Source: Candidatus Uhrbacteria bacterium
GTDB lineage: Bacteria > Patescibacteriota > Patescibacteriia > UBA9934
Assembly: GCA_903827265.1 (NCBI GenBank)
Contig: CAIKHN010000009.1
Coordinates: forward strand, 151 to 64,150
Direction: 5' to 3'
Length of the DNA: 64,000 bases
The translations under genes and the position numbers were made by a program. The notes beneath the pieces were generated by a model, which searched no databases, had not been told where the DNA came from, and worked only from the letters and a program-made list of their open reading frames with translations. Shown piece by piece: positions 1 to 64,000 of this stretch. Positions within the stretch are counted from its first letter, which is position 1, and every line of letters begins with the position of its first letter.

Positions 1-9
1 CTATTTGAT

Positions 10-231
10 TTGGGTCTTAATAAAACAGCCTTTTTAATAACAGCAAATGAAAATATTCTACTGATGTTCGATTTTGCAAATCGTTATCTTGGTTTCTGTA
101 TTAAAACACCGAAAGAAAACTATAACGTATTTGATTTATCAAATACGTGGATCGGTTATCTTGTTTCAAACAAAAAAGACGGTTTCAATTATTTTGACGT
201 GAATGGACGCTGGATAGGATTCATTGTCTAA
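10..231 (+). CDS. Hypothetical protein, C-terminal part (ORF continues off the window edge). It has repeated W-I-G motifs (NTWIGYLV / GRWIGFIV) suggestive of WG-type beta repeats. It lies in a segment of about 30% GC.
   Basis: ORF track. Internal repeat seen by eye. AT-rich composition is unlike the rest of the window. Confidence 0.3.
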   Translation: MGLNKTAFLITANENILLMFDFANRYLGFCIKTPKENYNVFDLSNTWIGYLVSNKKDGFNYFDVNGRWIGFIV

Positions 232-233
232 AA

Positions 234-779
234 CTAGGCGAGTTTAATGGTTCTATCAGACAAAGTCATTTGTGAATTGAGATGTCCTAATAGCTCCCGT
301 TTTTCTTCCTTTGTGCCTTCCTTCAGAATATATTTCGCACAGGCATAAACGTCGATGTCCGGCATAATTTCTGCAACTTTTGCTGTCGCGAGATGACCGC
401 CGAGGCTCGAGATCATTTTTGTGAGACGATCAATTTCCTGTTTGATCCGTTCAACCGCCGCGAGTTCGTTGATGTCGACTTTGTCGATGATTTTGTAGAG
501 CTGGTCTAGCAATTCTTCTTCGCGGATATATGGTTGTTTGCATCCTGTCATCCAACGTTTCATGCACCCATAGTATACGTAGCGTTTTGTTGTTCCGTCC
601 TTGAGCCGTTTCACTTTTTGATCGGCACTGATGCCTGAACTACAAGCTCCACATTTGAAGATTTTCGTGAAGCCGAACAGAGCACTGACGACCGCCTTGA
701 GGGCGTCATAGAACGGATATACCACGTGCCGGTACCGAACGAGAACGATGTCGTAACCGCCAATTTCCGTGTTGTCCAT
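234..779 (-). pseudogene. C-terminal fragment of a large serine recombinase: recombinase zinc-beta-ribbon (…KCGACSSG…YVYYGCMKRW…GCKQPY) plus coiled-coil. No N-terminal resolvase catalytic domain is present.
   Basis: The Cys pattern and YYGC motif are typical of the Zn-ribbon recombinase domain. The ORF is only 181 aa. A hairpin and an adjacent gene immediately upstream leave no room for a catalytic domain. Confidence 0.55.
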
Positions 780-904
780 TTGGCCTCCGGCGCGAAATAT
801 AGCGAAATTTCAATCGAAACACAAGATTTGTATGGTCGCTTTTCAATAAAACGCAGTGAAGGCCGCCCGGTGAGGGGCGGCCTTCGTTCGTCTGTCGTTC
901 GTTC

Positions 905-2158
905 TTACGGAATGCTGACCTCGTCGATGCTACCGTCGCAGTCGTTGTCGAGAGCGTCGCAGATCTCGACCGCGCCCTGGTAGACGTTGGGGTTCGCATC
1001 GTTGCAGTCGTCGTCGGTGGGGGCGACGTTCGAGATCCCGAGGAGCACGTAGACTCCGTACTCGCACATGTCTTCCACGACGAGGCTGACGCCTCCGTTC
1101 ATGTCGCCGTCCATGTCGGCATACCAGGACGACGTGCCCACGACGCCCTCAGGATCTTCGTCGTCGACGTAGCCGTCGCAGTCGTTGTCGCTCCAGTCGC
1201 ACACTTCCTCGGCGCCCGGGTGAACCTGGGCCGAGAGCGGGTCTCCCGGAAAGTCGTAGCAATCCGACCCGTCCTCGACGTAGGTCGCGTCGACGCTGAC
1301 CGGTGCTTCGCACGCCGCTACGGCGGGGAAGAAGTATCCGTTCGGGTCGCCGTACCCGTCGCCGTCGTTGTCCGGGTACCACGTGAGGGCGTCCACCGCG
1401 TTGTTGTCCGCGACGCCGTCGCAGTTCTGGTCCATGCCGTCGCAGATCTCGTCCGTGTTGGGGGACACGGTCGGATCGTTGTCGTCGCAGTCGGCGTGAT
1501 CGGCGTTGGAGTACGCCGGACGCTCGTCCGGGCAGGCCATGACGGGGGTGATGTCCTCGGAGGCCGTGGAGCTTCCGTCGCCGTCCACATCCGGGTACCA
1601 GGCCCACATGTCGACGGCTCCCGCTTCCGGGTCGCCGTCGCAGTTCTGGTCGATGCTCACGTTGTGGAGATCGCAGTGCTCCGGGGCACCCGGGTGCACG
1701 TCGACATCGGCGTCGTCACAGTCGTCGGCGTTCGGGACGTAGCCCTTGATGTGCTCACACACCAGCACGGTGAACGCGGGGTCGCCGTAGCCGTCGCCGT
1801 CACCGTCGAAGGACTGGCCGGTGACGGGGTTGTCGTCCACCGTTCCGTTGCAGTCGTTGTCGAGGCCGTCGCAGAGCTCCGGGGCGTCCTGGTAGACGCT
1901 CGGGTCGCTGTCGACGCAGTCCTTGTGGTTCTTCACTTGGCCCTCGGCCAAGACGCAGGTTTCCACGAGGGTGTTGATGTCGCCGTACCCGTCGCCGTCC
2001 ACGTCGCTGTAGGCCTTGAAGGCCGTGCAGGACGCGGTGTCGATCGCCGAGTCGACCGTGTCGTCGATCGCGAGCGCGGTGTCGATGGACTCGGACGAGT
2101 CGGTGGTGGCGGCGGGGGAGGAGCAGGCCAAGAAGGCCAGAATGAGCATGGAGACCAT
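905..2158 (-). CDS. Secreted or lipoprotein-like Cys/Asp-rich repeat protein. It carries multiple DGDGYGD / CDxxDxDxxPGAxExCDGxDNDCDG units resembling the MopE-type putative metal-binding repeat class. Strongly GC-rich relative to the rest of the window.
   Basis: Internal repeats are visible in the translation. N-terminal hydrophobic segment MVSMLILAFLAC. Multiple long spurious ORFs on both strands (1149..1607, 1318..1590, 1800..2216, 1933..2235, and the 5' part of 1220..3175) are typical of a high-GC insert. Confidence 0.6.
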   Translation of the reverse strand: MVSMLILAFLACSSPAATTDSSESIDTALAIDDTVDSAIDTASCTAFKAYSDVDGDGYGDINTLVETCVLAEGQVKNHKDCVDSDPSVYQDAPELCDGLDNDCNGTVDDNPVTGQSFDGDGDGYGDPAFTVLVCEHIKGYVPNADDCDDADVDVHPGAPEHCDLHNVSIDQNCDGDPEAGAVDMWAWYPDVDGDGSSTASEDITPVMACPDERPAYSNADHADCDDNDPTVSPNTDEICDGMDQNCDGVADNNAVDALTWYPDNDGDGYGDPNGYFFPAVAACEAPVSVDATYVEDGSDCYDFPGDPLSAQVHPGAEEVCDWSDNDCDGYVDDEDPEGVVGTSSWYADMDGDMNGGVSLVVEDMCEYGVYVLLGISNVAPTDDDCNDANPNVYQGAVEICDALDNDCDGSIDEVSIP

Positions 2159-2323
2159 GGAGCACCAGGGGCAGGAGGTTTTGGGTACCCAACATTGGGC
2201 GGCAAGACCATACCAAAAAAACGGCGAATTGTCAACCATTATTGGCTAACATTCGCCATTTCTAATGGTAGCCTCATTAACTGTCTCAGTGAGACCGAGT
2301 CTTTAAAAAGACTTACACGATGC

Positions 2324-3175
2324 ATGACTGGCGTATATTTTTCCAACAAACTTATGAACTCTTTTCAGATAACTCCATACAAAACCTTCGGCGATGTTGA
2401 AACCTCGGCGATTCGTTATATTTCTAATGGACATTGGGTTCATGGATTTTTAGCGATGCCGAAAGGAGAAGCGGGACCGTTGCCGTGTATCATTTTTAAT
2501 CGTGGCGGATCCTTTGATTTTGGCGTGATCGACGATGTCACCCTTGAAAAACGTATTTCGCTTATTGCTTCATGGGGCTACGTCGTTATCGCCTCGCAAT
2601 ATTCGGGTAATGGAGGGAGCGAGGGGCAAGATGAGCTTGGAGGAGCTGATGTTGAGGACGTCGTGCGTCTTAAAGAATACATAAAAGATATTCCGCAAGC
2701 AGACGTATCACGCATCGGTATGATCGGCGGATCACGTGGCGGTCAAATGACATACCAGTCTCTTGCTCGTGTTGACTGGTTAAAGGCAGCAGTCAGTATT
2801 GCGGGATTAGCAGATTTGAACCGGCAGATTGTTTTACGACCAGAGATGATCAAAGTATTCGAGCAAGGATTTGACAATACCGCTGAAGGGAGAAAAGAGC
2901 GTAGCGCGATTGCATTTGCCGACCGACTTTGCAAAACAACGCCATTGCTCATGCTCCATGGCACGGCCGACTGGAGAGTAAGCCCTAAGGATTCATTGGA
3001 GTTATCGGTGAGGCTCCTTGAGGCACGTGTGCCACATCGATTGGTGATGTTTGAAGGTGGGGATCACGGACTTGCTGAGCATCGTAAAGAAGAATGGGAG
3101 ATGATCCGTATTTGGTTTAAGCGATTCGTGAAAGACGGAGAAGTGTTGCCTGATTTAGAGCCGCATGGAGTATAG
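2324..3175 (+). CDS. Alpha/beta hydrolase, prolyl-oligopeptidase / dienelactone-hydrolase-like (S9 family)
   Basis: GxSxG nucleophile elbow (IGGSRGG). Downstream Asp and His (…GGDHGL…). The true start is inside track ORF 1220..3175, whose 5' two-thirds is antisense to the GC-rich gene. Confidence 0.65.
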   Translation: MTGVYFSNKLMNSFQITPYKTFGDVETSAIRYISNGHWVHGFLAMPKGEAGPLPCIIFNRGGSFDFGVIDDVTLEKRISLIASWGYVVIASQYSGNGGSEGQDELGGADVEDVVRLKEYIKDIPQADVSRIGMIGGSRGGQMTYQSLARVDWLKAAVSIAGLADLNRQIVLRPEMIKVFEQGFDNTAEGRKERSAIAFADRLCKTTPLLMLHGTADWRVSPKDSLELSVRLLEARVPHRLVMFEGGDHGLAEHRKEEWEMIRIWFKRFVKDGEVLPDLEPHGV

Positions 3176-3219
3176 GTAAAGGGAGTAGATGGCAGGTTAG
3201 TGGGGCAGTCGGGAAAGAT

Positions 3220-3252
3220 ACAACAAAACCGGCCTTGCGCCGGTTTTGTTGT
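3220..3252. terminator. Bidirectional intrinsic terminator between convergent genes
   Basis: Perfect hairpin acaacaaaaccggc-cttgc-gccggttttgttgt with an A-run on one side and a T-run on the other. Confidence 0.6.
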
Positions 3253-3273
3253 GCTCGATATCTGTGATGATTC

Positions 3274-4674
3274 TTACAGCACGTCGTCGATGTCGTTTAC
3301 TGAGTAGTATGCGTCATCACGGTCGTAGTCACGGACGTTATCGATTTCGGTGCCAATCGTGTAGTTGCTGTAAAGGGCATCAGGAACCTTTGCGAGAACG
3401 TTCGTCCAATTGCTGCCGTAGTCGGATTTGAGAAGGGAAAGTGTGGTGTAGTGATGAAGAGTGTGGTCGGCGCTAATGGCGTATACCTTTGAGGAGCTGT
3501 CGAATTTTACGACGACACTTCCTGGACGATACGTCACATTCTTGCCGATGGTGAGTGATGACATGAAGTCTTGGCTGACGTTCACAACGTCATTAAAGTT
3601 GGAATACCAGGTGTAGAAAACACTTTCATTCGGGAACACGTGGCGCTTGCCGTCGTTGCCGTAGTAGTACACGGCCTTACATGTTTGTGATGTGTTTGCA
3701 TACACGCCGCACGCAATCTTGATGAGCGATCCGCGGTTTGCATTGTTGGATGTATGCGATTGGTTGCTCACGGTAACGGTGCGTGATGTGCCGCGTGTCC
3801 AGTTGCCATTCTCATCTTCACAATATGCGTACACCGTGTAGCTGCCGTCGTTGCTGAACGAGTAATTTTTTGTGAATCGGTTTGATGACGACTCAGTCAT
3901 CGATCCGACAGACGATCCGCTGACGTACAGTTTGCAAGTGACTGCATCGAGTGTGCCGTATGGTGTCACGCTGAAGGTAGTTGATTCGTCCTCCGTTGCG
4001 GTTGAAGGCGTTACTGATGGCACGGTGAATGTTCCAGAAGTGTCTGGGTCTTCTTGATTCACAACGCCTACTGTACGCGATGTTCCGGTGGTGTAATTGC
4101 CATCGCCGTCGGCACAGCGTGCGTGCACCGTGTAGCTGCCGTCGTTCGAGAATGTGTAGGACTTGTTAAATGTTGATCCGCTCTTCGTCATCGATCCGAC
4201 GGAGGATCCGCTGACGTACAAGTCGCAAAACGAAGTTGCGGATTCGCCAGAAGGCGTGACGCTGAAGGTTGTTGATGTGTCTTCAATGGCGGATGATGGC
4301 GAAACGGCTGGAACCGTCGGGCCAATGGTGTCGATTTCAAAAGTGACGGATGTTGATGTGCTTGTTGCATTCGTGCCTTGTGCGCGAACAAACAGCGTGT
4401 GCCAGCCGTCAGCAAGTGACCAAGTGGTATATGAGGTGACGTTTCCAAGGTTCAACCAATCGCCGTCATCGACGAGGACTTGATACCACGTTGCGTTTGC
4501 AGGACGTGTCCACGTTGCAGTCGGAGTGGTGTCGTTGGTGTAAATACCGCCAACAAGACTGAGGTTTGTTGGCGCTGCGAGCGTTGCAGCAAGCAATGAT
4601 TGTGGGAGGATCCCAAGGAACAGTGCGGAAAGCGTTGCAATTCCGAGTGCCTTTCGGAGGGAGAGGTTTGTCAT
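3274..4674 (-). CDS. Secreted surface protein with a signal peptide, two tandem ~95-aa Ig-like repeats (…TTFSVTP…YVSGSSVGSMT…NDGSYTV…C.DG.GN.T.GTSRTV…), Thr/Ser-rich linkers and a C-terminal domain
   Basis: Signal-peptide-like N-terminus (LGIATLSALFLGILPQSLLAA). Internal duplication is visible in the translation. Confidence 0.5.
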   Translation of the reverse strand: MTNLSLRKALGIATLSALFLGILPQSLLAATLAAPTNLSLVGGIYTNDTTPTATWTRPANATWYQVLVDDGDWLNLGNVTSYTTWSLADGWHTLFVRAQGTNATSTSTSVTFEIDTIGPTVPAVSPSSAIEDTSTTFSVTPSGESATSFCDLYVSGSSVGSMTKSGSTFNKSYTFSNDGSYTVHARCADGDGNYTTGTSRTVGVVNQEDPDTSGTFTVPSVTPSTATEDESTTFSVTPYGTLDAVTCKLYVSGSSVGSMTESSSNRFTKNYSFSNDGSYTVYAYCEDENGNWTRGTSRTVTVSNQSHTSNNANRGSLIKIACGVYANTSQTCKAVYYYGNDGKRHVFPNESVFYTWYSNFNDVVNVSQDFMSSLTIGKNVTYRPGSVVVKFDSSSKVYAISADHTLHHYTTLSLLKSDYGSNWTNVLAKVPDALYSNYTIGTEIDNVRDYDRDDAYYSVNDIDDVL

Positions 4675-4758
4675 ATACCACCATTGCATGCTTGTTTGGT
4701 GTGGTTGTCAATGCGAAAAAATGTGGATTGATTTTCCGCAAGCTGATACGATTGTTTT

Positions 4759-5115
4759 ATGCCAAAACCTATTGAACACACACCACAGGAACGGACGCAG
4801 ATGATCATCGCTGCCGTTTTGGAATGCTTGAATGCATTTTCCGATTTTCGGGAAGAATATTCGGCGCAGAATGCGTCTGAGGTTGTTGCGATCCAAAAAT
4901 CGCTCGAACACATTGCGATGACCGTACTTTCTGACGCGACTATCGACGACAAGCCGCAGGTAATCGCGAAACGCATGCTGTCAGACTTGAGTCATCGCGG
5001 TGGAATTCGTCAGGGATTCTTTGATCCGATGGAATCAGAAGATCGCGGTAATTTAGTCCGTGACGTTGCGTTTGTTATTTACCGTGTTTTGCACAGCGGC
5101 AGTGTTTTCCAATGA
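4759..5115 (+). CDS. Hypothetical protein
   Basis: ORF only. The 3' end overlaps the convergent SET-domain gene by about 40 nt. Confidence 0.3.
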   Translation: MPKPIEHTPQERTQMIIAAVLECLNAFSDFREEYSAQNASEVVAIQKSLEHIAMTVLSDATIDDKPQVIAKRMLSDLSHRGGIRQGFFDPMESEDRGNLVRDVAFVIYRVLHSGSVFQ

Positions 5116-5497
5116 AGTAGTTGAAGTAGTCTTTGCCGTAGTTGTACGAAAGTTCTTCGCCGGCGTTGATTGCGCGTTTTGAAAAGACGAGAACTTTTCG
5201 CCCTTTTACTTCTACTTCGCAATTTGGACGGCATGAATGGTTAATGTATCGCGCGATGTTTTTACGCGTGGTTCCGTTGATGGTTTTGCCGTGGCCAAGC
5301 TCGAAAAGATACTTGCCGCCGATGCGGTTCGCTTCATCGTCGGAAACGATATCGCCCCAATACTCAATGATGAACCGACGCTTAGGAATGGCGACATTGG
5401 TAAAAATGCCCAAACCAGCGGCGCTTTTGCGCGGTACAACGTCGAATGCGGTTTTGCGTGGCGTGTAGGCCATAGAAGAAAAATAACCGCGAAGCAT
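5075..5497 (-). CDS. SET-domain protein (putative protein-lysine N-methyltransferase)
   Basis: Canonical SET motifs NHSCRPNC and ELSYNYG, plus a post-SET Cys cluster CRCAKHGK. Confidence 0.7.
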   Translation of the reverse strand: MLRGYFSSMAYTPRKTAFDVVPRKSAAGLGIFTNVAIPKRRFIIEYWGDIVSDDEANRIGGKYLFELGHGKTINGTTRKNIARYINHSCRPNCEVEVKGRKVLVFSKRAINAGEELSYNYGKDYFNYFIGKHCRCAKHGK

Positions 5498-5569
5498 AGC
5501 AGAAATTTGGAAAAAAGTACAGAGCGTTATGACCGGTCTTTGAAATAAAGGATACGAAAAGAATCAGAT

Positions 5570-5986
5570 ATGAAATATTGGCTTCTCAAAACCGAACCGA
5601 GTACATACTCCTGGGACGATCTTGTTCGCGATGGCGCCACGAGCTGGACAGGAGTTCGTAACTTCCAAGCGCGAAATAATTTGCGAGCGATGCAAGTTGG
5701 TGACGCGTTGTTCGTGTATCATTCAGTGAATGAACGATCGATCCGCGGTATTGCAACGGTTACGCGGTCTGCGTATTCAGATCCAACGGCCACAGATGGA
5801 GATTGGGTCGCGGTTGATGTTTTAGTAGATCATGCCGCAGACGTTCCGCTATCACTTGATGACATCAAAAGAATTCCGTCACTGAAGAACATGGTGCTTG
5901 TGAAGAACTCTCGACTTTCTGTGCAACCGGTTACCGACGCCGAATGGGATGAATGCTTTCAAAAAATGTATCCAAAATTCGGATAA
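5570..5986 (+). CDS. EVE-domain (PUA-like) protein
   Basis: N-terminal MKYWLLKTEP…YSWDDL…W.GVRN.QARN.LR.M..GD..FVYHS is typical of EVE/DUF55. Confidence 0.7.
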   Translation: MKYWLLKTEPSTYSWDDLVRDGATSWTGVRNFQARNNLRAMQVGDALFVYHSVNERSIRGIATVTRSAYSDPTATDGDWVAVDVLVDHAADVPLSLDDIKRIPSLKNMVLVKNSRLSVQPVTDAEWDECFQKMYPKFG

Positions 5987-5988
5987 TA

Positions 5989-6663
5989 CTATTCAACGTA
6001 TTCGTTCGTTTCTTCAGGCGGCAAAGTAAGATCGACATTGAACGATGGCGCGGTCCATGAATGCTCGCCAGTGATGCTCATGTCGCGAGCTGGCGCTCGA
6101 GTTGCTGCTTCAATCGCGCCCCAAACTTCGTTGCGATTGCGCCCAGAGGTAATGGAATGTTCAATGCGACGAACACCAGGATATTTTTCTTCGAGTGTAC
6201 GATGCAGTTTTGCGGCGTCCGATGCTGAAAGTTTATCCATTTTGTTTGTGATAATCACGAACGGAATTCCGTTACTCTGCAACCATGCGGCCATGTCAGC
6301 ATCAAGTTCTGTTGGAGGAATGCGTGCATCGATAATGAGAAGTACAAGACGAAGCTGTGGGGTTTGCAAAAGATATTCGTGAATCATTTCCGCAAACATG
6401 ACTCGCTTTTCCTTTGACGTTTGTGCGTAGCCGTAGCCTGGAAGATCAACAAGAAAAAAACGATGTTCAATATCGTAAAGGTTGATGGTTTGCGTGCGTC
6501 CAGGATCGGCACTGACTCGCGCAAGTTTCTTTTGACCGGTGAGATGATTAATCATCGACGATTTTCCGACGTTGGAACGCCCAACCATAGCGATGTGCGG
6601 TTTTGCATCGATAGGGAGATCAGAGAGCGACGTTGTCGCAGTAAAGAAAGACGCGGAAATCAT
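5989..6663 (-). CDS. engB: Ribosome-biogenesis GTPase EngB/YihA
   Basis: G1 motif GRSNVGKSS, DLPGYG, NKMD. The start is trimmed to an internal Met; the track ORF extends to 6846. Confidence 0.8.
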   Translation of the reverse strand: MISASFFTATTSLSDLPIDAKPHIAMVGRSNVGKSSMINHLTGQKKLARVSADPGRTQTINLYDIEHRFFLVDLPGYGYAQTSKEKRVMFAEMIHEYLLQTPQLRLVLLIIDARIPPTELDADMAAWLQSNGIPFVIITNKMDKLSASDAAKLHRTLEEKYPGVRRIEHSITSGRNRNEVWGAIEAATRAPARDMSITGEHSWTAPSFNVDLTLPPEETNEYVE

Positions 6664-6781
6664 ATGAGGAGTGAGTGTAGCACGTCTGAGGCAGACTGCA
6701 TATGATTGTGCTATTACCCATTGTGGCGCATGGTGAAGGAAAGATCGTCTACGCGGAATCTTGTGCGGTAACTTTTTCCGT

Positions 6782-6931
6782 ATGTTGTGGACTATCGCGG
6801 TCGTGCTCCTTGTTCTTTGGTTCCTCGGACTGGTGACGTCGTACACTATGGGCGGGTTTATTCACATTCTGTTCGTTCTTGCGATCATTGTCGTGTTGAT
6901 TCGTGTCATTCGAGGAGAGAAAGTGATCTGA
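6782..6931 (+). CDS. lmo0937-family small membrane protein (49 aa): MLWTIAVVLLVLWFLGLVTSYTMGGFIHILFVLAIIVVLIRVIRGEKVI. It is absent from the ORF track because it is under 60 aa.
   Basis: Manual translation. The sequence pattern matches the widespread lmo0937 small-protein family. Confidence 0.55.
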   Translation: MLWTIAVVLLVLWFLGLVTSYTMGGFIHILFVLAIIVVLIRVIRGEKVI

Positions 6932-6972
6932 TGTGAAGAAATGGTACGATGTGGTCATGATCATTTTGGATT

Positions 6973-7452
6973 ATGACCAATCGTCCATGGCTTGAGTTCG
7001 GAATTTTTATCGCCATCGCGGAAAGCGCTGGCCTTCTTGGATCGGTGTTCACTTTCTCTGCAATCCCAACGTGGTACGCGACACTTGTGCGGCCGGCGAT
7101 CGCTCCGCCGAGTTGGGTGTTTGGACCGGTGTGGACCACGCTTTTCGCAATGATGGGTATTGCTGCGTGTCTGGTGTGGCAGCAGCGAAAACGTCGGAAA
7201 GATGTTCGGCGTGCACTCTTTCTTTTTGGTCTTCAACTTGTGCTGAACGTGTTGTGGTCAGTGCTGTTCTTTGGAATGCAAAATCTTGGTCTAGCGTTTG
7301 GAGAAATTTTTCTTCTTTGGATTGCGATCGCTACAACCATTGTCGCATTCGGGAGAATTTCCCGATCAGCCGCGTGGCTTATGGTGCCGTATCTGCTTTG
7401 GGTGAGTTTTGCGACGGTACTGAACTACGCGTTTTGGATTGCGAATGCATAG
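6973..7452 (+). CDS. tspO: TspO/MBR family tryptophan-rich sensory protein
   Basis: Motifs P.WVFGPVWT.LY.MMGIA..LVW and multiple Trp-rich TM segments. Confidence 0.8.
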   Translation: MTNRPWLEFGIFIAIAESAGLLGSVFTFSAIPTWYATLVRPAIAPPSWVFGPVWTTLFAMMGIAACLVWQQRKRRKDVRRALFLFGLQLVLNVLWSVLFFGMQNLGLAFGEIFLLWIAIATTIVAFGRISRSAAWLMVPYLLWVSFATVLNYAFWIANA

Positions 7453-7455
7453 CGT

Positions 7456-7977
7456 ATGCCAAGAACGCGGAGTACAACCATTGTCGTGAATGACTCTTTT
7501 CAAAGAGGATATCGGTACGTGCTCACAGAACCGTCTGGCAGAAATTTCGATTCACGATTTTCGCCGGAACTTACACCAAAACAGATGCTCGCGCTTGGCG
7601 TATTCGACGGAAAGTACATGACGGATTGTCGGAAAGAGTTTCCAAAAAGCTGGTTTGCGCGCGCAAAGCTTTCGCCAAAACGACCAGATCCATCAATAAA
7701 TTATTTTGGGTGTCATGCAAGTCAATCGCTGCGAACATGGCAGCGCAACGGATGGATTCGTGCGGCGTTTGATCCTCGCGGTTGGTTTCAATGGTACTGC
7801 AGGTATTACATGGGACGACGTTTGCCTGGTGAGGACGATCGGCAGATTCGCCGTTGGCGAGCAATCGCACGACATGTCGGTGCTGTTCGCAAGCATTGCG
7901 CAAAAGGCGATGCAACTTGTCGACCGCGTCAACGGCAGGCGCTCCTGCACTGGGCGTATGATAGTCGTAATATATAG
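7456..7977 (+). CDS. Conserved hypothetical protein, basic and Trp/Arg-rich (…SINYFG…DPRGWFQWY.RYY.GRR…RQRQALLHWAYD)
   Basis: ORF with low-complexity-free conserved-looking motifs. I could not place the family. Confidence 0.4.
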   Translation: MPRTRSTTIVVNDSFQRGYRYVLTEPSGRNFDSRFSPELTPKQMLALGVFDGKYMTDCRKEFPKSWFARAKLSPKRPDPSINYFGCHASQSLRTWQRNGWIRAAFDPRGWFQWYCRYYMGRRLPGEDDRQIRRWRAIARHVGAVRKHCAKGDATCRPRQRQALLHWAYDSRNI

Positions 7978-7984
7978 TGTGTTT

Positions 7985-8389
7985 ATGCCTACATCTCTTT
8001 CATTGTTCGCGATTGCGTTCTCGACGTTTCTCGCACTCGATCTCACCTGGATTGGATTCGTTGCGCGTGGATTTTACAAAAGTCAGATTGGGTACCTCAT
8101 GACGTCGAACGTAAACTGGATTGCGGCGATTGCGTTTTACGTTCTTTTTATCGTTGGGCTCTTGGTATTCGTTATTGGTCCGGCTTTTCAATCACACTCC
8201 TGGATTCAGGCATTGTTGTACGGCGCGTTCTTCGGTTTGGTGACGTACGCAACGTATGATTTAACCAATCTTGCAACCACAAAAGATTGGCCATTGCTTC
8301 TCACTGTTGTTGATCTGACGTGGGGCACCGTGCTCGCTGCATCAGTTTCGGCACTTACAGTACTGATTGCGAATGCATTAAAGGTGTAA
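7985..8389 (+). CDS. DUF2177-family membrane protein
   Basis: Four predicted TM helices. The sequence pattern resembles DUF2177. The start is trimmed from track ORF 7706..8389. Confidence 0.45.
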   Translation: MPTSLSLFAIAFSTFLALDLTWIGFVARGFYKSQIGYLMTSNVNWIAAIAFYVLFIVGLLVFVIGPAFQSHSWIQALLYGAFFGLVTYATYDLTNLATTKDWPLLLTVVDLTWGTVLAASVSALTVLIANALKV

Positions 8390-8390
8390 T

Positions 8391-9152
8391 ATGTTTGGAT
8401 TTCTTGCGTTTCTCGTGTGGGCGTACATGACGGTGTGGTTTGGTGTCGCAGCACTTCGAAAACGAAATGATCTCGCTGACGTCGCGTGGGGAATTGGATT
8501 CGTTGTCCTTGCTTGGGCGTCGTGGATCGTTGGTACAGGAAGTATTCTTGCCGCCATGGTGAATACGCTTGTGACCGTGTGGGGCACACGACTCGCATGG
8601 CATATTTACCGGCGTCATCGAGGGCGGCCTGAGGATTTTCGTTATGCAGCATGGCGCGTTCAGTGGGGAGCGTGGGTTCTTCCACGGTCATATGCGCAAA
8701 TTTTTCTTTTACAAGGCGCGCTCATGTATGGCGTAGCGCTTCCTGTACTTGCGGTGAACCTCTTTCCATTGACGACGTCACCATTCGTTACTGTGGTGGG
8801 ATTTGCCGTGTGGTGTATCGGCTTTGCGTTTGAGTCTATTGGTGATGCACAGCTCGCGCGCTTCATTGCCGACCCGGCGCAAAAAGGAAAGCTGTTGATG
8901 TCTGGATTGTGGAAGTACACGCGTCATCCGAATTATTTTGGTGAAGTAACACAGTGGTGGGGAATATGGTGCGTGGTTGTTGCAAGTACAGGTGCCTGGT
9001 GGACGGTTATTGGCCCATTGATAATTACGGGGTTGATTTTGTGGGTCTCTGGAATTCCAATGCTCGAGGCGAAAATGAAACTTCATCCAGACTTTGCGGC
9101 GTACGCGAAAAGAACAAACCGATTTTTCCCGATGATTCCACGTCGGTCGTAA
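8391..9152 (+). CDS. DUF1295 / steroid-5-alpha-reductase-like (ICMT/PEMT superfamily) membrane protein
   Basis: Conserved RHPNYFGE motif. Polytopic. Confidence 0.65.
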   Translation: MFGFLAFLVWAYMTVWFGVAALRKRNDLADVAWGIGFVVLAWASWIVGTGSILAAMVNTLVTVWGTRLAWHIYRRHRGRPEDFRYAAWRVQWGAWVLPRSYAQIFLLQGALMYGVALPVLAVNLFPLTTSPFVTVVGFAVWCIGFAFESIGDAQLARFIADPAQKGKLLMSGLWKYTRHPNYFGEVTQWWGIWCVVVASTGAWWTVIGPLIITGLILWVSGIPMLEAKMKLHPDFAAYAKRTNRFFPMIPRRS

Positions 9153-9192
9153 CGCCGTTCGAAGGTGATCGTCATGCTATGATCGTGTACGT

Positions 9193-10254
9193 ATGATTCC
9201 GGGATCGCGACAGGCGCTGCAAACATACAAACGTGTTCGAGCGTTTGCACATCAGTACGAACGTTGGTTTATGCCAGCGATGCTTGTTGGTGGAACGGGT
9301 TTCGATGTGTGGCAATTTCGCGTTCTTGATTTGCGGGAAAAATTTATTGTCATGTGCGTGTACGTTGTAACGGTTATGGGTTCCATGGCTCTTACTGCGT
9401 ACAGACGTTCTGATGATCTTTCACCGTTGCGGTACTTAAAACTCGCTGCGCCGTTTGCGCAGCAATTTGCGATGGGAGGTTTGTTGAGCACTGCGCTGCT
9501 GTTTTATTGGTTCAGCGGAACGCTGTCGGTAACGTGGCCACTTGTCGTACTTGTTGCGCTCCTCATGATTTCAAACGAGACACTCCGGCACATTGTTCTT
9601 CGTCCATTGGTGCAAATTGGTATGTTGTATTTTGCGCTGTTTTCATTATTTGCAATTTGGTTTGCGCATCTTTTCGCATCGTTGAGCTGGCCAGTGTTTC
9701 TTGCAGGGGGCTTTGCAAGCATGGTAGTGATGTCGCTCTTGTTGGCGCTTCTCGTGAACCTTGGAGATTTGTATACCGACCGTATTCGGATGTGGTTGAC
9801 GATTGCTGGCGTGTTTGTGTTCATGAACGTGTGTTACTTCCTCAATATTATTCCGCCAATTCCGCTAGCATTGCGCGACGCAACAATGGCGTACAGCGTG
9901 ACTAACGATTACGTTCTTGTGACACCGGAGGAGTCATGGATCGATCGACTCATTCCTGGAGAGACTATTCTTGTGACGCCGGGCGATCCGTTGTACGCAT
10001 ATACAGCGGTGTATGCGCCAGAAGGGCTCTCAACAACAATTGTGCATCAGTGGCAACGCTACGACGACGAGACGCATCGGTGGGAAACTGAACATACGCT
10101 TTCATTCGCGATTGCCGGCGGACGACCTGACGGGTATCGCGGGTACTCCATGGTGTCGTCGCTCGCGGCAGGAAAGTGGCGGGTAAGTGTCGAAACGACA
10201 ACAGGCCAGGTGCTCGGTCGGATAACCTTCACCGTCGTCACCGGCGCAGAGTGA
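9193..10254 (+). CDS. Membrane protein with a C-terminal extracytoplasmic beta domain (DUF2914-like)
   Basis: N-terminal multi-TM region followed by a soluble C-terminal domain. Confidence 0.4.
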   Translation: MIPGSRQALQTYKRVRAFAHQYERWFMPAMLVGGTGFDVWQFRVLDLREKFIVMCVYVVTVMGSMALTAYRRSDDLSPLRYLKLAAPFAQQFAMGGLLSTALLFYWFSGTLSVTWPLVVLVALLMISNETLRHIVLRPLVQIGMLYFALFSLFAIWFAHLFASLSWPVFLAGGFASMVVMSLLLALLVNLGDLYTDRIRMWLTIAGVFVFMNVCYFLNIIPPIPLALRDATMAYSVTNDYVLVTPEESWIDRLIPGETILVTPGDPLYAYTAVYAPEGLSTTIVHQWQRYDDETHRWETEHTLSFAIAGGRPDGYRGYSMVSSLAAGKWRVSVETTTGQVLGRITFTVVTGAE

Positions 10255-10340
10255 TCGAGCGAATCAACGGGTGGCACCGAGGGACGCGAGCGCCAGTGAC
10301 GACGGTACATGTTTCGCAACGAGCAGCACGGATGCACAGC

Positions 10341-10362
10341 CACGTCGTTCGCGAACGACGTG
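10341..10362. repeat. Perfect 22-bp palindrome cacgtcgttcgcgaacgacgtg. A second copy lies at 38483..38506 inside the 38-kb repeat element.
   Basis: Exact sequence match seen by eye. Confidence 0.7.
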
Positions 10363-10465
10363 GCACGGCCGTAGTCGAGTGAAACGAGGCGTCACGGCGT
10401 AGCGTCCTTGCGCACAGTGAAGAAACATGTACCCGAGTCACCAAGCGAGCGATTAGGAATTGACT

Positions 10466-10493
10466 GGATCCCCGCCTTCGCGGGGATGACTGA
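10466..10493 (-). repeat. Short hairpin repeat family R1 (tcagtcatccccgcg-N4-gcggggatcc), reverse orientation. Other copies are at 20488..20515 and 27857..27884.
   Basis: Three near-identical copies, each an 8-bp-stem hairpin, all intergenic. Confidence 0.7.
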
Positions 10494-10564
10494 GGGAACG
10501 AGGATGACCATGGGAGGTTCGGCTTGCGCAAAACAAATATTTCTGCTAACATTCGCAAAATCCT

Positions 10565-10969
10565 ATGTACAACAAATACCAAAGTCAGCGTTCTGGTGGT
10601 TCAAATAGCGGAAAGCCCAACAATCGTGGCACATGGAACCGTGCTGGTGCAGGCCGTCCAGCTCCTCGCGAGTTGCACGACGCGACATGCAGCGAGTGCC
10701 GCAAGCCATGCCAAGTTCCTTTTTTCCCAAGTGAAGGTCGTCCGGTAAAATGTCGTGATTGTTTCCGTACCGACGGACCAAACTTCGACGATCGCGATGA
10801 CCGTCGTCCATCATTCGACCGCAAGCCATCGTACGCCGATCGTTCTGAACGTCCGGCCTATGCACCACGTGAAGAGCGTTCCTCTGGAAGTGGCGATTCC
10901 GTCCGCCTTGCAGCAATTGAGCGCAAACTTGATCAGATCCTCGAGCTTCTCGACGCAGACGAAATGTAA
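10565..10969 (+). CDS. Zinc-ribbon protein (CSEC-x17-CRDC) with a disordered basic/acidic C-terminal tail
   Basis: CxxC…CxxC spacing. The gene is followed by a strong terminator. Confidence 0.45.
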   Translation: MYNKYQSQRSGGSNSGKPNNRGTWNRAGAGRPAPRELHDATCSECRKPCQVPFFPSEGRPVKCRDCFRTDGPNFDDRDDRRPSFDRKPSYADRSERPAYAPREERSSGSGDSVRLAAIERKLDQILELLDADEM

Positions 10970-10980
10970 ATAAAAGAACC

Positions 10981-11017
10981 GCGGCCGCCTCGCAATGAGG
11001 CGGCCGCGCGTTTTTTT
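10981..11017. terminator. Intrinsic terminator (gcggccgcctc-gcaatg-aggcggccgc plus T7), usable bidirectionally
   Basis: GC-rich perfect hairpin with a T-run. Confidence 0.65.
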
Positions 11018-11786
11018 ACTGCCACTGAACCAGGAATCCGGCGGCGTTGTGCGATTGGGCAATCACGTAGCCATTGTTTGTGCTTCGTTCTCCTCCTTTC
11101 ACGAGCCGAGGCTTTGCCCTCGGGTACGCAGCGCGAATGAAGAACATGTGCTCGCGACTCACCGCAGTGAGGTCGATCACGAATCGGAGAAGTGTTTGTG
11201 GCGTACCGTCGGGCGGCGGTCGAACCTCGCTCGGCAGCGCTCGATCGAGAAGGAACCGTCGATCGTGCCGGTGGATCCGATACGTTTCGTCGCCTTCTGA
11301 AGTGCTGATGACCGCCCAGCGCGGAACAGGCCTCGGACTCTGAATGTGGACTCGATATTTCCGGCTGAGACGCTCCACCGCATTCATGAACGCAATGTTG
11401 CGTTCGCGGTCAGAGCTCGGCAGATGCGGCAGATCTGGAAAGCATGTCGATGCGTATCGTTCAGCGGTTCCGCCAGGCTTCAGTCCGGGATGATGGAGTC
11501 GGTGCACCTCTGACATGGAGAGCGGGACGAGCTCGATGTCATCGCCGATTGCGTAATCGCGAGCGAACGTCTCTCGTTCAAGCGGTCCGCGGATGTCCCA
11601 GACGTTTCCGTCGGGTGCCAGCACACCGGCGTGGTTTCCGTTGCGAAGCCGTACCATTGGCCAACCGGTGATCCGGTGGAGGCCGGCGGCAAATGCGTAG
11701 CAGTCGCCGTGAAGGTATCCGTCTTCGATGCTCCGGCGGAGCGTATCTCGATCGTATGCATCGGGTGTGAGAACCGTGGTCGTCAT
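11016..11786 (-). CDS. Hypothetical protein, GC-rich (about 60% GC)
   Basis: The ORF start is trimmed to the MTTTVLTP Met. Composition is distinct from the neighbours. No motif recognised. Confidence 0.35.
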   Translation of the reverse strand: MTTTVLTPDAYDRDTLRRSIEDGYLHGDCYAFAAGLHRITGWPMVRLRNGNHAGVLAPDGNVWDIRGPLERETFARDYAIGDDIELVPLSMSEVHRLHHPGLKPGGTAERYASTCFPDLPHLPSSDRERNIAFMNAVERLSRKYRVHIQSPRPVPRWAVISTSEGDETYRIHRHDRRFLLDRALPSEVRPPPDGTPQTLLRFVIDLTAVSREHMFFIRAAYPRAKPRLVKGGERSTNNGYVIAQSHNAAGFLVQWQ

Positions 11787-11871
11787 GATGATCACCGGGG
11801 TAGCGCGGTTGTGAAAACGGACGGTGAAGCGTAGCATAATGGTATACTCAAGGCAACATAAACCCTTATCT

Positions 11872-12798
11872 ATGAAGGCTCTTCCACGCTCGACAGCGAA
11901 AGATGTGTTTGCACATTTGTTCGCCATTGTGACGCTTTACGTGTCGGTCGTGTCATTCATTGTTCTTGGATTCCAGTACATCGACGTTTCGTTTCCTGAT
12001 GCGTTGAATTTCTATTACACCGGCGCCTTGGATGCGATCCGTGGAGGCATGGCGAGCCTTATCGTGATGTGGCCAGCGTTCATTGGTATTTCGTGGTTCA
12101 TGCACAAGGACGCAAAAGCAGAACCAGAGAAACGCGAAATCGCTATTCGAAAATGGTTGCTGTACCTCACATTGTTTGTGACGGCAATCACGATTGTTGT
12201 TGATCTCATCACGTTAGTGAACTACTTCTTGAACGGAGAAATCACGACACGATTCATTTTGAAAGTTCTAGTGATGCTTGCAACGGCGGCTGCGGTGTTT
12301 GCGTATTACCTTTGGGACTTGCGGACAGAGTCGATTGCGAAATCGACGACACCAAAAAAGACGGCAATCGCAGCATCGGTCGTGGTCATCGCAACGATCG
12401 TTCTCGGGTTCCTTCTTGTTGGCTCACCAGCACAGCAGCGCAAAGTTCGATTCGACGATCAACGTGTGTCTGAGCTGACATCAATCCAGTATGAAATCGC
12501 GAATTACTACAGTACGAAGCACGTGCTTCCAATCGGATTAGCCGATCTCACAAACGCGCTGAGTGGATTTACAACACCAAAAGATCCTTCAACTGGTGCG
12601 CAGTTCGAATACAGCACGAAGAGCACATTGTCGTTCGAGTTGTGTGCGACGTTTGAGGCAGAATCTGCTGGTGGAGATGTTGTTCAAGCTGTTCCAGTGT
12701 ACGGCGGTTACGGATCACCTGATCAAAACTGGACGCACGGCGTTGGCCGAACATGTTTTACCCGCACGATTGACCCTACAATGTATCCAACAAAGTAG
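11872..12798 (+). CDS. DUF5671-like membrane protein (N-terminal TM bundle plus C-terminal domain)
   Basis: TM topology and family-like pattern. The start is trimmed to MKALPRS. Confidence 0.45.
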   Translation: MKALPRSTAKDVFAHLFAIVTLYVSVVSFIVLGFQYIDVSFPDALNFYYTGALDAIRGGMASLIVMWPAFIGISWFMHKDAKAEPEKREIAIRKWLLYLTLFVTAITIVVDLITLVNYFLNGEITTRFILKVLVMLATAAAVFAYYLWDLRTESIAKSTTPKKTAIAASVVVIATIVLGFLLVGSPAQQRKVRFDDQRVSELTSIQYEIANYYSTKHVLPIGLADLTNALSGFTTPKDPSTGAQFEYSTKSTLSFELCATFEAESAGGDVVQAVPVYGGYGSPDQNWTHGVGRTCFTRTIDPTMYPTK

Positions 12799-12803
12799 AA
12801 ATC

Positions 12804-12846
12804 AAAAAAAAACGCCACCTCGGTCACGACCGAGGTGGCGTTTTTT
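12804..12846. terminator. Bidirectional terminator (A9-cgccacctcgg-tcacga-ccgaggtggcg-T6)
   Basis: Perfect 11-bp stem flanked by an A-run and a T-run, between convergent genes. Confidence 0.7.
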
Positions 12847-12849
12847 GAT

Positions 12850-13647
12850 TTACTTCGCAATCTGGAATGTATCTTTTTGCGTAATGTTGTAATGCTTGGC
12901 TGCACTCGATCCTTGCACGACGAGTTCTAAGAACCGTTTGTGTCCGTAGCCGGAGCTTCCCATGGTTAATCCGGTTTGGTAGTTCGGAACGGTACGAAGT
13001 TGTTTGTAGCATGTCGCCTTGATTGCGAGACCGTTCAAAATGATTTCGCGTTCAGCGCCTTCTTCGAACTGGATGTCTTCTGGAAGAAGTGTCGTCTTGC
13101 AGTTGCCGAACGAGTCAATGCGCCACACATCGAGGGCGGCGTCGGGAATATCGACGAACATCAGTTTTTCTGATGGTACATCTTTTTTGTCCCATACAAT
13201 GCGAGCCAAACGAGGAAGATAATCGAAGCTTCGGAACTGTGATGTTGCAGCGCGATCGATAATTTCTTGGCTGTATCCGCCGAATGCAAGAACCGTACGA
13301 ATGTCTGTCACGTTGACGTGATCCGCGAGTCCAAACTTTTTCAGAAGTGAAAGCACTTCTCCGTCAATCGTGCAGACAACGAGAATTTTTCCGATCCAGA
13401 GATATCCGAATGGTGTGCCGTTTGGCCACTTGCGAGCCGCACCATGGCGAGGAGCGACGTTGACGGCGATGATGCCTTCCTGATCGTCAGATGCATCAAG
13501 GACGTCGATGAGGTTTCCGGCTGCCTCAATATCTGAGAATGCTCCTGCAAAACTTGAAGGCACGCCAGGGAATAGAACGCTGTATCGAGTCTGCTGACGA
13601 ATCTGTGCGTTTCCGTCTTGGCAATCGGTGATGATCGAAATAAACAT
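12850..13647 (-). CDS. SAM hydroxide adenosyltransferase family protein (DUF62; fluorinase/chlorinase-like fold)
   Basis: N-terminal IITDCQDG… pattern and a conserved DSFGN motif. The start is trimmed to MFISIITD. Confidence 0.6.
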   Translation of the reverse strand: MFISIITDCQDGNAQIRQQTRYSVLFPGVPSSFAGAFSDIEAAGNLIDVLDASDDQEGIIAVNVAPRHGAARKWPNGTPFGYLWIGKILVVCTIDGEVLSLLKKFGLADHVNVTDIRTVLAFGGYSQEIIDRAATSQFRSFDYLPRLARIVWDKKDVPSEKLMFVDIPDAALDVWRIDSFGNCKTTLLPEDIQFEEGAEREIILNGLAIKATCYKQLRTVPNYQTGLTMGSSGYGHKRFLELVVQGSSAAKHYNITQKDTFQIAK

Positions 13648-13709
13648 AGGGAAGATATTTACGCTGATTATGACACACCAACGGCCGAATATCAAGCAAG
13701 GACGATATA

Positions 13710-13738
13710 TTGACGAGAATTCGATTAGCTGCTAATCT
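13710..13738 (+). promoter_or_regulatory. Candidate sigma70 promoter for the marR-ABC operon (TTGACG, 17-nt spacer, TAATCT) overlapped by the perfect palindrome ATTAGC-T-GCTAAT at 13724..13736, a likely MarR operator
   Basis: Hexamers and spacing seen directly. The palindrome spans the -10 element. Confidence 0.4.
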
Positions 13739-13761
13739 ATTCAGGTTCTAATGCATTCTCT

Positions 13762-14199
13762 ATGAAGCGTGAAAAAATCCTCGCCGACGTGTTTGACGGC
13801 ATGGGGATGATGCGACGGTTTTTCGCCATGAAAAGCGATCCGCATCAGCACCAGAAAGACATGCCAACGCGGGCACAAATTGCCGTCATGATGTTGCTTC
13901 AACAGACGCCGCAAATGGGTGTGAAGGACATCGCACACGCGTTGTGCATGACGTCTTCTGGTGCCACGCAGACCATCGACAGTTTAGTGACCGAGAAGCT
14001 TCTCACTCGGAAGGCCGATCGCTCTGACCGTCGAAAGATCGCTATTAGCCTTACTGCTCGAGGAAAGCATGTTTTAGCCAAAGCGAAAGCGGCGCACAAG
14101 GGTATGATGTCGGTCATGTTTGCGCCGCTCTCGACAGAGGAATTGCTCCAGCTCAAAAATATTCAAGAAAAGATTATCGCGCATTTGCAAAATGTATGA
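13762..14199 (+). CDS. MarR-family transcriptional regulator
   Basis: Winged-helix pattern with …SDRRKIAISLTARG…. The 4-nt ATGA overlap with the downstream gene indicates an operon. Confidence 0.75.
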   Translation: MKREKILADVFDGMGMMRRFFAMKSDPHQHQKDMPTRAQIAVMMLLQQTPQMGVKDIAHALCMTSSGATQTIDSLVTEKLLTRKADRSDRRKIAISLTARGKHVLAKAKAAHKGMMSVMFAPLSTEELLQLKNIQEKIIAHLQNV

Positions 14200-15929
14200 G
14201 TACAACGTCGCAAAAGAAATCTCCTCCAAGTATTTTCTCGGTGCTCACGCCGTATCGTGGGTTCGTTGCGTTTTTAGTTCTTGTTGCTGTTGCAATGAAC
14301 TCGGTGAGCTTAGTTATTCCAAAGCTTGTCTCACGAGCGATCGATGCATATTTAACGCATCGGTTCGATCCGTCGACAATTACCATTGAGTTCGTTGCTG
14401 TTGCGATTGGTATCGCGATCCTTACATATGTTCAGGGCGTCATGCAGACATATGCATCGGAGCGTGTTGCGCGAGATTTGCGCAATGCATTAACGGCAAA
14501 AATTTCAAATCAGAGTTTTGCGTATATTCAAGAAAAAACACCGTCGCAATTACTCACGAATCTTACATCCGACATTGATGCGGTGAAACTCTTCGTCTCA
14601 CAAGCGGTTGTTTCACTTGTATCCTCGGCAATCATCATTATTGGGTCAGCGATCCTTTTGCTTTCGATTCAATACGAACTTGCGATTGTCGTGTTGTGTG
14701 TGTTGCCGGCAATTGGCTTTGCCTTTGCCATGACACTCGCACGTGTTCGTCCATTGTTTAAAGCATCACAGGAAGTCATCGACTGGTTAAACAAGGTCAT
14801 TAACGAAAGCATTCTCGGCGCTGCATTTATTCGCGTGGTGAATGCGCGAAAAACCGAAGAAGGAAAATTTGCAACAGTGAACGCAAAGGCGAAAGACGTG
14901 AGCATGAACATTCTGTATCTCTTTGCCGGACTTATTCCAATCATCACGTTTGTTGCAAGCTTTGCAACGCTTGTGATTTTGTTCCTCGGTGGACACCTCG
15001 TGATTGGTGGCGGACTTTCCCTTGGTGATTTTGCGGCATTCAATAGTTACGTTGGCCTGATGATCTTCCCGATTCTTATGCTCGGCATGATGAGTAACGT
15101 CGTCGCTCGTGCAACAACGTCGTATGAGCGCATTATTGGTGTGTTGAATGCGCCAGAAACAAAGGATGTTGGTGCGCATGTCGCAGAAATTCATGGTGAT
15201 ATTGATGTACAGAACGTCACGGTAATGTTTGGGGAAAAGTATGCACTGAAAGACGTGTCGCTCTCTATTAAGGCTGGAACAAAAACAGCGATTCTTGGTC
15301 CGACAGCGGCCGGAAAGACGCAGTTGCTGTATGCACTCATCGGACTGATTGATCCGCAGGAAGGATCGGTGTCGTACGATGGTGTTCCCATGAAGGAGTA
15401 CGAGAAAGTGTCGTTCTACCGTCAGATTGGGTTGGTGTTTCAGGAAAGCATCATGTTTAACGTGTCAGTGCGGGAAAATATCGCGTTTGCAGGAACTGCA
15501 ACGGAGGCCGATATCGCAAAGGCGATCGCTACGGCTGAATTGAACGATTTCATTTCGACGTTGCCGCAAGGTTTGGACTCTATTGTCTCAGAGCGCGGAT
15601 CAAGCCTATCTGGCGGACAGAAGCAACGCATTATGCTTGCACGTGCACTCGCCTTGAATCCGAAGATTCTATTCCTCGATGACTTTACTGCACGTGTCGA
15701 CGCAAAAACGGAACAAAAGATTGTCGCGAACATCGCGGCGAATTATCCGAACACAACTATTGTGTCGGTGACCCAAACTATTGCGCCGATTCAAGCGTAT
15801 GACCAAATCGTGCTCGTGATGGAAGGAGAAATTCTTGCAAAGGGCACGCACGCAGAACTCATGCAAACTTCATCAGAGTACGTCCAAATGGTTGAATCAC
15901 AGCAAAGCACCAGCGCATATGAACTATAA
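14196..15929 (+). CDS. ABC exporter permease/ATPase fusion (type I exporter, MsbA-like), subunit 1
   Basis: Six-TM TMD followed by an NBD with Walker A GPTAAGKT, signature LSGGQKQR and Walker B ILFLDD. Confidence 0.8.
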   Translation: MSTTSQKKSPPSIFSVLTPYRGFVAFLVLVAVAMNSVSLVIPKLVSRAIDAYLTHRFDPSTITIEFVAVAIGIAILTYVQGVMQTYASERVARDLRNALTAKISNQSFAYIQEKTPSQLLTNLTSDIDAVKLFVSQAVVSLVSSAIIIIGSAILLLSIQYELAIVVLCVLPAIGFAFAMTLARVRPLFKASQEVIDWLNKVINESILGAAFIRVVNARKTEEGKFATVNAKAKDVSMNILYLFAGLIPIITFVASFATLVILFLGGHLVIGGGLSLGDFAAFNSYVGLMIFPILMLGMMSNVVARATTSYERIIGVLNAPETKDVGAHVAEIHGDIDVQNVTVMFGEKYALKDVSLSIKAGTKTAILGPTAAGKTQLLYALIGLIDPQEGSVSYDGVPMKEYEKVSFYRQIGLVFQESIMFNVSVRENIAFAGTATEADIAKAIATAELNDFISTLPQGLDSIVSERGSSLSGGQKQRIMLARALALNPKILFLDDFTARVDAKTEQKIVANIAANYPNTTIVSVTQTIAPIQAYDQIVLVMEGEILAKGTHAELMQTSSEYVQMVESQQSTSAYEL

Positions 15930-17676
15930 TCTTGCCGAAAACAAAGGGACGTCGTCTAACGCCCTTCTGGCCGTTGCGAAAAAATTCGTTCCGTTTATTC
16001 GAGGAGAAAAGAAAGGGATGATCATCGCACTCATTGCGATTGTTCTGAACTCTGGATTAAACCTCGCTGCGCCAATTATTGTTGGTCACGTTGTCGATAC
16101 ATACATTGTCACGCGTCAGTTTGATGGCGTGGTCACATTCTCTGCTTTGCTTCTCGCGATTTTCGGGCTCGCGGCATTGGCGCAGTACACGCAAACTCGA
16201 GTGATGGGCGCGGTAAGTAATCGTGTCTTGTTCAATTTGCGTAATGTAATCTTCACGAAGCTTCAAACGCTTCCTGTTGCATTCTTTAACCAAAATAAAG
16301 CCGGTGATCTTATTTCGCGTATTAACAACGATACGGATAAGTTGAACCAGTTTTTCTCACAAGCACTCATGCAGTTCGTGGGAAGCGTGTTTATGGTTAT
16401 TGGTGCGGGAATCTCTGTGTTAGTAATTAGCCCTCGTCTCGGCGCCGCGGCGCTTGCTCCTGCGTTGTTCTTGCTTGTCATTACACGGGTACTTTCAGGT
16501 TGGATGAAACGCAAGAATGCAAAGAGCTTGGAAACGATTGGCGACATGAGCGCAAGTATTCAAGAAAGCTTGAACAACTTTAGCGTGATTGTAGCATTCC
16601 ATCGTCAGGACTACTTCCGTGAGCGGTTTACGACGGTGAATGAAAAGAACTTCAAGGCGTCAATTACCGCTGGACTTGCGAATACGATCTTTACACCAAT
16701 CTACGGTTTGTCGAGCAATATTGCGGTTCTGGTGGTTATTGCGTACGGCGCACACCTTATTGGTCTCGGACTCCTGACGATTGGTGTGCTCATTAGTTTC
16801 TTGACGTACGTGACGCGGTTTTATGATCCGTTGCGCCAAATCGCAAGTCTTTGGAGTTCGTTCCAGCTTGCACTTGCGGCGTGGGATCGTATCTCCGACA
16901 TTCTGAGTATGGAATCGGAAATGGTTGAAGGCGATGGCGTAACACATGGCGCAGCAGGCCCTGTGCTCGAATTCAAAAACGTGAAGTTCCATTATCCAAA
17001 CGGGAAGACTGTGCTGCGTGACGTGAATCTTTCGCTTGAAGCAGGGAAGACGTACGCGCTTGTTGGCCCGACCGGTGGAGGAAAAACAACGACAGCATCG
17101 TTGATGGCTCGCTTGTATGATCCGTCAGAAGGATCTGTCTTGTTGCACGGAACAGATATTCGGTCGTACACATCTGCTGATCGCGCAAAGCGCATCGGAT
17201 TCATTTTGCAGGAACCATTCCTGTTTACTGGAACGATTCGGGACAACATCGTCTACGGCAACGACGAACTCGCTTCGGTATCATCGGAACAGCTCGTTGA
17301 AATTATTACGAAGAGCGGACTCTCGTCGTTGTTGCCGCGATTTGCTGAAGGCTTGGATACTCCAGTAACGTCCAATGGAAATTCTATGAGCCTTGGACAG
17401 CGACAGTTAATTGCGTTTATGCGTGCAGTGTTGCGGAAACCGGATGTTCTTATTTTGGACGAGGCTACTGCGAACATCGACACTGTAACGGAACAACTTC
17501 TTGAAGAGATTCTTCGCCAGCTTCCATCAACGACAACACGTGTGATTATTGCGCACCGTTTGAACACCATCGAGGCAGCGGATGAAATTTACTTTGTGAA
17601 CGCGGGAACTGTATCGCCAGCAGGATCACTGGAGCATGCTGTTTCCATGGTGATGCACGGGAAACGGGAATCGTAG
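15919..17676 (+). CDS. ABC exporter permease/ATPase fusion, subunit 2 (heterodimer partner)
   Basis: TMD plus an NBD with GPTGGGKTT and a degenerate signature (SLGQRQL), i.e. the asymmetric heterodimer type. The start overlaps the upstream gene. Confidence 0.8.
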   Translation: MNYNLAENKGTSSNALLAVAKKFVPFIRGEKKGMIIALIAIVLNSGLNLAAPIIVGHVVDTYIVTRQFDGVVTFSALLLAIFGLAALAQYTQTRVMGAVSNRVLFNLRNVIFTKLQTLPVAFFNQNKAGDLISRINNDTDKLNQFFSQALMQFVGSVFMVIGAGISVLVISPRLGAAALAPALFLLVITRVLSGWMKRKNAKSLETIGDMSASIQESLNNFSVIVAFHRQDYFRERFTTVNEKNFKASITAGLANTIFTPIYGLSSNIAVLVVIAYGAHLIGLGLLTIGVLISFLTYVTRFYDPLRQIASLWSSFQLALAAWDRISDILSMESEMVEGDGVTHGAAGPVLEFKNVKFHYPNGKTVLRDVNLSLEAGKTYALVGPTGGGKTTTASLMARLYDPSEGSVLLHGTDIRSYTSADRAKRIGFILQEPFLFTGTIRDNIVYGNDELASVSSEQLVEIITKSGLSSLLPRFAEGLDTPVTSNGNSMSLGQRQLIAFMRAVLRKPDVLILDEATANIDTVTEQLLEEILRQLPSTTTRVIIAHRLNTIEAADEIYFVNAGTVSPAGSLEHAVSMVMHGKRES

Positions 17677-17689
17677 TTCTGAACGAAGA

Positions 17690-18090
17690 CCCTCCCCCTT
17701 TCCGAGGGGGAGTAGGAGGGGGTGGAAGCTATAGAAATCAGACCTGATTCTTTTGAAAAGGTCGTGACGGAAATGGCCGCGTGAAGAAAATGTCGGGAGT
17801 ATGGGTGTTCGATTTTAAAAGGGGTATTTTGTTAACGCAACTCATTCGCATTAAGGAATCGGTGGTTAATTATTGCGTGGACGCATAGGTCGTATTGGAC
17901 CAATACGACCAATATTCAATACTTAATTGAAACTGATTTCGAAATTTTCAGATTTTCGATTCATATCGCAACGTGGTGTGAAGTTTAAAAGGGTCAAAAA
18001 ACGACAGTAGTGTTTCAAAATGAGGATACCGACACGGACGATTCACCTCCCCGACCCCTCTAAAGAATCAGTTTCATCCTGGTCTTTTTC
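17690..18090 (+). repeat. Copy 1 of an intergenic repeat element. It comprises an upstream ~70-bp module X (hairpin ctcccctttccgaggggag, then …aatcagacctgattcttttgaaaag), a ~320-bp interior bounded by inverted repeats ctgattctttt (17744..17754) / aaagaatcag (18062..18071), and the interior palindrome ggtcgtattgg-a-ccaatacgacc. Copy 2 at about 38135..38570 has the interior in the opposite orientation.
   Basis: Direct comparison with 38135..38570: X and the tail are direct repeats; the interior is about 95% identical as a reverse complement. Confidence 0.65.
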
Positions 18091-18118
18091 TCTTTTTTCC
18101 CGTACACTTCTGCCGAAT

Positions 18119-19015
18119 ATGTCCACAGCAACCACGATCATCATCTTCTATAAATACGTCCAGATTTCAGACCCAAAAACATTTGTCGCTCTCCAGCGGG
18201 AGATGTGCGAAAAACTGGGCCTTTTGGGACGAATCCTCATTGCGACTGAAGGGATAAATGGCACCCTTGAAGGAGCAACGGAATCGATTGCGGAGTATGA
18301 GGCTTGGATGCACACGTTGCCGGAATTTGCAGGGCTTTGGTTTAAATCAAGCCCAGGGACGGGAGACGCGTTCAAGAAGCTCGTCGTAAAGCTCCGAACG
18401 GAGATCGTGGCGACAGGACTTTCAAAGGAGCAGGATCTTGATCCAAACGTCACCACCGGGAAACACATCGATCCCGATGAGCTGAAACGATGGATCGAAA
18501 ATGGTGAAGAATTCGAAATTATCGACATGCGCAACGATTACGAGTACGCTGTGGGCCACTTTGCCAATTCCAAAAACAGCACCATGGCGAACTTTCGTGA
18601 CTTACCAAAGATTGCTGCAAAGTTTGAAGGACTGAAAAAGAAAAAGGTGCTCACGGTGTGTACGTATGGCGTGCGATGTGAGAAAGCGTCGGGATTTCTG
18701 AAACAAGAAGGATTCGAGGACGTGTATCAGCTGAACGGTGGAATTGGAACGTACATGAAGCAATTTCCTGGGGAGGACTTTTTAGGATCGCTGTACGTCT
18801 TTGACAGGCGGATGACTGAACAATTTACAGACAAATATATGGTGATTGGTGAATGCACGGCATGCGGTTCAAAGACAGAGCGATTCGGAAATTGCGCATG
18901 GCATGAATGTCACAAGCAGTTGTTGATTTGTTTCAACTGCGCAAAACATGCAAAAGGTATTTGGTGCAACGACGACTGTATGGTTGGTGCAGCGTCAGGC
19001 GTTCCGATTCGATAA
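18119..19015 (+). CDS. trhO: Rhodanese-domain tRNA uridine(34) hydroxylase TrhO (UPF0176/YceA family) with a C-terminal Cys-rich zinc finger
   Basis: N-terminal IIFYKYV.I.DP motif. Rhodanese active-site Cys (CTYGVRCEKA). C-terminal CTACGS…CAWHEC…CFNCAKH. The start is trimmed from track ORF 18020..19015. Confidence 0.7.
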   Translation: MSTATTIIIFYKYVQISDPKTFVALQREMCEKLGLLGRILIATEGINGTLEGATESIAEYEAWMHTLPEFAGLWFKSSPGTGDAFKKLVVKLRTEIVATGLSKEQDLDPNVTTGKHIDPDELKRWIENGEEFEIIDMRNDYEYAVGHFANSKNSTMANFRDLPKIAAKFEGLKKKKVLTVCTYGVRCEKASGFLKQEGFEDVYQLNGGIGTYMKQFPGEDFLGSLYVFDRRMTEQFTDKYMVIGECTACGSKTERFGNCAWHECHKQLLICFNCAKHAKGIWCNDDCMVGAASGVPIR

Positions 19016-19023
19016 TTTCTTCT

Positions 19024-20478
19024 ATGGACCACGGCAATGTCATCGTTCGATTTGAAAACGTCTCATACGCGTATGACGGGGATTACCCGATTCTTGACGA
19101 CGCGAACTTTTCCATTCGTGAGAACAGCAAGATTACGGTGATGGGCCAGAACGGCGCGGGAAAGAGCACAATTTTCAAAATGATTTTGGGGGAGATCAAG
19201 CCTGACGCAGGGCAGATTCACATTCAAAAAGGTGCGTCGATCGCTATTGGCCGACAGGTCATGCATCGCGAGCATCTTACGGAATCCGTGCGCGATTTCT
19301 TTGCACACGCATTTCCAGAAATTACGTACGATCTCGATCGGCGTATTGCTGAGGTTCTTGAGGCGGTAAACCTTGTTGCGCCGCTTGAAAAGATTATTGG
19401 TGAGTTTTCTGGCGGTCAGCAAGCACGATTATTGCTTGCATACGCACTCATTCAAGAGCCGGACATTTTGCTGCTCGACGAGCCAACAAACAATTTGGAC
19501 CGTGACGGAATCGACCATCTCACTGGTTTCTTGATGATGTACCAAAAGACAGTTCTCGTTATTTCGCACGACGCCGATTTCTTGAATGCGTTTACCGAGG
19601 GCGTGTTGCATTTGGATGTGTATCGTCATCAAACCGATATTTACGTGGGAAATTACTCCGACGTTATTGAAGAAATCGCTGCTCGTGTTGAGCGCGATCG
19701 TGCAAAGAACGCGCAGTTGTTGAAAGAGATCCAAGACCGCAAGGACAAGGTGAACTTTTTCGCAAACAAAGGAGGAAAAATGCGTAAGCTCGCGAGTAAG
19801 CTGAAAGATCAAGCAGAAGAAGCAGAAGAGAATATGGTCGAGGTTCGTCGTGATGATCGGACCATTAAGGATTTCACCATTCCAACGCAAGATTTCATTG
19901 AGACGATGGTGACGATGACGTCGGTGAAGGTGATTAAGAACCATGAGCCGCGTGATGCGAAGGTGCACATTAAGCTGCGCCGTCGTCAGAAGTTGTTGGT
20001 ATCTGGAACAAACGGCATTGGGAAAAGCACATTGCTTCGCGCGTTGGCCGGAGGAAAAACGGAAGGCCTCGCGATCGATCCAGGCGTAAAGGTCGGATAT
20101 TACAAACAAGATTTTTCTGGACTCGACTTTGACCAAACCGCGTACGATTCGCTCGCGTCAGTTATGGAACTAAAGTCGAATGAAACGCTTCGTGCAGTCG
20201 CTTCGCAGTTCTTGCTTACGAGCGCTGTCCTTCAGAACACGGTCGGGTCGCTTTCAGAAGGGCAGAAAGGTTTGCTCTGTTTTGCTCGATTCGTCTTGCA
20301 GGCCCCGGGGTTGCTTATTCTCGACGAGCCAACGAACCACATCAACTTCCGCCATCTTCCTGTTATTGCAAAGGCGATCGACGAGTATCAAGGCTGCGTG
20401 ATTATGGTGAGCCACGCACCAGAATTCGTGTCGCAAATTCACTTCACCCAAACGCTCGACATGAGCACGTTGAGTTAG
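19024..20478 (+). CDS. ABC-F family ATPase (two tandem NBDs, no TMD)
   Basis: Two Walker A motifs (GQNGAGKST, GTNGIGKST), two signature motifs (FSGGQQAR, LSEGQKG) and an inter-domain linker. Confidence 0.8.
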   Translation: MDHGNVIVRFENVSYAYDGDYPILDDANFSIRENSKITVMGQNGAGKSTIFKMILGEIKPDAGQIHIQKGASIAIGRQVMHREHLTESVRDFFAHAFPEITYDLDRRIAEVLEAVNLVAPLEKIIGEFSGGQQARLLLAYALIQEPDILLLDEPTNNLDRDGIDHLTGFLMMYQKTVLVISHDADFLNAFTEGVLHLDVYRHQTDIYVGNYSDVIEEIAARVERDRAKNAQLLKEIQDRKDKVNFFANKGGKMRKLASKLKDQAEEAEENMVEVRRDDRTIKDFTIPTQDFIETMVTMTSVKVIKNHEPRDAKVHIKLRRRQKLLVSGTNGIGKSTLLRALAGGKTEGLAIDPGVKVGYYKQDFSGLDFDQTAYDSLASVMELKSNETLRAVASQFLLTSAVLQNTVGSLSEGQKGLLCFARFVLQAPGLLILDEPTNHINFRHLPVIAKAIDEYQGCVIMVSHAPEFVSQIHFTQTLDMSTLS

Positions 20479-20487
20479 CCGTTTGGT

Positions 20488-20515
20488 TCAGTCATCCCCG
20501 CGCAGGCGGGGATCC
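20488..20515 (+). repeat. Hairpin repeat R1 copy (tcagtcatccccgcgcaggcggggatcc), followed by a second hairpin (gaacgggacgagc-gaa-gctcgtcccgtt) serving as the ABC-F terminator
   Basis: Sequence identity with the copies at 10466 and 27857. Confidence 0.7.
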
Positions 20516-20587
20516 ATCAGAAAGCGTGAACGGGACGAGCGAAGCTCGTCCCGTTTCGTTAATCAGCGCGTCGCTGATCCGTTGTAC

Positions 20588-20920
20588 CTATCCGCAGATC
20601 GACCACTCGCGAGCATACGTTCCCGTGGTGCTGAGCAGCCGTTGCAGTCGTTCGGCGGCGCGTTGCCGGCGGGCGACTGATTCGCGGTTGTGAGGGTAGT
20701 CGAATTCCAGATCCTGCTTGCCGCGTGCGTAGAGAAGGAGCGTCGCGATCGACACCTTCTTTCCCTTCACACGAGGGTACGCGATTTGGAAGTCCAGCCA
20801 CGGAAGATGTGCGGTGATTTCCGCAGTCGCCGAGGCGGTCGATTCATGCCCCAGACTCTTGAGAAGTTTTCGGTTCTGTTCTCGACGGGCGGTGGAGTGA
20901 AGGTGATGACGACGCGCCAT
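20588..20920 (-). CDS. Hypothetical ORF in a GC-rich, poorly coding-looking segment (possible gene remnant)
   Basis: Overlapping ORFs on both strands (20483..20680, 20559..20801, 20690..20971) show no clear single reading frame. Confidence 0.2.
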   Translation of the reverse strand: MARRHHLHSTARREQNRKLLKSLGHESTASATAEITAHLPWLDFQIAYPRVKGKKVSIATLLLYARGKQDLEFDYPHNRESVARRQRAAERLQRLLSTTGTYAREWSICG

Positions 20921-20978
20921 GAGGAGATCTCCGCGTTCGGTTTGTGGCCTCAGGCAAGGCCGGGGGAGTGAGTGACGC

Positions 20979-21023
20979 CTGAAGAAAAACGACCTGTCTT
21001 TTGGACAGATCGTTTTTCTTCAG
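20979..21023. promoter_or_regulatory. Large near-perfect palindrome (20-bp arms: ctgaagaaaaacgacctgtc-ttttg-gacagatcgtttttcttcag) upstream of the two-component operon
   Basis: Seen directly. There is one mismatch between arms and no flanking T-run. Confidence 0.4.
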
Positions 21024-21263
21024 TCACGCGCGTTTGCACGTTGCGTTATACAGAATGAATCGATCTGTCGTTGGCACAAGGAAGGACGCGCGTAAAATCG
21101 CAAAGGCCATGGATTGGCATTGCGATCGCGAGCGACTTCTTTGTATACGACTGAGCGTTCATATGGATATATTGAGAATACCATAGATTTTTTGCATTGC
21201 AAGAGAATTGTGGATATTGTGGCTTCACGGTTCCTTCATGTGGCATCTGTATACTTGAAGCGT

Positions 21264-21929
21264 ATGAAAATCCTCGTTGTTGAAGATGAACAAAAATTAA
21301 ATGCCGCGATTACTCAGGGTTTGCGAAGTCGTGGGTATACCGTTGATACGGCGTTTGATGGGAAGGAGGGGGAGCGCATTGCTCGCGAATATTCGTATGA
21401 CTGTATCGTGCTCGATGTGCTGATGCCGGTTATGGACGGACTGACAATGTGCAAAAATCTTCGGGCAGCTGGGGTGCAGACTCCTGTTCTCTTCCTCACG
21501 GCGAAGAGTGACGTTCATGAGAAGATTGCTGGGTTCAATGTTGGTGCTGATGATTACGTCGCAAAGCCGTTTTCGTTCGATGAACTTGTTGCTCGCATTC
21601 GAGCAATCACGCGTCGAGCACCGAATGTTCAGGGCGACGTTCTTACGCTCGACGGATTGCTCCTCGATACGCGGTCGCAAATCGTGACGATTAACGGCAA
21701 GCCGGTCGATCTTACATTGCGTGAGTATGCGCTTTTGGAATATTTTCTCCGCAATCAGAATGCTGTGGTGACGCGTGAGGATATTCTCTCGCATGTGTGG
21801 GACCGATTTTATGACTCGTTCAGTAACGTCGTCGATGTTCATCTGAAAAATCTGCGAAAGAAATTGCCAAAGGATTATGCGAAACGTATTCAAACGGTTT
21901 GGGGGAAGGGATACCGGCTCGTTTCGTGA
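21264..21929 (+). CDS. OmpR-family response regulator (receiver plus winged-helix)
   Basis: MKILVVEDE… with receiver Asp in VLDVLMP and T/K residues. C-terminal …TVWGKGYRL. The start is trimmed to the internal Met at 21264. Confidence 0.85.
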   Translation: MKILVVEDEQKLNAAITQGLRSRGYTVDTAFDGKEGERIAREYSYDCIVLDVLMPVMDGLTMCKNLRAAGVQTPVLFLTAKSDVHEKIAGFNVGADDYVAKPFSFDELVARIRAITRRAPNVQGDVLTLDGLLLDTRSQIVTINGKPVDLTLREYALLEYFLRNQNAVVTREDILSHVWDRFYDSFSNVVDVHLKNLRKKLPKDYAKRIQTVWGKGYRLVS

Positions 21930-22911
21930 CGAATACTTCCGGACGCGTATTGCGTTAACCGCAATTTACACGGGTATTCTTGTGATTCTTTTAGTACTGT
22001 CGAGCGGAATTACTCGAGCGGTATTCTCTGAGCGCTTGAGTCAGCGGTTTGCGTTGGTGATCGATCAAAACGATCGTATTCATCCGGTGGTGTTTCCGGT
22101 GAACGTCGAAAACGTTACCAAAGATCTTTCGGACACACTCATGCTCGTCAATGGCATTTTGGTTTTTGTATCCGTCTTCGTGAGCTATCGACTCGCAACA
22201 CGAACCTTGAAGCCAATTGAGAAAGCGTATGAGCGTCAGCGACAATTTCTGAGTGATGCGTCGCACGAACTCCGTACGCCGCTCGCAATTTTGCAGGCGA
22301 ACCTCGAAAACGAACGCGATTCAGGATCGGTAGAATTACAGCATTCCGCGGAGAGTCATTTGGAAGAAGTGCGTCGGATGAGTACGTTGGTTCATGATGT
22401 GCTTTCGTTATCAAAACTCGAACACACCGGATCAAGTGCTGTTCGTATGCCGATTATTGTGAATGATGTTGTACAGACTGTTGTTGACCGGTTGTCGTCG
22501 ATTGCACAGCAGAACACTGTTTCATTGACGCTTGAAGACGCCTCGGAAACGTTTACGGTTTTTGCGGCTGAAGAACCGTTGATTCGTGTGCTGACGAACG
22601 TTGTTGAAAATGCGATTTTGTACAACAAGCGAGAAGGATCTGTGACGATATCAGCGGCGCGAGAGGGTGAGCATGTACGGATCGATGTTGTTGATAGTGG
22701 CGTTGGGATTTGTGAAAACGACGTTCGGAAAATTTTTGATCGATTCTATCGCGCAGACAAGAGTCGATCTCGCCGAACAGGGGGAAGCGGTTTGGGGCTT
22801 TCTATTGCGCGGTCGATTGTGGAATCATTTGGTGGAACGATCGAAATGAAGAGCGTTGTCGACGTTGGGACAACCGTCAGTATTCGTTTGCCTATCCACA
22901 GTGCTTCATGA
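21877..22911 (+). CDS. Sensor histidine kinase (two TM, HisKA, HATPase_c)
   Basis: H-box SHELRTPL. N, G1 and G2 boxes (…NAILYNK…DSGVGI…GGSGLGLSIA…). 53-nt overlap with the RR gene; the true start may be a downstream non-ATG codon. Confidence 0.8.
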   Translation: MRNVFKRFGGRDTGSFRDEYFRTRIALTAIYTGILVILLVLSSGITRAVFSERLSQRFALVIDQNDRIHPVVFPVNVENVTKDLSDTLMLVNGILVFVSVFVSYRLATRTLKPIEKAYERQRQFLSDASHELRTPLAILQANLENERDSGSVELQHSAESHLEEVRRMSTLVHDVLSLSKLEHTGSSAVRMPIIVNDVVQTVVDRLSSIAQQNTVSLTLEDASETFTVFAAEEPLIRVLTNVVENAILYNKREGSVTISAAREGEHVRIDVVDSGVGICENDVRKIFDRFYRADKSRSRRTGGSGLGLSIARSIVESFGGTIEMKSVVDVGTTVSIRLPIHSAS

Positions 22912-22966
22912 TTGCTTCATTGAGCGTTTTTTATAGTGTCATCGTCACTCTTAAGCACATTGTTCT

Positions 22967-23485
22967 ATGACCATCACAAAAAAGTCTGTGGTAACTGCAG
23001 CGATAGTTGCGACGCTTGGTATGGGTGCATTTGGTGCGACAACGGTGTTCGCCGCATCTGATTCGTCAGTGGGTCATAATCCAATGCAGAAAATCGTGAC
23101 GGCTCTTGCAACAAAATTTCATTTGAACGAAAAAGATGTTCAAGCAGTGTTCGACGAACAGCGCGGTGCCATGCGCGAAAACCATCAAGAAAACGCAAAA
23201 GATCATCTTGCACAGGCGGTGACGGACGGAAAGCTAACCCAGGCGCAGGCTGATGCGATTACGACAAATATGGAATCGCAGAAGACATTCTTTGAAAGTC
23301 TGAAGAACATGTCTGCCGCGGATCGTGATACAGCAATTGCCGAAAACATGAAAACACAAAAGGCATGGGCAGAGGCACAGGGGCTCCCAAAGGCGTTTAT
23401 GCCGTTTGAAAAAGGTGATCGCCCAGGGTTTGCTGGCGGGGTGCATGGGAAACGCGGTATGATGGACCGCGTTGAAAACGACTAA
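22967..23485 (+). CDS. Secreted helical protein, CpxP/Spy-like (LTxxQ motif: KLTQAQADAI)
   Basis: Signal peptide, all-helical low-complexity sequence, LTxxQ motif and a position directly downstream of the two-component system. Confidence 0.4.
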   Translation: MTITKKSVVTAAIVATLGMGAFGATTVFAASDSSVGHNPMQKIVTALATKFHLNEKDVQAVFDEQRGAMRENHQENAKDHLAQAVTDGKLTQAQADAITTNMESQKTFFESLKNMSAADRDTAIAENMKTQKAWAEAQGLPKAFMPFEKGDRPGFAGGVHGKRGMMDRVEND

Positions 23486-24044
23486 CAATCCGTCTCTTAT
23501 GCAGCGTACTGTTCAACGTGTCTCAATCCTAGTTGCCGCACTGCTTCCGGTCGTTGTGCTTGGTTTCTATGTTCTTCAACCGAAAACCCCGCCGCCGGAA
23601 ACCGCTGCATCAGTCGTTGCGGTAACGCAGTCATCATCAACAACGAAGACTGCGACATCAGCCACTACACCAACGACGACACAACAAACGACGAAAACGA
23701 CACCTTCATCAGCATCAACGTCTGCAACGACAACGCCGTCGTATGCGTACAAAGATGGAACGTACAGCGTTACCGCAACGTATCGCGTTCCAGAAGCCTC
23801 GGCGCAGAAGCTTGGGGTTTCGCTTACCATCGTGAACGACGTTATTACTGGTGCGGCGGCGACGAACATGGCAACAGACCAAACGTCCAGCATGTATCAG
23901 AATGCATTCGTAAGCGGGTATAAAACATCGGTTGTTGGAAAGAGCATTGCGAGCCTTCAGCTCGGAAAGGTGTCAGGCTCCTCACTCACGACCGCGGCTT
24001 TCAACGATGCTCTCACTGCAATTCGAAAAGAAGCGGCAATATAA
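23472..24044 (+). CDS. Membrane-anchored FMN-binding domain protein (Thr/Ser-rich linker plus FMN_bind domain; probable ApbE substrate)
   Basis: N-terminal TM helix. 60-aa T/S/P-rich linker. C-terminal YKDGTY…VSGSSLTT…AL is typical of the FMN_bind domain. Confidence 0.55.
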   Translation: MKTTNNPSLMQRTVQRVSILVAALLPVVVLGFYVLQPKTPPPETAASVVAVTQSSSTTKTATSATTPTTTQQTTKTTPSSASTSATTTPSYAYKDGTYSVTATYRVPEASAQKLGVSLTIVNDVITGAAATNMATDQTSSMYQNAFVSGYKTSVVGKSIASLQLGKVSGSSLTTAAFNDALTAIRKEAAI

Positions 24045-24046
24045 TT

Positions 24047-24922
24047 ATGGAACACCGTCAGGAGTTCCATGCGATCGGTACACATTGGTGTATTGATTTC
24101 CCCACAACACTCGACGCATATCGCGTCGAGTTTGTGATGCAGCGCATTCATAGCCGTATCGATGAGTTCGATAAAACGTACTCGCGCTTTCGTCCGGATT
24201 CGATCGTGACGATGATGTCGAAGACGACGGGTCGGTACGAATTGCCGTCGGATGCTGCGCCGATGCTCGCGTTGTATCGGAGACTGTACGATCTGACCGA
24301 TGGCGCTGTTACGCCGTTGATTGGTCAGACACTTTCTGATGCTGGGTATGACGCGGCATATTCACTGAAGACAAAATCGATGTCGTCGCCGAAGCGCTGG
24401 GACGACGTCATGCGTGTTGAAGGATCGGCGATCGATCTTCTTGAGCCTGTGCTTTTAGATTTCGGCGCCGCAGGAAAGGGGTACCTCATCGATATTGTTT
24501 CTGAAATTATCGAGAGCGAGGGAATCGATTCATACTGCGTTGACGCCGGTGGCGATATGCGATATCGGAGTTCGGCGGGGGAGGTTCTGCGTGTCGGCCT
24601 TGAGGATCCGTCGAACGTGTCGCAAGCCATCGGTGTTGCGTCGATCGTCAACAAAAGTATTTGTGGATCTGCGGGGAATCGCAGAACGTGGGGAGCGTTC
24701 ACCCATATTCTCGATCCAAAGTTGTTAACGTCGCCAAGGCATATTCTTGCGGTGTGGGTTATTGCAGACACGACGATGCTCGCTGATGGCCTGACAACCG
24801 CATTAATGTTCGTTGATCCCGAGGTGCTTCGACCGGAATTCGATTTCGAGTTTGCAATAGTGCACGAAGATTTCTCGCTCACACGATCAGCGGGCTTTCC
24901 AGGCGAATTCTTCCAATCATAG
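24047..24922 (+). CDS. apbE: FAD:protein FMN transferase (ApbE family)
   Basis: ApbE pattern with LLDFGAAGKGYLID…. Confidence 0.7.
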   Translation: MEHRQEFHAIGTHWCIDFPTTLDAYRVEFVMQRIHSRIDEFDKTYSRFRPDSIVTMMSKTTGRYELPSDAAPMLALYRRLYDLTDGAVTPLIGQTLSDAGYDAAYSLKTKSMSSPKRWDDVMRVEGSAIDLLEPVLLDFGAAGKGYLIDIVSEIIESEGIDSYCVDAGGDMRYRSSAGEVLRVGLEDPSNVSQAIGVASIVNKSICGSAGNRRTWGAFTHILDPKLLTSPRHILAVWVIADTTMLADGLTTALMFVDPEVLRPEFDFEFAIVHEDFSLTRSAGFPGEFFQS

Positions 24923-24965
24923 CGATTCCCGTGTACGCTGTGGGCAAGAATCATTAACTATCGCT

Positions 24966-25325
24966 ATGGAAACTGTGTTTCTTCTTGGGAAGATTGTACT
25001 TGGTGCGTATTTCATTTTTGCAGGTATTCCTCATTTTACTAAAGCAAAGGGCCTCATTGAGTACTCGAAGTACAAAAAGGTTCCAATGCCAGAAGTTGGC
25101 GTGTACGTCAGTGGAATCATTTTGGTTCTTGGCGGACTCGGCATTCTCTTCCAGATGAACCTTGTGTGGTCGTACGGACTGCTTGCAGCGCTCCTCGTGG
25201 CGTTTGCGGTAATGGTTCACAATTTCTGGACCGTCACTGACGAGAAGCAGAAGATGACCGACATGATTATGTTCCAAAAGAACATCGCGATCGCTGCCGC
25301 TCTCCTCATGCTCCTTGCGAAGTAA
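24966..25325 (+). CDS. DoxX-family membrane protein
   Basis: Four-TM DoxX pattern. Confidence 0.65.
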   Translation: METVFLLGKIVLGAYFIFAGIPHFTKAKGLIEYSKYKKVPMPEVGVYVSGIILVLGGLGILFQMNLVWSYGLLAALLVAFAVMVHNFWTVTDEKQKMTDMIMFQKNIAIAAALLMLLAK

Positions 25326-25330
25326 GCGGA

Positions 25331-25369
25331 AACAAAAAAAACACCCGGCCAATCGGTCGGGTGTTTTTA
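25331..25369. terminator. Bidirectional terminator (A8-acacccggcc-aatc-ggtcgggtgt-T5) between doxX and greA
   Basis: Hairpin with flanking A-run and T-run. Confidence 0.65.
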
Positions 25370-25882
25370 TTATGCGATCGCGATGACGGTGTAGTGCGTT
25401 GTTCGATCGTCGACTCTTACCTCGACCACATCGCCGACAATTGCACCGAGGAGTGCTTTGCCAATGGGAGAATGATGGGAGATTTTTCCTTTCATTGGGT
25501 TGCTCTCTTGTGAACCGAGAATCTCGTAGGTGTAGGTCGATGATCCCGGATCGAGCTTTACGGTCACGATCGATCCAATGCGAACTTTCGTCGATCCGGC
25601 TTCATGAATGATGGGAATTGCGTGCGCAATTTTTTCGGTGAGTGAAAGAATTCGACCGTTGATGCGCCGAAGATTTTGTTTTGCCCATTGGTAGCCTGCG
25701 TTTTCTGAAAAATCGCCCATTTCGCCGGTGCGAACAACTTCTGCCGCAGCAACGCCGCGTTCAACATCAATAAGCCGCTGAAGCTCGCGTTTCATCGCCT
25801 CAATCTTTTCCGGTGTGAAATGCAAATCAGGTTCTTCGGTTTGCTGACGTTCGAGTTCTTTCTTTCTGGTAGGAAGTCTCAT
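25370..25882 (-). CDS. greA: Transcription elongation factor GreA (paralog 1)
   Basis: GreA N-terminal coiled-coil plus C-terminal FKBP-like domain (…GDFSENAGY…). Confidence 0.8.
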   Translation of the reverse strand: MRLPTRKKELERQQTEEPDLHFTPEKIEAMKRELQRLIDVERGVAAAEVVRTGEMGDFSENAGYQWAKQNLRRINGRILSLTEKIAHAIPIIHEAGSTKVRIGSIVTVKLDPGSSTYTYEILGSQESNPMKGKISHHSPIGKALLGAIVGDVVEVRVDDRTTHYTVIAIA

Positions 25883-25891
25883 GAAATGTAT

Positions 25892-25979
25892 TCGTCATTG
25901 CGAGGAGGGTAATCCCGACGCGGCAATCCAGGTGAACCTAGATTGCCGCGTCGAACGATTACGTCCTCCTCGCAATGAC
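25892..25979. promoter_or_regulatory. Nested perfect inverted repeats in the greA / ABC-F divergent intergenic region. Outer 16-bp arms are cgtcattgcgaggagg / cctcctcgcaatgacg. Inner 12-bp arms are gacgcggcaatc / gattgccgcgtc.
   Basis: Seen directly. The 88-bp two-stem structure lies between divergent starts. Confidence 0.45.
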
Positions 25980-26027
25980 GGAGGAGATATTTAACGCTTC
26001 TTATAGGTTTAGTGTACCCTTCCTGCC

Positions 26028-27812
26028 ATGTCTCGACCACTCCTCGACGTGAAAAACCTCCGAAAGTCGTACGGCAAGCAAGTTGTCTGCGACGATATTT
26101 CGTTTGTGGTAGGCGAAGGGGAACATATTGCGCTCATCGGCCGTAACGGCGCAGGAAAGTCGACGCTTCTCAATATGCTCATGGGAATTGAGGAGCCTGA
26201 TGCAGGAACAGTACAGCTCATGCCGTGGACAAAACTTGGTATGGTCGCGCAGCACGACATTCTGCCAGGCGATGTGACCACGGAGGAATACTGTTCTGCG
26301 ATCTCGGGCAAGCCAACATGGGACGTCCGCAAGCTCGCCGCAAAGTTCGGGTTACACGGAACCGATCTTGAAAAGCCACCAACGGCGCTTTCTGGCGGTT
26401 ATCAAATGCGTGTGAAAATTGTTGCGATGTTGTTGTGCGATCCGAATCTGCTTCTCCTCGATGAACCGGTGAACTACCTTGATCTTCCAACGCTGTTGTT
26501 GCTCGAGCGATTTCTCGCGGATTACGAAGGAAGCTTTATCATGACGGCGCACGATCGGGAATTTCTTCAAAACACCTGTACGTCAACCTTTGAGATCGAA
26601 CGAGCGCTCCTGACGCAATATCCTGGCACGGTCGAAGAGTACTTTGTGTGGAAAGAAGAGCAGCTTGAATTTCTTCGTCGAAATAACAAGCGCGTTTCCC
26701 GAGAAATGGCGCATCATCAAGAGTTTGTGAATCGCTTCCAGTACAAGGCGAGTCAGGCATCACGTGCGCAGAGTAAAATAAAACACATCGAGAAGCTTCG
26801 TCGGAGCATTGTTGCGATTAAGAAAGATTTGTCGACGACGCGCATTGTTATTCCTACGCCGGTTATTGTGCCGGGCATTGCGGTTCGTGTAGAAAAGTTG
26901 TCGATCGGGTATGGCGATAAAGTCATCGGATCGAACATTTCGTTTACGTTCAATCGCGGGGAGAAGGTGGTGATTGCCGGAGAGAATGGAAAGGGGAAAT
27001 CGACGCTCTTGAAAACGCTTGCCGGAATCCTCGAGCCGATCGAAGGCTCGGTGAAATGGTGGCATCGGGCAGATATTGGGTATTACGATCAGAAGACTGA
27101 TGCGACGTTGATTCCATCGGAAACCGTTCTGCAGTATCTCACCCGTCTTTCTCCGCCAATGGCGTCGGGGGAGCGCATTCTCATGATGGCGGGCAACTTC
27201 TTGTTCCGTGGTGACGATCTGGAGAAGACGACGAGCGTGCTTTCCGGGGGAGAGCGTGCGCGATTATGTTTGGCGGGAATGTTGCTCCACGAACATAGCG
27301 TGTTAATCCTCGACGAGCCAACAAACCACTTAGACGTCGAGACCGCCGAATCCTTGGCATCGGCGCTGAAGGAATACGGAGGTACTGTGCTCTTCGTTTC
27401 GCACGCTCGAACATTCGTGAATGCGCTTGCTGAACGAATCTACGAAATTCGTGGCGGAACCGTTCGTCACTACGTCGGCACGTACGAGGACTACGTACGA
27501 GATCTCGAATCGATCATGGATACAGACGACGTTGCGGTGCTACCAAAGGAATTGTCCGATGATGCCGAAGCACGATCGCTTCGCCGACAGGTGCTCAAAG
27601 AGAAACAGCGACTCGCCGAACGGATGCAGCTGCAAATCGAAAAGCACGACAAAGAAAAGAGCGCGATCCTCGCGTACTTTTTTGAGAACCCCACCGACTA
27701 CTCGCCAGAAAAGAATCGCCGGTTATCTGAACTCGACGACGAACTTGGTCGATTCGAGCATCAATGGTTGGTGTTGTGTGAGGAGATTGAGATGTTGAAG
27801 GCGGTGAAATAA
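26028..27812 (+). CDS. ABC-F family ATPase, paralog 2 (two NBDs plus C-terminal coiled-coil)
   Basis: Walker A GRNGAGKST / GENGKGKST. Signatures LSGGYQMR / LSGGERAR. C-terminal charged helix. Confidence 0.8.
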   Translation: MSRPLLDVKNLRKSYGKQVVCDDISFVVGEGEHIALIGRNGAGKSTLLNMLMGIEEPDAGTVQLMPWTKLGMVAQHDILPGDVTTEEYCSAISGKPTWDVRKLAAKFGLHGTDLEKPPTALSGGYQMRVKIVAMLLCDPNLLLLDEPVNYLDLPTLLLLERFLADYEGSFIMTAHDREFLQNTCTSTFEIERALLTQYPGTVEEYFVWKEEQLEFLRRNNKRVSREMAHHQEFVNRFQYKASQASRAQSKIKHIEKLRRSIVAIKKDLSTTRIVIPTPVIVPGIAVRVEKLSIGYGDKVIGSNISFTFNRGEKVVIAGENGKGKSTLLKTLAGILEPIEGSVKWWHRADIGYYDQKTDATLIPSETVLQYLTRLSPPMASGERILMMAGNFLFRGDDLEKTTSVLSGGERARLCLAGMLLHEHSVLILDEPTNHLDVETAESLASALKEYGGTVLFVSHARTFVNALAERIYEIRGGTVRHYVGTYEDYVRDLESIMDTDDVAVLPKELSDDAEARSLRRQVLKEKQRLAERMQLQIEKHDKEKSAILAYFFENPTDYSPEKNRRLSELDDELGRFEHQWLVLCEEIEMLKAVK

Positions 27813-27856
27813 TAAAACTCAGTCATCCCGCAGCCCTCAGTCGTCCCCTTACTTTT

Positions 27857-27884
27857 TCAGTCATCCTCGCGTATGCGGGGATCC
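27857..27884 (+). repeat. Hairpin repeat R1 copy (tcagtcatcctcgcgtatgcggggatcc), preceded by two degenerate tcagtcatcc half-copies at about 27822 and 27830
   Basis: Sequence identity with the other R1 copies. Confidence 0.65.
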
Positions 27885-28044
27885 AGTAATCATCGGCTTC
27901 CCTCACTCATCAACGGGTCCTGTCACCTCGGACCCCGTTACGGTGCTCACCGCGCACGAGGCGTTTGCGGTAATCGGAATCGACATCTGTGCTCGTTGCG
28001 CTCCGTACGGGGGCCTCCCTCGGTGCCACCCGTTGATTCGTTCG

Positions 28045-28428
28045 CTACGCTTTCGCCTTAAAATCCAACGACAACGAATTCACGCAATATCGCATTCCCG
28101 TCGGTGCTGGTCCATCGGGGAACACGTGGCCAAGGTGGGCGCGGCAGTTGGCGCAAAGAATTTCTGTTCGTGCCATGCCGAGCTTTCGATCGGGTTCTGT
28201 TGCAACATTTGCGGAGTTTGCGGTATCCCAAAAACTCGGCCAACCGGTTCCGGAATCAAACTTCGTATCCGAACTAAACAATTCGTGTCCACAATTTGCG
28301 CAAACATACATTCCGGCGTCGGTTGTTTTGTAATACTTCCCGCTAAACGGCGGTTCGGTGCCTTTCAGAAAACAGACATTTTCCTGTTCTGGTGTGAGAT
28401 TCGGGTTCCGGATGCGTTCGTGTTCCAT
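28045..28428 (-). CDS. msrB: Peptide-methionine (R)-S-oxide reductase MsrB
   Basis: CANC…CRAHLGHVF.DGP, the GWPSF motif and zinc-binding CxxC pairs. Confidence 0.85.
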   Translation of the reverse strand: MEHERIRNPNLTPEQENVCFLKGTEPPFSGKYYKTTDAGMYVCANCGHELFSSDTKFDSGTGWPSFWDTANSANVATEPDRKLGMARTEILCANCRAHLGHVFPDGPAPTGMRYCVNSLSLDFKAKA

Positions 28429-28429
28429 A

Positions 28430-29460
28430 CGCGAGAAAGTGTATCAAACATTGACCGCAACTGATGATTCTGCTAGTATCTTTTCGGGACATGTGGGTGG
28501 TGCATACGTATTGACGCCGACAGGACGTCTGCCAACGCGTATGGGGCTGTCGCCCAGGAAATGGTGGTAGAGACCGACAATCGTGCTGCCGCGAAGGGCA
28601 GAGGCTGAAAAGTCTCTGAAAGCGCGCGAGTCTGCCAACCAATCTCCGCTGGGAGCATCTGTTAAAGGCCAGGCCTCTGATGCTCGAAATCCCGGAGGGG
28701 AATCCATCACGAGTGGACATCGTGAAAACTGTCGCGGCTGGAACGCTGCGAAAGTGGAAAGCGCACACGGAGCGCCTGCTCTCTCGGTGTTGTCATGACG
28801 CCGAATAACGAGAGACCACGTTGGGAAATGAGGGGCCCGCTAATGCAGATTGAAAACCTGCGTTAGCGGAGCCCCTCGCCCAATCATCATTCATCTTCAC
28901 GTCGTCAGACCGGACAGTGCTGCATCATCGAACTGCGCGTTTCTTCCCTCTGCGCATTCGATCCGCGAGCCATTCTGCTGACACACTCCGGCGCCCCCCT
29001 ACGTGGTGGGCGTCGGTTTCATTTTTATTGAAAACAAAGGCTTTTTTCATGTATTCCCGCCATTTCCTCTTTTGCCTTAGCACTAGCAACGCGGGGCAGA
29101 ATAAAGTGTCGGCTTTAGGGCTTACACAGTGGGAGTGCAAACGGAGCACCATTACCTTCGATCGCCATTCGAGGGTGGACCACTCAGGAGCGGTCGGTCG
29201 TCTGGTGGGGCTCACACCTCGCCAGCGACCGGCCGGAGCCTGAAGTGCCGGCAAGTCTTCGGGAGAAATCCTGGAGTCATCCATAAGCGGAAATGCCGCA
29301 ATGGAGTCTGATAGCGAAAGCCTCAAAAACTTTCGATTCGCTGTCCGAAGGGATGGTGTGAGTAACGGATCAGACGTTGCGCCAACTCCTACGCTCGTAG
29401 CCCCTCAGAAGGTTACCCTCACTGGCCATCAGTCCTCGCGGATTGGTGGCCAGGTTGCTT
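28430..29460. other. About 1 kb of GC-rich sequence with no convincing ORF. It holds strong hairpins (e.g. 28833..28880 ggggcccgctaatgcag-attgaaaa-cctgcgttagcggagcccc) and is a candidate structured RNA or leader region upstream of proS.
   Basis: The only ORFs are short, overlapping and on both strands. Long perfect stems are present. I could not match RNase P, tmRNA or SRP consensus by eye. Confidence 0.3.
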
Positions 29461-29518
29461 TTTGCGACGTTTTTCGTTTTCCGGTACCATCGGTGCATTC
29501 GCAGGACTAAGTTTTCTT

Positions 29519-30766
29519 ATGCGCTATTCGACAATTTTTTCAAAAACAACAAAATCGGTTTCCGCCGATAGCGAGTCAATCAATGCTCGCCTTCTTGTTC
29601 AGGCGGGATTCGTCGATCAAGAAATGGCTGGCGTGTACACGTGGCTTCCGCTTGGTTTGGCGGTTCTTCGTAATATCGAACAGATCGTTCGCGAGGAAAT
29701 GAATACTCTTGGCGCGAGCGAGATTTTTATGCCATCGCTTCAGCCAAAGGAGTATTGGGACACCACCAACCGTTGGGAAGGCGTGGACGTGTTGTTTAAA
29801 CTCAAGTCGCAAACCGGAAAGGACTACGCACTTGGCTGTACACACGAGGAGGTTGTAACGCCACTCGTCAAGAAGTTCGTACAGTCGTATAAAGACCTTC
29901 CGCTCGTGACGTATCAAATCAACACAAAGTTCCGCGATGAACTACGCGCGAAATCTGGCGTACTTCGTGGCCGCGAGTTCCGCATGAAGGACATGTATAG
30001 CTTTCATACCACGCAAGAAGATCTTTCCGCGTTTTATCAAAAAGCACTCAAGGCATACGTTCGAGCCTACAACCGTTGCGGCCTCCAGGTAAAAGTAGTT
30101 CAGGCAAGCGGCGGCGTGTTTACGCAAAACCTTTCGCACGAATTTCAGGCGCTGACTGATGCCGGTGAAGACGTCCTTATCGCGTGCGATCACTGCGAAT
30201 TCGGTGAGAACTCAGAAATTGCGACGCACAAGGCTGGTGATCCTTGCCCAATGTGCAAATCAACCCTCGTTTCAACGAAAGGAATTGAGGTGGGAAACAT
30301 TTTCGATCTCGGTACAAAGTATTCTGACGCGTTCGAACTCGACTTTACGAATGAAGAAGGTAGGCGCCAACGTGTACTGATGGGCTGCTACGGCATTGGT
30401 ACCAGCCGTTTGGTTGGCGCGATCGTTGAGGCATCACATGACGATAAGGGAATGATTTGGCCAAAGAGCATTGCGCCGGCTCTTGTACACCTTGTCCGCA
30501 TCGGTGAAGACGCGGAATCGGTTGCAGCGGCAGACGCGCTGTACGACGAGCTCCGCGGCGCAGGATTTTCCGTGTTCTATGACGACCGCGATGCATCGGC
30601 CGGCTCAAAATTTGCAGATGCCGATTTGATGGGACTGCCGATTCGTCTCACCGTCAGCAAGCGCATGCTCGCCGAGAACGTTGTCGAGTGGAAAGAGCGC
30701 ACGTCAGATGAGCTCAAAAAGATTCCTCGATCAGAAGTACTTGCAACGGTCCGATCAAATGCCTAA
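29519..30766 (+). CDS. proS: Prolyl-tRNA synthetase, short bacterial form without an INS editing domain
   Basis: Class II motifs (FRDELRAKSGVLRGREFRMKDMYSFH; GCYGIGTSRLVGAIVE) and a C-terminal anticodon-binding domain. Confidence 0.85.
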   Translation: MRYSTIFSKTTKSVSADSESINARLLVQAGFVDQEMAGVYTWLPLGLAVLRNIEQIVREEMNTLGASEIFMPSLQPKEYWDTTNRWEGVDVLFKLKSQTGKDYALGCTHEEVVTPLVKKFVQSYKDLPLVTYQINTKFRDELRAKSGVLRGREFRMKDMYSFHTTQEDLSAFYQKALKAYVRAYNRCGLQVKVVQASGGVFTQNLSHEFQALTDAGEDVLIACDHCEFGENSEIATHKAGDPCPMCKSTLVSTKGIEVGNIFDLGTKYSDAFELDFTNEEGRRQRVLMGCYGIGTSRLVGAIVEASHDDKGMIWPKSIAPALVHLVRIGEDAESVAAADALYDELRGAGFSVFYDDRDASAGSKFADADLMGLPIRLTVSKRMLAENVVEWKERTSDELKKIPRSEVLATVRSNA

Positions 30767-30770
30767 ACCA

Positions 30771-30803
30771 ACAAAAACCCTCCGATTGCTCGGAGGGTTT
30801 TTT
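30771..30803. terminator. Bidirectional terminator (ccctccga-ttgc-tcggaggg-T6)
   Basis: Hairpin with flanking A-rich and T-rich runs, between convergent genes. Confidence 0.7.
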
Positions 30804-30808
30804 GTAGC

Positions 30809-30955
30809 TTACTTTGCGGACTTTGCTGCGGCCTTAGCCTCCAGCTTTCGCATGCGGATGGCCTTGGACTTGCGGTGGGTGGCAAAAGCTTTCTCGCGCT
30901 TAATGGCGAAAAGGGCGTTTTGGGACTTTCGTGAGAGGTGATGGCGTGATGGCAT
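30809..30955 (-). CDS. Small, highly basic 48-aa protein (MPSRHHLSRKSQNALFAIKREKAFATHRKSKAIRMRKLEAKAAAKSAK), possibly ribosomal-protein-like
   Basis: The ORF is Lys/Arg-rich. I could not assign a specific r-protein family. Confidence 0.3.
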   Translation of the reverse strand: MPSRHHLSRKSQNALFAIKREKAFATHRKSKAIRMRKLEAKAAAKSAK

Positions 30956-31030
30956 AGTCGAAACGTGAATCAATGATGGTGTAAAGTATGCCTTATCTTC
31001 CAATAATCGTCAAACAAATCGCCCACAAAT

Positions 31031-31321
31031 ATGCATGAGATTAGCCAAAAACTGTATAAAGCGGTGGTTCTGGTGTGTGAAAATCGACGGGATGATGGCA
31101 GGAAGTCCTGTGGGGTTACCGAGCCAGGATTAAGGATAGCGATCAAAGAAGCGATGAAATCCGCCGGTTTGTCAGTTCGAGTCCTCTCAACTTCGTGTAT
31201 GGACCACTGCAAGGACGGACCAACCGTCTCCTTCATGCCAATGGACGTGATGTTTGGGGATGTTCATATTGACGATGTACCTGAGCTTGTGACTAAGATG
31301 AATGTGTATTTGAGTTCTTAA
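31031..31321 (+). CDS. Thioredoxin-like [2Fe-2S] ferredoxin domain protein
   Basis: Four Cys in the C-x10-C … C-x3-C arrangement (VCENRR…SCG…STSCMDHCKDGP). Confidence 0.55.
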   Translation: MHEISQKLYKAVVLVCENRRDDGRKSCGVTEPGLRIAIKEAMKSAGLSVRVLSTSCMDHCKDGPTVSFMPMDVMFGDVHIDDVPELVTKMNVYLSS

Positions 31322-31331
31322 TCGGAGGATT

Positions 31332-32837
31332 ATGAATGCTATGAACATCCTTGGAGAAAAGATGGATCTGTTTGCTGCGAAAGCCGAGGTGCTCGTGCTT
31401 CCCGTGTTTAGTGGGGAAGGATTCTCCGCAGAGTCGATTGTGGCACGAATGCCGGAGTCTGTTCGAAAGAGCGTCACGCGATCAATGAAGACGGCGGAAT
31501 TTTCTGGGAAAGCGGGCGAGGTTATTTCTGTTGACGTTCATGACGCGGCGCATCATCACATTCTCCTCATTGGTCTTGGATCGATGAAGGATGCAACCCT
31601 CGAATCTGCTCGTGAAATGATTGGGACGGCAATCGCATGTACTCGTCGATTCGGCGCAAAGACATTAGCGGTGGAGATTCCTGTTTCAGAAGAAGGTGAC
31701 GTTTCCGATGTTGCAGAAGCGATGGTGGTTGCGGCGCAGCTTGCAGACTACGCGTTTGATAATTACAAGGAGAAGAACGGTGCAAAGCGCATGAAAGAGT
31801 TGACGCTGGTGATTCATGACGGCCGCGATGTACTTCGTGTACGAAAAGCTGTGGAACGCGGTTGCGCGATTGGTGGGGGAGTCGCGGTGGCGCGTGATCT
31901 CGTCAACATGCCGGCGCAGGTGATGACGCCTTCTGCACTCGCTGAGGCTGCAGAGCGCATTGTGAAGGAAGGAGGAAAGAACTTCTCTCTGAAGGTGCTC
32001 GAGCGTGAGGAGTGCGAAGCGTTGGGGATGGGATCGTACTTAGCTGTTGGTCTTGGATCTGATCAGCCAGTGAAGTTCTTGCACCTCATTTACACGCCAG
32101 AGCGATCGAGTCGAAAGCGACTTGCGGTGATTGGAAAAGGTGTGACGTTCGATTCCGGCGGATTATCGCTGAAGCCTGGTGACAGCATGATGACCATGAA
32201 ATGCGACATGGCGGGCGCTGCGGCAGTGCTTGGTTTCTTTACCGTACTTGGTCAGCTTCAGCCACGATGCGAAGTGCACGGCATCGTTGCTGCGGTTGAA
32301 AACATGCCTTCCGGTAAAGCGATTCGCCCAGGCGATGTGGTAAAGGCAAGTAACGGAAAGACGATCGAAATTCTGAATACCGATGCCGAAGGTCGTCTGA
32401 CGCTCGCTGATGCTCTCACGTACGCAAAGAAGCTCGAACCAACCGCGATGGTGGATCTTGCGACATTAACCGGTGCGTGTGTCGTTGCGCTTGGTGAAGA
32501 AATTACTGGACTCATGAGTAATAACGATGAACTCGCGCAGTCGGTTCTCGATTCTGCGGAAGATGCGGGGGAGAAGATGTGGCGCATGCCGCTCGAAAAG
32601 CGTTACAAATCGCTGATTGAATCCGACATTGCGGACTTGCGAAATATCCCAACGTCGCGCTACGGCGGATCACTAACTGCTGGGTTGTTCCTTGAGGAAT
32701 TCGTTGATGGACTGCCATGGGTGCATTTGGACATTGCCGGACCAGCGTTCGCCGAAAAGCCGATGGGAAGTTATCTTGGTAAAGGTGGAACTGGTCATGG
32801 TGTTCGAACATTGGTGGAATTGGTTGAGCGAATGTAG
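31332..32837 (+). CDS. pepA: Leucyl aminopeptidase (M17, PepA)
   Basis: NTDAEGRLTLADAL signature. Lys and Asp metal ligands. Confidence 0.85.
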   Translation: MNAMNILGEKMDLFAAKAEVLVLPVFSGEGFSAESIVARMPESVRKSVTRSMKTAEFSGKAGEVISVDVHDAAHHHILLIGLGSMKDATLESAREMIGTAIACTRRFGAKTLAVEIPVSEEGDVSDVAEAMVVAAQLADYAFDNYKEKNGAKRMKELTLVIHDGRDVLRVRKAVERGCAIGGGVAVARDLVNMPAQVMTPSALAEAAERIVKEGGKNFSLKVLEREECEALGMGSYLAVGLGSDQPVKFLHLIYTPERSSRKRLAVIGKGVTFDSGGLSLKPGDSMMTMKCDMAGAAAVLGFFTVLGQLQPRCEVHGIVAAVENMPSGKAIRPGDVVKASNGKTIEILNTDAEGRLTLADALTYAKKLEPTAMVDLATLTGACVVALGEEITGLMSNNDELAQSVLDSAEDAGEKMWRMPLEKRYKSLIESDIADLRNIPTSRYGGSLTAGLFLEEFVDGLPWVHLDIAGPAFAEKPMGSYLGKGGTGHGVRTLVELVERM

Positions 32838-32903
32838 GAAGGCAATGCACACCTGGCCACCTGGCTGGGTGTGTTTTTGTTATACTGCACCCAACACAGA
32901 CGT

Positions 32904-33203
32904 ATGGCGAACCAAACACTTGAGGAGTATGTTGACGATTTGCTTGATGAGCGTGGACTATCCCTCGTCGACGAAGCGGTGCTTGTCGAACTGCGGGCCG
33001 ATCTTCTGTCGCGTATTCAAGAGCGTTTACATGCAGAAATGGTTGCGCTGCTGAACGACGACGCCCGCGAAGAGCTTGAGGATCTGCTCGACATCGGCAC
33101 GGCGCCACACGCTATTCGTGACTGGCTCGCCCAACACGTATCGAATTTTAGCGACGTATATGTGCAAACACTCGCTGATTTTCGGACATCGTATTTGAAA
33201 TAA
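32904..33203 (+). CDS. Small acidic hypothetical protein
   Basis: ORF, with the start trimmed to MANQTLEEY. Confidence 0.3.
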   Translation: MANQTLEEYVDDLLDERGLSLVDEAVLVELRADLLSRIQERLHAEMVALLNDDAREELEDLLDIGTAPHAIRDWLAQHVSNFSDVYVQTLADFRTSYLK

Positions 33204-33206
33204 CTT

Positions 33207-33743
33207 ATGGTCTTTTTTGCCAATCGCGAACAGACGTTTTCTCATGGCAACGATGTTTCGGGGGAGACTTCGTTTTCGCGACTCGAACAGTATGCGAAAT
33301 CGCGTCGTGGTGCCGACACTGACGACGCTGCACGCGCTGCTCAAGCGATGTATAAACGTCGACACAATGAAATGCTGCATCTCGTCGGTGAGGATTGGCG
33401 TATTGCCGGAACGGTTCCGGGTGACGACGGGCATTCGGTGATTCTCGAGTCAGGGGCAACGTATAAGACGCTGCCAGCTCTTGATGTTATGCGTATGGAA
33501 TCTGCGGCATCGGCGCTTTCCGGCGGTGAACATTTGCCGAATGATCCTGAGGTTGTTTCGCTTGGCGTAAAGCGCAAACACCGCGTGCCACTGGATGGGC
33601 ACGCGGTGTCGCGAAGTGTTGAGCGGATTGATCGTGGATACGATCGTCGGATTGAAGGGCTGATGGACGGCGAGTCGACTGAACGCGGAAGATTTCGTGT
33701 CGAGCATTTGCTCGCAAAACTCAATGCGCTGCGGATTTTTTAG
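33207..33743 (+). CDS. Hypothetical protein
   Basis: ORF only. Confidence 0.3.
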   Translation: MVFFANREQTFSHGNDVSGETSFSRLEQYAKSRRGADTDDAARAAQAMYKRRHNEMLHLVGEDWRIAGTVPGDDGHSVILESGATYKTLPALDVMRMESAASALSGGEHLPNDPEVVSLGVKRKHRVPLDGHAVSRSVERIDRGYDRRIEGLMDGESTERGRFRVEHLLAKLNALRIF

Positions 33744-33745
33744 TG

Positions 33746-34270
33746 TTAGGCTTTTCCGAGTGTCTTTTCGCCTGGTTCCCATTCAACAGGGCAGAGCTCG
33801 CCAGATTGCAATGCAGTAAGCACGCGAATAACTTCTTTCACTGAACGACCGACTGATCCTGCAGAAACGAGCGCGAATTTCACTACTCCTTCCGGATCAA
33901 TAATAAAGAGGCCACGATCAGATGATCCGTCGTCTTCATTCAACACGCCGTAGTTGCGTGAAACGTTTTGTGTGGTGTCGGCAAGAATAGGGTAGGCAAC
34001 TTCAGGAAGATCGCGTTCAAACCATGCTTTGTGGCTCCATTCGCTGTCGGTGGAAGCGCCGATGACTTTTGCGTTGAGCGCAGCAAAGTCTGCCTCATGT
34101 TTTTGGAATCCTTTAATTTCGGTAGGACAGATGAATGTGAAGTCGCGAGGATAAAAGAACAGCACCACCCATCCGCCTTTATATGAACTCAAACTGGTTT
34201 TGGTGAACTCGCCCTTGGTGTACGACGTGATGTTTTCAAAGCTTGGTGCCGGTTTGTTGATGGCGATCAT
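33746..34270 (-). CDS. Peroxiredoxin (AhpC/TSA family)
   Basis: FTFICPTE peroxidatic Cys motif and a resolving Cys near the C-terminus. Confidence 0.85.
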   Translation of the reverse strand: MIAINKPAPSFENITSYTKGEFTKTSLSSYKGGWVVLFFYPRDFTFICPTEIKGFQKHEADFAALNAKVIGASTDSEWSHKAWFERDLPEVAYPILADTTQNVSRNYGVLNEDDGSSDRGLFIIDPEGVVKFALVSAGSVGRSVKEVIRVLTALQSGELCPVEWEPGEKTLGKA

Positions 34271-34300
34271 AGTTTTACGACACTTGAAGGAAATTTTTTA

Positions 34301-35563
34301 GTGTTTCGTTTCCTGAACCAGAGGCAAAGATACCGTGATTCGCTTTTACAATCAACCGGTTATCCGCTACACTTCACGCCATCTATGACTCAAGGACAAA
34401 AGCAAAATCTTGCACTGTTTGTGGGCGCGATTGTGGTGATTGGCGGTTTCACATGGGGGTACAACGCGTACCAATCATATAAAGCGAATGCGTCAGCATG
34501 GCCAATGCTCGACGGTGGTGTGTACGCATCAGCAGTGACTCGCGACGGTGTTACGTCCCTCATTCCAGGGGATCAGCTCTACGACAGCGGGGTGGTGGAG
34601 GGTGGCATTCCTGCGCTCACGAACCCAAAATACGATTCTGTTCTCGCGTCCGACGCCGTGATTGCCGACGATCTTCTTGGTATCGATCTTGATCTCGGGG
34701 GAACGCGCCGGTTCTATCCAGTGCAAATCATGAACTGGCACGAAGTCGTGAACGATACAATTGATGGCAAGAATATTGCCATCACATACTGCCCACTTTG
34801 TGGAACAGGTGTTGTGTACGATCGCGATATCGACTTGAGTTTTGATAATTTTCCTTCCGTCGGAACACATACATTTGAAGCGACCGGAAAGGTATACAAC
34901 AACAACACCGTTCTCAAGGATGCCGAAACAGGATCATTGTGGCTGCAGGCCACAGGGCAGTCGATTCAGGGTGCGGCGATCGGACGAACGCTTTCCGTTA
35001 TTCCTTCGCAAATGATGAAGTGGAGCACGTGGAAAGATTTATATCCATCCGGCTTGGTGCTTTCGACGAACACCGGCGTAACGCGCGACTACACTCGTCA
35101 TCCGTACGGAAACTACGACACGAGCAAAGGATTGTATTTCCCAATCAACCACACGAGCGCTGACTTCACGTCGAAATGGGTGACGTACGGTATGGGAAGC
35201 GATGTTGATGGTGCAGCATTCGCGGTGCCTGCATTGAGCGGCTTAGGAATGATGATGGCTGCAGTTGGCGGGGAAGCTGTTATGGCGGTTTATGACTTTG
35301 ATACTGATACTGTTCGAGTATTCTCTCCAACGGATGTTCAAAATAATGCGATGACGTTCACGTACGATTTTGCGAAGAAGCGCCTGACGGATACCGCGAC
35401 GAATAGTGTGTGGAATGCACAGGGCTTGGCGATTTCTGGAAGTATGAAGGGCTCACAACTTCAAGAAATTCCAACAACTCGGAGTTTCTGGTTCTGTATG
35501 GCAGCGATGCATCCAACATGGAGAGCGATAACAACGAACGTGAATACTGAATCAGGAGAATAG
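34301..35563 (+). CDS. DUF3179-domain protein (membrane-anchored)
   Basis: …YP..I…HEVVND…ITYCPLCGTG..Y.R…SG.LY.NN…D..TGSLW.Q…G core. The true start is possibly at 34385. Confidence 0.55.
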   Translation: MFRFLNQRQRYRDSLLQSTGYPLHFTPSMTQGQKQNLALFVGAIVVIGGFTWGYNAYQSYKANASAWPMLDGGVYASAVTRDGVTSLIPGDQLYDSGVVEGGIPALTNPKYDSVLASDAVIADDLLGIDLDLGGTRRFYPVQIMNWHEVVNDTIDGKNIAITYCPLCGTGVVYDRDIDLSFDNFPSVGTHTFEATGKVYNNNTVLKDAETGSLWLQATGQSIQGAAIGRTLSVIPSQMMKWSTWKDLYPSGLVLSTNTGVTRDYTRHPYGNYDTSKGLYFPINHTSADFTSKWVTYGMGSDVDGAAFAVPALSGLGMMMAAVGGEAVMAVYDFDTDTVRVFSPTDVQNNAMTFTYDFAKKRLTDTATNSVWNAQGLAISGSMKGSQLQEIPTTRSFWFCMAAMHPTWRAITTNVNTESGE

Positions 35564-35565
35564 GT

Positions 35566-36216
35566 ATGCTCTACGTCGTCGCAACACCAATCGGGAATCT
35601 CGGCGATGTCACCGAACGAGCAAAGGAGGTTTTTGCGAGTGTTGACATTGTGCTCTGCGAAGACACGCGGGTGACAAGCAAGCTCATGTCGCATCTGCAA
35701 GTACGGCCGACGTTGATGGCGTTTCATGAGCATACGGATCAGCTCGCACGAAAAAAGATTGTCGATCAGTTAGTTTCCGGAATCGACATGGCCATTGTGA
35801 CGGATGCCGGCACGCCATGTATTTCTGATCCTGGCGGTTTTCTTGTGGCTGACGCGGTTGCAGCCGGAGTAAAGGTTTCTCCGATTCCTGGAGCAAGTGC
35901 GGCAATTGCAGCATTGTCGATTGCGGGCATCGCGCTCGATCGTTTCACGTTCGTCGGATTTCCGCCAAACAAAAAAGGACGCGAGAAGTTCTTCCGCGAG
36001 ATTGGCGAAATCAATCATGCCGTCGTGATGTACGAATCGACGCACCGCATCGAGAAAACACTCGAGGCGATGAAGGGACTGAATCGCAAATTGATTGTTT
36101 GTCGAGAACTGACAAAGATTCATGAGACAATATATCGCGGTACCGCAGAATCGATTCTCGCTGATCTTGAAAAAACGAGCACAAGAGGAGAATTTGTCAT
36201 TGTTGTTGATCGATAA
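35566..36216 (+). CDS. rsmI: 16S rRNA (cytidine1402-2'-O)-methyltransferase RsmI
   Basis: MLYVVATPIGNLGD… tetrapyrrole-methylase fold signature. Confidence 0.85.
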   Translation: MLYVVATPIGNLGDVTERAKEVFASVDIVLCEDTRVTSKLMSHLQVRPTLMAFHEHTDQLARKKIVDQLVSGIDMAIVTDAGTPCISDPGGFLVADAVAAGVKVSPIPGASAAIAALSIAGIALDRFTFVGFPPNKKGREKFFREIGEINHAVVMYESTHRIEKTLEAMKGLNRKLIVCRELTKIHETIYRGTAESILADLEKTSTRGEFVIVVDR

Positions 36217-36222
36217 TTTTCT

Positions 36223-37653
36223 ATGAAGACATACTCGATTACCACCACGCTGCCATACGTGAACGCTGATCCACACATTGGATTTGCGCTCGAGATTGTG
36301 CAGGCCGACATGTTGGCGCGATACCATCGTTCGAAGGGCGATGACGTTGTGTTTAACACGGGAACTGATGAGCACGGCCAGAAGATTTATCAGAAGGCGA
36401 TTGAGGCCGGGCTTGATCCGAAGACGTATTGTGATGAATACGCTGCGAAGTTCGATGGTTTGAAGTCAGCATTGAATTTGAGCTACACGCATTTTGTTCG
36501 CACTACCGACGAACATCACATTGCGGCAGCACAAGAATTCTGGAAGCGATGTGATGCAAACGGCGACATTTATAAGAAACAGTATTCGATTAAGTATTGC
36601 GTTGGCTGCGAACTCGAGAAGACTGATTCCGAGCTTGTGGAAGGCCGTTGCCCAATTCATCCGAATCGCGATCTTGATCTTATTGAGGAAGAGAACTATT
36701 TCTTCGCATTCTCGAAGTATCAGCAGAAACTTCTTGATCTCTATCGTGAGCGTCCAGATTTTGTGATGCCACAAGCACGCATGAACGAGATTCGAACGTT
36801 TGTTGAAGGAGGTTTGAATGATTTCAGTATCTCGCGCTTGAAATCGAAAATGCCGTGGGGTGTTTCTGTTCCCGGCGATGACGATCAAGTGATGTACGTG
36901 TGGTTCGATGCGTTGGTAAATTATATTTCAACACTCGGTTGGCCAACGGAAGGATCATTGTTTGATTCGGCCTGGCCAAGCGTGCAGGTGGCGGGGAAGG
37001 ACAACCTTCGCCAGCAAACCGCAATGTGGCAGGCGATGTTGATGTCGGTCGGAATTGAACCGTCAAAGCAAGTGTTCATTCACGGCTACGTGACGGCTGA
37101 CGGTCAGAAGATGAGTAAGTCCATCGGGAACGTGATCAACCCGTATGATCTCGTGAATGAATACGGAACCGATGCAACACGTCTCTACTTGCTTGGCGGC
37201 ATGCCATCGTGGCAAGACGGAGATTATTCCAAGGAGCAATTCGAAATCCTTTTCGCGACGAAACTCGCGAACGGGCTCGGTAACCTCGTCAGCCGTGTTG
37301 CAGCAATGTGCGCAAAGAGTTTTCCGGAAGGGATTGATCGGGTTGTATATGAAGGAAATACTGCAGCGCTCGCAGAAGCTATTAGCGAATATGATTTCCG
37401 AAAGTATGTGGACCTCGTTTGGGATGTTGTTGATAAGGCGAACGTAAAGATTGGAACCGAAGAACCGTTTAAACTTGTGAAAGTCGATGTTGCGGCTGCG
37501 AAGAAGTCGTTGTCAGAACTCGCGGGAATGATTCGATGGATTGGTGTTGCTCTTGAGCCAGTTATTCCTACAACGGCCGCGGAAATTCTGCGACGATACG
37601 AAAGTGATATTCTTGTTGCTGGGGAACCGTTGTTCCCACGAAGAGATCGCTAA
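36223..37653 (+). CDS. metG: Methionyl-tRNA synthetase (short form)
   Basis: HIGH-class motifs (PYVNADPHIGF; KMSKSIGN) and Cys knuckles. Confidence 0.9.
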   Translation: MKTYSITTTLPYVNADPHIGFALEIVQADMLARYHRSKGDDVVFNTGTDEHGQKIYQKAIEAGLDPKTYCDEYAAKFDGLKSALNLSYTHFVRTTDEHHIAAAQEFWKRCDANGDIYKKQYSIKYCVGCELEKTDSELVEGRCPIHPNRDLDLIEEENYFFAFSKYQQKLLDLYRERPDFVMPQARMNEIRTFVEGGLNDFSISRLKSKMPWGVSVPGDDDQVMYVWFDALVNYISTLGWPTEGSLFDSAWPSVQVAGKDNLRQQTAMWQAMLMSVGIEPSKQVFIHGYVTADGQKMSKSIGNVINPYDLVNEYGTDATRLYLLGGMPSWQDGDYSKEQFEILFATKLANGLGNLVSRVAAMCAKSFPEGIDRVVYEGNTAALAEAISEYDFRKYVDLVWDVVDKANVKIGTEEPFKLVKVDVAAAKKSLSELAGMIRWIGVALEPVIPTTAAEILRRYESDILVAGEPLFPRRDR

Positions 37654-37654
37654 T

Positions 37655-38134
37655 ATGAACATGGGTATTGTCGATATTTGCATTACAGTGTTTGCGCTCG
37701 TGTTAGCGCTTGCCGGTTGGCGAAGCGGATTTGTTCGTTCCGTCGGAGGTTTGCTTGCGCTTATCGCGAGCATTGTCGCGTCATTTTATGGTATGAGTTG
37801 GTTGCACGAGACGTACGGATTGTCGTTCGTGGAACATCCGTGGCTTACGATTCTTGCATTTCTTCTGTTGACGTTTGTTGTGGGTAAAATCGCGCAATAT
37901 ATCGTTGAGACACTGGATTTGGTTCGGAGAATCCTCTCGATTATTCCATTTGTGAATTTGTTGAATAACCTTTTAGGTGCAGCATTTGGCGTCGCGCAAG
38001 CTGCGGCAGCTGTTGCGGTGCTGGCGTATGTAACCGTCACGCTTATTCCTCTTGGAGATTTGCGAACATCGCTTCTCTCGTCCGTCGCCGTTGGCCGTGC
38101 AGTCGATATCGAAAGTAATGCGGGGCTCCTCTAG
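37655..38134 (+). CDS. CvpA-family membrane protein
   Basis: Four-TM colicin-V-production-protein-like sequence. The start is trimmed from track ORF 37541..38134. Confidence 0.6.
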   Translation: MNMGIVDICITVFALVLALAGWRSGFVRSVGGLLALIASIVASFYGMSWLHETYGLSFVEHPWLTILAFLLLTFVVGKIAQYIVETLDLVRRILSIIPFVNLLNNLLGAAFGVAQAAAAVAVLAYVTVTLIPLGDLRTSLLSSVAVGRAVDIESNAGLL

Positions 38135-38570
38135 GACTAAGACTCTCCCCTTTCCAAGGGGAGTAGGAGGGGTTGGAGCTACAGGACTTGAATCTGATTC
38201 TTTGAAAAGTTGGGTCGGGAATCGGAAACTGATTCATCCGGGTTGGCTATCCTCATTTTGTGGAGCACATGTCGTTTTTTGACCCTTTTAAACTTCACAC
38301 CACGTTGCGATATGAATCGAAAATCTGAAAATTTCGAAATCAGTTTCAATTAAGTATTGAATATTGGTCGTATTGGTCCAACACGACCTGTGCGTCCACG
38401 CAATAATTAACCACCGTTTCCTTAATGCAAATGAGTTGCGTTAACGAAACACACAGTTTCAAATCGAACACCCCTACTCCCGACACGTCGTTCGCGAACG
38501 ACGTGTCCCGACAAGAGTTTTCCGTTCCCCCCAAAACTATCAAAGAATCAGTTTCATTCTCAGTTCATAT
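38135..38570 (+). repeat. Copy 2 of the intergenic repeat element. Module X (38146..38210) and the tail are direct relative to copy 1. The interior between ctgattctttg (38194..38204) and caaagaatcag (38541..38551) is reverse-complemented relative to copy 1. It also contains the R2 palindrome at 38483..38506.
   Basis: Direct sequence comparison with 17690..18090. Confidence 0.65.
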
Positions 38571-38573
38571 CCT

Positions 38574-39434
38574 ATGGAATTCATCGACTCCCACGCGCAT
38601 CTCCATTTTCCTGCATTTAGCGCCGATGGTGCCGAGGTTTTGCAACGAGCTCGCGATAACGGTATCTCGCTGATCACTGTCGGGACGAAATTCGCGACGA
38701 GCGCATCGGGAATTGATTTCGCAGAAAAGTACGACGGTGTGTGGTGCACGATTGGCCTACATCCAGGGCACGTACATGATCACAATTTCGTGGACGAAAA
38801 CGAGGAAACGCACGACAGGCCGACGCCTGAGAGGGAATTCGATGAAGCGCGGTACGAAACACTCGTGAGCCATCCGAAGGTCGTCGCGATCGGCGAATTC
38901 GGTCTCGATTACTCCCGCATTCCGGAGGGCATAGACGTTGAAGAATTCAAGAACGATCAACGGAATGTTGCGCGTCAACAACTGCGGTTCGCAACGAAGC
39001 ACAACAAACCTGTCGTTATCCATTGCCGTGGCGGCGCGACGGCCGATGTTACCGGCGCTCATGATGACATGCGTTCCCTCATCGCTGAGGAGATCAGCAA
39101 AGGAGGAATCGAACGTAGGGGAGTGATTCATTGTTTTACCGGTACGATCGACGACGCGGCGAAATACGCTGAGCTCGGATTCTTGATTTCGATTACCGGA
39201 ATCGTGACTTTTGGAAAGTCCGTTGCATCTGCCGTGAAAGAGATCCCGTTGGCGCAGATGATGATCGAAACCGACTGTCCGTACCTTTCTCCTGTTCCGT
39301 TCCGAGGCAAACGGAACGAGCCGGCAAATGTCGCCCTCGTCGCGCAAACTATCGCAGACCTGAAGGGCGTGAGTTTGGAAGAGGTGGCGAGAGTCACTTC
39401 TGCGAACGCTATAACACTTTTCCGCTTATCTTAG
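38574..39434 (+). CDS. TatD-family metal-dependent hydrolase/DNase
   Basis: MEFIDSHAHLHF… His and Glu metal ligands throughout. Confidence 0.85.
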   Translation: MEFIDSHAHLHFPAFSADGAEVLQRARDNGISLITVGTKFATSASGIDFAEKYDGVWCTIGLHPGHVHDHNFVDENEETHDRPTPEREFDEARYETLVSHPKVVAIGEFGLDYSRIPEGIDVEEFKNDQRNVARQQLRFATKHNKPVVIHCRGGATADVTGAHDDMRSLIAEEISKGGIERRGVIHCFTGTIDDAAKYAELGFLISITGIVTFGKSVASAVKEIPLAQMMIETDCPYLSPVPFRGKRNEPANVALVAQTIADLKGVSLEEVARVTSANAITLFRLS

Positions 39435-39504
39435 CCATTCATACGCGCTTCCCCAGCGCAGTGCTTTTAATCTTTATTCGTGTGGGGTATACTCATGCCG
39501 CTTT

Positions 39505-39744
39505 ATGGACGATTTTCGGTCATCAATGCGATTCGCATTGCGCGCGATGGCGGATATCACAGGAACAACCCTTGTCCCAGCATTCGTTGCGGCAATCGTC
39601 GGGAAGTTCCTTGATGCACGCTATGGTACGGGCCGAATTCTGTTCGCGGTGCTGCTTTCGCTGACATTCCTTGGCACCGCGTTCATTCTTGTGAAAAAAG
39701 TTCGGGAGTATGCAAAAGAGTATCAAAAACTCATCGCCCATTAA
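39505..39744 (+). CDS. AtpZ/AtpI-like small membrane protein preceding atpB
   Basis: Two-TM small protein at the head of the atp operon. Confidence 0.4.
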   Translation: MDDFRSSMRFALRAMADITGTTLVPAFVAAIVGKFLDARYGTGRILFAVLLSLTFLGTAFILVKKVREYAKEYQKLIAH

Positions 39745-40552
39745 CCTCGCGCTTGTTCCGCTTGCTGCGGAACCTATCGCGCACCTTGGCGCATTCCCAA
39801 TCACCAATACCATGGTGAACGCGTGGATTGTGACGGCATTTTTTGTGCTGGTCGCATTCATTGCTACGCGCCGTAAAACCGGCGTACCCCGCGGCATTCA
39901 TAATGCTCTCGAGGCGATTATTGATGTGCTTTCGTCGGAGATTGAAAAGATTGCCGGGAGCCGCAAGCTCGCGCGTCAGTTTTTCCCTTTGATTGCGACA
40001 ATTTTCTTTGTTGTTCTTGCAAACAACTGGCTTGGATTGATTCCTGGCACCGGAACTGTTGGTGTTTATGGAATAATGCACGGTGAAACGGAACTCATTC
40101 CACTCCTTCGTTCTGCGGGAAGCGATTTAAACTTTACGCTTGCGATTGCGGTTGTCGCAGTGGTGTTTTCACACTTTGCGGGCGTTCGTGCGGTTGGCGT
40201 TGTTGATTACTTCAGTAAGTTCGTGAACATTAAAGGAATCTTCAAGGCTATCAAGCACGGCCCGATGGCCATCGTTACTGCGATTATTGAGTTTGGCGTT
40301 GGGCTTATCGAAATTATTGGTGAAGTTGCAAAAACACTCTCCCTGTCACTTCGTTTGTTCGGAAACGTTTTCGCGGGTGAAATTTTGATGACAGTTATGC
40401 TTGGGTTGGCATCGTACGTTGTACCGATTCCATTCATGTTCTTGGAAATTCTCGTTGGCGTTGTGCAAGCAACGGTGTTTGCCATGCTCACATTGGTGTA
40501 TCTCGTCATCGCAACAACGCCTCACGGCGGACATGATGATCATCATGCATAA
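39710..40552 (+). CDS. atpB: F0F1 ATP synthase subunit a
   Basis: Conserved Arg in the …LSLSLRLFGNVFAGE… helix. Confidence 0.85.
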   Translation: MQKSIKNSSPINLALVPLAAEPIAHLGAFPITNTMVNAWIVTAFFVLVAFIATRRKTGVPRGIHNALEAIIDVLSSEIEKIAGSRKLARQFFPLIATIFFVVLANNWLGLIPGTGTVGVYGIMHGETELIPLLRSAGSDLNFTLAIAVVAVVFSHFAGVRAVGVVDYFSKFVNIKGIFKAIKHGPMAIVTAIIEFGVGLIEIIGEVAKTLSLSLRLFGNVFAGEILMTVMLGLASYVVPIPFMFLEILVGVVQATVFAMLTLVYLVIATTPHGGHDDHHA

Positions 40553-40620
40553 TTTCGGCATCGTGAGCGAAGGCGATGCGGCGAGGCTCTCGTCGGATCA
40601 CTCTCATTCATGATTCATAA

Positions 40621-40848
<228 letters not shown>

Positions 40849-40923
40849 GTGATGTCGTTACACGCTAGGGGATTCGAGTCTATCGAACCTCTGCGCGTTA
40901 TGAGATCGATTTGATGAACTTCT

Positions 40924-41475
40924 ATGCCAGCAGAAAACGAAACAACAACAGCAACAACATCCGAACAGGCTGAAGTGCCAACCGGTATTCTTGGAACCTT
41001 CGGTATCCGTGGTGATTTGTTTGCAGCACAACTCGTGAACTTTTTGTTGGTACTCGTGGTGTTGTGGCGTTTCGTCTACAAGCCAATTCTTGCAATGCTC
41101 GACAAACGTGAGGCTGCGATTGCACAAAGTGTCAAAGATGTTGAGGAGATTTCTGCACGCATGAAGGTGACGGAAGCAGAGCGTCAAGCAACACTCGCGT
41201 CCGTTACAAAGGAAGCGCAGTCTATTATTGAAAGCGCGATGCGTGAAACCGATGCGCGAAAAAACGAAATGCTCGAAGCGGCAAAGCGTGAAGTTGAGCG
41301 CGTGATTGCGAAAGGAAAAGAACAGCTCGCCGCAGAACGTGAAGCATCACTGATGGCGCTTCGAAAAGATGTCGTCGATATCGCGGTTCGTGCCGCAGCT
41401 AAAATTGTTACCGAAGGTTTGACGGAGAAGAAATCACAGTCGCTTGCTGAAGAGGTTGTGCGAAAGATGACGTAA
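40924..41475 (+). CDS. atpF: F0F1 ATP synthase subunit b
   Basis: Single TM plus long charged helix. Confidence 0.8.
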   Translation: MPAENETTTATTSEQAEVPTGILGTFGIRGDLFAAQLVNFLLVLVVLWRFVYKPILAMLDKREAAIAQSVKDVEEISARMKVTEAERQATLASVTKEAQSIIESAMRETDARKNEMLEAAKREVERVIAKGKEQLAAEREASLMALRKDVVDIAVRAAAKIVTEGLTEKKSQSLAEEVVRKMT

Positions 41476-41476
41476 T

Positions 41477-41872
41477 ATGCCAAAACTTACTCCACGCCAT
41501 CTTGCCACCGTGCTCGTCGACGAATGTGTCGACGTCACGCGCGCAGAGCTGGTGAAAATTATCGATGCCTTCGTGGGCGAACTCGCCGCACGAGGCATGA
41601 TGCACAAATGGCGCGACGTCGAACGAGAAATTCACGGAGCCTGGAAGCGAAAGTTTGGCGCCGCGAACGTCACCGTCGTTTCTGCACATCCCCTGACCGT
41701 GGCGATGAGAAAAGCGATCGAGGCAAATGCGCCAGGCGCTGACATTACGGAGCGCATCGACGAACGGTTAATGGGTGGGGCAGTGATCCGTATCGACGAC
41801 CGACGCATCGACGCAAGTGTGGCAGGGATCCTTCAACGTTTGAAACAGTCTCTTGATAGCGCAGCATCTTGA
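41477..41872 (+). CDS. atpH: F0F1 ATP synthase subunit delta (short, 131 aa)
   Basis: Operon position. OSCP-like C-terminus (GGAVIRIDDRRIDASV). Confidence 0.65.
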   Translation: MPKLTPRHLATVLVDECVDVTRAELVKIIDAFVGELAARGMMHKWRDVEREIHGAWKRKFGAANVTVVSAHPLTVAMRKAIEANAPGADITERIDERLMGGAVIRIDDRRIDASVAGILQRLKQSLDSAAS

Positions 41873-41882
41873 ACCCAAATCT

Positions 41883-43391
41883 ATGGCAACCAAAAAAGCA
41901 GACATCATTGCAGTCCTCCGCGAACGCATCGACGAGTTTAAAGTTGAAGCACACGAAGAGCGTGTTGGTACCGTCATGAGCGTATCCGACGGCGTCGCTC
42001 GCTTGTCTGGCCTCGGCAACGCAATGAGCCAGGAAATGATCGACTTCGGCAATGGCGTCTTTGGCGTGGCGTTGAACCTTGAAGAGGAAACCATCGGTGT
42101 CATTATTCTTGGCGATGCAACTGGCGTGAAGGCTGGTGACACTGCGCGAAGCACTGGTCGAATTCTCTCTATTCCTGTTGGTGAAGAAACTGTTGGTCGT
42201 ATTCTCGATCCACTCGGGAACGCTCTCGATGGTAAAGGCGCGCTTTCCACAAAAACACTTGCTCCGGTTGAGAAAGTGGCACCAGGTGTCATGACACGCA
42301 AATCAGTTTCCGTTCCAATGCACACCGGAATTAAAGCAATCGATGCGCTTATTCCTGTTGGCCGTGGTCAGCGCGAGCTTATTATTGGCGATCGTCAAAC
42401 CGGAAAGACTGCCATCGCTATCGACACAATTCTTAACCAGAAAGGCGAGAACGTAAAATGTATTTACGTTGCGATTGGACAGAAGGAATCGAAGGTTGCG
42501 CAAATCATGGCGCGCTTTGAGGCTGCCGGAGCAATGGAATACACAACGATTGTTCTTGCTGGCGCATCTGATCCTGCCGCAATGCAGTACCTCGCGCCAT
42601 ACGCAGGATGCGCGATTGCCGAATACTTCATGGCAAAGGGTGAGGATGTACTTATCGTGTACGATGATTTGAGTAAGCACGCTTGGGCATACCGCGAAAT
42701 TTCCTTGTTGCTCCGCCGTCCACCAGGACGCGAGGCATACCCTGGTGACGTCTTCTATTTGCACTCCCGTTTGCTCGAGCGTTCTGCTCGTTTGAACGAG
42801 GAACACGGTGGAGGAAGCATCACTGCACTTCCAATTATTGAAACGCAGGGAGGCGACGTGTCTGCATATATCCCAACAAACGTTATTTCCATTACCGATG
42901 GACAAATTTACCTCGAATCTGATTTGTTCTACCGCGGTCAGCGCCCAGCACTCAACGTCGGTCTGTCGGTTTCGCGCGTGGGATCATCTGCTCAAACAAA
43001 GGCAATGAAGAACGTCGCAAAGACACTGAAAGTGGACCTTGCGCAGTTCCGTGAGCTCGAAGCATTCGCGCAGTTCGCTTCTGATCTTGACGAAGCAACC
43101 AAGAAGCAGATTGAACGCGGTCGTCGCGCAATGGAACTCATGAAGCAGAAACAATACTCGCCGCTGTCGTTTGCAAAGCAAGCGATCGTCATTTTTGCGC
43201 TGAACAACGGCATGCTCGACGCATTGCCAGTAACGGCGATGCAAAAGTTTGAGGAAGAATGTTTGCGATACTTTGAATCGAGTGGCGCGTCAGTGCTCAA
43301 GGCGATTCTTGAGGCTCGCGATGTCTCTGGTGACGTCAAGGCAAACCTCGAATCTGAACTGAAGAAATTCCTTTCAACGTTCACCGCTTAA
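41883..43391 (+). CDS. atpA: F0F1 ATP synthase subunit alpha
   Basis: GDRQTGKT P-loop; very high conservation. Confidence 0.95.
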   Translation: MATKKADIIAVLRERIDEFKVEAHEERVGTVMSVSDGVARLSGLGNAMSQEMIDFGNGVFGVALNLEEETIGVIILGDATGVKAGDTARSTGRILSIPVGEETVGRILDPLGNALDGKGALSTKTLAPVEKVAPGVMTRKSVSVPMHTGIKAIDALIPVGRGQRELIIGDRQTGKTAIAIDTILNQKGENVKCIYVAIGQKESKVAQIMARFEAAGAMEYTTIVLAGASDPAAMQYLAPYAGCAIAEYFMAKGEDVLIVYDDLSKHAWAYREISLLLRRPPGREAYPGDVFYLHSRLLERSARLNEEHGGGSITALPIIETQGGDVSAYIPTNVISITDGQIYLESDLFYRGQRPALNVGLSVSRVGSSAQTKAMKNVAKTLKVDLAQFRELEAFAQFASDLDEATKKQIERGRRAMELMKQKQYSPLSFAKQAIVIFALNNGMLDALPVTAMQKFEEECLRYFESSGASVLKAILEARDVSGDVKANLESELKKFLSTFTA

Positions 43392-43392
43392 T

Positions 43393-45652
<2,260 letters not shown>

Positions 45653-45822
45653 CGAACGAATCAAAGGGTCTCGTATCGCTCGCTGGTGACTCGGGTACAT
45701 GTTTCTTCACTCGCCGCAACGATCGTCACGCCACGACGTCTCGCTCTGCTCGACTGTGGCTGGACGACTGTGCGGTTCGTTGCGAAACATATACCCTCGT
45801 CACTGGCGCTCGCGCCATCCCT

Positions 45823-46263
45823 ATGCTTAAACTCAAATACCAAATCGTTACTCCAGAACGCGTCGTCCAAGAAGGCGAGGCGGATTCGATTTCGGTCATG
45901 ACTAGTCAGGGAGAAATCACCGTCCTTCCGCATCACGTGCCGCTGTTAGCGCTCATGAAGGCTGGTGAGATGCGTGTTATGAACGGCGGACAAGAATTAT
46001 TGTTCGCGACGTCGACCGGGCTTTTCGAAGTTCGAGATGGATCGTCGGTTGTTGTGCTGGCGGATACCGCGGAACGGAGTGAGGAACTCGAGCTTGCCGC
46101 GATCGAAACCGCGAAAAAGCAGGCTGAGGAGAATCTCAAAAACATACGGAACTCGAACGATGTTGGTTTCGTCGACGCCGCAGCTCACCTCGAGCGCGAG
46201 CTTGCTCGGTACCGTGTAGCTCTAAAGAAAGGGAAGGCGAAATATCACCGAACCGAAGCATAA
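45823..46263 (+). CDS. atpC: F0F1 ATP synthase subunit epsilon
   Basis: Beta-sandwich plus C-terminal helices. The gene is separated from atpD by an unusual 170-nt GC-rich spacer. Confidence 0.85.
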   Translation: MLKLKYQIVTPERVVQEGEADSISVMTSQGEITVLPHHVPLLALMKAGEMRVMNGGQELLFATSTGLFEVRDGSSVVVLADTAERSEELELAAIETAKKQAEENLKNIRNSNDVGFVDAAAHLERELARYRVALKKGKAKYHRTEA

Positions 46264-46292
46264 CGGGGTCAGGTCTTTACCTTTTACTTTTT
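46263..46292 (+). repeat. 30-bp repeat R3, copy a (acggggtcaggtctttaccttttacttttt), starting on the last base of the atpC stop codon
   Basis: Identical to copy c. Reverse-complement copies are at 48021 and 55306. Confidence 0.8.
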
Positions 46293-46331
46293 ACACAAAA
46301 CATCTGCGTGATTGCAGATGTTTTGTGTTTA
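46293..46331 (+). terminator. atpC terminator (acacaaaacatctgc-gtgatt-gcagatgttttgtgt-ttat)
   Basis: Perfect 15-bp stem followed by a T-rich tract. Confidence 0.7.
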
Positions 46332-46372
46332 TCGTTGATATTTGCTACATTCCTCGAGCTCAAGGGGTTCCC

Positions 46373-46708
46373 ATGTCTTCGTATACGCTTCGTCTGATCC
46401 TCGTCACGTTGTCCGCCCAGAACGAAAAGGAGGAGGTTTACTTCGCGAGGTATCTCAAAGAAGGATTCCTTATCGCCGCTGAAACCAAAGAGGCCGTGTC
46501 GGCGCTGCTCGTCATTCCACGTGAGGCGTTCGAGGCGCGTCTGAAGGATGCGGTCAGTGAAGAACGCGCGTTCACGGAATCCGAGGACCGGGTTCGCGAA
46601 GTCTGGCGGGCGGTGGACAGGCTCTATTCGCCGAAGGATGGGGTCAAGATCGTCCGGTTCGAAATTGTTCAGTTCAGTATGGCAGAGACGACGGAACTTC
46701 CGCTCTGA
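46373..46708 (+). CDS. Orphan hypothetical protein (cassette gene 1). It is followed by its own terminator hairpin at 46708..46768.
   Basis: ORF. GC-rich. Downstream hairpin ccgcactc…gagtgcgg plus a T-rich tract. Confidence 0.4.
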   Translation: MSSYTLRLILVTLSAQNEKEEVYFARYLKEGFLIAAETKEAVSALLVIPREAFEARLKDAVSEERAFTESEDRVREVWRAVDRLYSPKDGVKIVRFEIVQFSMAETTELPL

Positions 46709-46849
46709 CCGCACTCTGCACCGTCCTGACGAAGGACCGCGTGCGAGTGCGGTCCTTTCGTTTTGCGACACTTGTAGAAAGGGTTTTTACGTCGCCTCAT
46801 TCTTGAACTTCCTGTAACTTCGTGGTGAAATTGTGCGCGGAGACTGACC

Positions 46850-47383
46850 ATGGAAATCAGTGGGTACCTCGGCCCCGAGGTGAAAAAAGGGGGTTTGTTG
46901 GTAACGATGGAAAAGTGCATGCTCGACATCAGCAGGATTCACCTGAATGTTCAGGCGTGTGTTCGGGAGGTGGAGTCCACGTTGGGACGCTACTGTCGAG
47001 GGGCGTCAGGACTGGCACAATACGTCGTCAATGCGCCTGTGTTCGTCGTCCGTCTCGGTGACGGCCATTCGCCGGAGCTCTTGGAACGCCTTCGACTCGT
47101 GTACGCCACCGGCAAACGGCCTTGGCCGTTCGTGGGCGTCTGGGCATCGAACGGACATGCAGTCATCGTGCTCCTTGGAGAGGGAGCCGAATCTGGTGCC
47201 TCGACCTTGACGGCGATTCGGCGGATGATGCATCTCTTCGGACGGAACGAACGTGCTTCATTCTTCACATCGCGCTCCATCGATCCAAAACTTCACGAAA
47301 CGCTCGGAATCGTGAAAGACGAAATCCAGGGGAATCGAGAAGGCGGACTTCCGGCGTTCTGGTATCAACTCATTCCGGTGTGA
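46850..47383 (+). CDS. Orphan hypothetical protein (cassette gene 2)
   Basis: ORF. GC-rich. It is followed by the 45-nt terminator repeat at 47394..47438. Confidence 0.4.
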   Translation: MEISGYLGPEVKKGGLLVTMEKCMLDISRIHLNVQACVREVESTLGRYCRGASGLAQYVVNAPVFVVRLGDGHSPELLERLRLVYATGKRPWPFVGVWASNGHAVIVLLGEGAESGASTLTAIRRMMHLFGRNERASFFTSRSIDPKLHETLGIVKDEIQGNREGGLPAFWYQLIPV

Positions 47384-47393
47384 CATCGACGAC

Positions 47394-47438
47394 AAACGGG
47401 GAGGGCTTGCGCGGCGAGCCCTCCTTTCGGTTTGCGAA
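47394..47438 (+). terminator. Terminator repeat R5 (aaacggggagggcttgcgcggcgagccctcctttcggtttgcgaa). An identical copy lies at 47967..48011.
   Basis: Two identical 45-nt copies, each following an orphan gene. GC hairpin plus T-rich tract. Confidence 0.65.
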
Positions 47439-47481
47439 GGGAAGAATCCCTGGTACTCTTTTGGTGTTCACAGAGGAATGC

Positions 47482-47961
47482 ATGACACGAGATCAAGCGA
47501 TTCGGCTCGTCATCGATGGAACTGTCGCGCTCGAAGAAGGGGCCTCAAAAATCGACATTACGCTGATTCGAAAACCGGACCATCCGGAAAAACTCGAACG
47601 CGATTACCGACAGCGCGGATGGATGGTCGCGAGGTGGAGGGAGTGTCAGATGGACGACGGTGCAGGACTGTTTCATCTTCGCCGCAAGAGTGGAGAGGAG
47701 ACTGAGGCGGAGGCGCTGTTCAATCTGTTCGAACGCGACGAGTGGTTCGACGGAAGAAAGAGGTGGGAAAACCGCGAGCTCCTTGCCGGCGGGGTCGGCG
47801 CGAATCCCGGCGAACTCACGAGTCAGCTGGATGTACTGTTCGCTTCGGTTCCCTCAGACGCTGTGAAGGGTCGGAGGGGATGGAAGGTTACGGAAATCGC
47901 AGAAACGAAGGAACACGGAACGGTGCTCGTCAAAATTCAGAGAACCGATCCAACGAAATGA
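47482..47961 (+). CDS. Orphan hypothetical protein (cassette gene 3)
   Basis: ORF trimmed from track 47122..47961. It is followed by terminator repeat R5 copy 2. Confidence 0.4.
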   Translation: MTRDQAIRLVIDGTVALEEGASKIDITLIRKPDHPEKLERDYRQRGWMVARWRECQMDDGAGLFHLRRKSGEETEAEALFNLFERDEWFDGRKRWENRELLAGGVGANPGELTSQLDVLFASVPSDAVKGRRGWKVTEIAETKEHGTVLVKIQRTDPTK

Positions 47962-48020
47962 CGGAGAAACGGGGAGGGCTTGCGCGGCGAGCCCTCCTTT
48001 CGGTTTGCGAAAAAGTAAAA

Positions 48021-48050
48021 AGTAAAGACCTGGCCCCGTCGTGTGACGGG
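48021..48050 (-). repeat. 30-bp repeat R3, copy b (reverse orientation, 28/30 identical), closing the 1.75-kb GC-rich cassette
   Basis: Reverse complement of copy a with two mismatches. Confidence 0.8.
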
Positions 48051-48132
48051 TGGACAACCGGCTTGATGAACTTGGCGCTAAACCATACACTTCGCCTGAT
48101 GTATTCGTGATTATTTTGTAATTTCGCGTCTT

Positions 48133-49851
48133 ATGACACCGCTCGAGAATTCACTGTACGTTGCCAGCGTGGCTCCGGTGCTTGCAATTGTTGTATCGAC
48201 GGTCCTTCGTCCGGCGGTTTCCGCACGATGGAACGCTATTCTCCTTGCGCTTTCTGGCATTGGAGGCGTTGTGGCTGGCGCGTACGGAGCGGTCGCGGAA
48301 ACGCCATTTACCATGGCTGTGCCGATGTTTTACGGGATGACGATCGCGTTGGATCGCTTCAGTGCGATCTTTTTTCTTGGCATTTCTCTCGCTATTGCTG
48401 TCGCTGGATTGTGCGCGCTGTCGCAGATCGGAAAACATCATGACGCGGGCAACGTTCGAATGCTGGGTATTCTCGGTGGTTTGCTCGTTGTAAGTCTTCA
48501 ATGGACGCTTCTTGCTGGGAATATTATTGGTTTCGTGACTGCGTGGGCAACCATGATGCTTGCTGCATTTTTGTTGCAGCGTATTGTCCGCAATACTGCG
48601 GAGACGACAGGACTTCAATTCCTTGCAATCGCGCAAGTGAGCACTATTGCAATTGCGTCGGGATTGTTTGTTCTTTCATCTGGTGCACTCTTTAGCGACT
48701 TTGGGACGTTGGCATATGTCGCTGGTCAGTTGAGTGTCACCAATCTCATTGTTGCGTACGGTTTACTGTTTCTGGGCTTTGCGGCGGCAATGGGAGCGTT
48801 CCCGTTCCATCGAGGATTCATTTCTGCGGTAACACATGTTCCCGCACACATTGCAGTCCTTTTTCGTGGTGGGCTCTCTGGTGTTGCATTGTACGGATTT
48901 ATTCGGTGCATCTTGTTTATCCTCCCCCCACTTTCCATTTGGTACTCGCTTCCTGTTGCGGTGATTGGAGCGCTCACAATGCTCTGTGGAGCGTTCTGCG
49001 CATTGAATGAGAAGAGTGTACAACGTATCGTCGCGTATCTCAGCGTGTCGAGTATTGGATTGACGGCATTGATGGTTGCTGGCGCGATGGCATTTCAGGC
49101 ATTGGCAATTTATGACGCCATGAATGTCATGCTCTTTGCAGCATTCATTCAACTCACTATTAACGTCATTGCGACGTCAGGGCTTTTCCTTGTGGCTGAT
49201 GTTATTGGATCTGATCTTCATACGAGCGGAGGCCTTGCAAAGACGTTGCCAAAATTTACCATCACGACGTTCGTACTTCTGTTTGGAACGGTTGGTTTTC
49301 CACCGTCTGCAGCGTTCACAAGCATCTGGATGGCTGGTAGCACATTCCAAGCAATGTTCTCGAGTGCTCCTGTTGCTGCCATTGCGCTCCTTGTCGTTGG
49401 GATTCTCTCAATATTCCTCATGATTGCCGCAATTCTTCGCGTCATTATCGGCGTGTTCTTCGGAGAGTCGCGTGGCGGCGTGGATGCGCGTGTCTCCGAG
49501 CCATCTGACGCGCAACTTGCTCCAATCGTTCTTCTTGCGCTTCTTACATTCGTGAGTGGCTTTGCACTCCCACAGCTTCTGGTGTCCATCGGCGCAGATC
49601 CACTCACAGACTCCGCAGGAACATTTAACGGGGGAATCGTGACTGCATTCGGGACATTGCGTATGGGAACAATTGGGCTGCTCGTGCTCGGTATTGGGGG
49701 CGTAAAATGGTATTTCCGCGACAGCATTTTGGAGCGATTGCCGTCGTTCGAGACCATCGAGAAATGGCGACTGTCCTGCATGAATCGCATGTCCTTCGGA
49801 AGCAAATTCACGAAACTTTGGAACGGTGCGCTTGAAAAATTACGTCGCTAA
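48133..49851 (+). CDS. Large polytopic membrane protein, possibly of the proton-conducting antiporter / complex-I NuoL/M/N-like superfamily
   Basis: About 14 predicted TM helices. Weak resemblance to antiporter-like subunit core helices. Not confirmed. Confidence 0.4.
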   Translation: MTPLENSLYVASVAPVLAIVVSTVLRPAVSARWNAILLALSGIGGVVAGAYGAVAETPFTMAVPMFYGMTIALDRFSAIFFLGISLAIAVAGLCALSQIGKHHDAGNVRMLGILGGLLVVSLQWTLLAGNIIGFVTAWATMMLAAFLLQRIVRNTAETTGLQFLAIAQVSTIAIASGLFVLSSGALFSDFGTLAYVAGQLSVTNLIVAYGLLFLGFAAAMGAFPFHRGFISAVTHVPAHIAVLFRGGLSGVALYGFIRCILFILPPLSIWYSLPVAVIGALTMLCGAFCALNEKSVQRIVAYLSVSSIGLTALMVAGAMAFQALAIYDAMNVMLFAAFIQLTINVIATSGLFLVADVIGSDLHTSGGLAKTLPKFTITTFVLLFGTVGFPPSAAFTSIWMAGSTFQAMFSSAPVAAIALLVVGILSIFLMIAAILRVIIGVFFGESRGGVDARVSEPSDAQLAPIVLLALLTFVSGFALPQLLVSIGADPLTDSAGTFNGGIVTAFGTLRMGTIGLLVLGIGGVKWYFRDSILERLPSFETIEKWRLSCMNRMSFGSKFTKLWNGALEKLRR

Positions 49852-49860
49852 TTTTTTCCT

Positions 49861-51063
49861 ATGCTGAGTATTCTGCTCTCACTCGGTCATATTGATACGT
49901 TGATGTGGTGCGAATTTGGAATTATCGGAATTCTCGCGCTCGGAACGCTTGCCCTTCACATTGGCGGAACACGAGCACATCGCTCTGAACTTTCAGTGAC
50001 GATTATGGGACTTATTGCGATTGTTGCAGCGGTCATGACCGACAATCTTGCTGTGCTTTCGCTGGCGTTTGCGTTGGCGCTTATTGCTGCGTCATGTTTG
50101 GCACTTCATGCGGAGCGTGCGGCAAATGCAAAGGCGAGACTCACCATAATGGTGGTATGCGGCTTCGCGGCAGTGCTTTACGTTATTGGGGCATACCTTT
50201 TCATGAAGCTTCAGACAGACGTTGGTATTGGCTCGTGGCAGGCATTGTCGTTTAGTGGAGTCATCAGCGTTGAGCGTATGAGCGGCGTTCTTGCGCAATA
50301 TGCGTTGAGCATTGTTGGCATTGCAACGTTGGCGTCGTGCTGGTTATGGATCCGTAAATCACGCTTCTCAAGTTTTGTTGCCGGGGCGGCTCCAATGGTG
50401 TTTATCATTGCGTTCCTCCGCTTAAAATTGGTTGTCGACCGTGTGCTTGCGGATAGCGGAGCTTGGACGAACACTATTTTTCTTGTTGCCGGTGTCGTTC
50501 TTGTCGCTGCCGTTGCCGCAAAAATGATGTTCAAAACGCATGCGCATGTCATTAAGTGCTCTGGCGTGGAGCATATTGGTATTGCAGTTTTCATGATCGG
50601 CGCAGGATTTGCCGGAATTATCCCTGCAATTCTTCACCTTGGTGGGCAAGCGGTTGCACAGTCTGGTTTGTGGCACGCCGCGCAAGATACGGAAATTATT
50701 CGTACAAACAAAACGCTCAAAGTGCTGTGCATTGCGCTGTACGCCGCAACGCTCGGTGCGCCGTTCTCCGTTCTCTTTGTGAGCCAACTCATTGGTATTG
50801 GATACGCGTTGCAGTCGCATCTCGTCCTTGGACTCATCGTCTTCGCGCTTGTTGGTGTTCTAAGTATCATTATGGTTCGTGAAGCATTACACTTCAGCTA
50901 TGACGTACAACCGAACGCAGAGCCAATGACGAAGCATCAAAAGGTCCTCACGGTGGTTCTTGCGATGCATGTGTTGCTTCTTTTTGGTGTCGGTGGATAC
51001 ATGCTTACACAACAAGGTATTCAGTTTGCAGTTTCCGTTGCTCAGAATGTCGCAGCGCTGTAA
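49861..51063 (+). CDS. Second polytopic membrane protein (about 12 TM), adjacent to and possibly functionally linked with the upstream gene
   Basis: Hydrophobicity pattern only. Confidence 0.35.
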   Translation: MLSILLSLGHIDTLMWCEFGIIGILALGTLALHIGGTRAHRSELSVTIMGLIAIVAAVMTDNLAVLSLAFALALIAASCLALHAERAANAKARLTIMVVCGFAAVLYVIGAYLFMKLQTDVGIGSWQALSFSGVISVERMSGVLAQYALSIVGIATLASCWLWIRKSRFSSFVAGAAPMVFIIAFLRLKLVVDRVLADSGAWTNTIFLVAGVVLVAAVAAKMMFKTHAHVIKCSGVEHIGIAVFMIGAGFAGIIPAILHLGGQAVAQSGLWHAAQDTEIIRTNKTLKVLCIALYAATLGAPFSVLFVSQLIGIGYALQSHLVLGLIVFALVGVLSIIMVREALHFSYDVQPNAEPMTKHQKVLTVVLAMHVLLLFGVGGYMLTQQGIQFAVSVAQNVAAL

Positions 51064-51066
51064 AAC

Positions 51067-54003
51067 ATGTCGTCGCTTCTCGAGCATTTGAACAGTGAAC
51101 AACAGCAAGCGGTCACGCATGGCGATGGCCCGCTCATGATTATCGCTGGCGCAGGAACAGGAAAAACGACCGTCATCACCAAGCGCATCGCGTGGCTCAT
51201 TGAACAGGGAAAAGCAATGCCGGAGAATATTCTTGCCTTAACATTTACCGACAAGGCTGCGAATGAAATGGAGGAACGCGTCGACGTGTTGCTGCCAATG
51301 GGATACGTCGATTTATCCATTTCGACCTTTCACGCATTCTGCGAGAAGGTTCTTCGTGAACACGGCGTTGATATTGGAATCCCGCAGGACTTCACGGTTG
51401 CTTCCGAGGTCGATGGTTGGCTGTTCATGCGACGGCATCTTGCTGATTTCAATCTCGACTATTACAAGCCTCGAGGAACTCCAACGAAATTCTTTAAGTT
51501 GCTGCTTTCCCATTTCTCGAGAGCAAAGGACGAAGGAATTACGCCGGATCAATACATTGCGAATGTTGAGAACCAAATTGCATCGATGACTTCGGGATCA
51601 GAAGAGGCATTTGATGCGCTACCGGAAGAAGAGCGACTCGAATGGATTAAGCATCGAGAAGTCGCTCGAGCGTACAAAACGTATCAGGATATTTTGATCG
51701 CAGAAGATGCGCTCGACTTTGGCGATTTGCTCGCATACACCGTTGAACTCTTTAAGACTCGGCCGAATATTCTCGCGGAGTATCGAAAGCGGTTTACGTA
51801 CATCGTCGTCGATGAGTTTCAAGACACGAATAGTGTCCAGTACGAACTCGTGAAACTTTTGGCAGCGCCGAAAAACAACCTCACGATTGTTGGAGACGAT
51901 GATCAAGCCATTTACAAATTCCGTGGAGCAGCACTCGCGAACATTCTCACGTTCCGATCGGATTTTCCTGATACGAAAAAGATCGTGCTCGTTCACAATT
52001 ATCGTAGTGGCAGAGGGATTCTCGTTGTGGCGTATTCGTCCATCACCAAGAACAATCCGCATCGGCTCGAAATCTCCGAAGGGTTATCAAAGCAACTGAT
52101 CTCGAATATCGAGCACACAGGAAATGTCCACCACATCCACGCGGCAACGCTCGAGGACGAAGTTGCGACCGTCGTCGAAACCATCACATCGCTCCACGAC
52201 GAAACTGGTGCGAACTGGAAAGACTTCGCGATTTTGGCGCGAGGCAACGACCACGTCGATCCGTTTTTGGAAGCGCTCGAACGTGCCGGTATTCCGTACC
52301 GATTCATGGCGTTGTCTGGCTTGTACACGATGCCGATCATTCTTGATGCGCTTTGCTATCTTCGTGTCATCAACGCACCGCACGATTCACCGTCGCTCTA
52401 CCGAATCCTCTCTCATCCACGATTAGGATTGTCGCAAGAAGATCTGACGGCACTCATGTTCTATGCTCGACGAAAAGGAATGTCGTTGTTTGATTTATTA
52501 ACGTACGCCGATGCTGCACGTATTTCGATGCAGGGGCGAAATACCATCATCGATCTTCAGCAGAAACTCGGTGAACTTCGAAACAAAGCAAAGCGACTGC
52601 CAATCACCGAGCTCTTCGTGACAATGATGAAAGAAACCGGATTACTCGGTGACTGCCAGCGCGCCTCAGAAATGGAACAGCAGGAGCTCTACAGGTTCCT
52701 CGAGCGGTTCTTTAATCGGCTGAAGCGATTCGTTGCAATGAACGACGATGCAACGTTGCCACGATTCATCGAGGAGTTCGATGCCGAACGTGCGGCAGGG
52801 GAGGACGGCTCCGTTGCACAGGATCCTGAGGAAGGCCCGGACGTTGTGTCGGTCATGACTGTGCACGGATCAAAAGGTTTGGAGTTCCGATACGTATTTG
52901 TCATCAATCTTGTTGAGCAACGTTTTCCATCGGTGAGCCGATCGCAAGCAATCGACTTTCCGCCGGGATTAATGAAAGATGAGGTTGATGGGAACGATCA
53001 CGTTGCAGAAGAGCGTCGACTGTTTTATGTTGCGATGACGCGAGCAAAAGAGGGTTTGTATTTGATGAGTGCCGAAGATTACGGAGGATCGCGAAAGCGC
53101 AAAATTTCCCGGTTCCTCGATGAGCTCGGTTATACCAATACGATCAGCGTGGCTCGTCCTGAGAATATTGCGGACACTCTCGCGCTTGAAGTTGGTAAAA
53201 AACCAACAGGCGATGCGAACATTCATATTCCGGACAAGATTAGCTTCTCGCAGATTGCAGCATTCAGTACATGTCCATTGCAATACAAATGCGCACACAT
53301 CATTGGTGTTCCGTCGTACGGTAAGCATCAGATGAGTTTCGGAAAGTCGATGCACAATGCGTTGCAAGCATTCATGGAGCGCATTATTGCCGCAAAGGCT
53401 GCGCATCAGGCAACGTTGTTCGGTGGCGTCACCGAATCCATCGCGCTCCCAACGATGAAAGATCTGCTCGATATGTACGATCGATCGTGGATCGATGAAT
53501 GGTATCCGGACGATGCAACCCGCGATGACTACCGTGCTCGAGGTGCAGAAATCATGAAGGAATACTATCGCGTCGTCTCGGAAAATCCACCGTCGCCGAA
53601 ATACATCGAGAAAGGATTTACGTTGAAAATTGATGGCATCCTCGTGAAGGGGCGTATCGACAGAATCGACGACGTCGAAGGCGGCATTGAAATTATCGAC
53701 TACAAGACCGGTACACCGAAAACAAAACTCGAGTGGGACGATCGGCGACAGTTGGTGCTGTACGCGCTTGCTGCAGAGGAGAGCTTTGTTCCACCGCTCG
53801 TCGTCAAAAAGCTGACGTATTATTATTTGGAATCAAATACGGCGGTCAGCTTCGAGCCAACCGACAAAGACAAAGAAAAACTGAAGATGCAAATTCGCGA
53901 GAGCATGGAAAAAATTCGGACAAGTACGTTTCAGGCAACGCCGGGGCAACACTGTCAGTATTGTGACTTTAAAGATATCTGCCCGTATGCAAGACCAGCC
54001 TAA
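51067..54003 (+). CDS. UvrD/PcrA-family SF1 DNA helicase fused to a C-terminal PD-(D/E)xK (RecB/Cas4-like) nuclease domain with a Cys cluster (AddA-like helicase-nuclease)
   Basis: Helicase motifs (GAGTGKT, DEFQDTN, VGDDDQAIYKFRGA, …TVHGSKGLEF, VAMTRAK). C-terminal IIDYKT…QLVLY…CQYCDFKDICP. Confidence 0.8.
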   Translation: MSSLLEHLNSEQQQAVTHGDGPLMIIAGAGTGKTTVITKRIAWLIEQGKAMPENILALTFTDKAANEMEERVDVLLPMGYVDLSISTFHAFCEKVLREHGVDIGIPQDFTVASEVDGWLFMRRHLADFNLDYYKPRGTPTKFFKLLLSHFSRAKDEGITPDQYIANVENQIASMTSGSEEAFDALPEEERLEWIKHREVARAYKTYQDILIAEDALDFGDLLAYTVELFKTRPNILAEYRKRFTYIVVDEFQDTNSVQYELVKLLAAPKNNLTIVGDDDQAIYKFRGAALANILTFRSDFPDTKKIVLVHNYRSGRGILVVAYSSITKNNPHRLEISEGLSKQLISNIEHTGNVHHIHAATLEDEVATVVETITSLHDETGANWKDFAILARGNDHVDPFLEALERAGIPYRFMALSGLYTMPIILDALCYLRVINAPHDSPSLYRILSHPRLGLSQEDLTALMFYARRKGMSLFDLLTYADAARISMQGRNTIIDLQQKLGELRNKAKRLPITELFVTMMKETGLLGDCQRASEMEQQELYRFLERFFNRLKRFVAMNDDATLPRFIEEFDAERAAGEDGSVAQDPEEGPDVVSVMTVHGSKGLEFRYVFVINLVEQRFPSVSRSQAIDFPPGLMKDEVDGNDHVAEERRLFYVAMTRAKEGLYLMSAEDYGGSRKRKISRFLDELGYTNTISVARPENIADTLALEVGKKPTGDANIHIPDKISFSQIAAFSTCPLQYKCAHIIGVPSYGKHQMSFGKSMHNALQAFMERIIAAKAAHQATLFGGVTESIALPTMKDLLDMYDRSWIDEWYPDDATRDDYRARGAEIMKEYYRVVSENPPSPKYIEKGFTLKIDGILVKGRIDRIDDVEGGIEIIDYKTGTPKTKLEWDDRRQLVLYALAAEESFVPPLVVKKLTYYYLESNTAVSFEPTDKDKEKLKMQIRESMEKIRTSTFQATPGQHCQYCDFKDICPYARPA

Positions 54004-54037
54004 ACGCAAACGGAGTTCGCTGACGCAGATTAGCAAA

Positions 54038-54334
54038 ATGCTCGAAGGCACGCTGAAACGTCACGGCATTACAAAACAAGTGACCGCAGCAATCATCGTC
54101 GACCGCGCAAAGGAGATTCTTGCGGAAATGCTCGAAGGCTCGCCGCTTGCTGATGACGTTCGTGTTTCGAGTTACGCTGCTGGTATTCTCGTTCTTGGAT
54201 GCGACAACGCACCAGCGACGTTTGATATTAGTGGAATGATCCCAACAATTCTGGCGCGAATTCAATCCGAAATCCCCGAAGCTGATATCACGAAAATTAT
54301 TGCCAGAGTCCAGAAGGAGAAGGGGAATTTCTGA
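54038..54334 (+). CDS. Small protein, DUF721/DciA-like (tentative)
   Basis: Size, position after the helicase and the pattern …IVDRAKEIL…GILVLGCDN…; the start is uncertain, with 53987 as an alternative. Confidence 0.3.
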   Translation: MLEGTLKRHGITKQVTAAIIVDRAKEILAEMLEGSPLADDVRVSSYAAGILVLGCDNAPATFDISGMIPTILARIQSEIPEADITKIIARVQKEKGNF

Positions 54335-54344
54335 CAGGGTCTGA

Positions 54345-54374
54345 ACGGGGTCAGGTCTTTACCTTTTACTTTTT
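54345..54374 (+). repeat. 30-bp repeat R3, copy c (30/30 identical to copy a), ending 4 nt before the ATG of the next gene
   Basis: Exact match. Confidence 0.8.
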
Positions 54375-54378
54375 TACT

Positions 54379-55185
54379 ATGCGCGATGTATTTGAAACGG
54401 GTAACAAGGACAGCGATGTTCAAGAAAGGCAAATTGGCCACGGAGAGTTCGGCGATATTCGGGTAAGGCGAATGAGCAGAAACGGCGTTGAATCGCTTTG
54501 CGCTGAAAAAGATTACCGAGGCGATGTTGAACGTGGGCAACACGCATACAGTGTTTGGTTTGCGTTGCACAGCGCCGGTGTTCCAACTTTTACCTGGTAT
54601 GAGAGGAGTAGCGATCGCGATGACGTTATATCCATGCCATTTGTTGGAAGTCCGTCACGCGAAAACGGAAAGCACGTTCCTGGCGATATCCTTTGCGCGA
54701 CTCCGTTGCAGCGAAGCGAAGGGATGAATATTTTGGAAAAAGAAGGACTCGCAATTGACGAGGAAAATATTGATGCTCTTTGTATAAATGTCCTCGAAAT
54801 TATTCGTGGAGCTGATGCTATTAACGCCGAACTCACCCACGATTCCGTGCTTTTTCGTGCGACATATCACGAGAACACGTGGAAATTGTCGGAAATTTTT
54901 ATCGGCGACTTTGACGCGGTATCTGTTCACGGTGAAGAGGCCGGATACATTAGCCCAAGAGAACTCCATGAAAATAATCTCATGGCCGTTGTTGGTACAA
55001 CACGGCATTTCGTCGAGGAGTTCTGCAAGAAGAGCTCGTCAATGACGGCGGAAGGGATCGGTGACCTTTTAAAGGAATCTGTACGGATCGGCAGGACGCT
55101 CTCTGAGGAAGAAAAGAAGAGAATTCTTGAGGAATCGACAGTTCCTTTAGTCGCCATGAATGTTACATCTTGGGACGATTTGTAA
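54379..55185 (+). CDS. Orphan protein with a kinase-like signature (…LTHDSVLF… / …IGDFDAV…), tentatively an atypical kinase-fold protein
   Basis: HxD-like and DF[GD]-like motifs. The gene is flanked by R3 copies. Confidence 0.35.
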   Translation: MRDVFETGNKDSDVQERQIGHGEFGDIRVRRMSRNGVESLCAEKDYRGDVERGQHAYSVWFALHSAGVPTFTWYERSSDRDDVISMPFVGSPSRENGKHVPGDILCATPLQRSEGMNILEKEGLAIDEENIDALCINVLEIIRGADAINAELTHDSVLFRATYHENTWKLSEIFIGDFDAVSVHGEEAGYISPRELHENNLMAVVGTTRHFVEEFCKKSSSMTAEGIGDLLKESVRIGRTLSEEEKKRILEESTVPLVAMNVTSWDDL

Positions 55186-55192
55186 AATTTAG

Positions 55193-55221
55193 AGGGAGTC
55201 GGGTCTTTACCTTTTTCTTTT
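55193..55221 (+). repeat. R3 variant copy d (gggagtcgggtctttacctttttctttt)
   Basis: About 23/30 match to R3. Confidence 0.55.
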
Positions 55222-55305
55222 GCGATTTACGAGAAGTTTTCGGAATGATCTGTATGAAGCTCGCAGTGAGTAGAAAAGGATCGATTACGGGGGTGATATG
55301 ATACC

Positions 55306-55335
55306 AAGAGTAAAAGGTAAAGACCCGGCCCCCGT
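55306..55335 (-). repeat. R3 variant copy e (reverse orientation; aagagtaaaaggtaaagacccggcccccgt), abutting the ATG at 55336
   Basis: About 25/30 match to the R3 reverse complement. Confidence 0.65.
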
Positions 55336-55716
55336 ATGTCCCTCCGACAATATCTTATTGCCCTCGCGATCGGCACTGCTATTAGCATTTCTGCGTGGTG
55401 CATTATTGTGATGTCTATTAATCCTGCTACTGCAGGTTGGCTCGCGTTTTCGGTGTTTTATCTTACGCTTGGCGCGGGAATTGCTGGGCTATTTACTATT
55501 GGGGGAACGGTTATTCGCTCACGGAAATACGCGGAAGATCAAATTCATTCAGCGGTTGCCCGATCGTTTCGTCAGGCAATGATGCTCTCCGGATTATTTC
55601 TTTCTTGCTTGTTTTTACTTTCCCGCGATCTGTTTTCACTAGGAACCATGTTGTTATTAGTCGTTCTTGTCGGCCTCGTTGAGCTACTCATGATGAGTAT
55701 TCGCAAGGAGGCATAG
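55336..55716 (+). CDS. Small four-TM membrane protein, hypothetical
   Basis: Hydrophobicity. Confidence 0.45.
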   Translation: MSLRQYLIALAIGTAISISAWCIIVMSINPATAGWLAFSVFYLTLGAGIAGLFTIGGTVIRSRKYAEDQIHSAVARSFRQAMMLSGLFLSCLFLLSRDLFSLGTMLLLVVLVGLVELLMMSIRKEA

Positions 55717-55771
55717 TGAAAGGTGTGGATAGAGCCATTTCGGAGATTCCGAATCCCTGGCAACATCATGG

Positions 55772-56830
55772 TTGCCTATGTTTAATCGTTTTTTTGGAAA
55801 GTTCTCCGAGGACATCGGCATCGACCTTGGAACATCGAATACCCGTGTTTTCGTGAAAGAGAAGGGGATCGTGATGAACGAGCCTTCGATTGTTGCAATT
55901 AACACGCGAACGAATCACATTCTGGCCGTTGGAAAAATTGCGAAGGACATGGTGGGAAAAACTCCCCCGCATATTCAAATTACTCGTCCACTCACCAAAG
56001 GCGTCATTTCCGACTTCGAAGTCACCGAAAAGATGTTGAAATACTTTATCGACAAAGTTCATGACGATGCGTTTACACTGGTTCCTCGACCGCGAATCGT
56101 AATGTCGGTGCCAATGGAAATTACGGAAGTTGAGCGCAAGGCCGTCGAGGACGCCGCACTCGCTGCAGGAGCTCGTCAGGCGCTTCTTGTGGAGGCCCCA
56201 ATCGTTGCAGCAATTGGTGCAGGGCTTCCTATTGAAGAATCGCTCGGAAGCATGATCGTCGACATCGGTGGAGGCACAACGGAAATTGCCGTTATTTCAC
56301 TTTCCGGAATTGTCACATGGAAGTCGCTTACTGTTGCAGGCGATGAAATGACGAAACATATTTTGCAGTACGCGCGTGATGTGTTTAACCTCTTACTTGG
56401 TGAACGCGTCGCAGAAGACGTAAAGTGTCATATTGGTAGCAGTCTTGATACTGGCGAAGGATTGCGAATGACCATGCGTGGCCGCGACCTTATTACCGGT
56501 CTCCCAAAGGAAGTCACGGTGAATGACGGTCAGATTCGCGAGGCTCTCAACAAGTCTGTCCGAACAATCATCGATAACATCAAAGCAACTATTGAACTTA
56601 CTCCTCCTGAACTCGTTGCAGATATTTATGAACGAGGAATAGTTCTTGTTGGCGGAGGGAGCCTTCTTCGCGGACTTGAGCGATCGATCTCAAAGGAAAC
56701 AGATATTCCAGTGCGTCTTGCCGAAAATCCTGACGCGGCCGTTGTTCGCGGTTGCGGCGTGTTGCTGGGTGACGATCGTTTGCTGCAGGAAATCGCGCTT
56801 CCGACAACCGGTGTCGATCGTCGACGATAA
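55772..56830 (+). CDS. mreB: Rod-shape-determining protein MreB
   Basis: Actin-fold motifs (IGIDLGTSNT, …DIGGGTTE…). Confidence 0.9.
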   Translation: MPMFNRFFGKFSEDIGIDLGTSNTRVFVKEKGIVMNEPSIVAINTRTNHILAVGKIAKDMVGKTPPHIQITRPLTKGVISDFEVTEKMLKYFIDKVHDDAFTLVPRPRIVMSVPMEITEVERKAVEDAALAAGARQALLVEAPIVAAIGAGLPIEESLGSMIVDIGGGTTEIAVISLSGIVTWKSLTVAGDEMTKHILQYARDVFNLLLGERVAEDVKCHIGSSLDTGEGLRMTMRGRDLITGLPKEVTVNDGQIREALNKSVRTIIDNIKATIELTPPELVADIYERGIVLVGGGSLLRGLERSISKETDIPVRLAENPDAAVVRGCGVLLGDDRLLQEIALPTTGVDRRR

Positions 56831-56841
56831 CCGTCCTTTCT

Positions 56842-57660
56842 ATGCCAAGGGCTTGGTATAACAGCGATCGCACGCGTGCCGCAGCCAAACACATGGCGAC
56901 TTTTTTCGGCGTCTGTGCGCTCTTGTGGGTTGCGTCGTTTATCCCTGCAGTTTCAGCGGTGTTCCATACGGTTGAAGGCGGCGTGTACCAGGCAGGATCA
57001 CTGTTTGGACGAGCGGCGTCCCGACTTTTTGCAAACGAAGACTCGCTTTCTGCGCAATTGAACGTCTGCACGAATCGACTTGGTGCTTCGACGGTTCTTG
57101 CGGCAAATGCCGAGGCGAATCAACGCGAAGTTGAGGAGTGGCGTGCATTGTTTGGCTACGAGTCTCGAGTGTCCGTACAGGGGATTGCTGCACGCGTGAT
57201 TGCTCGCGACACTCCGGAAGATTCCGTTGTTACGATCGATCGTGGCACAAATGACGGCATTCAGGTTGAGTCCGCGGTGATTATTGGTGATGGTGCGCTC
57301 TTTGGCGTGATCGATACCACATCACCAACGTCAGCAACGGTTCGTTTAACGGAAGACCCGAAGAGCGCCATTCCCGGCGCGATTCTCGGAAAACAAAAAA
57401 CGATCGGCTTAATATCAGGGCAAGAAGGCGCATTGCTTGCGATGGATTACATTCCACAGGACACGCTTATTACCGCTGGCGACATTGTTGTTACGAGCGG
57501 ACTTGGTGGGCACATCGCACAAGGAATCGTTATTGGAACGGTAATAGACGTTCTTGCGACGCCGAGCGCTCCGTTCATTCACGCAACGATTCGTCCGGTT
57601 CATGATCCACGCGAATGGACGTCCGTTCTTGTATTGCCGTATCCGTCGACGTCGCTATGA
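56842..57660 (+). CDS. mreC: Rod-shape-determining protein MreC
   Basis: N-terminal TM helix, coiled-coil and beta domains. Operon position. Confidence 0.75.
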   Translation: MPRAWYNSDRTRAAAKHMATFFGVCALLWVASFIPAVSAVFHTVEGGVYQAGSLFGRAASRLFANEDSLSAQLNVCTNRLGASTVLAANAEANQREVEEWRALFGYESRVSVQGIAARVIARDTPEDSVVTIDRGTNDGIQVESAVIIGDGALFGVIDTTSPTSATVRLTEDPKSAIPGAILGKQKTIGLISGQEGALLAMDYIPQDTLITAGDIVVTSGLGGHIAQGIVIGTVIDVLATPSAPFIHATIRPVHDPREWTSVLVLPYPSTSL

Positions 57661-58151
57661 GAACCGCAATCCTTCTTTCATTGCTTTTCGGAGGCTTCGT
57701 TCTTACCGAAATTTCCTTCCTTCATGCGTTTGCAGGATTCATTGCAGAAATTCCGCTCTTGTATATTGCTGGAATGATTATTATGCAGCGCGTCGGCATC
57801 GAAGAGGGGATTGCATGGTTCCTTGCGCTTGCGGTCTTTCGCGCCGATCCTGTTGCACTGATCATTGCGTGCATTGGACCGGTGAGCATTCTTCAAATTT
57901 TCACAACACGTTCGGTGTACGCACTTCTTGGATTTGGTGCGGTTGTGTACTCCGTGGCGATTGGGGCAGAACTTGTTGTTGGCGGACTTATTGATGTTCT
58001 TTTTCACACGTCGCTCCTTCCGCCGCATGCAATGCTTCATGCGGTACGCATTTTTGCGCTACTCCTTCCCGGACTGTTCTTTGGCGTGCTTCTTGTGCGG
58101 AGCATTGAGCAACGAGTGCGTATGCCATTTTTTCTTCGCTCAAACTCATGA
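57657..58151 (+). CDS. mreD: Rod-shape-determining protein MreD
   Basis: Polytopic small membrane protein in the mre operon. ATGA overlap with mreC. Confidence 0.6.
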   Translation: MRTAILLSLLFGGFVLTEISFLHAFAGFIAEIPLLYIAGMIIMQRVGIEEGIAWFLALAVFRADPVALIIACIGPVSILQIFTTRSVYALLGFGAVVYSVAIGAELVVGGLIDVLFHTSLLPPHAMLHAVRIFALLLPGLFFGVLLVRSIEQRVRMPFFLRSNS

Positions 58152-60064
58152 TCTTTCGGAAACCCTCACATAACCCAAGAGTATTCGCGCTCCTCGATGA
58201 CGACACCATTGGGCATCTTTCTGATTCTGATGCCGACGCAACATTTGATGATTCGCTCTCCGGTCGGTCGACTGCTGAGCTTGCATTAGGAACGTACGTT
58301 GGGAATTTTGCCGCAAAACGGGTGCGACGAATTGGTATCGCAGTTCTCTTGTGTACGTTCGGCGTTTTTCTTTTCCGCATTGGATCTTGGCAAGTTGTGC
58401 ACGGCGAGGAATATCGTGCGATCGCTGATAACAATCGGACACGAACAAAAACAGTACTCCCAAACCGCGGCGTCATGACTGATCGCAACGGTGTGGTATT
58501 AGCCTGGAATACCCCAGCATTTCATCTTGTCGCCAATCGTGCGGATATCCCCGAGAATCCTGACGCACGTCGAGAACGATTTACGCAAATCGCCGCAGAG
58601 CTCGACGTGAGCGCAGATGACTTTGAGGAAAAATATCTTGAGGCAAACGGCGATCAAACCGTGTTGCTCTCCGATGCTGTTCCGTATACTGCGGGCTTGA
58701 AGTTCCTTTCTCGTCCGAACATGTTTATTGGGATGACCGTCGAACTTGCTTCAACCCGAACGTATCTTACTGATGCTATACCAACGCTATCGCACGTTCT
58801 TGGGTTTACGGGAACAATTGATACCGAAACGTATGATGCAATGAAGTCGCTCGGATACAGACGATTCGACAGCATTGGAAAACAAGGACTCGAAGAAACG
58901 CACGAAAAAGAATTACGCGGAACGCCGGGTGTTGAGGTGACTGAGGTGAACGCACAAGGCCAAACCATTCGAACGCTCGAAAAGACTGATGCCATCGACG
59001 GCGAAAATTTAACGCTTTCAATTGACGCGCGGCTCACGGCGGCAATTGAATATATTTTGGAAAAACACTTAGCGGCAGCGCCGGTAAAACGCGCTGCGGT
59101 TGTGGTGTCGAATCCAAAAAATGGCGAAGTGCTGTCATTGGTTTCGTATCCGGCGTTTGATGCAAATTTGTTTGCGCGTGGCATTACGCAAGAGGAATAC
59201 TCAGCATTACGCGACGACCCAAATGCACCGCTCTTTCCTCGTGCGACGCAAGGCGAGTACCCATCCGGATCAACAATCAAACCTGTATATGCCGCTGCAG
59301 CGCTCATGGAGCACGTCATTACTCCAGCAACAAGCTTTCTCTCGACAGGTGGGTTATGGCTTGGTACGCGGTTCTTTCCGGACTGGCGAAAAGGCGGGCA
59401 CGGCGTCACAAACGTCTATCACGCAATCGCAGACTCGGTGAATACTTTTTTTTACACCATCGGCGGAGGAACGGACGCATTCCAAGGACTCGGACTTGAG
59501 CGACTCATGCAATATGCGGCGTTATTTGGTTTTGGATCACCGACAGGAATTGATCTCGCGAACGAGGCTGACGGATTTCTTCCGACGAAAGCATGGAAAG
59601 AATCAGTAAAAGGCGAGCCGTGGTACATCGGAGATACCTATAACGTATCAATCGGCCAAGGAGATTTTCTCGCTACTCCACTGCAGATCAATCGATCGAC
59701 TGCGACGTTCGCAAACGGCGGAACACTCATGACGCCGCATTTGTTAAAAGACGCAGAGCCTGTTGGAGTAAAGATTGTGCCTGATGACGTCGATACCGTT
59801 ATCCGTGACGCAATGCGACAAACCGTCGTGAATGGCAGCGCAACGTCGATGCAAGACTTACCTGAGGCAGTCGCTGGGAAAACAGGAACGGCACAGTGGG
59901 CAACCGGAAGGGCCGAACACACGTGGTTTACCGGATTTGGACCTTTTGACGACCCAACAATTGCAGTAACCGTCATTGTAGAAGAGGGCGGAAATGGGTA
60001 TTATTCCACGCCAATTGCAAAGGATATTTTTGCCTGGTATTTCGGGAATCGGTCCAGGGAATAA
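58148..60064 (+). CDS. mrdA: Penicillin-binding protein 2 (elongasome transpeptidase)
   Basis: SxxK (SGSTIKP), SxN (SVN) and KTGT (KTGTAQ) motifs. N-terminal TM. 4-nt overlap with mreD. Confidence 0.85.
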   Translation: MIFRKPSHNPRVFALLDDDTIGHLSDSDADATFDDSLSGRSTAELALGTYVGNFAAKRVRRIGIAVLLCTFGVFLFRIGSWQVVHGEEYRAIADNNRTRTKTVLPNRGVMTDRNGVVLAWNTPAFHLVANRADIPENPDARRERFTQIAAELDVSADDFEEKYLEANGDQTVLLSDAVPYTAGLKFLSRPNMFIGMTVELASTRTYLTDAIPTLSHVLGFTGTIDTETYDAMKSLGYRRFDSIGKQGLEETHEKELRGTPGVEVTEVNAQGQTIRTLEKTDAIDGENLTLSIDARLTAAIEYILEKHLAAAPVKRAAVVVSNPKNGEVLSLVSYPAFDANLFARGITQEEYSALRDDPNAPLFPRATQGEYPSGSTIKPVYAAAALMEHVITPATSFLSTGGLWLGTRFFPDWRKGGHGVTNVYHAIADSVNTFFYTIGGGTDAFQGLGLERLMQYAALFGFGSPTGIDLANEADGFLPTKAWKESVKGEPWYIGDTYNVSIGQGDFLATPLQINRSTATFANGGTLMTPHLLKDAEPVGVKIVPDDVDTVIRDAMRQTVVNGSATSMQDLPEAVAGKTGTAQWATGRAEHTWFTGFGPFDDPTIAVTVIVEEGGNGYYSTPIAKDIFAWYFGNRSRE

Positions 60065-60154
60065 TCAACTTGACCCTCATTTCTGGCCGTGGGATACTCG
60101 TTTTAGACACCGCCGAATTCGGCGGAATTGTTTTTCCAGGTAAGATCTTCAATT

Positions 60155-60613
60155 ATGGACACCAATACCTACATCTCTGCCGCTGGCCTTCAGGGGCTGA
60201 AAGACGAATTAGTGAACCGTATTAAGGTTTTACGTCCGGAAATTGCGCAAAAAATCAGTGAAGCAAAGGAAATGGGTGATTTAAGCGAGAATTTTGCGTA
60301 TCACGAGGCAAAAGAGCAGCAAGCACAAAACGAAATGCGTATTGTTGATATTCAGGAAATGATCGTAAACGCCGTTGTCGTCGAGGAGAGAGTCGGTGGC
60401 GCGATTGGATTAGGATCCACGTTCGTCGTCGACGTGAATGGCGGGAAAAAGACTTACGAAATCGTTGGTGAGAACGAGGCAGATCCTATTGCCGGAAAAA
60501 TCAGTAACGTTTCTCCGCTTGGAAGCGCATTTATGGGTAAGAAAGTGGGCGAAACCGTGCACGCGGAAGTCCCTTCAGGTACCATTGAGTACAAAATTGC
60601 TGAAGTGAAATAG
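60155..60613 (+). CDS. greA: Transcription elongation factor GreA (paralog 2), immediately upstream of lysS
   Basis: GreA coiled-coil plus FKBP-like domain (…GDLSENFAYHEAKE…). Confidence 0.8.
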   Translation: MDTNTYISAAGLQGLKDELVNRIKVLRPEIAQKISEAKEMGDLSENFAYHEAKEQQAQNEMRIVDIQEMIVNAVVVEERVGGAIGLGSTFVVDVNGGKKTYEIVGENEADPIAGKISNVSPLGSAFMGKKVGETVHAEVPSGTIEYKIAEVK

Positions 60614-60617
60614 CCAT

Positions 60618-62090
60618 ATGACCAACGAAGAAGTAGTGCGACGCGAGCGGCTTACTTCCATTCTGGCACAGGGAATTGATGCGTATCCCGCAGGAAGCAA
60701 TCGGACACACACAACGAGCGATGCGCTCGGGGCATTCGACGATCTTCTCGCTTCACAACGCGCGGTAACCATTTCTGGTCGCATTATTGCAATGCGCCAT
60801 ATTGGTGCGCTTTCGTTCCTACGTGTTCTTGACGGCACCGGCGCGATGCAGGTTGTTCTTCGAAAGGACGATCTTGGCGAGGCGTATACATTTCTTGTCG
60901 ACCATCTCGATGTTGGTGACATCATAGAAGTTTCAGGCGTTGCGTACGTTACAAAGACCGGAGAAAAATCCATTCTTGCGCAGTCGGCGACAATGCTTGC
61001 AAAAGCGCTGCAGCCACTTCCGGAAAAATGGAACGGACTGCAGGATATTGAAATCCGATACCGTCATCGCGAACTGGATCTTATTTCCAATCCTGAGGTT
61101 CGCGACAGACTCGTCATGCGCTCAAAGTTCATTGCGTCGATGCGCCGTTTCCTTGACGATTCCGGATATCTTGAAGTCGAAACACCAATTCTTCAATCTA
61201 TTCCTGGTGGCGCAAGCGCGCGCCCGTTCACCACGCATCACAACGCACTTGATGCTGATTTTTATCTTCGTATCGCGACAGAGCTCTCGTTGAAGCGGCT
61301 TGTGGTTGGCGGTATGGAAAAAGTGTACGAAATTGGCCGCTGTTTCCGCAATGAAGGAATCGATTATTCGCACAACCCAGAGTTCACAATGCTTGAGCTG
61401 TATTGTGCGTATGCAAAAAAAGAAGAATTTATTTCGTTCAACGAAGAAATTCTTCGTCATGCACTTCGTGGTGCAACGGGGTCAACCGTCGCAACGATCG
61501 ACGGCACAATGGTCGACTTCGGAACATCGTTCCCACGCATCACGTTCCGTGAATCAATCATGAATGCATGCGGAATTGATATCGACACCCTTAAAACCGA
61601 AAAAGACATCGAGTCTGCCGCGAAAGCACAAAAGCTCGCGATCGACTTTACTGGCTGTATTGGCGTGGGTGAATATCTTGACGCGCTGTACAAAAAAACC
61701 GGACGCGCAGCAATCAGTACTCCAACATGGGTATTCGATTACCCGGTTGAATTAAAGCCTCTCGCGCGTCAAAACCCAGAAGACCCTTCAAAGAGTGCAT
61801 GCGCACAGCTTGTTATTCTTGGTGCGGAAATTGTGAACATGTATTATTTCGAACTCAACAATCCTGTTGATCAGCGATCACGCTTCGAGGCGCAAGAAGC
61901 ACTGCGAGAGCAGGGGAGTGAAGAAGCGCAATATCTTGACGAAGATTTCCTTTCTGCGCTCGAGCACGGTATGCCGCCAACAAGCGGCGTCGGAATCGGT
62001 ATTGATCGTCTTATCGCATTCTTAACTGGCGCACCAAACCTCAAGGAAGTTATTGCGTTCCCAACGCTCAAGCCAGAGCGTCACGAATAA
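60618..62090 (+). CDS. lysS: Lysyl-tRNA synthetase, class II
   Basis: OB-fold N-domain plus class II motifs 1-3 (…FRNEGIDYSHNPEFTMLE…GVGIGIDRL…). Confidence 0.9.
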   Translation: MTNEEVVRRERLTSILAQGIDAYPAGSNRTHTTSDALGAFDDLLASQRAVTISGRIIAMRHIGALSFLRVLDGTGAMQVVLRKDDLGEAYTFLVDHLDVGDIIEVSGVAYVTKTGEKSILAQSATMLAKALQPLPEKWNGLQDIEIRYRHRELDLISNPEVRDRLVMRSKFIASMRRFLDDSGYLEVETPILQSIPGGASARPFTTHHNALDADFYLRIATELSLKRLVVGGMEKVYEIGRCFRNEGIDYSHNPEFTMLELYCAYAKKEEFISFNEEILRHALRGATGSTVATIDGTMVDFGTSFPRITFRESIMNACGIDIDTLKTEKDIESAAKAQKLAIDFTGCIGVGEYLDALYKKTGRAAISTPTWVFDYPVELKPLARQNPEDPSKSACAQLVILGAEIVNMYYFELNNPVDQRSRFEAQEALREQGSEEAQYLDEDFLSALEHGMPPTSGVGIGIDRLIAFLTGAPNLKEVIAFPTLKPERHE

Positions 62091-62091
62091 T

Positions 62092-62499
62092 ATGAGTACC
62101 GGACTGCTTTTTGGCGCATTCGATGGCTTGCATGAAGGACATCGGGCAATGCTAAAGGAGGCGCGCACACATGCCGAGCACCTTATTGTCGCGCTTCCAC
62201 CAGATACCGTCATTTACGAACTAAAAGGCAAGGCTGCACGATTTTCTTGGAAGGAGCGTGCAAAAGCGCTGTGGGAATCTGAGCTCGTCGACGAAGTAAT
62301 TCGTGGCGATGAATCCCTCGGAATGTACAGCGCGATTGATACAAAGCACCCGGATATCATTTTCGTCGGCTACGATCAACACCATCTCGCAAATGATTTG
62401 GCGTCGTATCTTGCAAACGATGGGAAAACAATCCCGATCATTACACTTTCACCATATAAGCCTGATCGATATAAATCATCCCTGATCAATGCCGTATGA
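62092..62499 (+). CDS. Stand-alone nucleotidyltransferase of the RibF N-terminal (FMN adenylyltransferase) type, with no riboflavin-kinase domain
   Basis: FGAFDGLHEGH matches the FAD-synthetase N-domain GxFDGxHxGH motif. The protein is only 135 aa. Confidence 0.5.
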   Translation: MSTGLLFGAFDGLHEGHRAMLKEARTHAEHLIVALPPDTVIYELKGKAARFSWKERAKALWESELVDEVIRGDESLGMYSAIDTKHPDIIFVGYDQHHLANDLASYLANDGKTIPIITLSPYKPDRYKSSLINAV

Positions 62500-63758
62500 T
62501 CGACATGAAATTGCTCCGTGAACAACCAGAAAAAATTCGCAACGCTGCAAAAGCGAAGGGCGTTACGATCGACACTGATCGCATCATTGAACTCGATCGC
62601 AAAGCTCGTGCGCTTTTAAGTGAAATCGAAGCAACAAAGGCAAAGAAAAACGTTGCCTCTGATGCAATTGCAAAAGCAAGCCCCGAACAGCGAAAGGCGC
62701 TTATTGAAGAAATGCGCGCTGTCGATCAGTCGTCAGGTGGAATCGACGCTGAATTCTTAACCGTAAATACCGAACTTCAAGAGTTACTTTTGCGTATTCC
62801 AAACCCAGCACTCGACGACGTTATTGTCGGCGCATCGGACGAAGAAAATACTGTATTACGCACAGTGGGCGAGCAGCCAAAGTTTGACTTTGAACCAAAA
62901 GATCACCAAACGATCGGTGAGAACCTTGGCATTATCGACATGAAGCGTGCGGCGAAAGTGAGTGGCGCACGATTCGTCTACTACGTTGGCGACGGTGCAA
63001 TGTTGGAACTCGCACTGGTGGATTTTGGTATGCGTATCGCTATGAAACACGGCTTCGTTCCAGTAACGGTTCCGCATCTCGTGAATTCACGATCAATGGC
63101 AGCCATGGGCTATCTTGAACACGGCGGACAGGACGAAATTTACTATCTGCAAAAGGATGATCTGTACCTTATCGGTACATCCGAGCAGGCGATCGGACCA
63201 ATGCACATGGACGAAATTATCGACCCTGCAAAGCTCCCGCTCCGCTACGTTGGCGTATCGCCATGCTATCGCCGAGAATCTGGAAGCGCCGGAAAAGACA
63301 CCAAGGGTACTATTCGCGTCCACCAGTTTACGAAAGTGGAAATGTTCGGATTCTGTAAAGCAGAAGATTCTGTTGCGGAACACGAAGCGATTCTCGCAAT
63401 TGAAGAAGAGCTCCTCACGGCACTCGGATTGCCGTACCATGTGCTCAATATTTGTACTGGCGACTTAGGACTTCCAGCGGCAAAAAAGTGGGACACTGAA
63501 GTATGGTTCCCAGCTCAGAACCGCTATCGTGAAGTGACATCAACAAGCAATTGCACAGACTTCCAGGGCCGTCGCTTGAACACACGGTATCGAACAGAAG
63601 AGGGAACAGAAGTCGTTCATACGGTAAATGGCACCGCATTTTCTGGCCGCCCAATCGCCGCGATTCTTGAAAACTTCCAGAATGCAGACGGAAGCGTGAC
63701 GATCCCTGAAGTTCTTCGCCCATTCATGAATGGCAAAGAACGCATTGCAGCAAAGTAA
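62496..63758 (+). CDS. serS: Seryl-tRNA synthetase
   Basis: N-terminal coiled-coil arm plus class II core motifs. Confidence 0.9.
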   Translation: MIDMKLLREQPEKIRNAAKAKGVTIDTDRIIELDRKARALLSEIEATKAKKNVASDAIAKASPEQRKALIEEMRAVDQSSGGIDAEFLTVNTELQELLLRIPNPALDDVIVGASDEENTVLRTVGEQPKFDFEPKDHQTIGENLGIIDMKRAAKVSGARFVYYVGDGAMLELALVDFGMRIAMKHGFVPVTVPHLVNSRSMAAMGYLEHGGQDEIYYLQKDDLYLIGTSEQAIGPMHMDEIIDPAKLPLRYVGVSPCYRRESGSAGKDTKGTIRVHQFTKVEMFGFCKAEDSVAEHEAILAIEEELLTALGLPYHVLNICTGDLGLPAAKKWDTEVWFPAQNRYREVTSTSNCTDFQGRRLNTRYRTEEGTEVVHTVNGTAFSGRPIAAILENFQNADGSVTIPEVLRPFMNGKERIAAK

Positions 63759-63759
63759 C

Positions 63760-64000
63760 ATGTTGCTTCGTGGAGCAAAGACGTGGGTCGAGGTTTCACG
63801 TTCGGCGATGGAACAAAACATCGCCGCGCTTCGGACGTTCCTGAATCCAGAGTCAATCTTTTGCGCGGTTGTGAAAGCAAACGCATACGGTGCAGGGCTT
63901 CGAGAGGCAATTACTATTGCCGCTGAATGCAATATCGACACGTTCGCCGTCGATAGTATCGACGAAGCTCTCATCGTTCGCGAACTCGCCGCAGACGCAA
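63760..64000 (+). CDS. alr: Alanine racemase, N-terminal fragment (continues off the window)
   Basis: The PLP-lysine motif AVVKANAYG is present. Confidence 0.7.
   Translation, partial: MLLRGAKTWVEVSRSAMEQNIAALRTFLNPESIFCAVVKANAYGAGLREAITIAAECNIDTFAVDSIDEALIVRELAADA

Follow-up and report, generated by a model that had tools for sequence, protein, structure and literature searches.

The first 2.2 kb of the DNA analysed here raise the question of whether three base compositions lying side by side mark the edge of one integrated element together with its cargo, or whether independent layers have come to adjoin one another. The window (the whole stretch of 64,000 nucleotides that was analysed) derives from a Patescibacteria (CPR) bacterium close to Candidatus Uhrbacteria, its seryl-tRNA synthetase being 91-95% identical to counterparts in Uhrbacteria/Patescibacteria MAGs. 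A sequence-only reading of the window had described bases 1-2239 as the edge of an integrated element or island with horizontally acquired cargo. The three compositions are all real and lie where that reading placed them, and its picture of a mosaic, horizontally shaped zone border stood up, while the assignment of the high-GC gene to the cargo of a recombinase did not. The best explanation, to which a probability of roughly 60% is given, is that a plasticity zone extending over 10 kb or more downstream of a tRNA-Asn(gtt) would have window 1-2256 as its right-hand border, and that in this zone a recombinase remnant, a low-GC gene pair and a high-GC cassette would be three independent layers, the cassette being an old resident rather than recombinase cargo.

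The window was extended leftwards from public contigs, one of which (L001) matches window 1-10779 at 99.94% identity and adds 9.8 kb. Over the 78 ORFs of the window and this extension the mean GC3 is 0.530 (sd 0.073), and the remainder of the window is compositionally homogeneous (GC3 0.43-0.61). The leftward check of composition suggested by the sequence-only reading brought to light a tRNA-Asn, a HEPN gene and more high-GC genes, that is, a compositionally mosaic zone across which GC ranges from 0.23 to 0.70. The tRNA-Asn(gtt) was seen in two public contigs (L001 and L002); it lies at L001 12152-12226 on the minus strand, 1.4 kb left of window base 1, and its 3' end faces the HEPN gene, the 252-aa gene next to it and the recombinase remnant. 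The further high-GC genes lie 4-7 kb more to the left, at L001 15882-16640 (GC3 0.76) and 16956-18056 (GC3 0.92); the product of a 366-aa high-GC neighbour has no Pfam match. Rfam gave no match in the whole window at the gathering threshold, nor at E-value thresholds in 1-2400 and 10200-12000.

The att-like direct repeats that had been proposed as a check mark no element boundary in this genome. None of the repeats in L002 7000-12104 or the partial tRNA copies in L001 is convincing, where the sole tRNA-repeat candidate is a T-arm-like stretch of 12 nt (E 0.15). A fuzzy search of window 1-6000 for 3' fragments of the tRNA was likewise negative. In a relative (L089), a remnant belonging to the same recombinase family but truncated elsewhere lies 3.2 kb from this tRNA, with cargo between the two that differs from that of L001. 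In the same relative, 74-nt direct repeats, which take in the 3' end of the tRNA, enclose a low-GC insert of 1.3 kb.

The low-GC layer enters the window at 1-231 on the plus strand as the 3' terminus of a gene that begins left of the window (its final 76 codons plus the stop), with GC of 0.307 and GC3 of 0.27 (GC 0.29 for bases 1-200). The complete 252-aa ORF was read in L002 at 10549-11307, where it overlaps the preceding HEPN ORF by 7 nt; GC is 0.42 for the HEPN gene and 0.37 for the 252-aa gene. The segment of about 30% GC had been read as the tail of a WG-repeat protein. The low GC is confirmed, and the repeat label holds loosely: the tail consists of three xxW/YxGxxV units and has a sub-threshold Pfam match to a 4-fold beta-flower family (E 0.0036). 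Neither gene of the pair has a match in PADLOC or NCBIfam. The pair, which occupies the space between the recombinase remnant and the tRNA, is probably accessory or defence-type cargo, since the slot carries other genes in a relative.

The second layer is an ORF of 181 aa at 234-779 on the minus strand. Residues 35-178 (nt 677-246) are what is left of a large serine recombinase, namely its zinc ribbon and C-terminal portion (PF13408 Zn_ribbon_recom, E 3.6e-7; CcrB positions 297-380 of 542), so that the truncated large serine recombinase recognised from the sequence is borne out at the domain and homology level; a zinc ribbon followed by a C-terminal, putatively coiled-coil region is retained. 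Residues 1-34 (nt 779-678) match nothing, and the ORF has no match to the resolvase catalytic domain (PF00239) or to the recombinase domain (PF07508), the latter being also absent in an alignment with relatives of 240-300 aa. The closest recombinase is split in two in a related contig (L088), where the second ORF is 74% identical to the remnant in amino acids (144 aa) and 73.6% in nucleotides. There, a resolvase ORF stands directly upstream of the remnant's homologue, inside a methylase/helicase island in which a full-length recombinase is present too. Close homologues of the remnant are cut at differing points, and none of its 90 detectable relatives is more than a short fragment (100-317 aa).

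The missing N-terminus had been expected left of the window; given the orientation of the ORF it would instead lie to the right, at the present site of the high-GC gene. It was not found by tblastn with the L088 resolvase ORF in the window, in L001 (including the 9.8 kb left of the window) or in L004, and no intact recombinase with a catalytic domain occurs in any of the three. The remnant would descend from a family seen in a mobile methylase/helicase island, having lost its catalytic and recombinase domains, with the surviving part now apparently fused to 34 unrelated codons. It is dead, that is, incapable of recombining DNA. The junction segment from the recombinase breakpoint to the end of the cassette (678-849) has no homologue in the loci compared; in blastn of 660-905 against all of these loci only the terminator part matches.

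The third layer is the most conspicuous. The gene at 905-2158 on the minus strand encodes a predicted lipoprotein of 417 aa with five PF11617 repeats, and has a GC content of 0.658 (GC1/2/3 of 0.644/0.421/0.909). It was said to stand far above the background, and it does: its GC3 of 0.909 against 0.53 is about 5 sd from the ORF mean, far outside the variation of the ORFs examined, and it is the sole plausible ORF with GC3 of at least 0.7 in 64 kb. GC3 is uniform along the gene, at 0.83-1.0 in each 30-codon block with the signal peptide included. Ectopic conversion among the internal repeats was ruled out by this uniformity and by the non-repetitive 366-aa neighbour, which is alike in composition. 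The codon shares differ strongly from those of the host (GCC 0.59 vs 0.10; CCC 0.31 vs 0.03), and such foreign codon usage, running against that of the host, points to an origin outside the mutational regime of this genome.

That the shift is an artefact has almost no probability left and can be regarded as already refuted. Normal GC variation, an amino-acid composition rich in Asp, Gly, Cys, Ala and Pro, or a chimeric metagenome assembly would each be conceivable causes, as Asp makes up 19% of the protein and Gly, Ala and Pro are abundant in it, and related genes in low-GC hosts are on average slightly GC-richer than their flanks (about +0.02 to +0.08). However, the protein recoded with host codons gives only 52.4% GC, so amino-acid composition fails to explain the shift and was ruled out as its cause. 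A chimeric join is unlikely because the same junctions recur in four or more assemblies (the window, a Logan contig and ENA scaffolds of two samples), and orthologues in independent assemblies share the high-GC pattern.

The GC shift is confined between the start codon and the terminator of the gene, and the segment as a whole (850-2256, minus strand) is a self-contained cassette that runs from promoter through terminator, with a palindrome at the promoter, a 5' UTR and the lipoprotein gene. An intrinsic-terminator-like hairpin at 858-885 (minus strand; 11 pairs, nine of them G-C, then a T-rich tail) is conserved to 96% in L085 and 82% in L086. The predicted sigma-70-type promoter at 2207-2235 (minus strand; TTGACA, 17 nt, TATGGT, with TG before the second hexamer; 10/12 matches) is likewise conserved in both. 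The reading frame is open up to 2239, which had been given as the gene start; 2158 or 2149 is probably the start, because the conserved promoter sits at 2235-2207. An inverted repeat (GCGAAT-N21-ATTCGC, 2224-2256) spans the -35 hexamer and forms the exact upstream end of the cassette homology; in L085 its pairing is kept despite changes on both arms (AGCGAA...TTCGCT). Window 2256-850 and L085 584-1986 are 86.3% identical over 1409 nt with unrelated flanks, and the homology stops exactly at the promoter palindrome and at the terminator, short of the remnant. The cassette may be somewhat mobile, as the immediate flanks differ between these two closest alleles.

The high GC also affects how the locus has been annotated. 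Five long shadow ORFs (90-651 aa) overlap the gene, in agreement with the four or five counted before. The longest, of 651 aa at 1220-3175 on the plus strand, is antisense to the gene and fused in frame to an S9 peptidase gene whose real start is at about 2324 (a 283-aa protein with the S9 domain at residues 75-269). Public annotations of L001 and L002 call the 651-aa product instead of the lipoprotein gene, and the lipoprotein product is absent from public protein records. In these genomes of roughly 50% GC, genes rich in GC3 are systematically mis-called, antisense shadow ORFs being used in public annotation, and true surface proteins are therefore missing from protein databases and from homology-based surveys.

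The 417-aa protein matches PF11617 (the MopE-type 'putative metal-binding' family) in five stretches at 151.3 bits against a cut-off of 27, and has 5752 relatives at E <= 0.001. Its repeats are of a Cys/Asp type (DxDxDG-like, CDGxDNDCDG), the Cys and Asp columns being invariant across relatives. The N-terminus reads MVSMLILAFLAC, with a putative lipobox Cys that is invariant in all five orthologues; the putative lipoprotein signal is unusually short, with the Cys at position 12 and no K/R, and the L087 and L170 orthologues show the canonical MRSFLFPLVLLLTAC given a TTG start. Solved structures offered no match by sequence (MopE entries included) or by fold (PDB), the structure model itself being of moderate confidence (pLDDT 68). 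The gene is fast-evolving (pN/pS 0.33-0.72 vs 0.02-0.15 in flanks with measurable divergence), and its product is probably a disulfide-rich surface lipoprotein with putative Ca2+/metal-binding properties, for which we infer a role in attachment or surface interaction. A scan of a viral collection with the lipoprotein, the recombinase remnant and the 252-aa protein gave no relatives.

Full-length collinear orthologues of the lipoprotein (P0001, P0003, P0041 and P0214) are 82, 57, 51 and 50% identical to it, and the five proteins form a clade of their own. Orthologous genes lie in the same neighbourhood in at least four other Uhrbacteria-like assemblies (L086, L087, L170 and L171) with no recombinase alongside. 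A Big_13 orthologue adjoins the lipoprotein gene in L086; in L087 and L170 it is bordered by SET, DUF2914, Big_13 and ABC-F genes on one side and DUF2200 on the other, the genes between it and DUF2200 differing between L001 and L170. A search for closest relatives in high-GC taxa had been proposed; no closer relative in such a taxon was found among 5.8 billion proteins, and the nearest non-Uhrbacteria homologues are 35-45% identical, in hosts that span GC 0.35-0.76. The cassette would accordingly be an old resident, with positional orthologues in three to four lineages of Uhrbacteria-like genomes.

These observations bear directly on the proposal that the high-GC gene is recent cargo of an element with a decayed recombinase, 1-2239 forming one island edge. 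The gene and the remnant are only 125 nt apart, the codon usage of the gene is foreign and a tRNA lies in the vicinity, all of which favour the proposal. Nevertheless, the orthologues stand in the same neighbourhood without a recombinase, L089 has the remnant without the high-GC gene, the cassette homology ends before the remnant is reached, and synonymous sites among the orthologues are saturated. Neither recombinase cargo nor a recent arrival is supported by this evidence, and the proposal, largely refuted, is very improbable. Because the cassette is an old resident with positional orthologues in related genomes, its adjacency to the remnant would reflect rearrangement or deletion in a hotspot, and not a relation of cargo to integrase.

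If the high-GC gene is an old resident, the question becomes why its composition persists. Synonymous sites between the window and the L086, L087 and L170 orthologues have reached 91-96% of saturation, yet GC3 is still 0.82-0.95, in hosts whose own GC3 ranges over 0.47-0.80. A single acquisition followed by decay towards host composition is thereby excluded, and the pattern calls for repeated import or for some process that maintains GC3. That the family is intrinsically GC-rich was ruled out: in 50 loci of hosts other than Uhrbacteria the MopE genes track host GC, departing from it by -0.07 to +0.08, and their GC3 falls as low as 0.20.

One candidate is vertical inheritance within Uhrbacteria under a force that acts on the gene class and holds GC3 at about 0.9, either selection on synonymous sites or GC-biased gene conversion, the latter fuelled by alleles being exchanged very often at surface-protein genes that are subject to diversifying selection. 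The positional orthology of the gene goes with co-divergence with its flanks: between L087 and L170 its pS is 0.19, most flanking genes having 0.19-0.32 and two 0.04 and 0.51, and GC-neutral C<->G third-position differences amount to 5%, against about 4% in four of five flanks and 0.3% in Pif1. The unchanged GC3 at saturated sites fits such a force, as does a recombination tract between L170 and L171, in which a small ORF, the MopE gene and an 82-aa ORF are identical while the flanks differ by 4-12%. S/W synonymous differences are fewer (17) than flank rates predict (23-43). When synonymous changes were polarised on the branches leading to the window and to L085, 16 were S>W and 2 W>S, an uninformative count given saturated outgroups and the ratio of about 5:1 expected from parsimony bias alone. 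At a second locus, the GNVR gene common to L172 and L101 has GC3 of 0.80 and 0.53, respectively, and the MopE-family lipoprotein genes next to it remain at 0.90-0.94 and 0.88-0.91. However, the small ORFs inside the same recombination tract show no GC enrichment (GC3 0.59-0.68), and the shift ends at the start codon and at the terminator. Ordinary translational selection is unlikely because the codon choice opposes host usage. Published bacterial effects of GC-biased gene conversion are far smaller than the effect needed here. A force on the gene class is a plausible but rather unlikely cause.

The other candidate, which we hold to be similarly doubtful, is recurrent replacement of lipoprotein alleles from a high-GC reservoir by transformation and recombination, the reservoir being higher-GC Uhrbacteria or a high-GC partner or host organism and recombination being anchored in promoter, terminator or repeat motifs. 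In codon usage the gene cannot be told apart from its MopE counterparts in high-GC genomes. Codon-usage fingerprinting did not single out a donor type. ORFs with GC3 of at least 0.8 in the Uhrbacteria-like loci examined are all predicted lipoproteins but one (L172 1877-2626, 249 aa, GC3 0.80), and several of them share the same very short signal type, as does an L086 222-aa gene (GC3 0.77). Import would also fit the occurrence of the two closest alleles in unrelated flanks with homology ending at palindrome and terminator, and the exchange of alleles between lineages is directly seen in L170/L171. Surveys indicate that most transfers into Patescibacteria stem from other Patescibacteria (PMC12455944). 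Against import, no donor sequence above 45% identity was found, the five orthologues form one short clade of full-length collinear proteins, the L087 and L170 genes have co-diverged with their flanks, and even in L172, a higher-GC Uhrbacteria genome, the MopE genes exceed their own flanks by 0.1-0.3 GC3.

The plasticity-zone border with three independent layers remains the preferred reading, and the locus is overall an ordinary island edge in a CPR genome, of a kind already documented, plus one odd compositional feature. The oddity is that in related genomes the foreign codon usage of the lipoprotein gene persists without decay, as is also the case at the second MopE locus; literature searches found no description of such a persistent high-GC3 pattern. 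It is tentatively possible, if still improbable, that in Uhrbacteria one class of surface-lipoprotein genes, those of MopE-type repeat proteins and a few more, is held near GC3 0.9 independently of the GC3 of the genome, at conserved positions and despite saturated synonymous turnover. Were this true, it would imply a compositional force on one gene class (biased gene conversion at hyper-recombining surface genes, or synonymous-site selection) or, alternatively, continuous gene flow from a high-GC partner, which could reveal the hosts of these episymbionts. If confirmed on complete genomes, the pattern would offer a clean natural test of whether mutation bias, recurrent transfer or biased gene conversion sets synonymous composition in bacteria. 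Should a partner organism be the source, the lipoprotein gene could mark host association of uncultivated Uhrbacteria.

Compared with known systems, each layer is partly familiar. The remnant resembles large serine recombinases (e.g. those of SCCmec, CcrB-type) in its zinc beta-ribbon and the C-terminal segment that follows, and differs from them in having neither PF00239 nor PF07508 and in its unrelated first 34 codons. It is typically tyrosine integrases, and not those of the serine type, that target tRNA genes. The zone as a whole resembles tRNA-linked islands with decayed integrases, and genomic islands of this sort have been reported in Patescibacteria (PMC12455944): it lies on the 3' side of a tRNA, with mosaic composition, variable cargo and a degraded recombinase, and the relative L089 has a direct-repeat-flanked insertion at the same tRNA. 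It differs in that this genome has neither flanking repeats nor an intact recombinase, in that the recombinase is serine-type, and in the conservation among relatives, rather than strain-specificity, of the most conspicuous 'foreign' gene. With the PF11617/MopE-related repeat proteins of Myxococcota and others, the lipoprotein shares the five repeats, the invariant Cys/Asp columns and a putative secretion/lipoprotein signal, whereas the Uhrbacteria orthologue clade is short (412-463 aa, most relatives having 600-800 aa) and the composition of its genes is decoupled from the host, which members in other phyla follow. Under the amelioration model of Lawrence and Ochman, horizontally acquired genes of atypical composition reportedly drift to that of the host. 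The high-GC gene agrees with this model in its gene-bounded foreign codon usage within an otherwise homogeneous genome, and departs from it in that the expected decay is missing, its saturated orthologues keeping their high GC3.

The MopE-type lipoprotein gene near the left end of the window (open frame 905-2239, minus strand) carries five PF11617 'putative metal-binding motif' repeats, which score 151 bits (cut-off 27). The sequence-only reading had picked out a gene with GC far above the background, and this was borne out. Each 200-nt interval of the frame has GC of 0.62-0.70, and from the probable start at 2158 the three codon positions have GC of 0.644, 0.421 and 0.909, compared with a third-position value (GC3) of 0.530 +/- 0.073 in 78 ORFs of the window and its left extension. 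No second credible ORF with GC3 of at least 0.7 was found in the 64-kb window. Recoding the protein as 17 typical genes of the window use their codons would give 52.4% GC, codons avoided by the host are preferred (GCC 0.59 vs 0.10; CCC 0.31 vs 0.03), and GC3 is 0.83-1.0 in each 30-codon block, signal peptide included. It is therefore the codon usage that is anomalous, evenly along the lipoprotein gene and no further than the gene's ends. Five shadow ORFs of 90-651 aa overlap the gene, in agreement with the four or five long ones noticed earlier.

The high-GC segment forms a cassette: between window 2256-850 and positions 584-1986 of L085, a contig with an orthologue, identity is 86.3% over 1409 nt, and both flanks are unrelated. 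The conserved block ends in a GC-rich terminator hairpin of 11 bp and begins at an inverted repeat, GCGAAT-N21-ATTCGC (2224-2256), spanning the -35 hexamer of the promoter (TTGACA and TATGGT separated by 17 nt, the latter preceded by TG). The repeat persists in L085, where both arms carry changes, and could be an operator or, in the ancestral context, the terminator of an upstream gene. The promoter position places the start codon at 2158 or 2149, giving MVSMLILAFLAC..., a short lipoprotein-like signal with a Cys invariant in all orthologues. Public gene calls replace the lipoprotein gene with a 651-aa antisense ORF that is joined to the S9 peptidase (window 1220-3175, plus strand); because such shadow ORFs are called, the protein collection lacks this genome's true lipoprotein.

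Only four full-length collinear relatives besides the window's own were found among 5.8 billion proteins (P0001, P0003, P0041 and P0214, with 82, 57, 51 and 50% identity and 412-463 aa). They lie on Uhrbacteria-like contigs with a neighbourhood in common with the window, and all remaining relatives, mostly of 600-800 aa, have at most 45% identity; no closer relative from a high-GC taxon was found. On the orthologue contig L086, a Big_13 orthologue (56% aa identity) is directly upstream of the lipoprotein gene and SET downstream; on L087, L170 and L171 the gene lies between DUF2200 (70%) and a group formed by Big_13, SET (65%), DUF2914 (49%) and ABC-F (69%). The orthologous genes have GC3 of 0.82-0.95 vs 0.47-0.72 in their neighbours. 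No recombinase was found beside the lipoprotein gene on any of these four contigs, and the proposal that the gene is cargo of the recombinase fails accordingly.

Nor is it newly arrived, as had also been supposed, since positional orthologues exist and the gene has diverged together with its flanks in the L087/L170 pair. Its pS there is 0.19, with 0.19-0.32 in most flanking genes (exceptions being a small ORF at 0.04 and the M3 peptidase at 0.51), and GC-neutral C<->G third-position differences amount to 5% vs about 4% in four of five flanks, with 0.3% in Pif1. The pN is about ten times the flank values (pN/pS 0.72). These comparisons of aligned genes indicate a lipoprotein gene inherited with its surroundings and fast-evolving at the protein level, as expected of an exposed surface protein. 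Allele exchange between lineages also happens: the small ORF, MopE gene and 82-aa ORF of L170 9677-11618 and L171 3152-5093 are identical (0-0.5% divergence) amid flanking genes that differ by 4-12%, which marks a recent recombination tract with the lipoprotein gene at its centre.

The protein, a Cys/Asp-rich repeat lipoprotein, contains DxDxDG-like and CDGxDNDCDG motifs, and 66 columns, mostly Cys, Asp and Gly, are invariant among 14 relatives. Its probable ligand, by analogy with calcium-binding repeat modules, is Ca2+ or another metal, and disulfides would stabilise it at the cell surface. An AlphaFold model of moderate quality (pLDDT 68) gave no PDB match.

The persistence of high GC3, bounded by the gene, in positional orthologues is the one feature that would not have been expected beforehand. 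Synonymous sites between the window gene and its orthologues on L086, L087 and L170 have reached 91-96% of the saturation expected for their codon usage (flanking genes 95-115%), and despite this near-saturation GC3 has not shifted toward the host value. Across 50 loci of other organisms, GC of MopE genes minus flank GC was -0.07 to +0.08, with GC3 down to 0.20-0.43 in low-GC hosts. The single outlier of the MopE locus set, L101, proved to be another Uhrbacteria-like contig. It shares with the NCBI Uhrbacteria contig L172 a second MopE locus (L101 1421-10382; L172 5764-12412), in which a common GNVR gene (76% aa identity) has GC3 of 0.53 and 0.80 respectively and the tandem MopE-family lipoprotein genes downstream 0.88-0.91 and 0.90-0.94. 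All but one of the ORFs with GC3 of at least 0.8 in the Uhrbacteria-like loci compared are predicted lipoproteins, the exception being a 249-aa ORF of L172 (GC3 0.80); several have very short signals lacking K/R. The basis of the finding is seven Uhrbacteria-like assemblies in addition to this genome, at two loci.

Two explanations carry similar weight. The high GC3 may be maintained in situ, by biased conversion or by selection at hyper-recombining surface genes, or it may reflect recurrent import from a high-GC reservoir; the codon usage of the lipoprotein gene is indistinguishable from that of MopE genes of high-GC bacteria. Ectopic conversion among the repeats is an unlikely cause given the high GC3 in every 30-codon block, as is translational selection given the preference for host-avoided codons.

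The genomic setting of the gene is a mosaic. The first 231 bases (plus strand) hold the last 76 codons of a low-GC ORF with GC of 0.31 and GC3 of 0.27, agreeing with the roughly 30% GC reported for the first 233 bases, and the remainder of the 64-kb window is homogeneous (GC 0.46-0.58 per kb). Seryl-tRNA synthetase at the right end is 91-95% identical to homologues in Patescibacteria and Candidatus Uhrbacteria MAGs. A Logan contig is identical to the window over 1874 nt, and positions 1-10779 of L001, a 450-kb ENA scaffold, are the reverse complement of window 1-10779 at 99.94% identity. As L001 and a second public contig, L002, match the window end, the missing left side can be read from them. 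Leftwards of base 1 come the rest of the low-GC gene (252 aa, GC 0.37, with a 24-nt tandem repeat), an overlapping HEPN gene (GC 0.42), a spacer of about 200 nt, a tRNA-Asn(gtt) with its 3' end toward these two genes, and host-like DUF1761, Gmad2 and DUF2200 genes. Two adjacent high-GC genes lie in the same zone, about 5.1-7.3 kb left of base 1, encoding a cytosolic-looking 252-aa protein (L001 15882-16640, plus strand, GC3 0.76) and a secreted 366-aa protein (16956-18056, plus strand, GC3 about 0.92-0.95). The latter gene has its own AT-rich promoter-like region and GC-rich terminator hairpin, and public calls place an antisense 391-aa ORF there instead (L001 16848-18023, minus strand); neither protein had a Pfam match or a homologue in the other loci compared. 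From this gene series, the window edge bounds on the right a mosaic zone that measures 10 kb or more.

Some smaller observations concern the assemblies. The 24-nt repeat, immediately left of base 1 (L002 10811-10911), encodes NGSINPNI/NGSINPSI units; L001 has a run of N there and two public assemblies differ by 148 bp, so its copy number is variable or unresolved. Only six differences separate the window from the ENA scaffolds over 10.8 kb, all clustered in a 22-nt stretch inside the DUF2177 gene region (7761-7782) and spaced by multiples of three, which looks like a short recombination tract or codon-third-position strain polymorphism. Patches with GC of 0.60-0.63 and no convincing ORF occur at 10100-10500, 11100-11800 and 20500-20900; a 303-aa ORF (11016-11927, minus strand) had no Pfam match, and Rfam gave none in 10200-12000 (E-value threshold) or the whole window (gathering scan). 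In ENA assembly ERZ18647255 the window's left end is on scaffold_1 (450 kb) and its right end on scaffold_15 (93 kb), so the window represents a more contiguous assembly of that population.

The large serine recombinase C-terminus was correctly described as truncated. The 181-aa ORF (234-779, minus strand), present exactly in 13 public contigs, has the recombinase zinc beta-ribbon as its sole significant Pfam match and covers positions 297-380 of the 542-position NCBIfam CcrB model. At the closest homologue whose surroundings could be read (L088, 74% aa identity), two ORFs overlap: the first has the catalytic part (PF00239), the second is the homologue, and the pair lies in an island with methyltransferase, helicase and AAA_5 proteins plus another large serine recombinase, this one full-length. 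Residues 35-178 (nt 677 to 246) are homologous to L088; codons 1-34 and nt 780-849 matched no locus compared. The missing N-terminus was sought, and no resolvase-like sequence was found in the window, L001 or the adjoining locus L004. By its sequence the ORF is a truncated remnant, presumably inactive. All 90 detectable homologues, mostly from Patescibacteria with one from a DPANN archaeon, are short (100-317 aa), none has a resolvase domain, and close ones (62-90% identity) begin at varying internal points. With the separate catalytic ORF of L088, this means that the family either decays very often or is commonly split.

No att repeat was found in the window's own genome. L089, a related contig with a 110-aa, differently cut remnant of the same family, has direct repeats at the same tRNA-Asn. 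This remnant lies 3.2 kb from the tRNA in the same relative orientation as in the window genome, with different intervening genes. In L089, 74-nt direct repeats, 98.6% identical (9116-9189 and 10418-10491), bound a 1.3-kb insert that holds two low-GC ORFs (GC 0.35-0.40). They comprise the last few tRNA-Asn nucleotides and the sequence downstream; past the 74 nt, the distal copy is followed by a degenerate tRNA 3' end. Such a footprint clearly shows integration at the tRNA next to the window, and with the remnant it marks the tRNA-Asn side as a hotspot of insertion in this lineage.

Patescibacteria are known to carry genomic islands, prophages and individually transferred genes, and most transfers take place within the phylum (PMC12455944). 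A serine recombinase in decay, next to variable cargo and close to a tRNA, makes this part of the window an ordinary island remnant; together with the mosaic zone, extended leftwards to the tRNA-Asn and two further high-GC genes, it upholds the general view of an island edge with foreign genes. The lipoprotein gene differs from known systems in its composition: in other organisms the MopE family tracks the GC of its flanks, whereas the Uhrbacteria-like MopE genes do not.

Follow-up and report, generated by a model that had tools for sequence, protein, structure and literature searches.

A family of non-coding, foldback or MITE-like repeats enters and leaves intergenic sites in Candidatus Uhrbacteria over evolutionary time, and at one and the same site its whole interior, from one terminal inverted repeat (IR) to the other, can point either way. 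Only a small clade of Candidatus Uhrbacteria carries the family; this organism, a member of the Candidate Phyla Radiation (CPR), is the one to which our window, a stretch of 64,000 nucleotides, belongs. Within the window we find two ~330-base non-coding elements bounded by IRs (copies A and B), whose interiors are oppositely oriented and which lie ahead of two housekeeping genes. We hold with moderate confidence that A and B are copies of a low-copy mobile IR-bounded repeat that is homogenised by gene conversion and occasionally inverts. The original prediction had read the pair as an inversion switch. Part of that reading stands: the segment is inverted between A and B, and also between A and its counterpart in a sister species, and the IR arms co-vary. 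On the other side, the directly repeated flanks are weak evidence, the family is mobile, and no invertase was found.

Two copies with opposite interiors

The features of the two copies and their neighbours are as follows.

15919..17676, + strand: ABC transporter gene, upstream of copy A
17686..17743, + strand: module X of copy A, a hairpin CTCCCCC-TTTCCGA-GGGGGAG followed by TAGGAGGGGGTGG; 86% identical to 38139-38184
17744..17753, + strand: left IR of copy A, CTGATTCTTT, with an imperfect extension ~30 nt inward
17754..18061, + strand: interior of copy A (type 1), in the orientation termed forward; reverse-complement match to B; nhmmer profile hit, E 5e-84
17895..18006, no strand: 112-nt block, exact match to the reverse complement of 38270-38381
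18062..18076, + strand: right IR of copy A, AAAGAATCAG plus TTTCA (outer part of the IR)
18119..19015, + strand: trhO, downstream of copy A (Pfam UPF0176_N, Rhodanese, Rhodanese_C)
37661..38134, + strand: cvpA (Colicin_V family), upstream of copy B
38139..38188, + strand: module X of copy B, direct match to the A module
38189..38203, + strand: left IR of copy B, TGAAT-CTGATTCTTT
38204..38541, - strand: interior of copy B, inverted relative to A; reverse-complement match to A; nhmmer profile hit, E 5e-91, minus strand
38486..38513, no strand: 28-nt nested insertion in B, a 20-nt palindrome CGTCGTTCGCGAACGACGTG plus a duplicated TCCCGACA; a gap in A and in L003
38542..38556, + strand: right IR of copy B, AAAGAATCAG plus TTTCA
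38574..39434, + strand: tatD, downstream of copy B and followed by the atp operon

As predicted, one copy lies upstream of trhO and the other upstream of tatD and the atp operon, and each is bounded by the expected IR pair, CTGATTCTTT at 17744-17753 and 38194-38203 and AAAGAATCAG at 18062-18071 and 38542-38551. The opposite orientation of the interiors is equally clear. A blastn comparison aligns A (17791-18045) with B (38485-38230) solely on the minus strand, at 91.5% identity over 258 nt (E 1.4e-100). Permissive gap scoring extends the inverted alignment from 17757-18081 to 38521-38182 (84% over 342 nt), which spans the whole interior and the IRs, so that the core still aligns as a reverse complement once gaps are handled. 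The predicted identity of about 95% is reached only within the central 200 nt; ungapped and from IR to IR, it is 88.6%. The longest exact match is the 112-nt block, which is probably a recent gene-conversion tract; identity drops toward both ends of the copies. No reading frame is common to the two copies, and the small ORFs within them have no match in the protein collection.

The directly repeated flanks on which the switch reading leaned are less informative. Module X is present beside both copies (17683-17760 versus 38136-38209, 81% over 78 nt, E 9e-13), but it has no counterpart at the same position in relatives at either site (L003 and L002 at the trhO site, L016 at the tatD site) and is weak evidence. 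We infer that X forms a small hairpin repeat of its own, lying just beyond the left IR and associated with the arms. The downstream tail, AAAGAATCAGTTTCAT, is indeed identical between A and B (16/16), but 15 of its 16 nt belong to the IR, whose outer part it is, and it is weak evidence for inversion; the left arm of B reads TGAATCTGATTCTTTG and the reverse complement of its right arm TGAAACTGATTCTTTG. In the family as a whole, 10 nt of the terminal IRs match perfectly and the repeat continues imperfectly to ~17-35 nt (consensus TGAAACTGATTCTTTGG), enclosing an interior of ~300 nt.

Copies, interior types and empty sites in relatives

The same element is found in related genomes. At the ABC-transporter/trhO site of a sister species (L003) it occupies the same junctions and its interior is inverted relative to A (68% over 320 nt as reverse complement); both flanks are orthologous and direct. 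Both orientations at one locus are thus seen between species, and therefore an IR-to-IR inversion, or an excision and re-entry, happened at a fixed site. Further copies of this type 1 interior are found in L018, where ahpC and a DUF3179 gene flank it, and in L004, ahead of a DUF5671 gene. A quite different type 2 interior, with the same kind of IRs and junctions, occupies the trhO site in L001 and L002 and the tatD site in L016. Every type 1 and type 2 copy has the IRs, save L001, where the left arm is not evident, and the IR arms co-vary between species, for instance CCGGAG(A)CTGACCTTGG in L002 and GAGTCTTTGAATGGGTTGTGA in L004. Some copies are nested: L018 has two concentric IR pairs, and in L004 an inner pair (23/24 nt) lies within an outer one of ~110 nt at ~85%. 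Orthologous copies are only 68% identical or cannot be aligned despite 87-92% identity of TrhO between the species. Within short evolutionary times, the interior of this repeat both flips and is exchanged for another.

The sites themselves are filled in some relatives and empty in others. The window has an insert of 440 nt between cvpA and tatD, and L016 one of 280 nt; in L018/L019 and L022-L024 (TatD identity 86% and 84%, respectively) the site is empty and the two genes overlap by ATGA. Of these assemblies, L016/L017, L018/L019 and L022/L023 are pairs with the same DNA and do not count as independent. In L026 the same site holds a different foldback of 129 nt. Conversely, the ahpC/DUF3179 site is filled only in L018 and is empty in the window. 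This lineage therefore tolerates a mobile IR-bounded repeat between two genes that overlap in relatives, ahead of the ATP-synthase operon.

Copy number is low in the DNA covered. There are two copies in the 64-kb window and five type 1 copies in ~330 kb of related Uhrbacteria DNA; two copies were met, unsought, in ~190 kb of related DNA. The original prediction had held that many copies in all combinations of flank and interior would point to a simple MITE. What we find goes part of the way: other genomes carry family members at other loci, pointing either way, and close relatives have the site empty, which is mobile, MITE-like behaviour. Two conserved core stretches had no exact-pattern match in the genome-contig or metagenome-contig collections, and the element is therefore absent from those two collections in that form.

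Mobile repeat or switch

Filled and empty sites, nested structure, turnover of the interior, inversion at a fixed site and concerted evolution all count for a mobile repeat, as do the other small foldback repeats of the window, the missing Rfam match and the lack of a significant global fold of A. Several observations count against it: no target-site duplication is seen at the junctions of the window, L016, L018 or L003; no transposase or autonomous partner with matching ends occurs in the window or beside the other copies; and the copy number appears low. Module X is also equivalently placed outside the left IR in A and B, a placement most simply explained if a fixed frame was duplicated and its interior then inverted. 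Arm co-variation between species is likewise a property of recombinase sites, and two flips in a small clade would be frequent for an accident. When we asked whether the subterminal 35 nt of all ends go with the locus or with the core, the scores were at the level of shuffled sequence.

For a mobile repeat of this kind, inversion of the interior would arise from recombination between the two arms, which could be catalysed by a recombinase. Alternatively, since the arms are inverted copies of each other, pairing in flipped register with a second copy could supply a template for gene conversion. Gene conversion would also keep the two window copies alike.

The leading alternative is an active inverton, in which a recombinase encoded elsewhere flips the interior within the population and so aims a promoter at or away from trhO and the tatD/atp operon. 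We regard this as possible but unlikely. The IRs (10-17 nt) and the interior (~300 nt) fall within the sizes of known switches, the window and L003 are opposite at the same site, the arms co-vary, and both window copies carry module X and the left arm in direct orientation. The argument also rests on a promoter-like motif in the interior, listed here with the interior palindrome:

17812..17840, - strand: promoter-like motif TTGCGT-N17-TAAAAT of copy A, pointing leftward, away from trhO
17888..17910, no strand: palindrome GGTCGTATTGG-A-CCAATACGACC, perfect in A
38436..38464, + strand: promoter-like motif TTGCGT-N17-TCAAAT of copy B, pointing toward tatD and the atp operon

Of the five type 1 copies, four retain the motif TTGCRT-N17-TNAAAT with its 17-nt spacing and a variable spacer (in L004, TCAAAA replaces the second hexamer). 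In B and L003 the motif is directed at the downstream gene, and in A it points the opposite way. In the window it occurs only in A and B, and among the loci in related copies plus one stray match in L005. In A it overlaps an operator-like palindrome, TTAACGCAAC..GCATTAA (17832-17853); among viral contigs this palindrome was met at 13 loci, none of which is the element. However, the motif has only 3/6 in the first hexamer and falls below the threshold of the consensus promoter scan, and no canonical sigma-70 promoter or intrinsic terminator was called inside A or B, save for a weak terminator-like call on module X on the minus strand. The conserved motif is a candidate promoter, and the orientation of the element may change transcription of its neighbours. 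Nothing in these sequences shows that orientation would be used as a programmed on/off switch.

Other evidence weighs against an inverton. The 64-kb window has no intact recombinase gene, in agreement with the original statement that it has no invertase; its only trace of one is the C-terminal part of a large serine recombinase (237-809(-); Pfam Zn_ribbon_recom, E 3.6e-7), a remnant without the catalytic domain. Nor does a recombinase or transposase adjoin the other copies. The targets of a switch would be housekeeping genes, and close relatives have the cvpA/tatD overlap with no element at all. The family also occurs at unrelated loci and is polymorphic for presence and absence. Same-strain contigs cross the left IR and break only in the 112-nt repeat, a weak point because assemblers follow the majority orientation. 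The interior palindrome had been proposed as a possible recombinase or regulator site. It is perfect in A, but its counterpart in B (38366-38388) has one mismatch, and in L003, L018 and L004 there are other palindromes or none; since its sequence is not conserved between species, it is not a conserved recombinase site.

A more elaborate form of the inverton, less probable again, makes the elements recombinase-driven invertible promoter cassettes: a trans-acting invertase would flip, and perhaps swap, type 1 and type 2 interiors at shared IRs and thereby switch transcription of trhO and of tatD and the ATP-synthase genes. If true, no phase-variation system would have been described in the CPR before this one.

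It is improbable that the elements are instead two copies of a non-coding RNA gene or cis-acting RNA domain, for which the IRs would form a long-range closing stem and orientation would be irrelevant. Compensatory changes do preserve the complementarity of the arms, internal palindromes differ in sequence between species yet stay palindromic, and the fold of copy B scores well beyond that of shuffled sequence (z -6.9). However, the score of B is due to its IRs and nested palindrome, and copy A has no significant global fold on either strand (z -0.9 and -1.5). The whole window is without a match at gathering scores in Rfam 15, and at E up to 10 the copies A, B and L016 gave only chance-level matches. 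The interior is also wholly replaced between close species (type 1 versus type 2), the element lies on both strands at one site (A versus L003), and long arms such as the ~110-nt pair of L004 are typical of foldback DNA elements and not of functional RNAs. Based on the missing Rfam match and the fold scores of A, we rejected a structured RNA.

We also considered that A and B are the inverted ends of a 20-kb invertible segment flipped by homologous recombination. They do offer 255 nt of inverted homology, including the 112-nt identical block, 20 kb apart on one replicon. This is nonetheless very improbable, and we rejected inversion of the whole block: GC skew remains positive across both elements, gene direction is the same inside and outside the block, and the ABC transporter-trhO and cvpA-tatD adjacencies are conserved in relatives.

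Finally, assemblies do break at the A/B repeat, but a flipped core produced by mis-joining through it is scarcely credible, given that a separately deposited scaffold (L015) agrees with the window at 100% identity and in the same orientation from 12819, across the left IR and on to 196 nt inside the interior of A, that the IRs are too short to mislead an assembler, and that independent genomes (L003, L016, L018 and L004) have the same architecture. Other same-strain assemblies break within the 112-nt block; some of the contigs found via TrhO, the ABC-F protein and the ABC transporter end inside the repeat, and there was no record of TatD, MetG or CvpA when we sought other same-strain assemblies across A and B. 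Breakage of contigs inside the shared block is a warning for assembly.

Known systems and small dispersed repeats

Bacterial genomes carry a number of MITE or foldback repeats, including Correia in Neisseria, ERIC/IRU in enterobacteria, RUP in Streptococcus pneumoniae and Nezha in cyanobacteria. Like these, our element is short and non-coding, has terminal IRs, and lies between genes in either orientation; it is present or absent at orthologous sites, has nested copies, and may carry outward promoters. Unlike them, it has no visible target-site duplication, no autonomous IS with matching ends that we could find, and an apparently low copy number, and it combines two unrelated interior types under the same IRs with a flip at the same site in a sister species.

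The other group for comparison is the invertible promoter switches. The fimS switch of E. coli is 314 bp long with 9-bp IRs and is inverted by FimB/FimE; others are the polysaccharide promoters of Bacteroides fragilis (Mpi) and cwpV and flgB of Clostridioides difficile (RecV). Our element resembles these in the lengths of IR and interior, in its position directly upstream of genes, in occupying several loci per genome with the same IRs, and in having both orientations at one site across species. In contrast to them, it comes without a recombinase that we could find, its opposite orientations are known from a comparison between species, it adjoins housekeeping genes and not surface or restriction systems, and the insertion is missing in close relatives. 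To our knowledge, its IR sequence resembles no known switch site.

CPR (Patescibacteria) genomes are small and are usually called streamlined. In full-text searches, we found no paper in which Patescibacteria or the candidate phyla radiation is named alongside invertons or invertible phase variation; the sole paper naming both MITEs and CPR treats another subject. If the inversion is active and the interior bears a promoter, the element would add a new regulatory layer in an uncultured phylum; otherwise it is a useful catalogue entry.

Smaller repeats accompany the elements. X-like copies occur in L004 at 3938-3977, at 12146-12210 and inside the greA reading frame. Module X, and this module only, is like the Rickettsia palindromic elements in being a small palindromic module found both between genes and in frame in a protein gene, although the sequences are unrelated, the host phyla differ, and the in-frame case in greA is a single observation. 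The palindrome CGTCGTTCGCGAACGACGTG of the nested insertion in B recurs at 10341-10367 in the window, across which several further small foldback repeats are dispersed in both orientations.

Two copies with oppositely oriented interiors

We compared the two copies of the element in the window, copy A upstream of trhO (17690..18090) and copy B upstream of tatD and the atp operon (38135..38570), with each other and with loci drawn mostly from related Uhrbacteria. Alignment confirms two copies bounded by inverted repeats (IRs) with oppositely oriented interiors. The core of A (17791-18045) can be aligned with that of B (38485-38230) only as the reverse complement (91.5% identity, 258 nt, E 1e-100). 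Using permissive gap costs, this inverted match widens to 342 nt at 84% identity (A 17757-18081, B 38521-38182) and takes in the whole inter-IR interior and both IRs. The IR sequence of the element is TGAAACTGATTCTTTGG, and the arms read from the sequence are as follows.

17744-17753 (A) and 38194-38203 (B): left IR, CTGATTCTTT
18062-18071 (A) and 38542-38551 (B): right IR, AAAGAATCAG

Identity between A and B drops towards either end of the element, and the original figure of about 95% for the interior holds for the central 200 nt but not for the whole, whose ends diverge. Exact identity extends over at most 112 nt (17895-18006, the reverse complement of 38270-38381). Repeat and profile searches of the 64 kb detected no third copy. 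Inversion of the whole 20-kb block between A and B is countered by GC skew and gene direction.

The trhO and tatD sites in related genomes

Comparison of TrhO loci assigns the window to Candidatus Uhrbacteria (Patescibacteria/CPR); its nearest relatives are L001 (92% TrhO identity), L002 (88%), L003 (87%), and L004 (80%), and distances among the window and L001-L003 are star-like. In each of L001, L002, and L003, trhO is preceded by the same ABC-transporter gene, and a long spacer separates the two. The spacer of L003 holds a sequence recognisably related to the element, and its junctions are those of A; the left junction is TAGTTCTGAACG.. followed by the IR and the right is the IR followed by ..TCCTGGTC..CCCGTACAC.. 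and ATG. The L003 interior aligns with A only as the reverse complement (68% over 320 nt), and the right flank aligns directly. Both orientations of the inter-IR segment thus occur at one fixed site, and this flip is the most favourable point for the inversion switch of the original prediction. At the same site, L001 and L002 have an unrelated interior (type 2; 73% mutual identity) between the same kind of ends, and no alignment of these interiors with the type 1 interior of A was possible. The IRs of L002 read CCGGAG(A)CTGACCTTGG in both arms, the two having been altered together relative to the window.

At the second site, cvpA and tatD overlap by ATGA with nothing between them in L018/L019 (TatD 86%) and L022-L024 (TatD 84%), so copy B is an insertion into a junction that is tight in relatives. 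L016 (TatD 90%) carries a type 2 element here, with IRs TCTGAAACTGA-TCTTTGG and CCAAAGAATCAGTTTCA, and its orientation is opposite to that of the type 2 element at the L002 trhO site (77-80% over 150-180 nt). In L026, the junction holds a different foldback of 129 nt (1158-1286, arms GTCATTCCGAGCG / CGTCGGAATGAC), so this junction has taken in several small repeats that are unrelated to one another. In L025 an element end is present and the contig breaks 96 nt ahead of tatD. The type 2 interiors (L001 5789-5870, L002 5783-5881, L016 9785-9921) each hold a palindrome of the pattern ATGTnnnnGTC-GACnnnnACAT, specific to the species and present twice; the palindromes vary between species and the spacer separating them, AAATGCCAATGA, is constant. 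The tatD-atp junction is likewise variable, with an extra gene in L018 (10875-12218, minus strand; 447 aa), L025 (1086-2141; 351 aa), and L026 (2268-3767; 499 aa). These three genes gave no significant Pfam match and a weak DndB hit in one.

Dispersal of the element and associated small repeats

Type 1 relatives are also found between ahpC (minus strand) and a DUF3179 gene in L018 (5602-6035, with two concentric IR pairs), a site that is empty in the window, and before a DUF5671 gene in L004 (3533-4130, where the inner IR is 23/24 nt long and the outer ~110 nt at ~85%). A profile of the five type 1 copies found no further copies in the window and the relatives' loci. The family is thus dispersed, low-copy, presence-polymorphic, sometimes nested, and present in either orientation. 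It occurs in the window, L001-L004, L016, and L018, whereas the more distant Uhrbacteria L005-L014 do not carry it. No target-site duplication was seen at any element junction, and no transposase or recombinase was found adjoining any copy.

The original prediction also relied on directly repeated flanks, a module X just outside the left IR and a 16-nt tail at the right end. Module X is indeed direct in both copies (17683-17760 versus 38136-38209; 81%, E 9e-13), and the tail is identical between them. However, the tail, AAAGAATCAGTTTCA, is the complete right IR arm itself and so tells nothing about direct flanks; the left arm of B is TGAATCTGATTCTTTG and its right arm, reverse-complemented, TGAAACTGATTCTTTG. 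Module X is missing from its expected place at the trhO site of L003 and L002 and at the tatD site of L016, and X-like modules lie within the element arms of L003 and L004 and, in L004, also downstream of greA and in frame inside the greA coding sequence. Module X is thus probably a small hairpin repeat in its own right, found in association with the arms. It occupies an equivalent position in A and B, which is most simply explained if the frame (X, IR, interior, IR) was duplicated and one interior then flipped; the shared position gives modest extra support to an inversion in the window's own lineage. The in-frame greA hairpin of L004 (12417-12452, minus strand), ..TVQVHDPLRTPPLQGEGSPQYTYEIL.. 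where the window has ..TVKLDPGSSTYTYEIL.., recalls Rickettsia palindromic elements.

Other small repeats occur in the window. A 20-22-nt palindrome, CACGTCGTTCGCGAACGACGTG, is present twice (38486-38513 and 10341-10367). Inside B an 8-nt duplication, TCCCGACA, borders the palindrome, where A and L003 have these 8 nt once; the copy at 10341 is flanked by GCACAGC and GCACGGC. The palindrome resembles a tiny mobile hairpin with target duplication. More dispersed intergenic repeats, in both orientations, lie at 10256-10493, 45684-45814, 27857-28044, and 20488-20516, with a repeat unit of ~160 nt (10285-10443 versus 45684-45814, 85-90%). A hairpin family, GGATCCCCGC..GCGGGGATGACTGA, has three copies in the window and is related to a GGATC..GAATGACTGA module within the L002 element. 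A 48-nt hairpin occurs twice, 573 nt apart (47391-47438 and 47964-48011, 98% identity), and the family GGGGTCAGGTCTTTACCTTTTACTTTT four times on both strands (46265, 54347, 55195, 55306).

Proposed recombination at the arms and the switch interpretation

Our comparison shows an IR-bounded family whose members change sites on evolutionary time scales and whose interior becomes inverted between the arms while the site itself stays the same. A and B, from one genome, are far more similar than the orthologous copies of sister species. Both the flip and the exchange between type 1 and type 2 interiors would result from recombination involving the arms. As each arm is an inverted copy of the other, a second copy can pair with the recipient in either register, and ectopic gene conversion could suffice to homogenise, replace, or flip an interior. 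The 112-nt identical block is probably a recent conversion tract. The alternative to gene conversion would be a dedicated recombinase.

An active, promoter-bearing switch is a more specific proposal. All five type 1 copies share GTGTTCGATTTGAAA and the palindrome TAAYGCAAC-N3-GTTGCRTTA, and on the other strand the conserved stretches read TTGCRT, a 17-nt spacer of variable sequence, and T[ACG]AAAT (TCAAAA in L004). The exact TTGCRT-type pattern is confined in the window to A (17812-17840, minus strand) and B (38436-38464, plus strand) and, among the loci, to related copies plus one stray match in L005. This layout is what a promoter with an overlapping operator, here putative, would show. If real, the predicted motif would fire towards tatD (B), trhO (L003), and ahpC (L018), and away from trhO in A. 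Its first hexamer has just three of six consensus matches, and a consensus promoter scan did not call it. Contigs from other assemblies of this strain are interrupted within the 112-nt A/B repeat and not at the IRs (scaffold L015 ends at window position 17949; the ERZ1426584 contig starts ~216 nt before trhO), which argues weakly against strong IR heterogeneity. The assembly pairs L016/L017, L018/L019, and L022/L023 are identical DNA and hence not independent. A further argument against such a switch is that the recombinase content of the window consists only of a truncated C-terminal remnant of a large serine recombinase (237-809, minus strand; Pfam Zn_ribbon_recom, E 3.6e-7), with no catalytic domain upstream. 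We consider an active, promoter-bearing switch unlikely. The gene next to the remnant (908-2245, minus strand) encodes a DxDxDG-repeat protein in a 66% GC block.

Correia, ERIC, RUP, and Nezha are bacterial MITEs or foldback repeats, and the element behaves most like these, although it lacks their defining target-site duplication and a known autonomous partner. With invertons it shares its geometry and the occurrence of both orientations at one site, the part of the switch interpretation that stands, but the DNA examined contained no recombinase for it and the copies are dispersed and polymorphic. Full-text searches returned no literature joining invertons or invertible phase variation with Patescibacteria or CPR, and the sole paper mentioning both MITEs and CPR had a different subject. 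We file the element as a mobile IR-bounded repeat.

The interior has no conserved reading frame, and the element no Rfam match. The global fold of A is insignificant (z -0.9 and -1.5), and that of B (z -6.9) probably reflects its IRs together with a 28-nt palindrome insertion nested in it. The large interior palindrome, originally described as perfect and as a possible recombinase or regulator site, is perfect in A (17888-17910) and has one mismatch in B. Its sequence is not conserved, L018 holding CGTCATAATATTATGACG in its place and L003 none, so it is not a conserved protein site. An operator-like palindrome, TAACGCAACT(G/C)AGTTGCA, occurs twice, ~57 nt apart, in two IMG/VR contigs (L027 238-313, L032 730-809), and in L032 its neighbours are a terminator-like hairpin on one side and, on the other, a 411-aa ORF that on visual reading is a putative phage capsid protein. 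This class of palindrome may be a real regulator site elsewhere, and its link to the element may be coincidence.

Follow-up and report, generated by a model that had tools for sequence, protein, structure and literature searches.

RAYTs are Y1 transposases that are usually single-copy and vertically inherited and that are flanked by a short repeat thought to be dispersed by the RAYT. REP/REPIN-RAYT systems are reportedly the subject of work by Nunvar et al. in 2010, Bertels and Rainey in 2011, and Ton-Hoang et al. in 2012. In the TIRYT/TIRtron class, genes are flanked by long TIRs that share the motif GGGGWSAS, and members of the TIR families occur singly, as dimers, or clustered (Di Nocera et al. 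2013, PMC3733652). TIRYT proteins fall within subclass 2.1 and carry HTH_23, HTH_28, or DnaA_C-like tails (Quentin et al. 2018, PMC6006769).

We analyzed a 64-kb stretch of DNA from a member of the Patescibacteria (referred to here as the window) in which three orphan genes downstream of atpC, designated ORF1, ORF2, and ORF3, are bracketed by a pair of inverted 30-nt repeats. An initial annotation had proposed that this block resembles a mobile cassette, either a TIR-bounded element or an integron-like or recombinase-mobilized one. Comparison with related loci makes it probable that both 30-mers belong, as independent copies, to a TIRtron repeat family and that ORF1 to ORF3 are resident genes bracketed by chance.

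Repeats and orphan genes downstream of atpC

The two repeat arms, each of 30 nt, lie at 46263-46292 (plus strand) and 48010-48039 (minus strand), are complementary at 28 of 30 positions, and enclose a spacer of 1717 nt. An inverted repeat is indeed present, but not the "perfect" one first announced; 28/30, which the initial annotation also gave in its own text, is the right figure. At three or fewer mismatches the 30-mer occurs three times in the window, compared with 0.00 occurrences expected from shuffles. Copy 1 (46263-46292, plus strand) contains a 27-nt unit at approximately 46264-46291, with no mismatches to the 23-nt core, and separates the atpC stop codon (TAA, 46261-46263) from the atp operon terminator; its coordinates confirm that it begins at the last base of that stop codon (46263). 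Copy 2 (48010-48039, minus strand) is inverted and has the ORF3 terminator on one side and the promoter region of the downstream gene on the other.

The intrinsic terminator of the atp operon (46293-46328, plus strand), a 16-bp stem followed by UUUAUCGUU, sits inside the bracket directly after copy 1, where the initial annotation had overlooked it. It was found by a terminator scan, its RNA has a minimum free energy of -23.5 kcal/mol (z = -6.5), and it is kept in the closest relative, L172, with compensatory changes. The block had been described as an insertion that parts the atpC stop codon from its terminator; this does not hold, as just the 30-mer separates the two and the hairpin falls within the bracket. 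No target-site duplication is visible beside the inverted repeats: the flanks read GCATA and CGTGT for pair A and TCTGA and ATGTC for pair B, with no direct repeat in either case. The interior, said to be clearly GC-richer than its surroundings, is richer but only modestly so (0.56 versus a window mean of 0.505, standard deviation 0.037), and a GC content of 0.57 is reached by approximately 5% of 500-nt windows.

Enclosed by the repeats are three conserved orphan genes and four terminator hairpins. The three ORFs had been placed correctly: ORF1 (46373-46708, plus strand; 111 amino acids) and ORF2 (46850-47383, plus strand; 177 amino acids) are lineage-restricted, and ORF3 (47482-47961, plus strand; 159 amino acids) also follows atpC in L172, L182, and L173. 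RNA folding bears out a separate terminator for each, with a stable hairpin and U-rich tail 3' of ORF1 (46709-46760), ORF2 (47395-47438, plus strand), and ORF3 (47968-48011, plus strand). The latter two hairpins are duplicates that, as first noted, are identical, matching over all 44 nt, and the 29-nt core of this duplicated terminator is 100% identical in L172 at both positions. None of the three proteins has a match in Pfam, PHROGs, PADLOC, or PDB sequence searches; because these family searches were negative for all three, we concur that no transposase or integrase is encoded inside the bracket.

ORF1 shares 69% amino acid identity with its L172 homolog (dN/dS 0.35), and the L172 homolog of ORF2, located by tblastn, is intact, with 49% identity and no stop codons (dN/dS 0.48). 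ORF3, which has one other representative only among 1.84 billion proteins, is 63%, 56%, and 50% identical at the amino acid level in L172, L182, and L173, respectively (dN/dS 0.19 to 0.32). Of the three, ORF3 is the oldest. With all three intact in a relative at dN/dS values of 0.32 to 0.48, ORF1 to ORF3 are real genes, and the range of 0.19 to 0.48 across comparisons indicates that they are under purifying selection. Farther downstream, a conserved leader with a promoter-like region (TTGATG, 17 nt, TACACT; 48056-48132, plus strand) precedes a Mrp/Nuo-type membrane protein gene (48133-49851). This leader is almost identical in L172 and recognizable in L173, L182, and L183; we regard it as a putative promoter from its sequence, and it is absent from the promoter scan list.

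The 27-nt repeat family and its transposase locus

The 30-mer belongs to a 27-nt repeat family, G-GGGTCAGGTCTTTACYTTTTAC-TTTT (as a search string, GGGGTCAGGTCTTTACYTTTTAC), with five copies in the window. Three further copies, all within 54345-55338, had escaped the initial annotation. Across the loci compared, 67 copies have differing flanks and sharp unit edges; their consensus is G-GGGTCAGG, and the two free positions of the pattern are occupied by T in 65 and by A in 64 of the 67. The 27-mer is near-invariant in contigs of 34 to 74% GC, and its core is identical beside transposases that share just 39 to 52% identity, as well as at orthologous sites in genomes separated by a dS of approximately 1 or more. 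The repeat sequence is, by these comparisons, constrained. Tandem, convergent, and solo copies occur in L138, L163, L167, L170, and L173, and one copy lies, apparently in frame, within mnmA in L145.

As DNA, a single unit folds with 0 to -1.9 kcal/mol, at most marginally better than shuffles, and contains no internal palindrome and no GTAG or CGTC tag. The doublet formed by copies 4 and 5 (55192-55338) reaches -24.2 kcal/mol (z = -5.1) and back-to-back copies in L013 reach -31.3 kcal/mol; the 46263/48039 pair, 1.7 kb apart, does not have REPIN-like spacing. A search of genome contigs with the 17-mer core returned 120 matches, mostly due to chance, with the longer motif only in L013 and L053. 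A 21-mer had no match in IMG/VR viral contigs, nor did the 30-mer in a BLAST search of plasmid and phage records, a weak search in that low-complexity filtering may hide the T-rich half. Scanning 45500-56000 against Rfam yielded nothing relevant, and a literature search with the motif string retrieved unrelated papers only. Matches in L150 and L171 were rejected as chance, the motif there encoding GQVFTFY within an apparent CorC-type (CBS-domain) gene.

On sequence grounds, the repeat is linked to a transposase gene. In L143, L162, L167, L180, and L181, a convergent repeat pair encloses one gene of approximately 285 amino acids that matches Pfam Y1_Tnp (PF01797; E values of 6e-12 to 2e-13) and the NCBIfam model for REP-associated tyrosine transposases (NF047646; 86.4 bits against a cut-off of 80). 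An internally deleted copy of this transposase lies between the same repeats in L170. The C-terminal tail of the transposase has a subthreshold match to HTH_38 (E = 0.0017; 18.5 bits versus a cut-off of 27), and several close homologs carry precomputed PF13384 or PF13936. No Y1 transposase was detected in any frame of the window, and among the best 120 of 7077 matching transposase homologs, none has the contig signature of this genome.

Judging from alignments, the second repeat group of the window (54345-55338) is the orthologous TIRtron locus, shared across relatives, from which the transposase gene has been deleted. This locus is located between dciA and a small membrane-protein gene. To either side of 54375-55291, L167, L180, and L181 share 78 to 80% identity with the window, and in this interval they have the transposase gene, and alignment with L180, L181, and L167 places a gap of approximately 830 nt in the window. 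Copy 3 (54345-54374, plus strand), identical to copy 1, is the outer repeat next to dciA, and its ortholog is kept in L167, L178, and L181. Copy 4 (55195-55221, plus strand), degenerate with three core mismatches, aligns to the TIR just past the 3' (stop-codon) end of the transposase gene in L180, L181, and L167. Copy 5 (55306-55335, minus strand; two core mismatches) abuts the ATG at 55336 of the small membrane-protein gene and is orthologous to the outer TIR in L167, L180, and L181. Between copies 4 and 5, a deletion remnant (55222-55305) retains traces of both ends of the transposase gene and a decayed inner TIR.

Beside the lost transposase gene, a slot between two direct TIR copies is occupied by a 268-amino-acid orphan gene (54379-55185, plus strand). 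Its product gave nothing significant in Pfam, PHROGs, PADLOC, or PDB sequence searches, has a mean pLDDT of 41.9 in a single-sequence AlphaFold2 model, and has one homolog only (66% identity), encoded in the same slot in L178. A matching gene end is present in this cargo slot in L180, an unrelated 354-amino-acid orphan gene in L181, and nothing in L167. Such turnover of repeat-bounded DNA leaves some room for repeat-mediated gene movement. By extension, the 27-nt repeats might define exchangeable slots, with the pair around ORF1 to ORF3 a newly formed one. The slot comparison, with the 268-amino-acid gene in the window, L178, and L180 and flanks 71 to 80% identical to those of the window, is the basis of this idea, which we consider unlikely. 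If it were true, a Y1/HUH transposase or inter-repeat recombination would capture and swap genes, amounting to a cassette system built on an HUH transposase, and, with the 27-mer nearly identical across phyla, distant hosts could take part in the exchange.

The atpC locus in relatives and alternative explanations

Single repeats, as the alignments of orthologous sites indicate, come and go among relatives independently of genes. This bears directly on the reading closest to the original proposal, in which 46263-48039 forms a single TIR-bounded, non-autonomous element with three passenger genes, was mobilized in trans by the tyrosine transposase, and inserted whole after atpC. Such an element would fit the convergent orientation of the repeats, whose GGGG ends point outward just as they do at the transposase gene, and the somewhat GC-richer interior. 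It would also fit the varying gap between atpC and the next gene among relatives, which is empty in L183, and the variation in repeat-bounded cargo at the TIRtron locus.

The relatives themselves argue against it. L172, whose AtpC is 92% identical, is colinear over window positions 45820-48300 at 74% nucleotide identity and carries ORF1 to ORF3 with unchanged order and orientation, but it lacks the right repeat (copy 2) as part of a clean 42-nt gap. No repeat copy was found at the L172 locus at up to six mismatches. The left-repeat site of L172 is occupied by an equally long stretch of 28 nt that matches the repeat at 46% identity. At a dS near 1, with synonymous sites close to saturation, this stretch could be a decayed ancestral copy or unrelated sequence, and the left repeat may predate the split from L172. 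In L173, ORF3 alone follows atpC with no repeat beside it, the terminator comes directly after the atpC stop codon, and a solo repeat fills the atpD-atpC spacer exactly. L182 has ORF1-like, ORF3, and ORF2-like genes in this altered order and no repeats. The post-atpC gap holds an unrelated gene in L175; in L183 nothing lies between atpC and the downstream gene, and the gap edges do not match the repeat boundaries. The copy 1 site has no recognizable repeat in any relative examined, and copy 2 is absent from L172, L173, L175, L182, and L183.

A block-wise presence/absence test for a cargo transposon accordingly failed, with the genes found without recognizable repeats in L172 and L182 and ORF3 found alone in L173. 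Because relatives hold the same genes in the same place without repeats, the repeats do not mark a mobile three-gene cassette. Also at odds with a single element are the missing target-site duplication, the atp terminator, which would need to belong to the element, and the absence of a second interior copy among the sequences searched, ORF3 having just one other representative. L172, L173, and L182 have already largely refuted this reading, and we judge it improbable. What stands of the TIR-bounded proposal is that the repeats are transposon-type TIRs that do not enclose the gene for their enzyme; they do not delimit the three-gene block as a unit. A relative with the same gene order and a 30-mer beside unrelated genes in many genomes are largely the observations that the initial annotation had itself set against its proposal.

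The 27-mer might also be mainly a signal used by the host, such as a site for a helix-turn-helix protein or a gene-end RNA element, and not a mobile repeat. Its extreme conservation over contigs of 34 to 74% GC points in this direction, as do copies that directly adjoin a stop or start codon (at 46263 and 55335/55336, and in the exactly filled atpD-atpC spacer of L173) and the persistence of the repeat in the window despite loss of the transposase. A host signal is hard to reconcile, however, with copies 1 and 2, which both follow plus-strand genes yet have opposite orientations, with presence or absence at orthologous sites among close relatives, and with the in-frame copy inside mnmA (L145). 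The tight link to a transposase gene and to its internally deleted derivative is typical of mobile DNA, and no Rfam family matched; we give this explanation little weight.

An integron-like or site-specific-recombinase cassette, or an inverton flipping between its inverted repeats, is suggested by 30-nt inverted repeats that flank promoter-less small genes with no transposase inside, but it is highly improbable. An integron cassette carries at its 3' end an attC site, an imperfect internal palindrome with R''/L''/L'/R' boxes and GTTRRRY, and has an IntI integrase nearby; the 30-mer shows neither such a palindrome nor an edge that reads GTTRRRY. Among the genes called within approximately 10 kb, none is of the integrase, invertase, or Xer type, all contigs of the species that were examined collapse into one listed gene arrangement, and L172 has the same orientation without repeats.

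We therefore return to the preferred reading, that of independent repeat copies around resident genes. The 27-nt family would represent the TIRs of a TIRtron, in which a RAYT-like Y1/HUH gene (TIRYT, TnpA_REP subclass 2.1, with a putative C-terminal helix-turn-helix) lies between convergent copies. In the lineage of the window, the transposase gene was deleted and the repeats were left behind. Further copies would have scattered singly into intergenic gaps, as RAYT enzymes do with REP/REPIN, one landing behind the atpC stop codon, ahead of the atp terminator, and another downstream of the ORF3 terminator, in front of the next operon's promoter. ORF1 to ORF3 would be older occupants of a variable inter-operon gap, inherited vertically and evolving fast. 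The transposase would bind or cleave the 27-mer and copy it via single-stranded DNA; the timing of each repeat gain is inferred.

Together, these comparisons suggest that a convincing "cassette between inverted repeats" can arise from two unrelated short-repeat insertions around resident genes, and that a handful of relatives is enough to settle such a question. They document the loss of a transposase gene while its repeats persist, orthologous sites at which single 27-nt units were gained or lost, among them an operon spacer and an apparently in-frame gene site, and a core that is unchanged while transposases diverge to approximately 40 to 50% identity. The invariant core beside diverged transposases offers a concrete, testable candidate DNA substrate for this enzyme class. 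To our knowledge, Patescibacteria are new hosts for the TIRtron class, and the little-studied TIRYT/TIRtron systems are thereby extended to these small genomes.

Comparison with known systems

Two kinds of site were considered and set aside. Tn3-family ends, which have a 5-bp duplication and a TAAG inner end, came to mind from the GGGG start of the repeat, but neither feature is present here. The XerC/D site of dif modules has a dyad-plus-spacer layout that the 30-mer appears to lack. MITEs and cargo-carrying non-autonomous transposons, such as the Tn3-derived TIMEs and MICs, likewise have short inverted repeats that enclose no enzyme gene, and the 55194-55338 remnant resembles a miniature element; unlike these elements, the atpC pair has no target-site duplication, its interior is unrepeated, and its genes are syntenic in repeat-less relatives.

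With the IS200/IS605 family and its palindrome-associated derivatives, the system shares an enzyme of the HUH superfamily with one catalytic tyrosine (Pfam Y1_Tnp) and the lack of a target-site duplication. The ends of IS200/IS605 elements, in contrast, are different subterminal hairpins and not TIRs, and these elements are multicopy, each with its own transposase gene. The single repeat described here lacks a hairpin, unlike known substrates of both IS200/IS605 and RAYT enzymes. As in REP/REPIN systems, most repeats are found in intergenic 3' regions, doublets fold into long hairpins, and the transposase reaches the NCBIfam REP-associated cut-off. However, the 20- to 40-nt imperfect palindrome with a GTAG or CGTC tag is missing from the single unit, and whereas REPs are species-specific, the 27-nt unit is common to very different genomes.

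The strongest resemblance is to TIRtrons. Convergent copies bracket a Y1/HUH RAYT-like gene in L143, L162, L167, L180, and L181, and the outer TIR end, GGGGTCAG in copies 1 and 3, fits GGGGWSAS as that motif is defined in PMC3733652 and PMC6006769. The TIR is not itself palindromic, and extra copies are dispersed as singles, dimers, and clusters. The system differs from described TIRtrons in three respects: in the window, the transposase gene is deleted and the repeats persist; the whole 27-nt unit, beyond the 8-nt motif, is near-invariant; and two direct TIR copies next to the gene frame a slot whose cargo varies.

Repeat arms and genes downstream of atpC

The inverted-repeat arms downstream of atpC (46263-46292 and 48010-48039) are 30 nt each, complementary at 28 of 30 positions and 1717 nt apart, and the left arm overlaps the atpC stop codon (TAA, 46261-46263) by one nucleotide, as described in the initial annotation. 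The window holds three copies of the 30-mer at ≤3 mismatches (0 in shuffled sequences). Beyond the two arms, the repeat recurs three times about 8 kb further on, at 54345 (+), 55195 (+, degenerate), and 55332 (−). The arms enclose ORF1 (46373-46708), ORF2 (46850-47383), and ORF3 (47482-47961), which were correctly annotated as each being followed by its own terminator, a stable hairpin with a U-rich tail. The hairpins downstream of ORF2 and ORF3 are indeed identical, but across 44 nt rather than 45 nt, and the interior, reported as clearly GC richer, shows a genuine but modest excess (0.56 versus a window mean of 0.505; standard deviation, 0.037). The orphan status of the three proteins holds, with no match in Pfam, PHROGs, PADLOC, or PDB sequence searches. 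However, the atp operon terminator (46293-46328, −23.5 kcal/mol) lies within the bracket, directly after the left arm, and not beyond a cassette inserted between it and the atpC stop.

Comparison of AtpC homolog contexts shows variable content in the gap that separates the atp operon from the following Mrp/Nuo-type gene. The window (AtpC, 100%) carries ORF1, ORF2, and ORF3 with a repeat copy at either end; in the relatives' gaps, the repeat was sought at up to 5 to 6 mismatches. The related contig L172 (AtpC, 92%) encodes ORF1 (69% amino acid identity), intact ORF2 (49%), and ORF3 (63%) in the same order, with no repeat found. L182 (AtpC, 84%) carries ORF1-like, ORF3 (56%), and ORF2-like genes, L175 to L177 (AtpC, 79%) carry an unrelated 187-aa gene, and no repeat was found in any of these gaps. 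An atpC gene followed directly by its terminator had been proposed as the empty site: the gap of L183 (AtpC, 79%) is empty of genes, with no repeat found, and in L173 (AtpC, 81%) the terminator stands directly 3′ of the atpC stop with no repeat in the gap, but ORF3 (50%) is still there, alone. Presence of single repeat units thus varies between relatives; in L173, a solo 27-nt repeat alone occupies the atpD-atpC spacer.

L172 is colinear with window positions 45820 to 48300 at 74% nucleotide identity and lacks the right repeat, which is covered by a clean 42-nt gap. The left-repeat position of L172 is taken up by 28 nt with 46% identity to the repeat; with dS near 1, this stretch cannot be distinguished from the decayed remains of an ancestral copy. 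The left repeat may be the older of the two. Whichever age it has, ORF1-3 and the repeats have separate histories, and evolutionarily the three genes are not bounded by the repeats. The dN/dS ratios of ORF1-3 between the window and L172 (0.32 to 0.48; atpC, 0.055) show that these are real, fast-evolving genes; ORF3 has one other representative among 1.84 billion proteins.

The 29-nt terminator core GGGGAGGGCTTGCGCGGCGAGCCCTCCTT occurs without a single difference at all four positions 3′ of ORF2 and ORF3 (window 47398-47426 and 47971-47999; L172 5576-5604 and 6153-6181). Because the surrounding DNA is just ~74% identical (dS, ~0.5 to 1), this identity suggests concerted evolution of the hairpin or strong constraint on it. 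The leader of the Mrp/Nuo-type membrane protein gene (48056-48132; GTGGACAAC...AAACCATACACTTCG) is strongly conserved in L172, L173, L182, and L183, and is near-identical between the window and L172 despite saturated synonymous sites. It is probably a promoter (~48075-48110) plus regulatory leader.

A 27-nt repeat that brackets a Y1/HUH transposase gene

A scan of metagenomes with the core pattern yielded 50 loci. The consensus of 67 copies with different flanks, drawn from these and other loci, defines a sharp-edged unit of 27 nt, G-GGGTCAGGTCTTTACYTTTTAC-TTTT, whose two free pattern positions are near invariant (T in 65 and A in 64 of the 67). L150 and L171 were dropped as chance matches within coding sequence. 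Repeat-bearing contigs span 34% to 74% GC; one genome is labeled Campylobacteraceae and another Patescibacteria. A lone unit is unfolded as DNA (0 to −1.9 kcal/mol), while doublets fold (−24 and −31 kcal/mol), so the repeat is TIR-like rather than a classical palindromic REP.

When the ORFs near the motif were compared all against all, a single protein, of ~285 aa, recurred; its gene fits exactly between a convergent repeat pair in L143, L162, and L167; in L170, an internally deleted transposase gene lies between the same repeats. This protein matches Pfam Y1_Tnp (E = 6e-12 and 2e-13) and NCBIfam NF047646, "REP-associated tyrosine transposase" (86.4 bits; cutoff, 80). Database proteins that match it at E ≤ 1e-30 number over 7000; many are from Uhrbacteria or Patescibacteria and carry the name transposase or RayT. 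The repeat thus accompanies a Y1/HUH transposase gene and flanks it on both sides. The 30-mer, first read as a cassette boundary, does recur in many contigs, as a member of the family that forms the TIRs of a TIRtron (a RAYT-like gene between TIRs). The core is unchanged beside transposases 39 to 52% identical to one another and is identical at orthologous sites between genomes with dS of ~1 or more; the sequence is therefore either strongly constrained or continually recopied.

The transposase would, by analogy with IS200/IS605 TnpA and E. coli TnpA_REP, recognize the repeat on single-stranded DNA and cut and rejoin at its edge. Units would thereby spread, alone or in pairs, to permissive sites that follow a terminator and precede the next promoter. 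Downstream of atpC, the atp transcript would carry the left copy in its 3′ untranslated region; the right copy immediately precedes the promoter-like leader TTGATG-17-TACACT. No sign of joint action of this pair was seen.

Campylobacteraceae-type contigs (~35% GC), from a phylum far from Patescibacteria, carry back-to-back pairs between two genes (L013 6418-6477, L125 6630-6687, and L127 4824-4883) that form a perfect 29-bp, REPIN-like hairpin (−31.3 kcal/mol), and contigs of 70 to 74% GC (L122, L123, and L136) also carry solo copies. In L145, a Hainich H41 Patescibacteria contig, one copy lies directly upstream of the mnmA start and another (828-849) lies in frame within the mnmA C-terminal domain, encoding KVKGKDLTP. 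The Pfam alignment of this domain exceeds the profile length by 8 residues, which fits a ~9-codon insertion tolerated by the gene.

The repeat group adjoining dciA and other repeats

L167, a contig from the same Patescibacteria genome as locus L053, is ~80% identical to the window on either side of 54375-55291 (L167 4-1536 aligns to window 56831-55292 and 2419-2678 to 54374-54110), and its transposase gene occupies the stretch between these blocks. L180 and L181 have the same arrangement. In a four-way alignment, the window shows an ~830-nt gap where the transposase gene and an inner repeat are missing, with a remnant of 82 nt; a local transposase HMM found no match in any frame of the window. 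The second repeat group (54345-55338) is the TIRtron locus, which has lost its transposase gene here.

Adjoining the former transposase gene site, between two directly oriented repeats, is an orphan gene of 268 aa (54379-55185). The sole homolog of its product (66% identity) is encoded in this slot in L178, ahead of the transposase C terminus; L180 retains a matching gene end, L181 has an unrelated 354-aa orphan gene there, and L167 has no gene. It seems improbable that genes are captured and exchanged at repeat-bounded slots.

The window also contains a second, unrelated intergenic repeat family (45653-45822, 10224-10493, 20488-20516, and 27857-28050). Its first member is the atpD-atpC spacer, at 170 nt unusually long for the inside of an atp operon, which is 85 to 90% complementary to 10285-10443; shorter pieces (e.g., TCAGTCATCCCCGCG..GGGGATCCA) recur at 20488 and 27857, and L172 has a different sequence in this spacer. 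A 227-nt inverted repeat (17780-18006 and 38270-38496) is 93% complementary, with arms 20 kb apart. GC-rich tandem coding repeats at ~900-2000 and 3650-4320 (periods, ~240 and 290 nt) give GTCGCAGTCGTTGTCG motifs when read on the + strand and look like part of a large repetitive surface protein gene on the − strand. A subthreshold match to Rfam RF03531, "C. difficile sRNA included into helicase gene" (52978-53076, +; 42.1 bits versus a gathering threshold of 65.2; E = 2.7e-4), falls within a UvrD/PcrA-type helicase-nuclease gene (51067-54003) and is probably conserved coding sequence.

Comparison with known repeat systems

An integron-like cassette was rejected for the ORF1-3 segment. A non-autonomous TIR-bounded element, or cargo MITE, was rejected because neither block-wise presence/absence nor a target site duplication was found, and L172 carries the same genes in the same order with no repeat found. 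Nor is the repeat a classical REP, since a single unit is no palindrome.

Di Nocera et al. (2013, PMC3733652) described TIRtrons as RAYT-like genes with long flanking terminal inverted repeats, whose enzymes are termed TIRYT and whose TIRs come in families of single, dimeric, and clustered copies. Quentin et al. (2018, PMC6006769) identify TIRYT with TnpA_REP subclass 2.1, in which the C-terminal tail is HTH or DnaA_C-like. The repeats described here belong to this kind and share three of its defining features; the transposase tail is a candidate HTH (subthreshold HTH_38 match), and catalysis is putative. Many TIRtron TIRs share GGGGWSAS (Di Nocera et al. 2013, PMC3733652), and the present repeat, which starts GGGGTCAG, fits this motif. 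New are the host group (as far as is known), the loss of the transposase gene while repeats are kept, the near invariance of the 27-mer over its full length in widely differing genomes, and a variable slot next to the transposase gene; these features merit a note and leave the overall picture unchanged.
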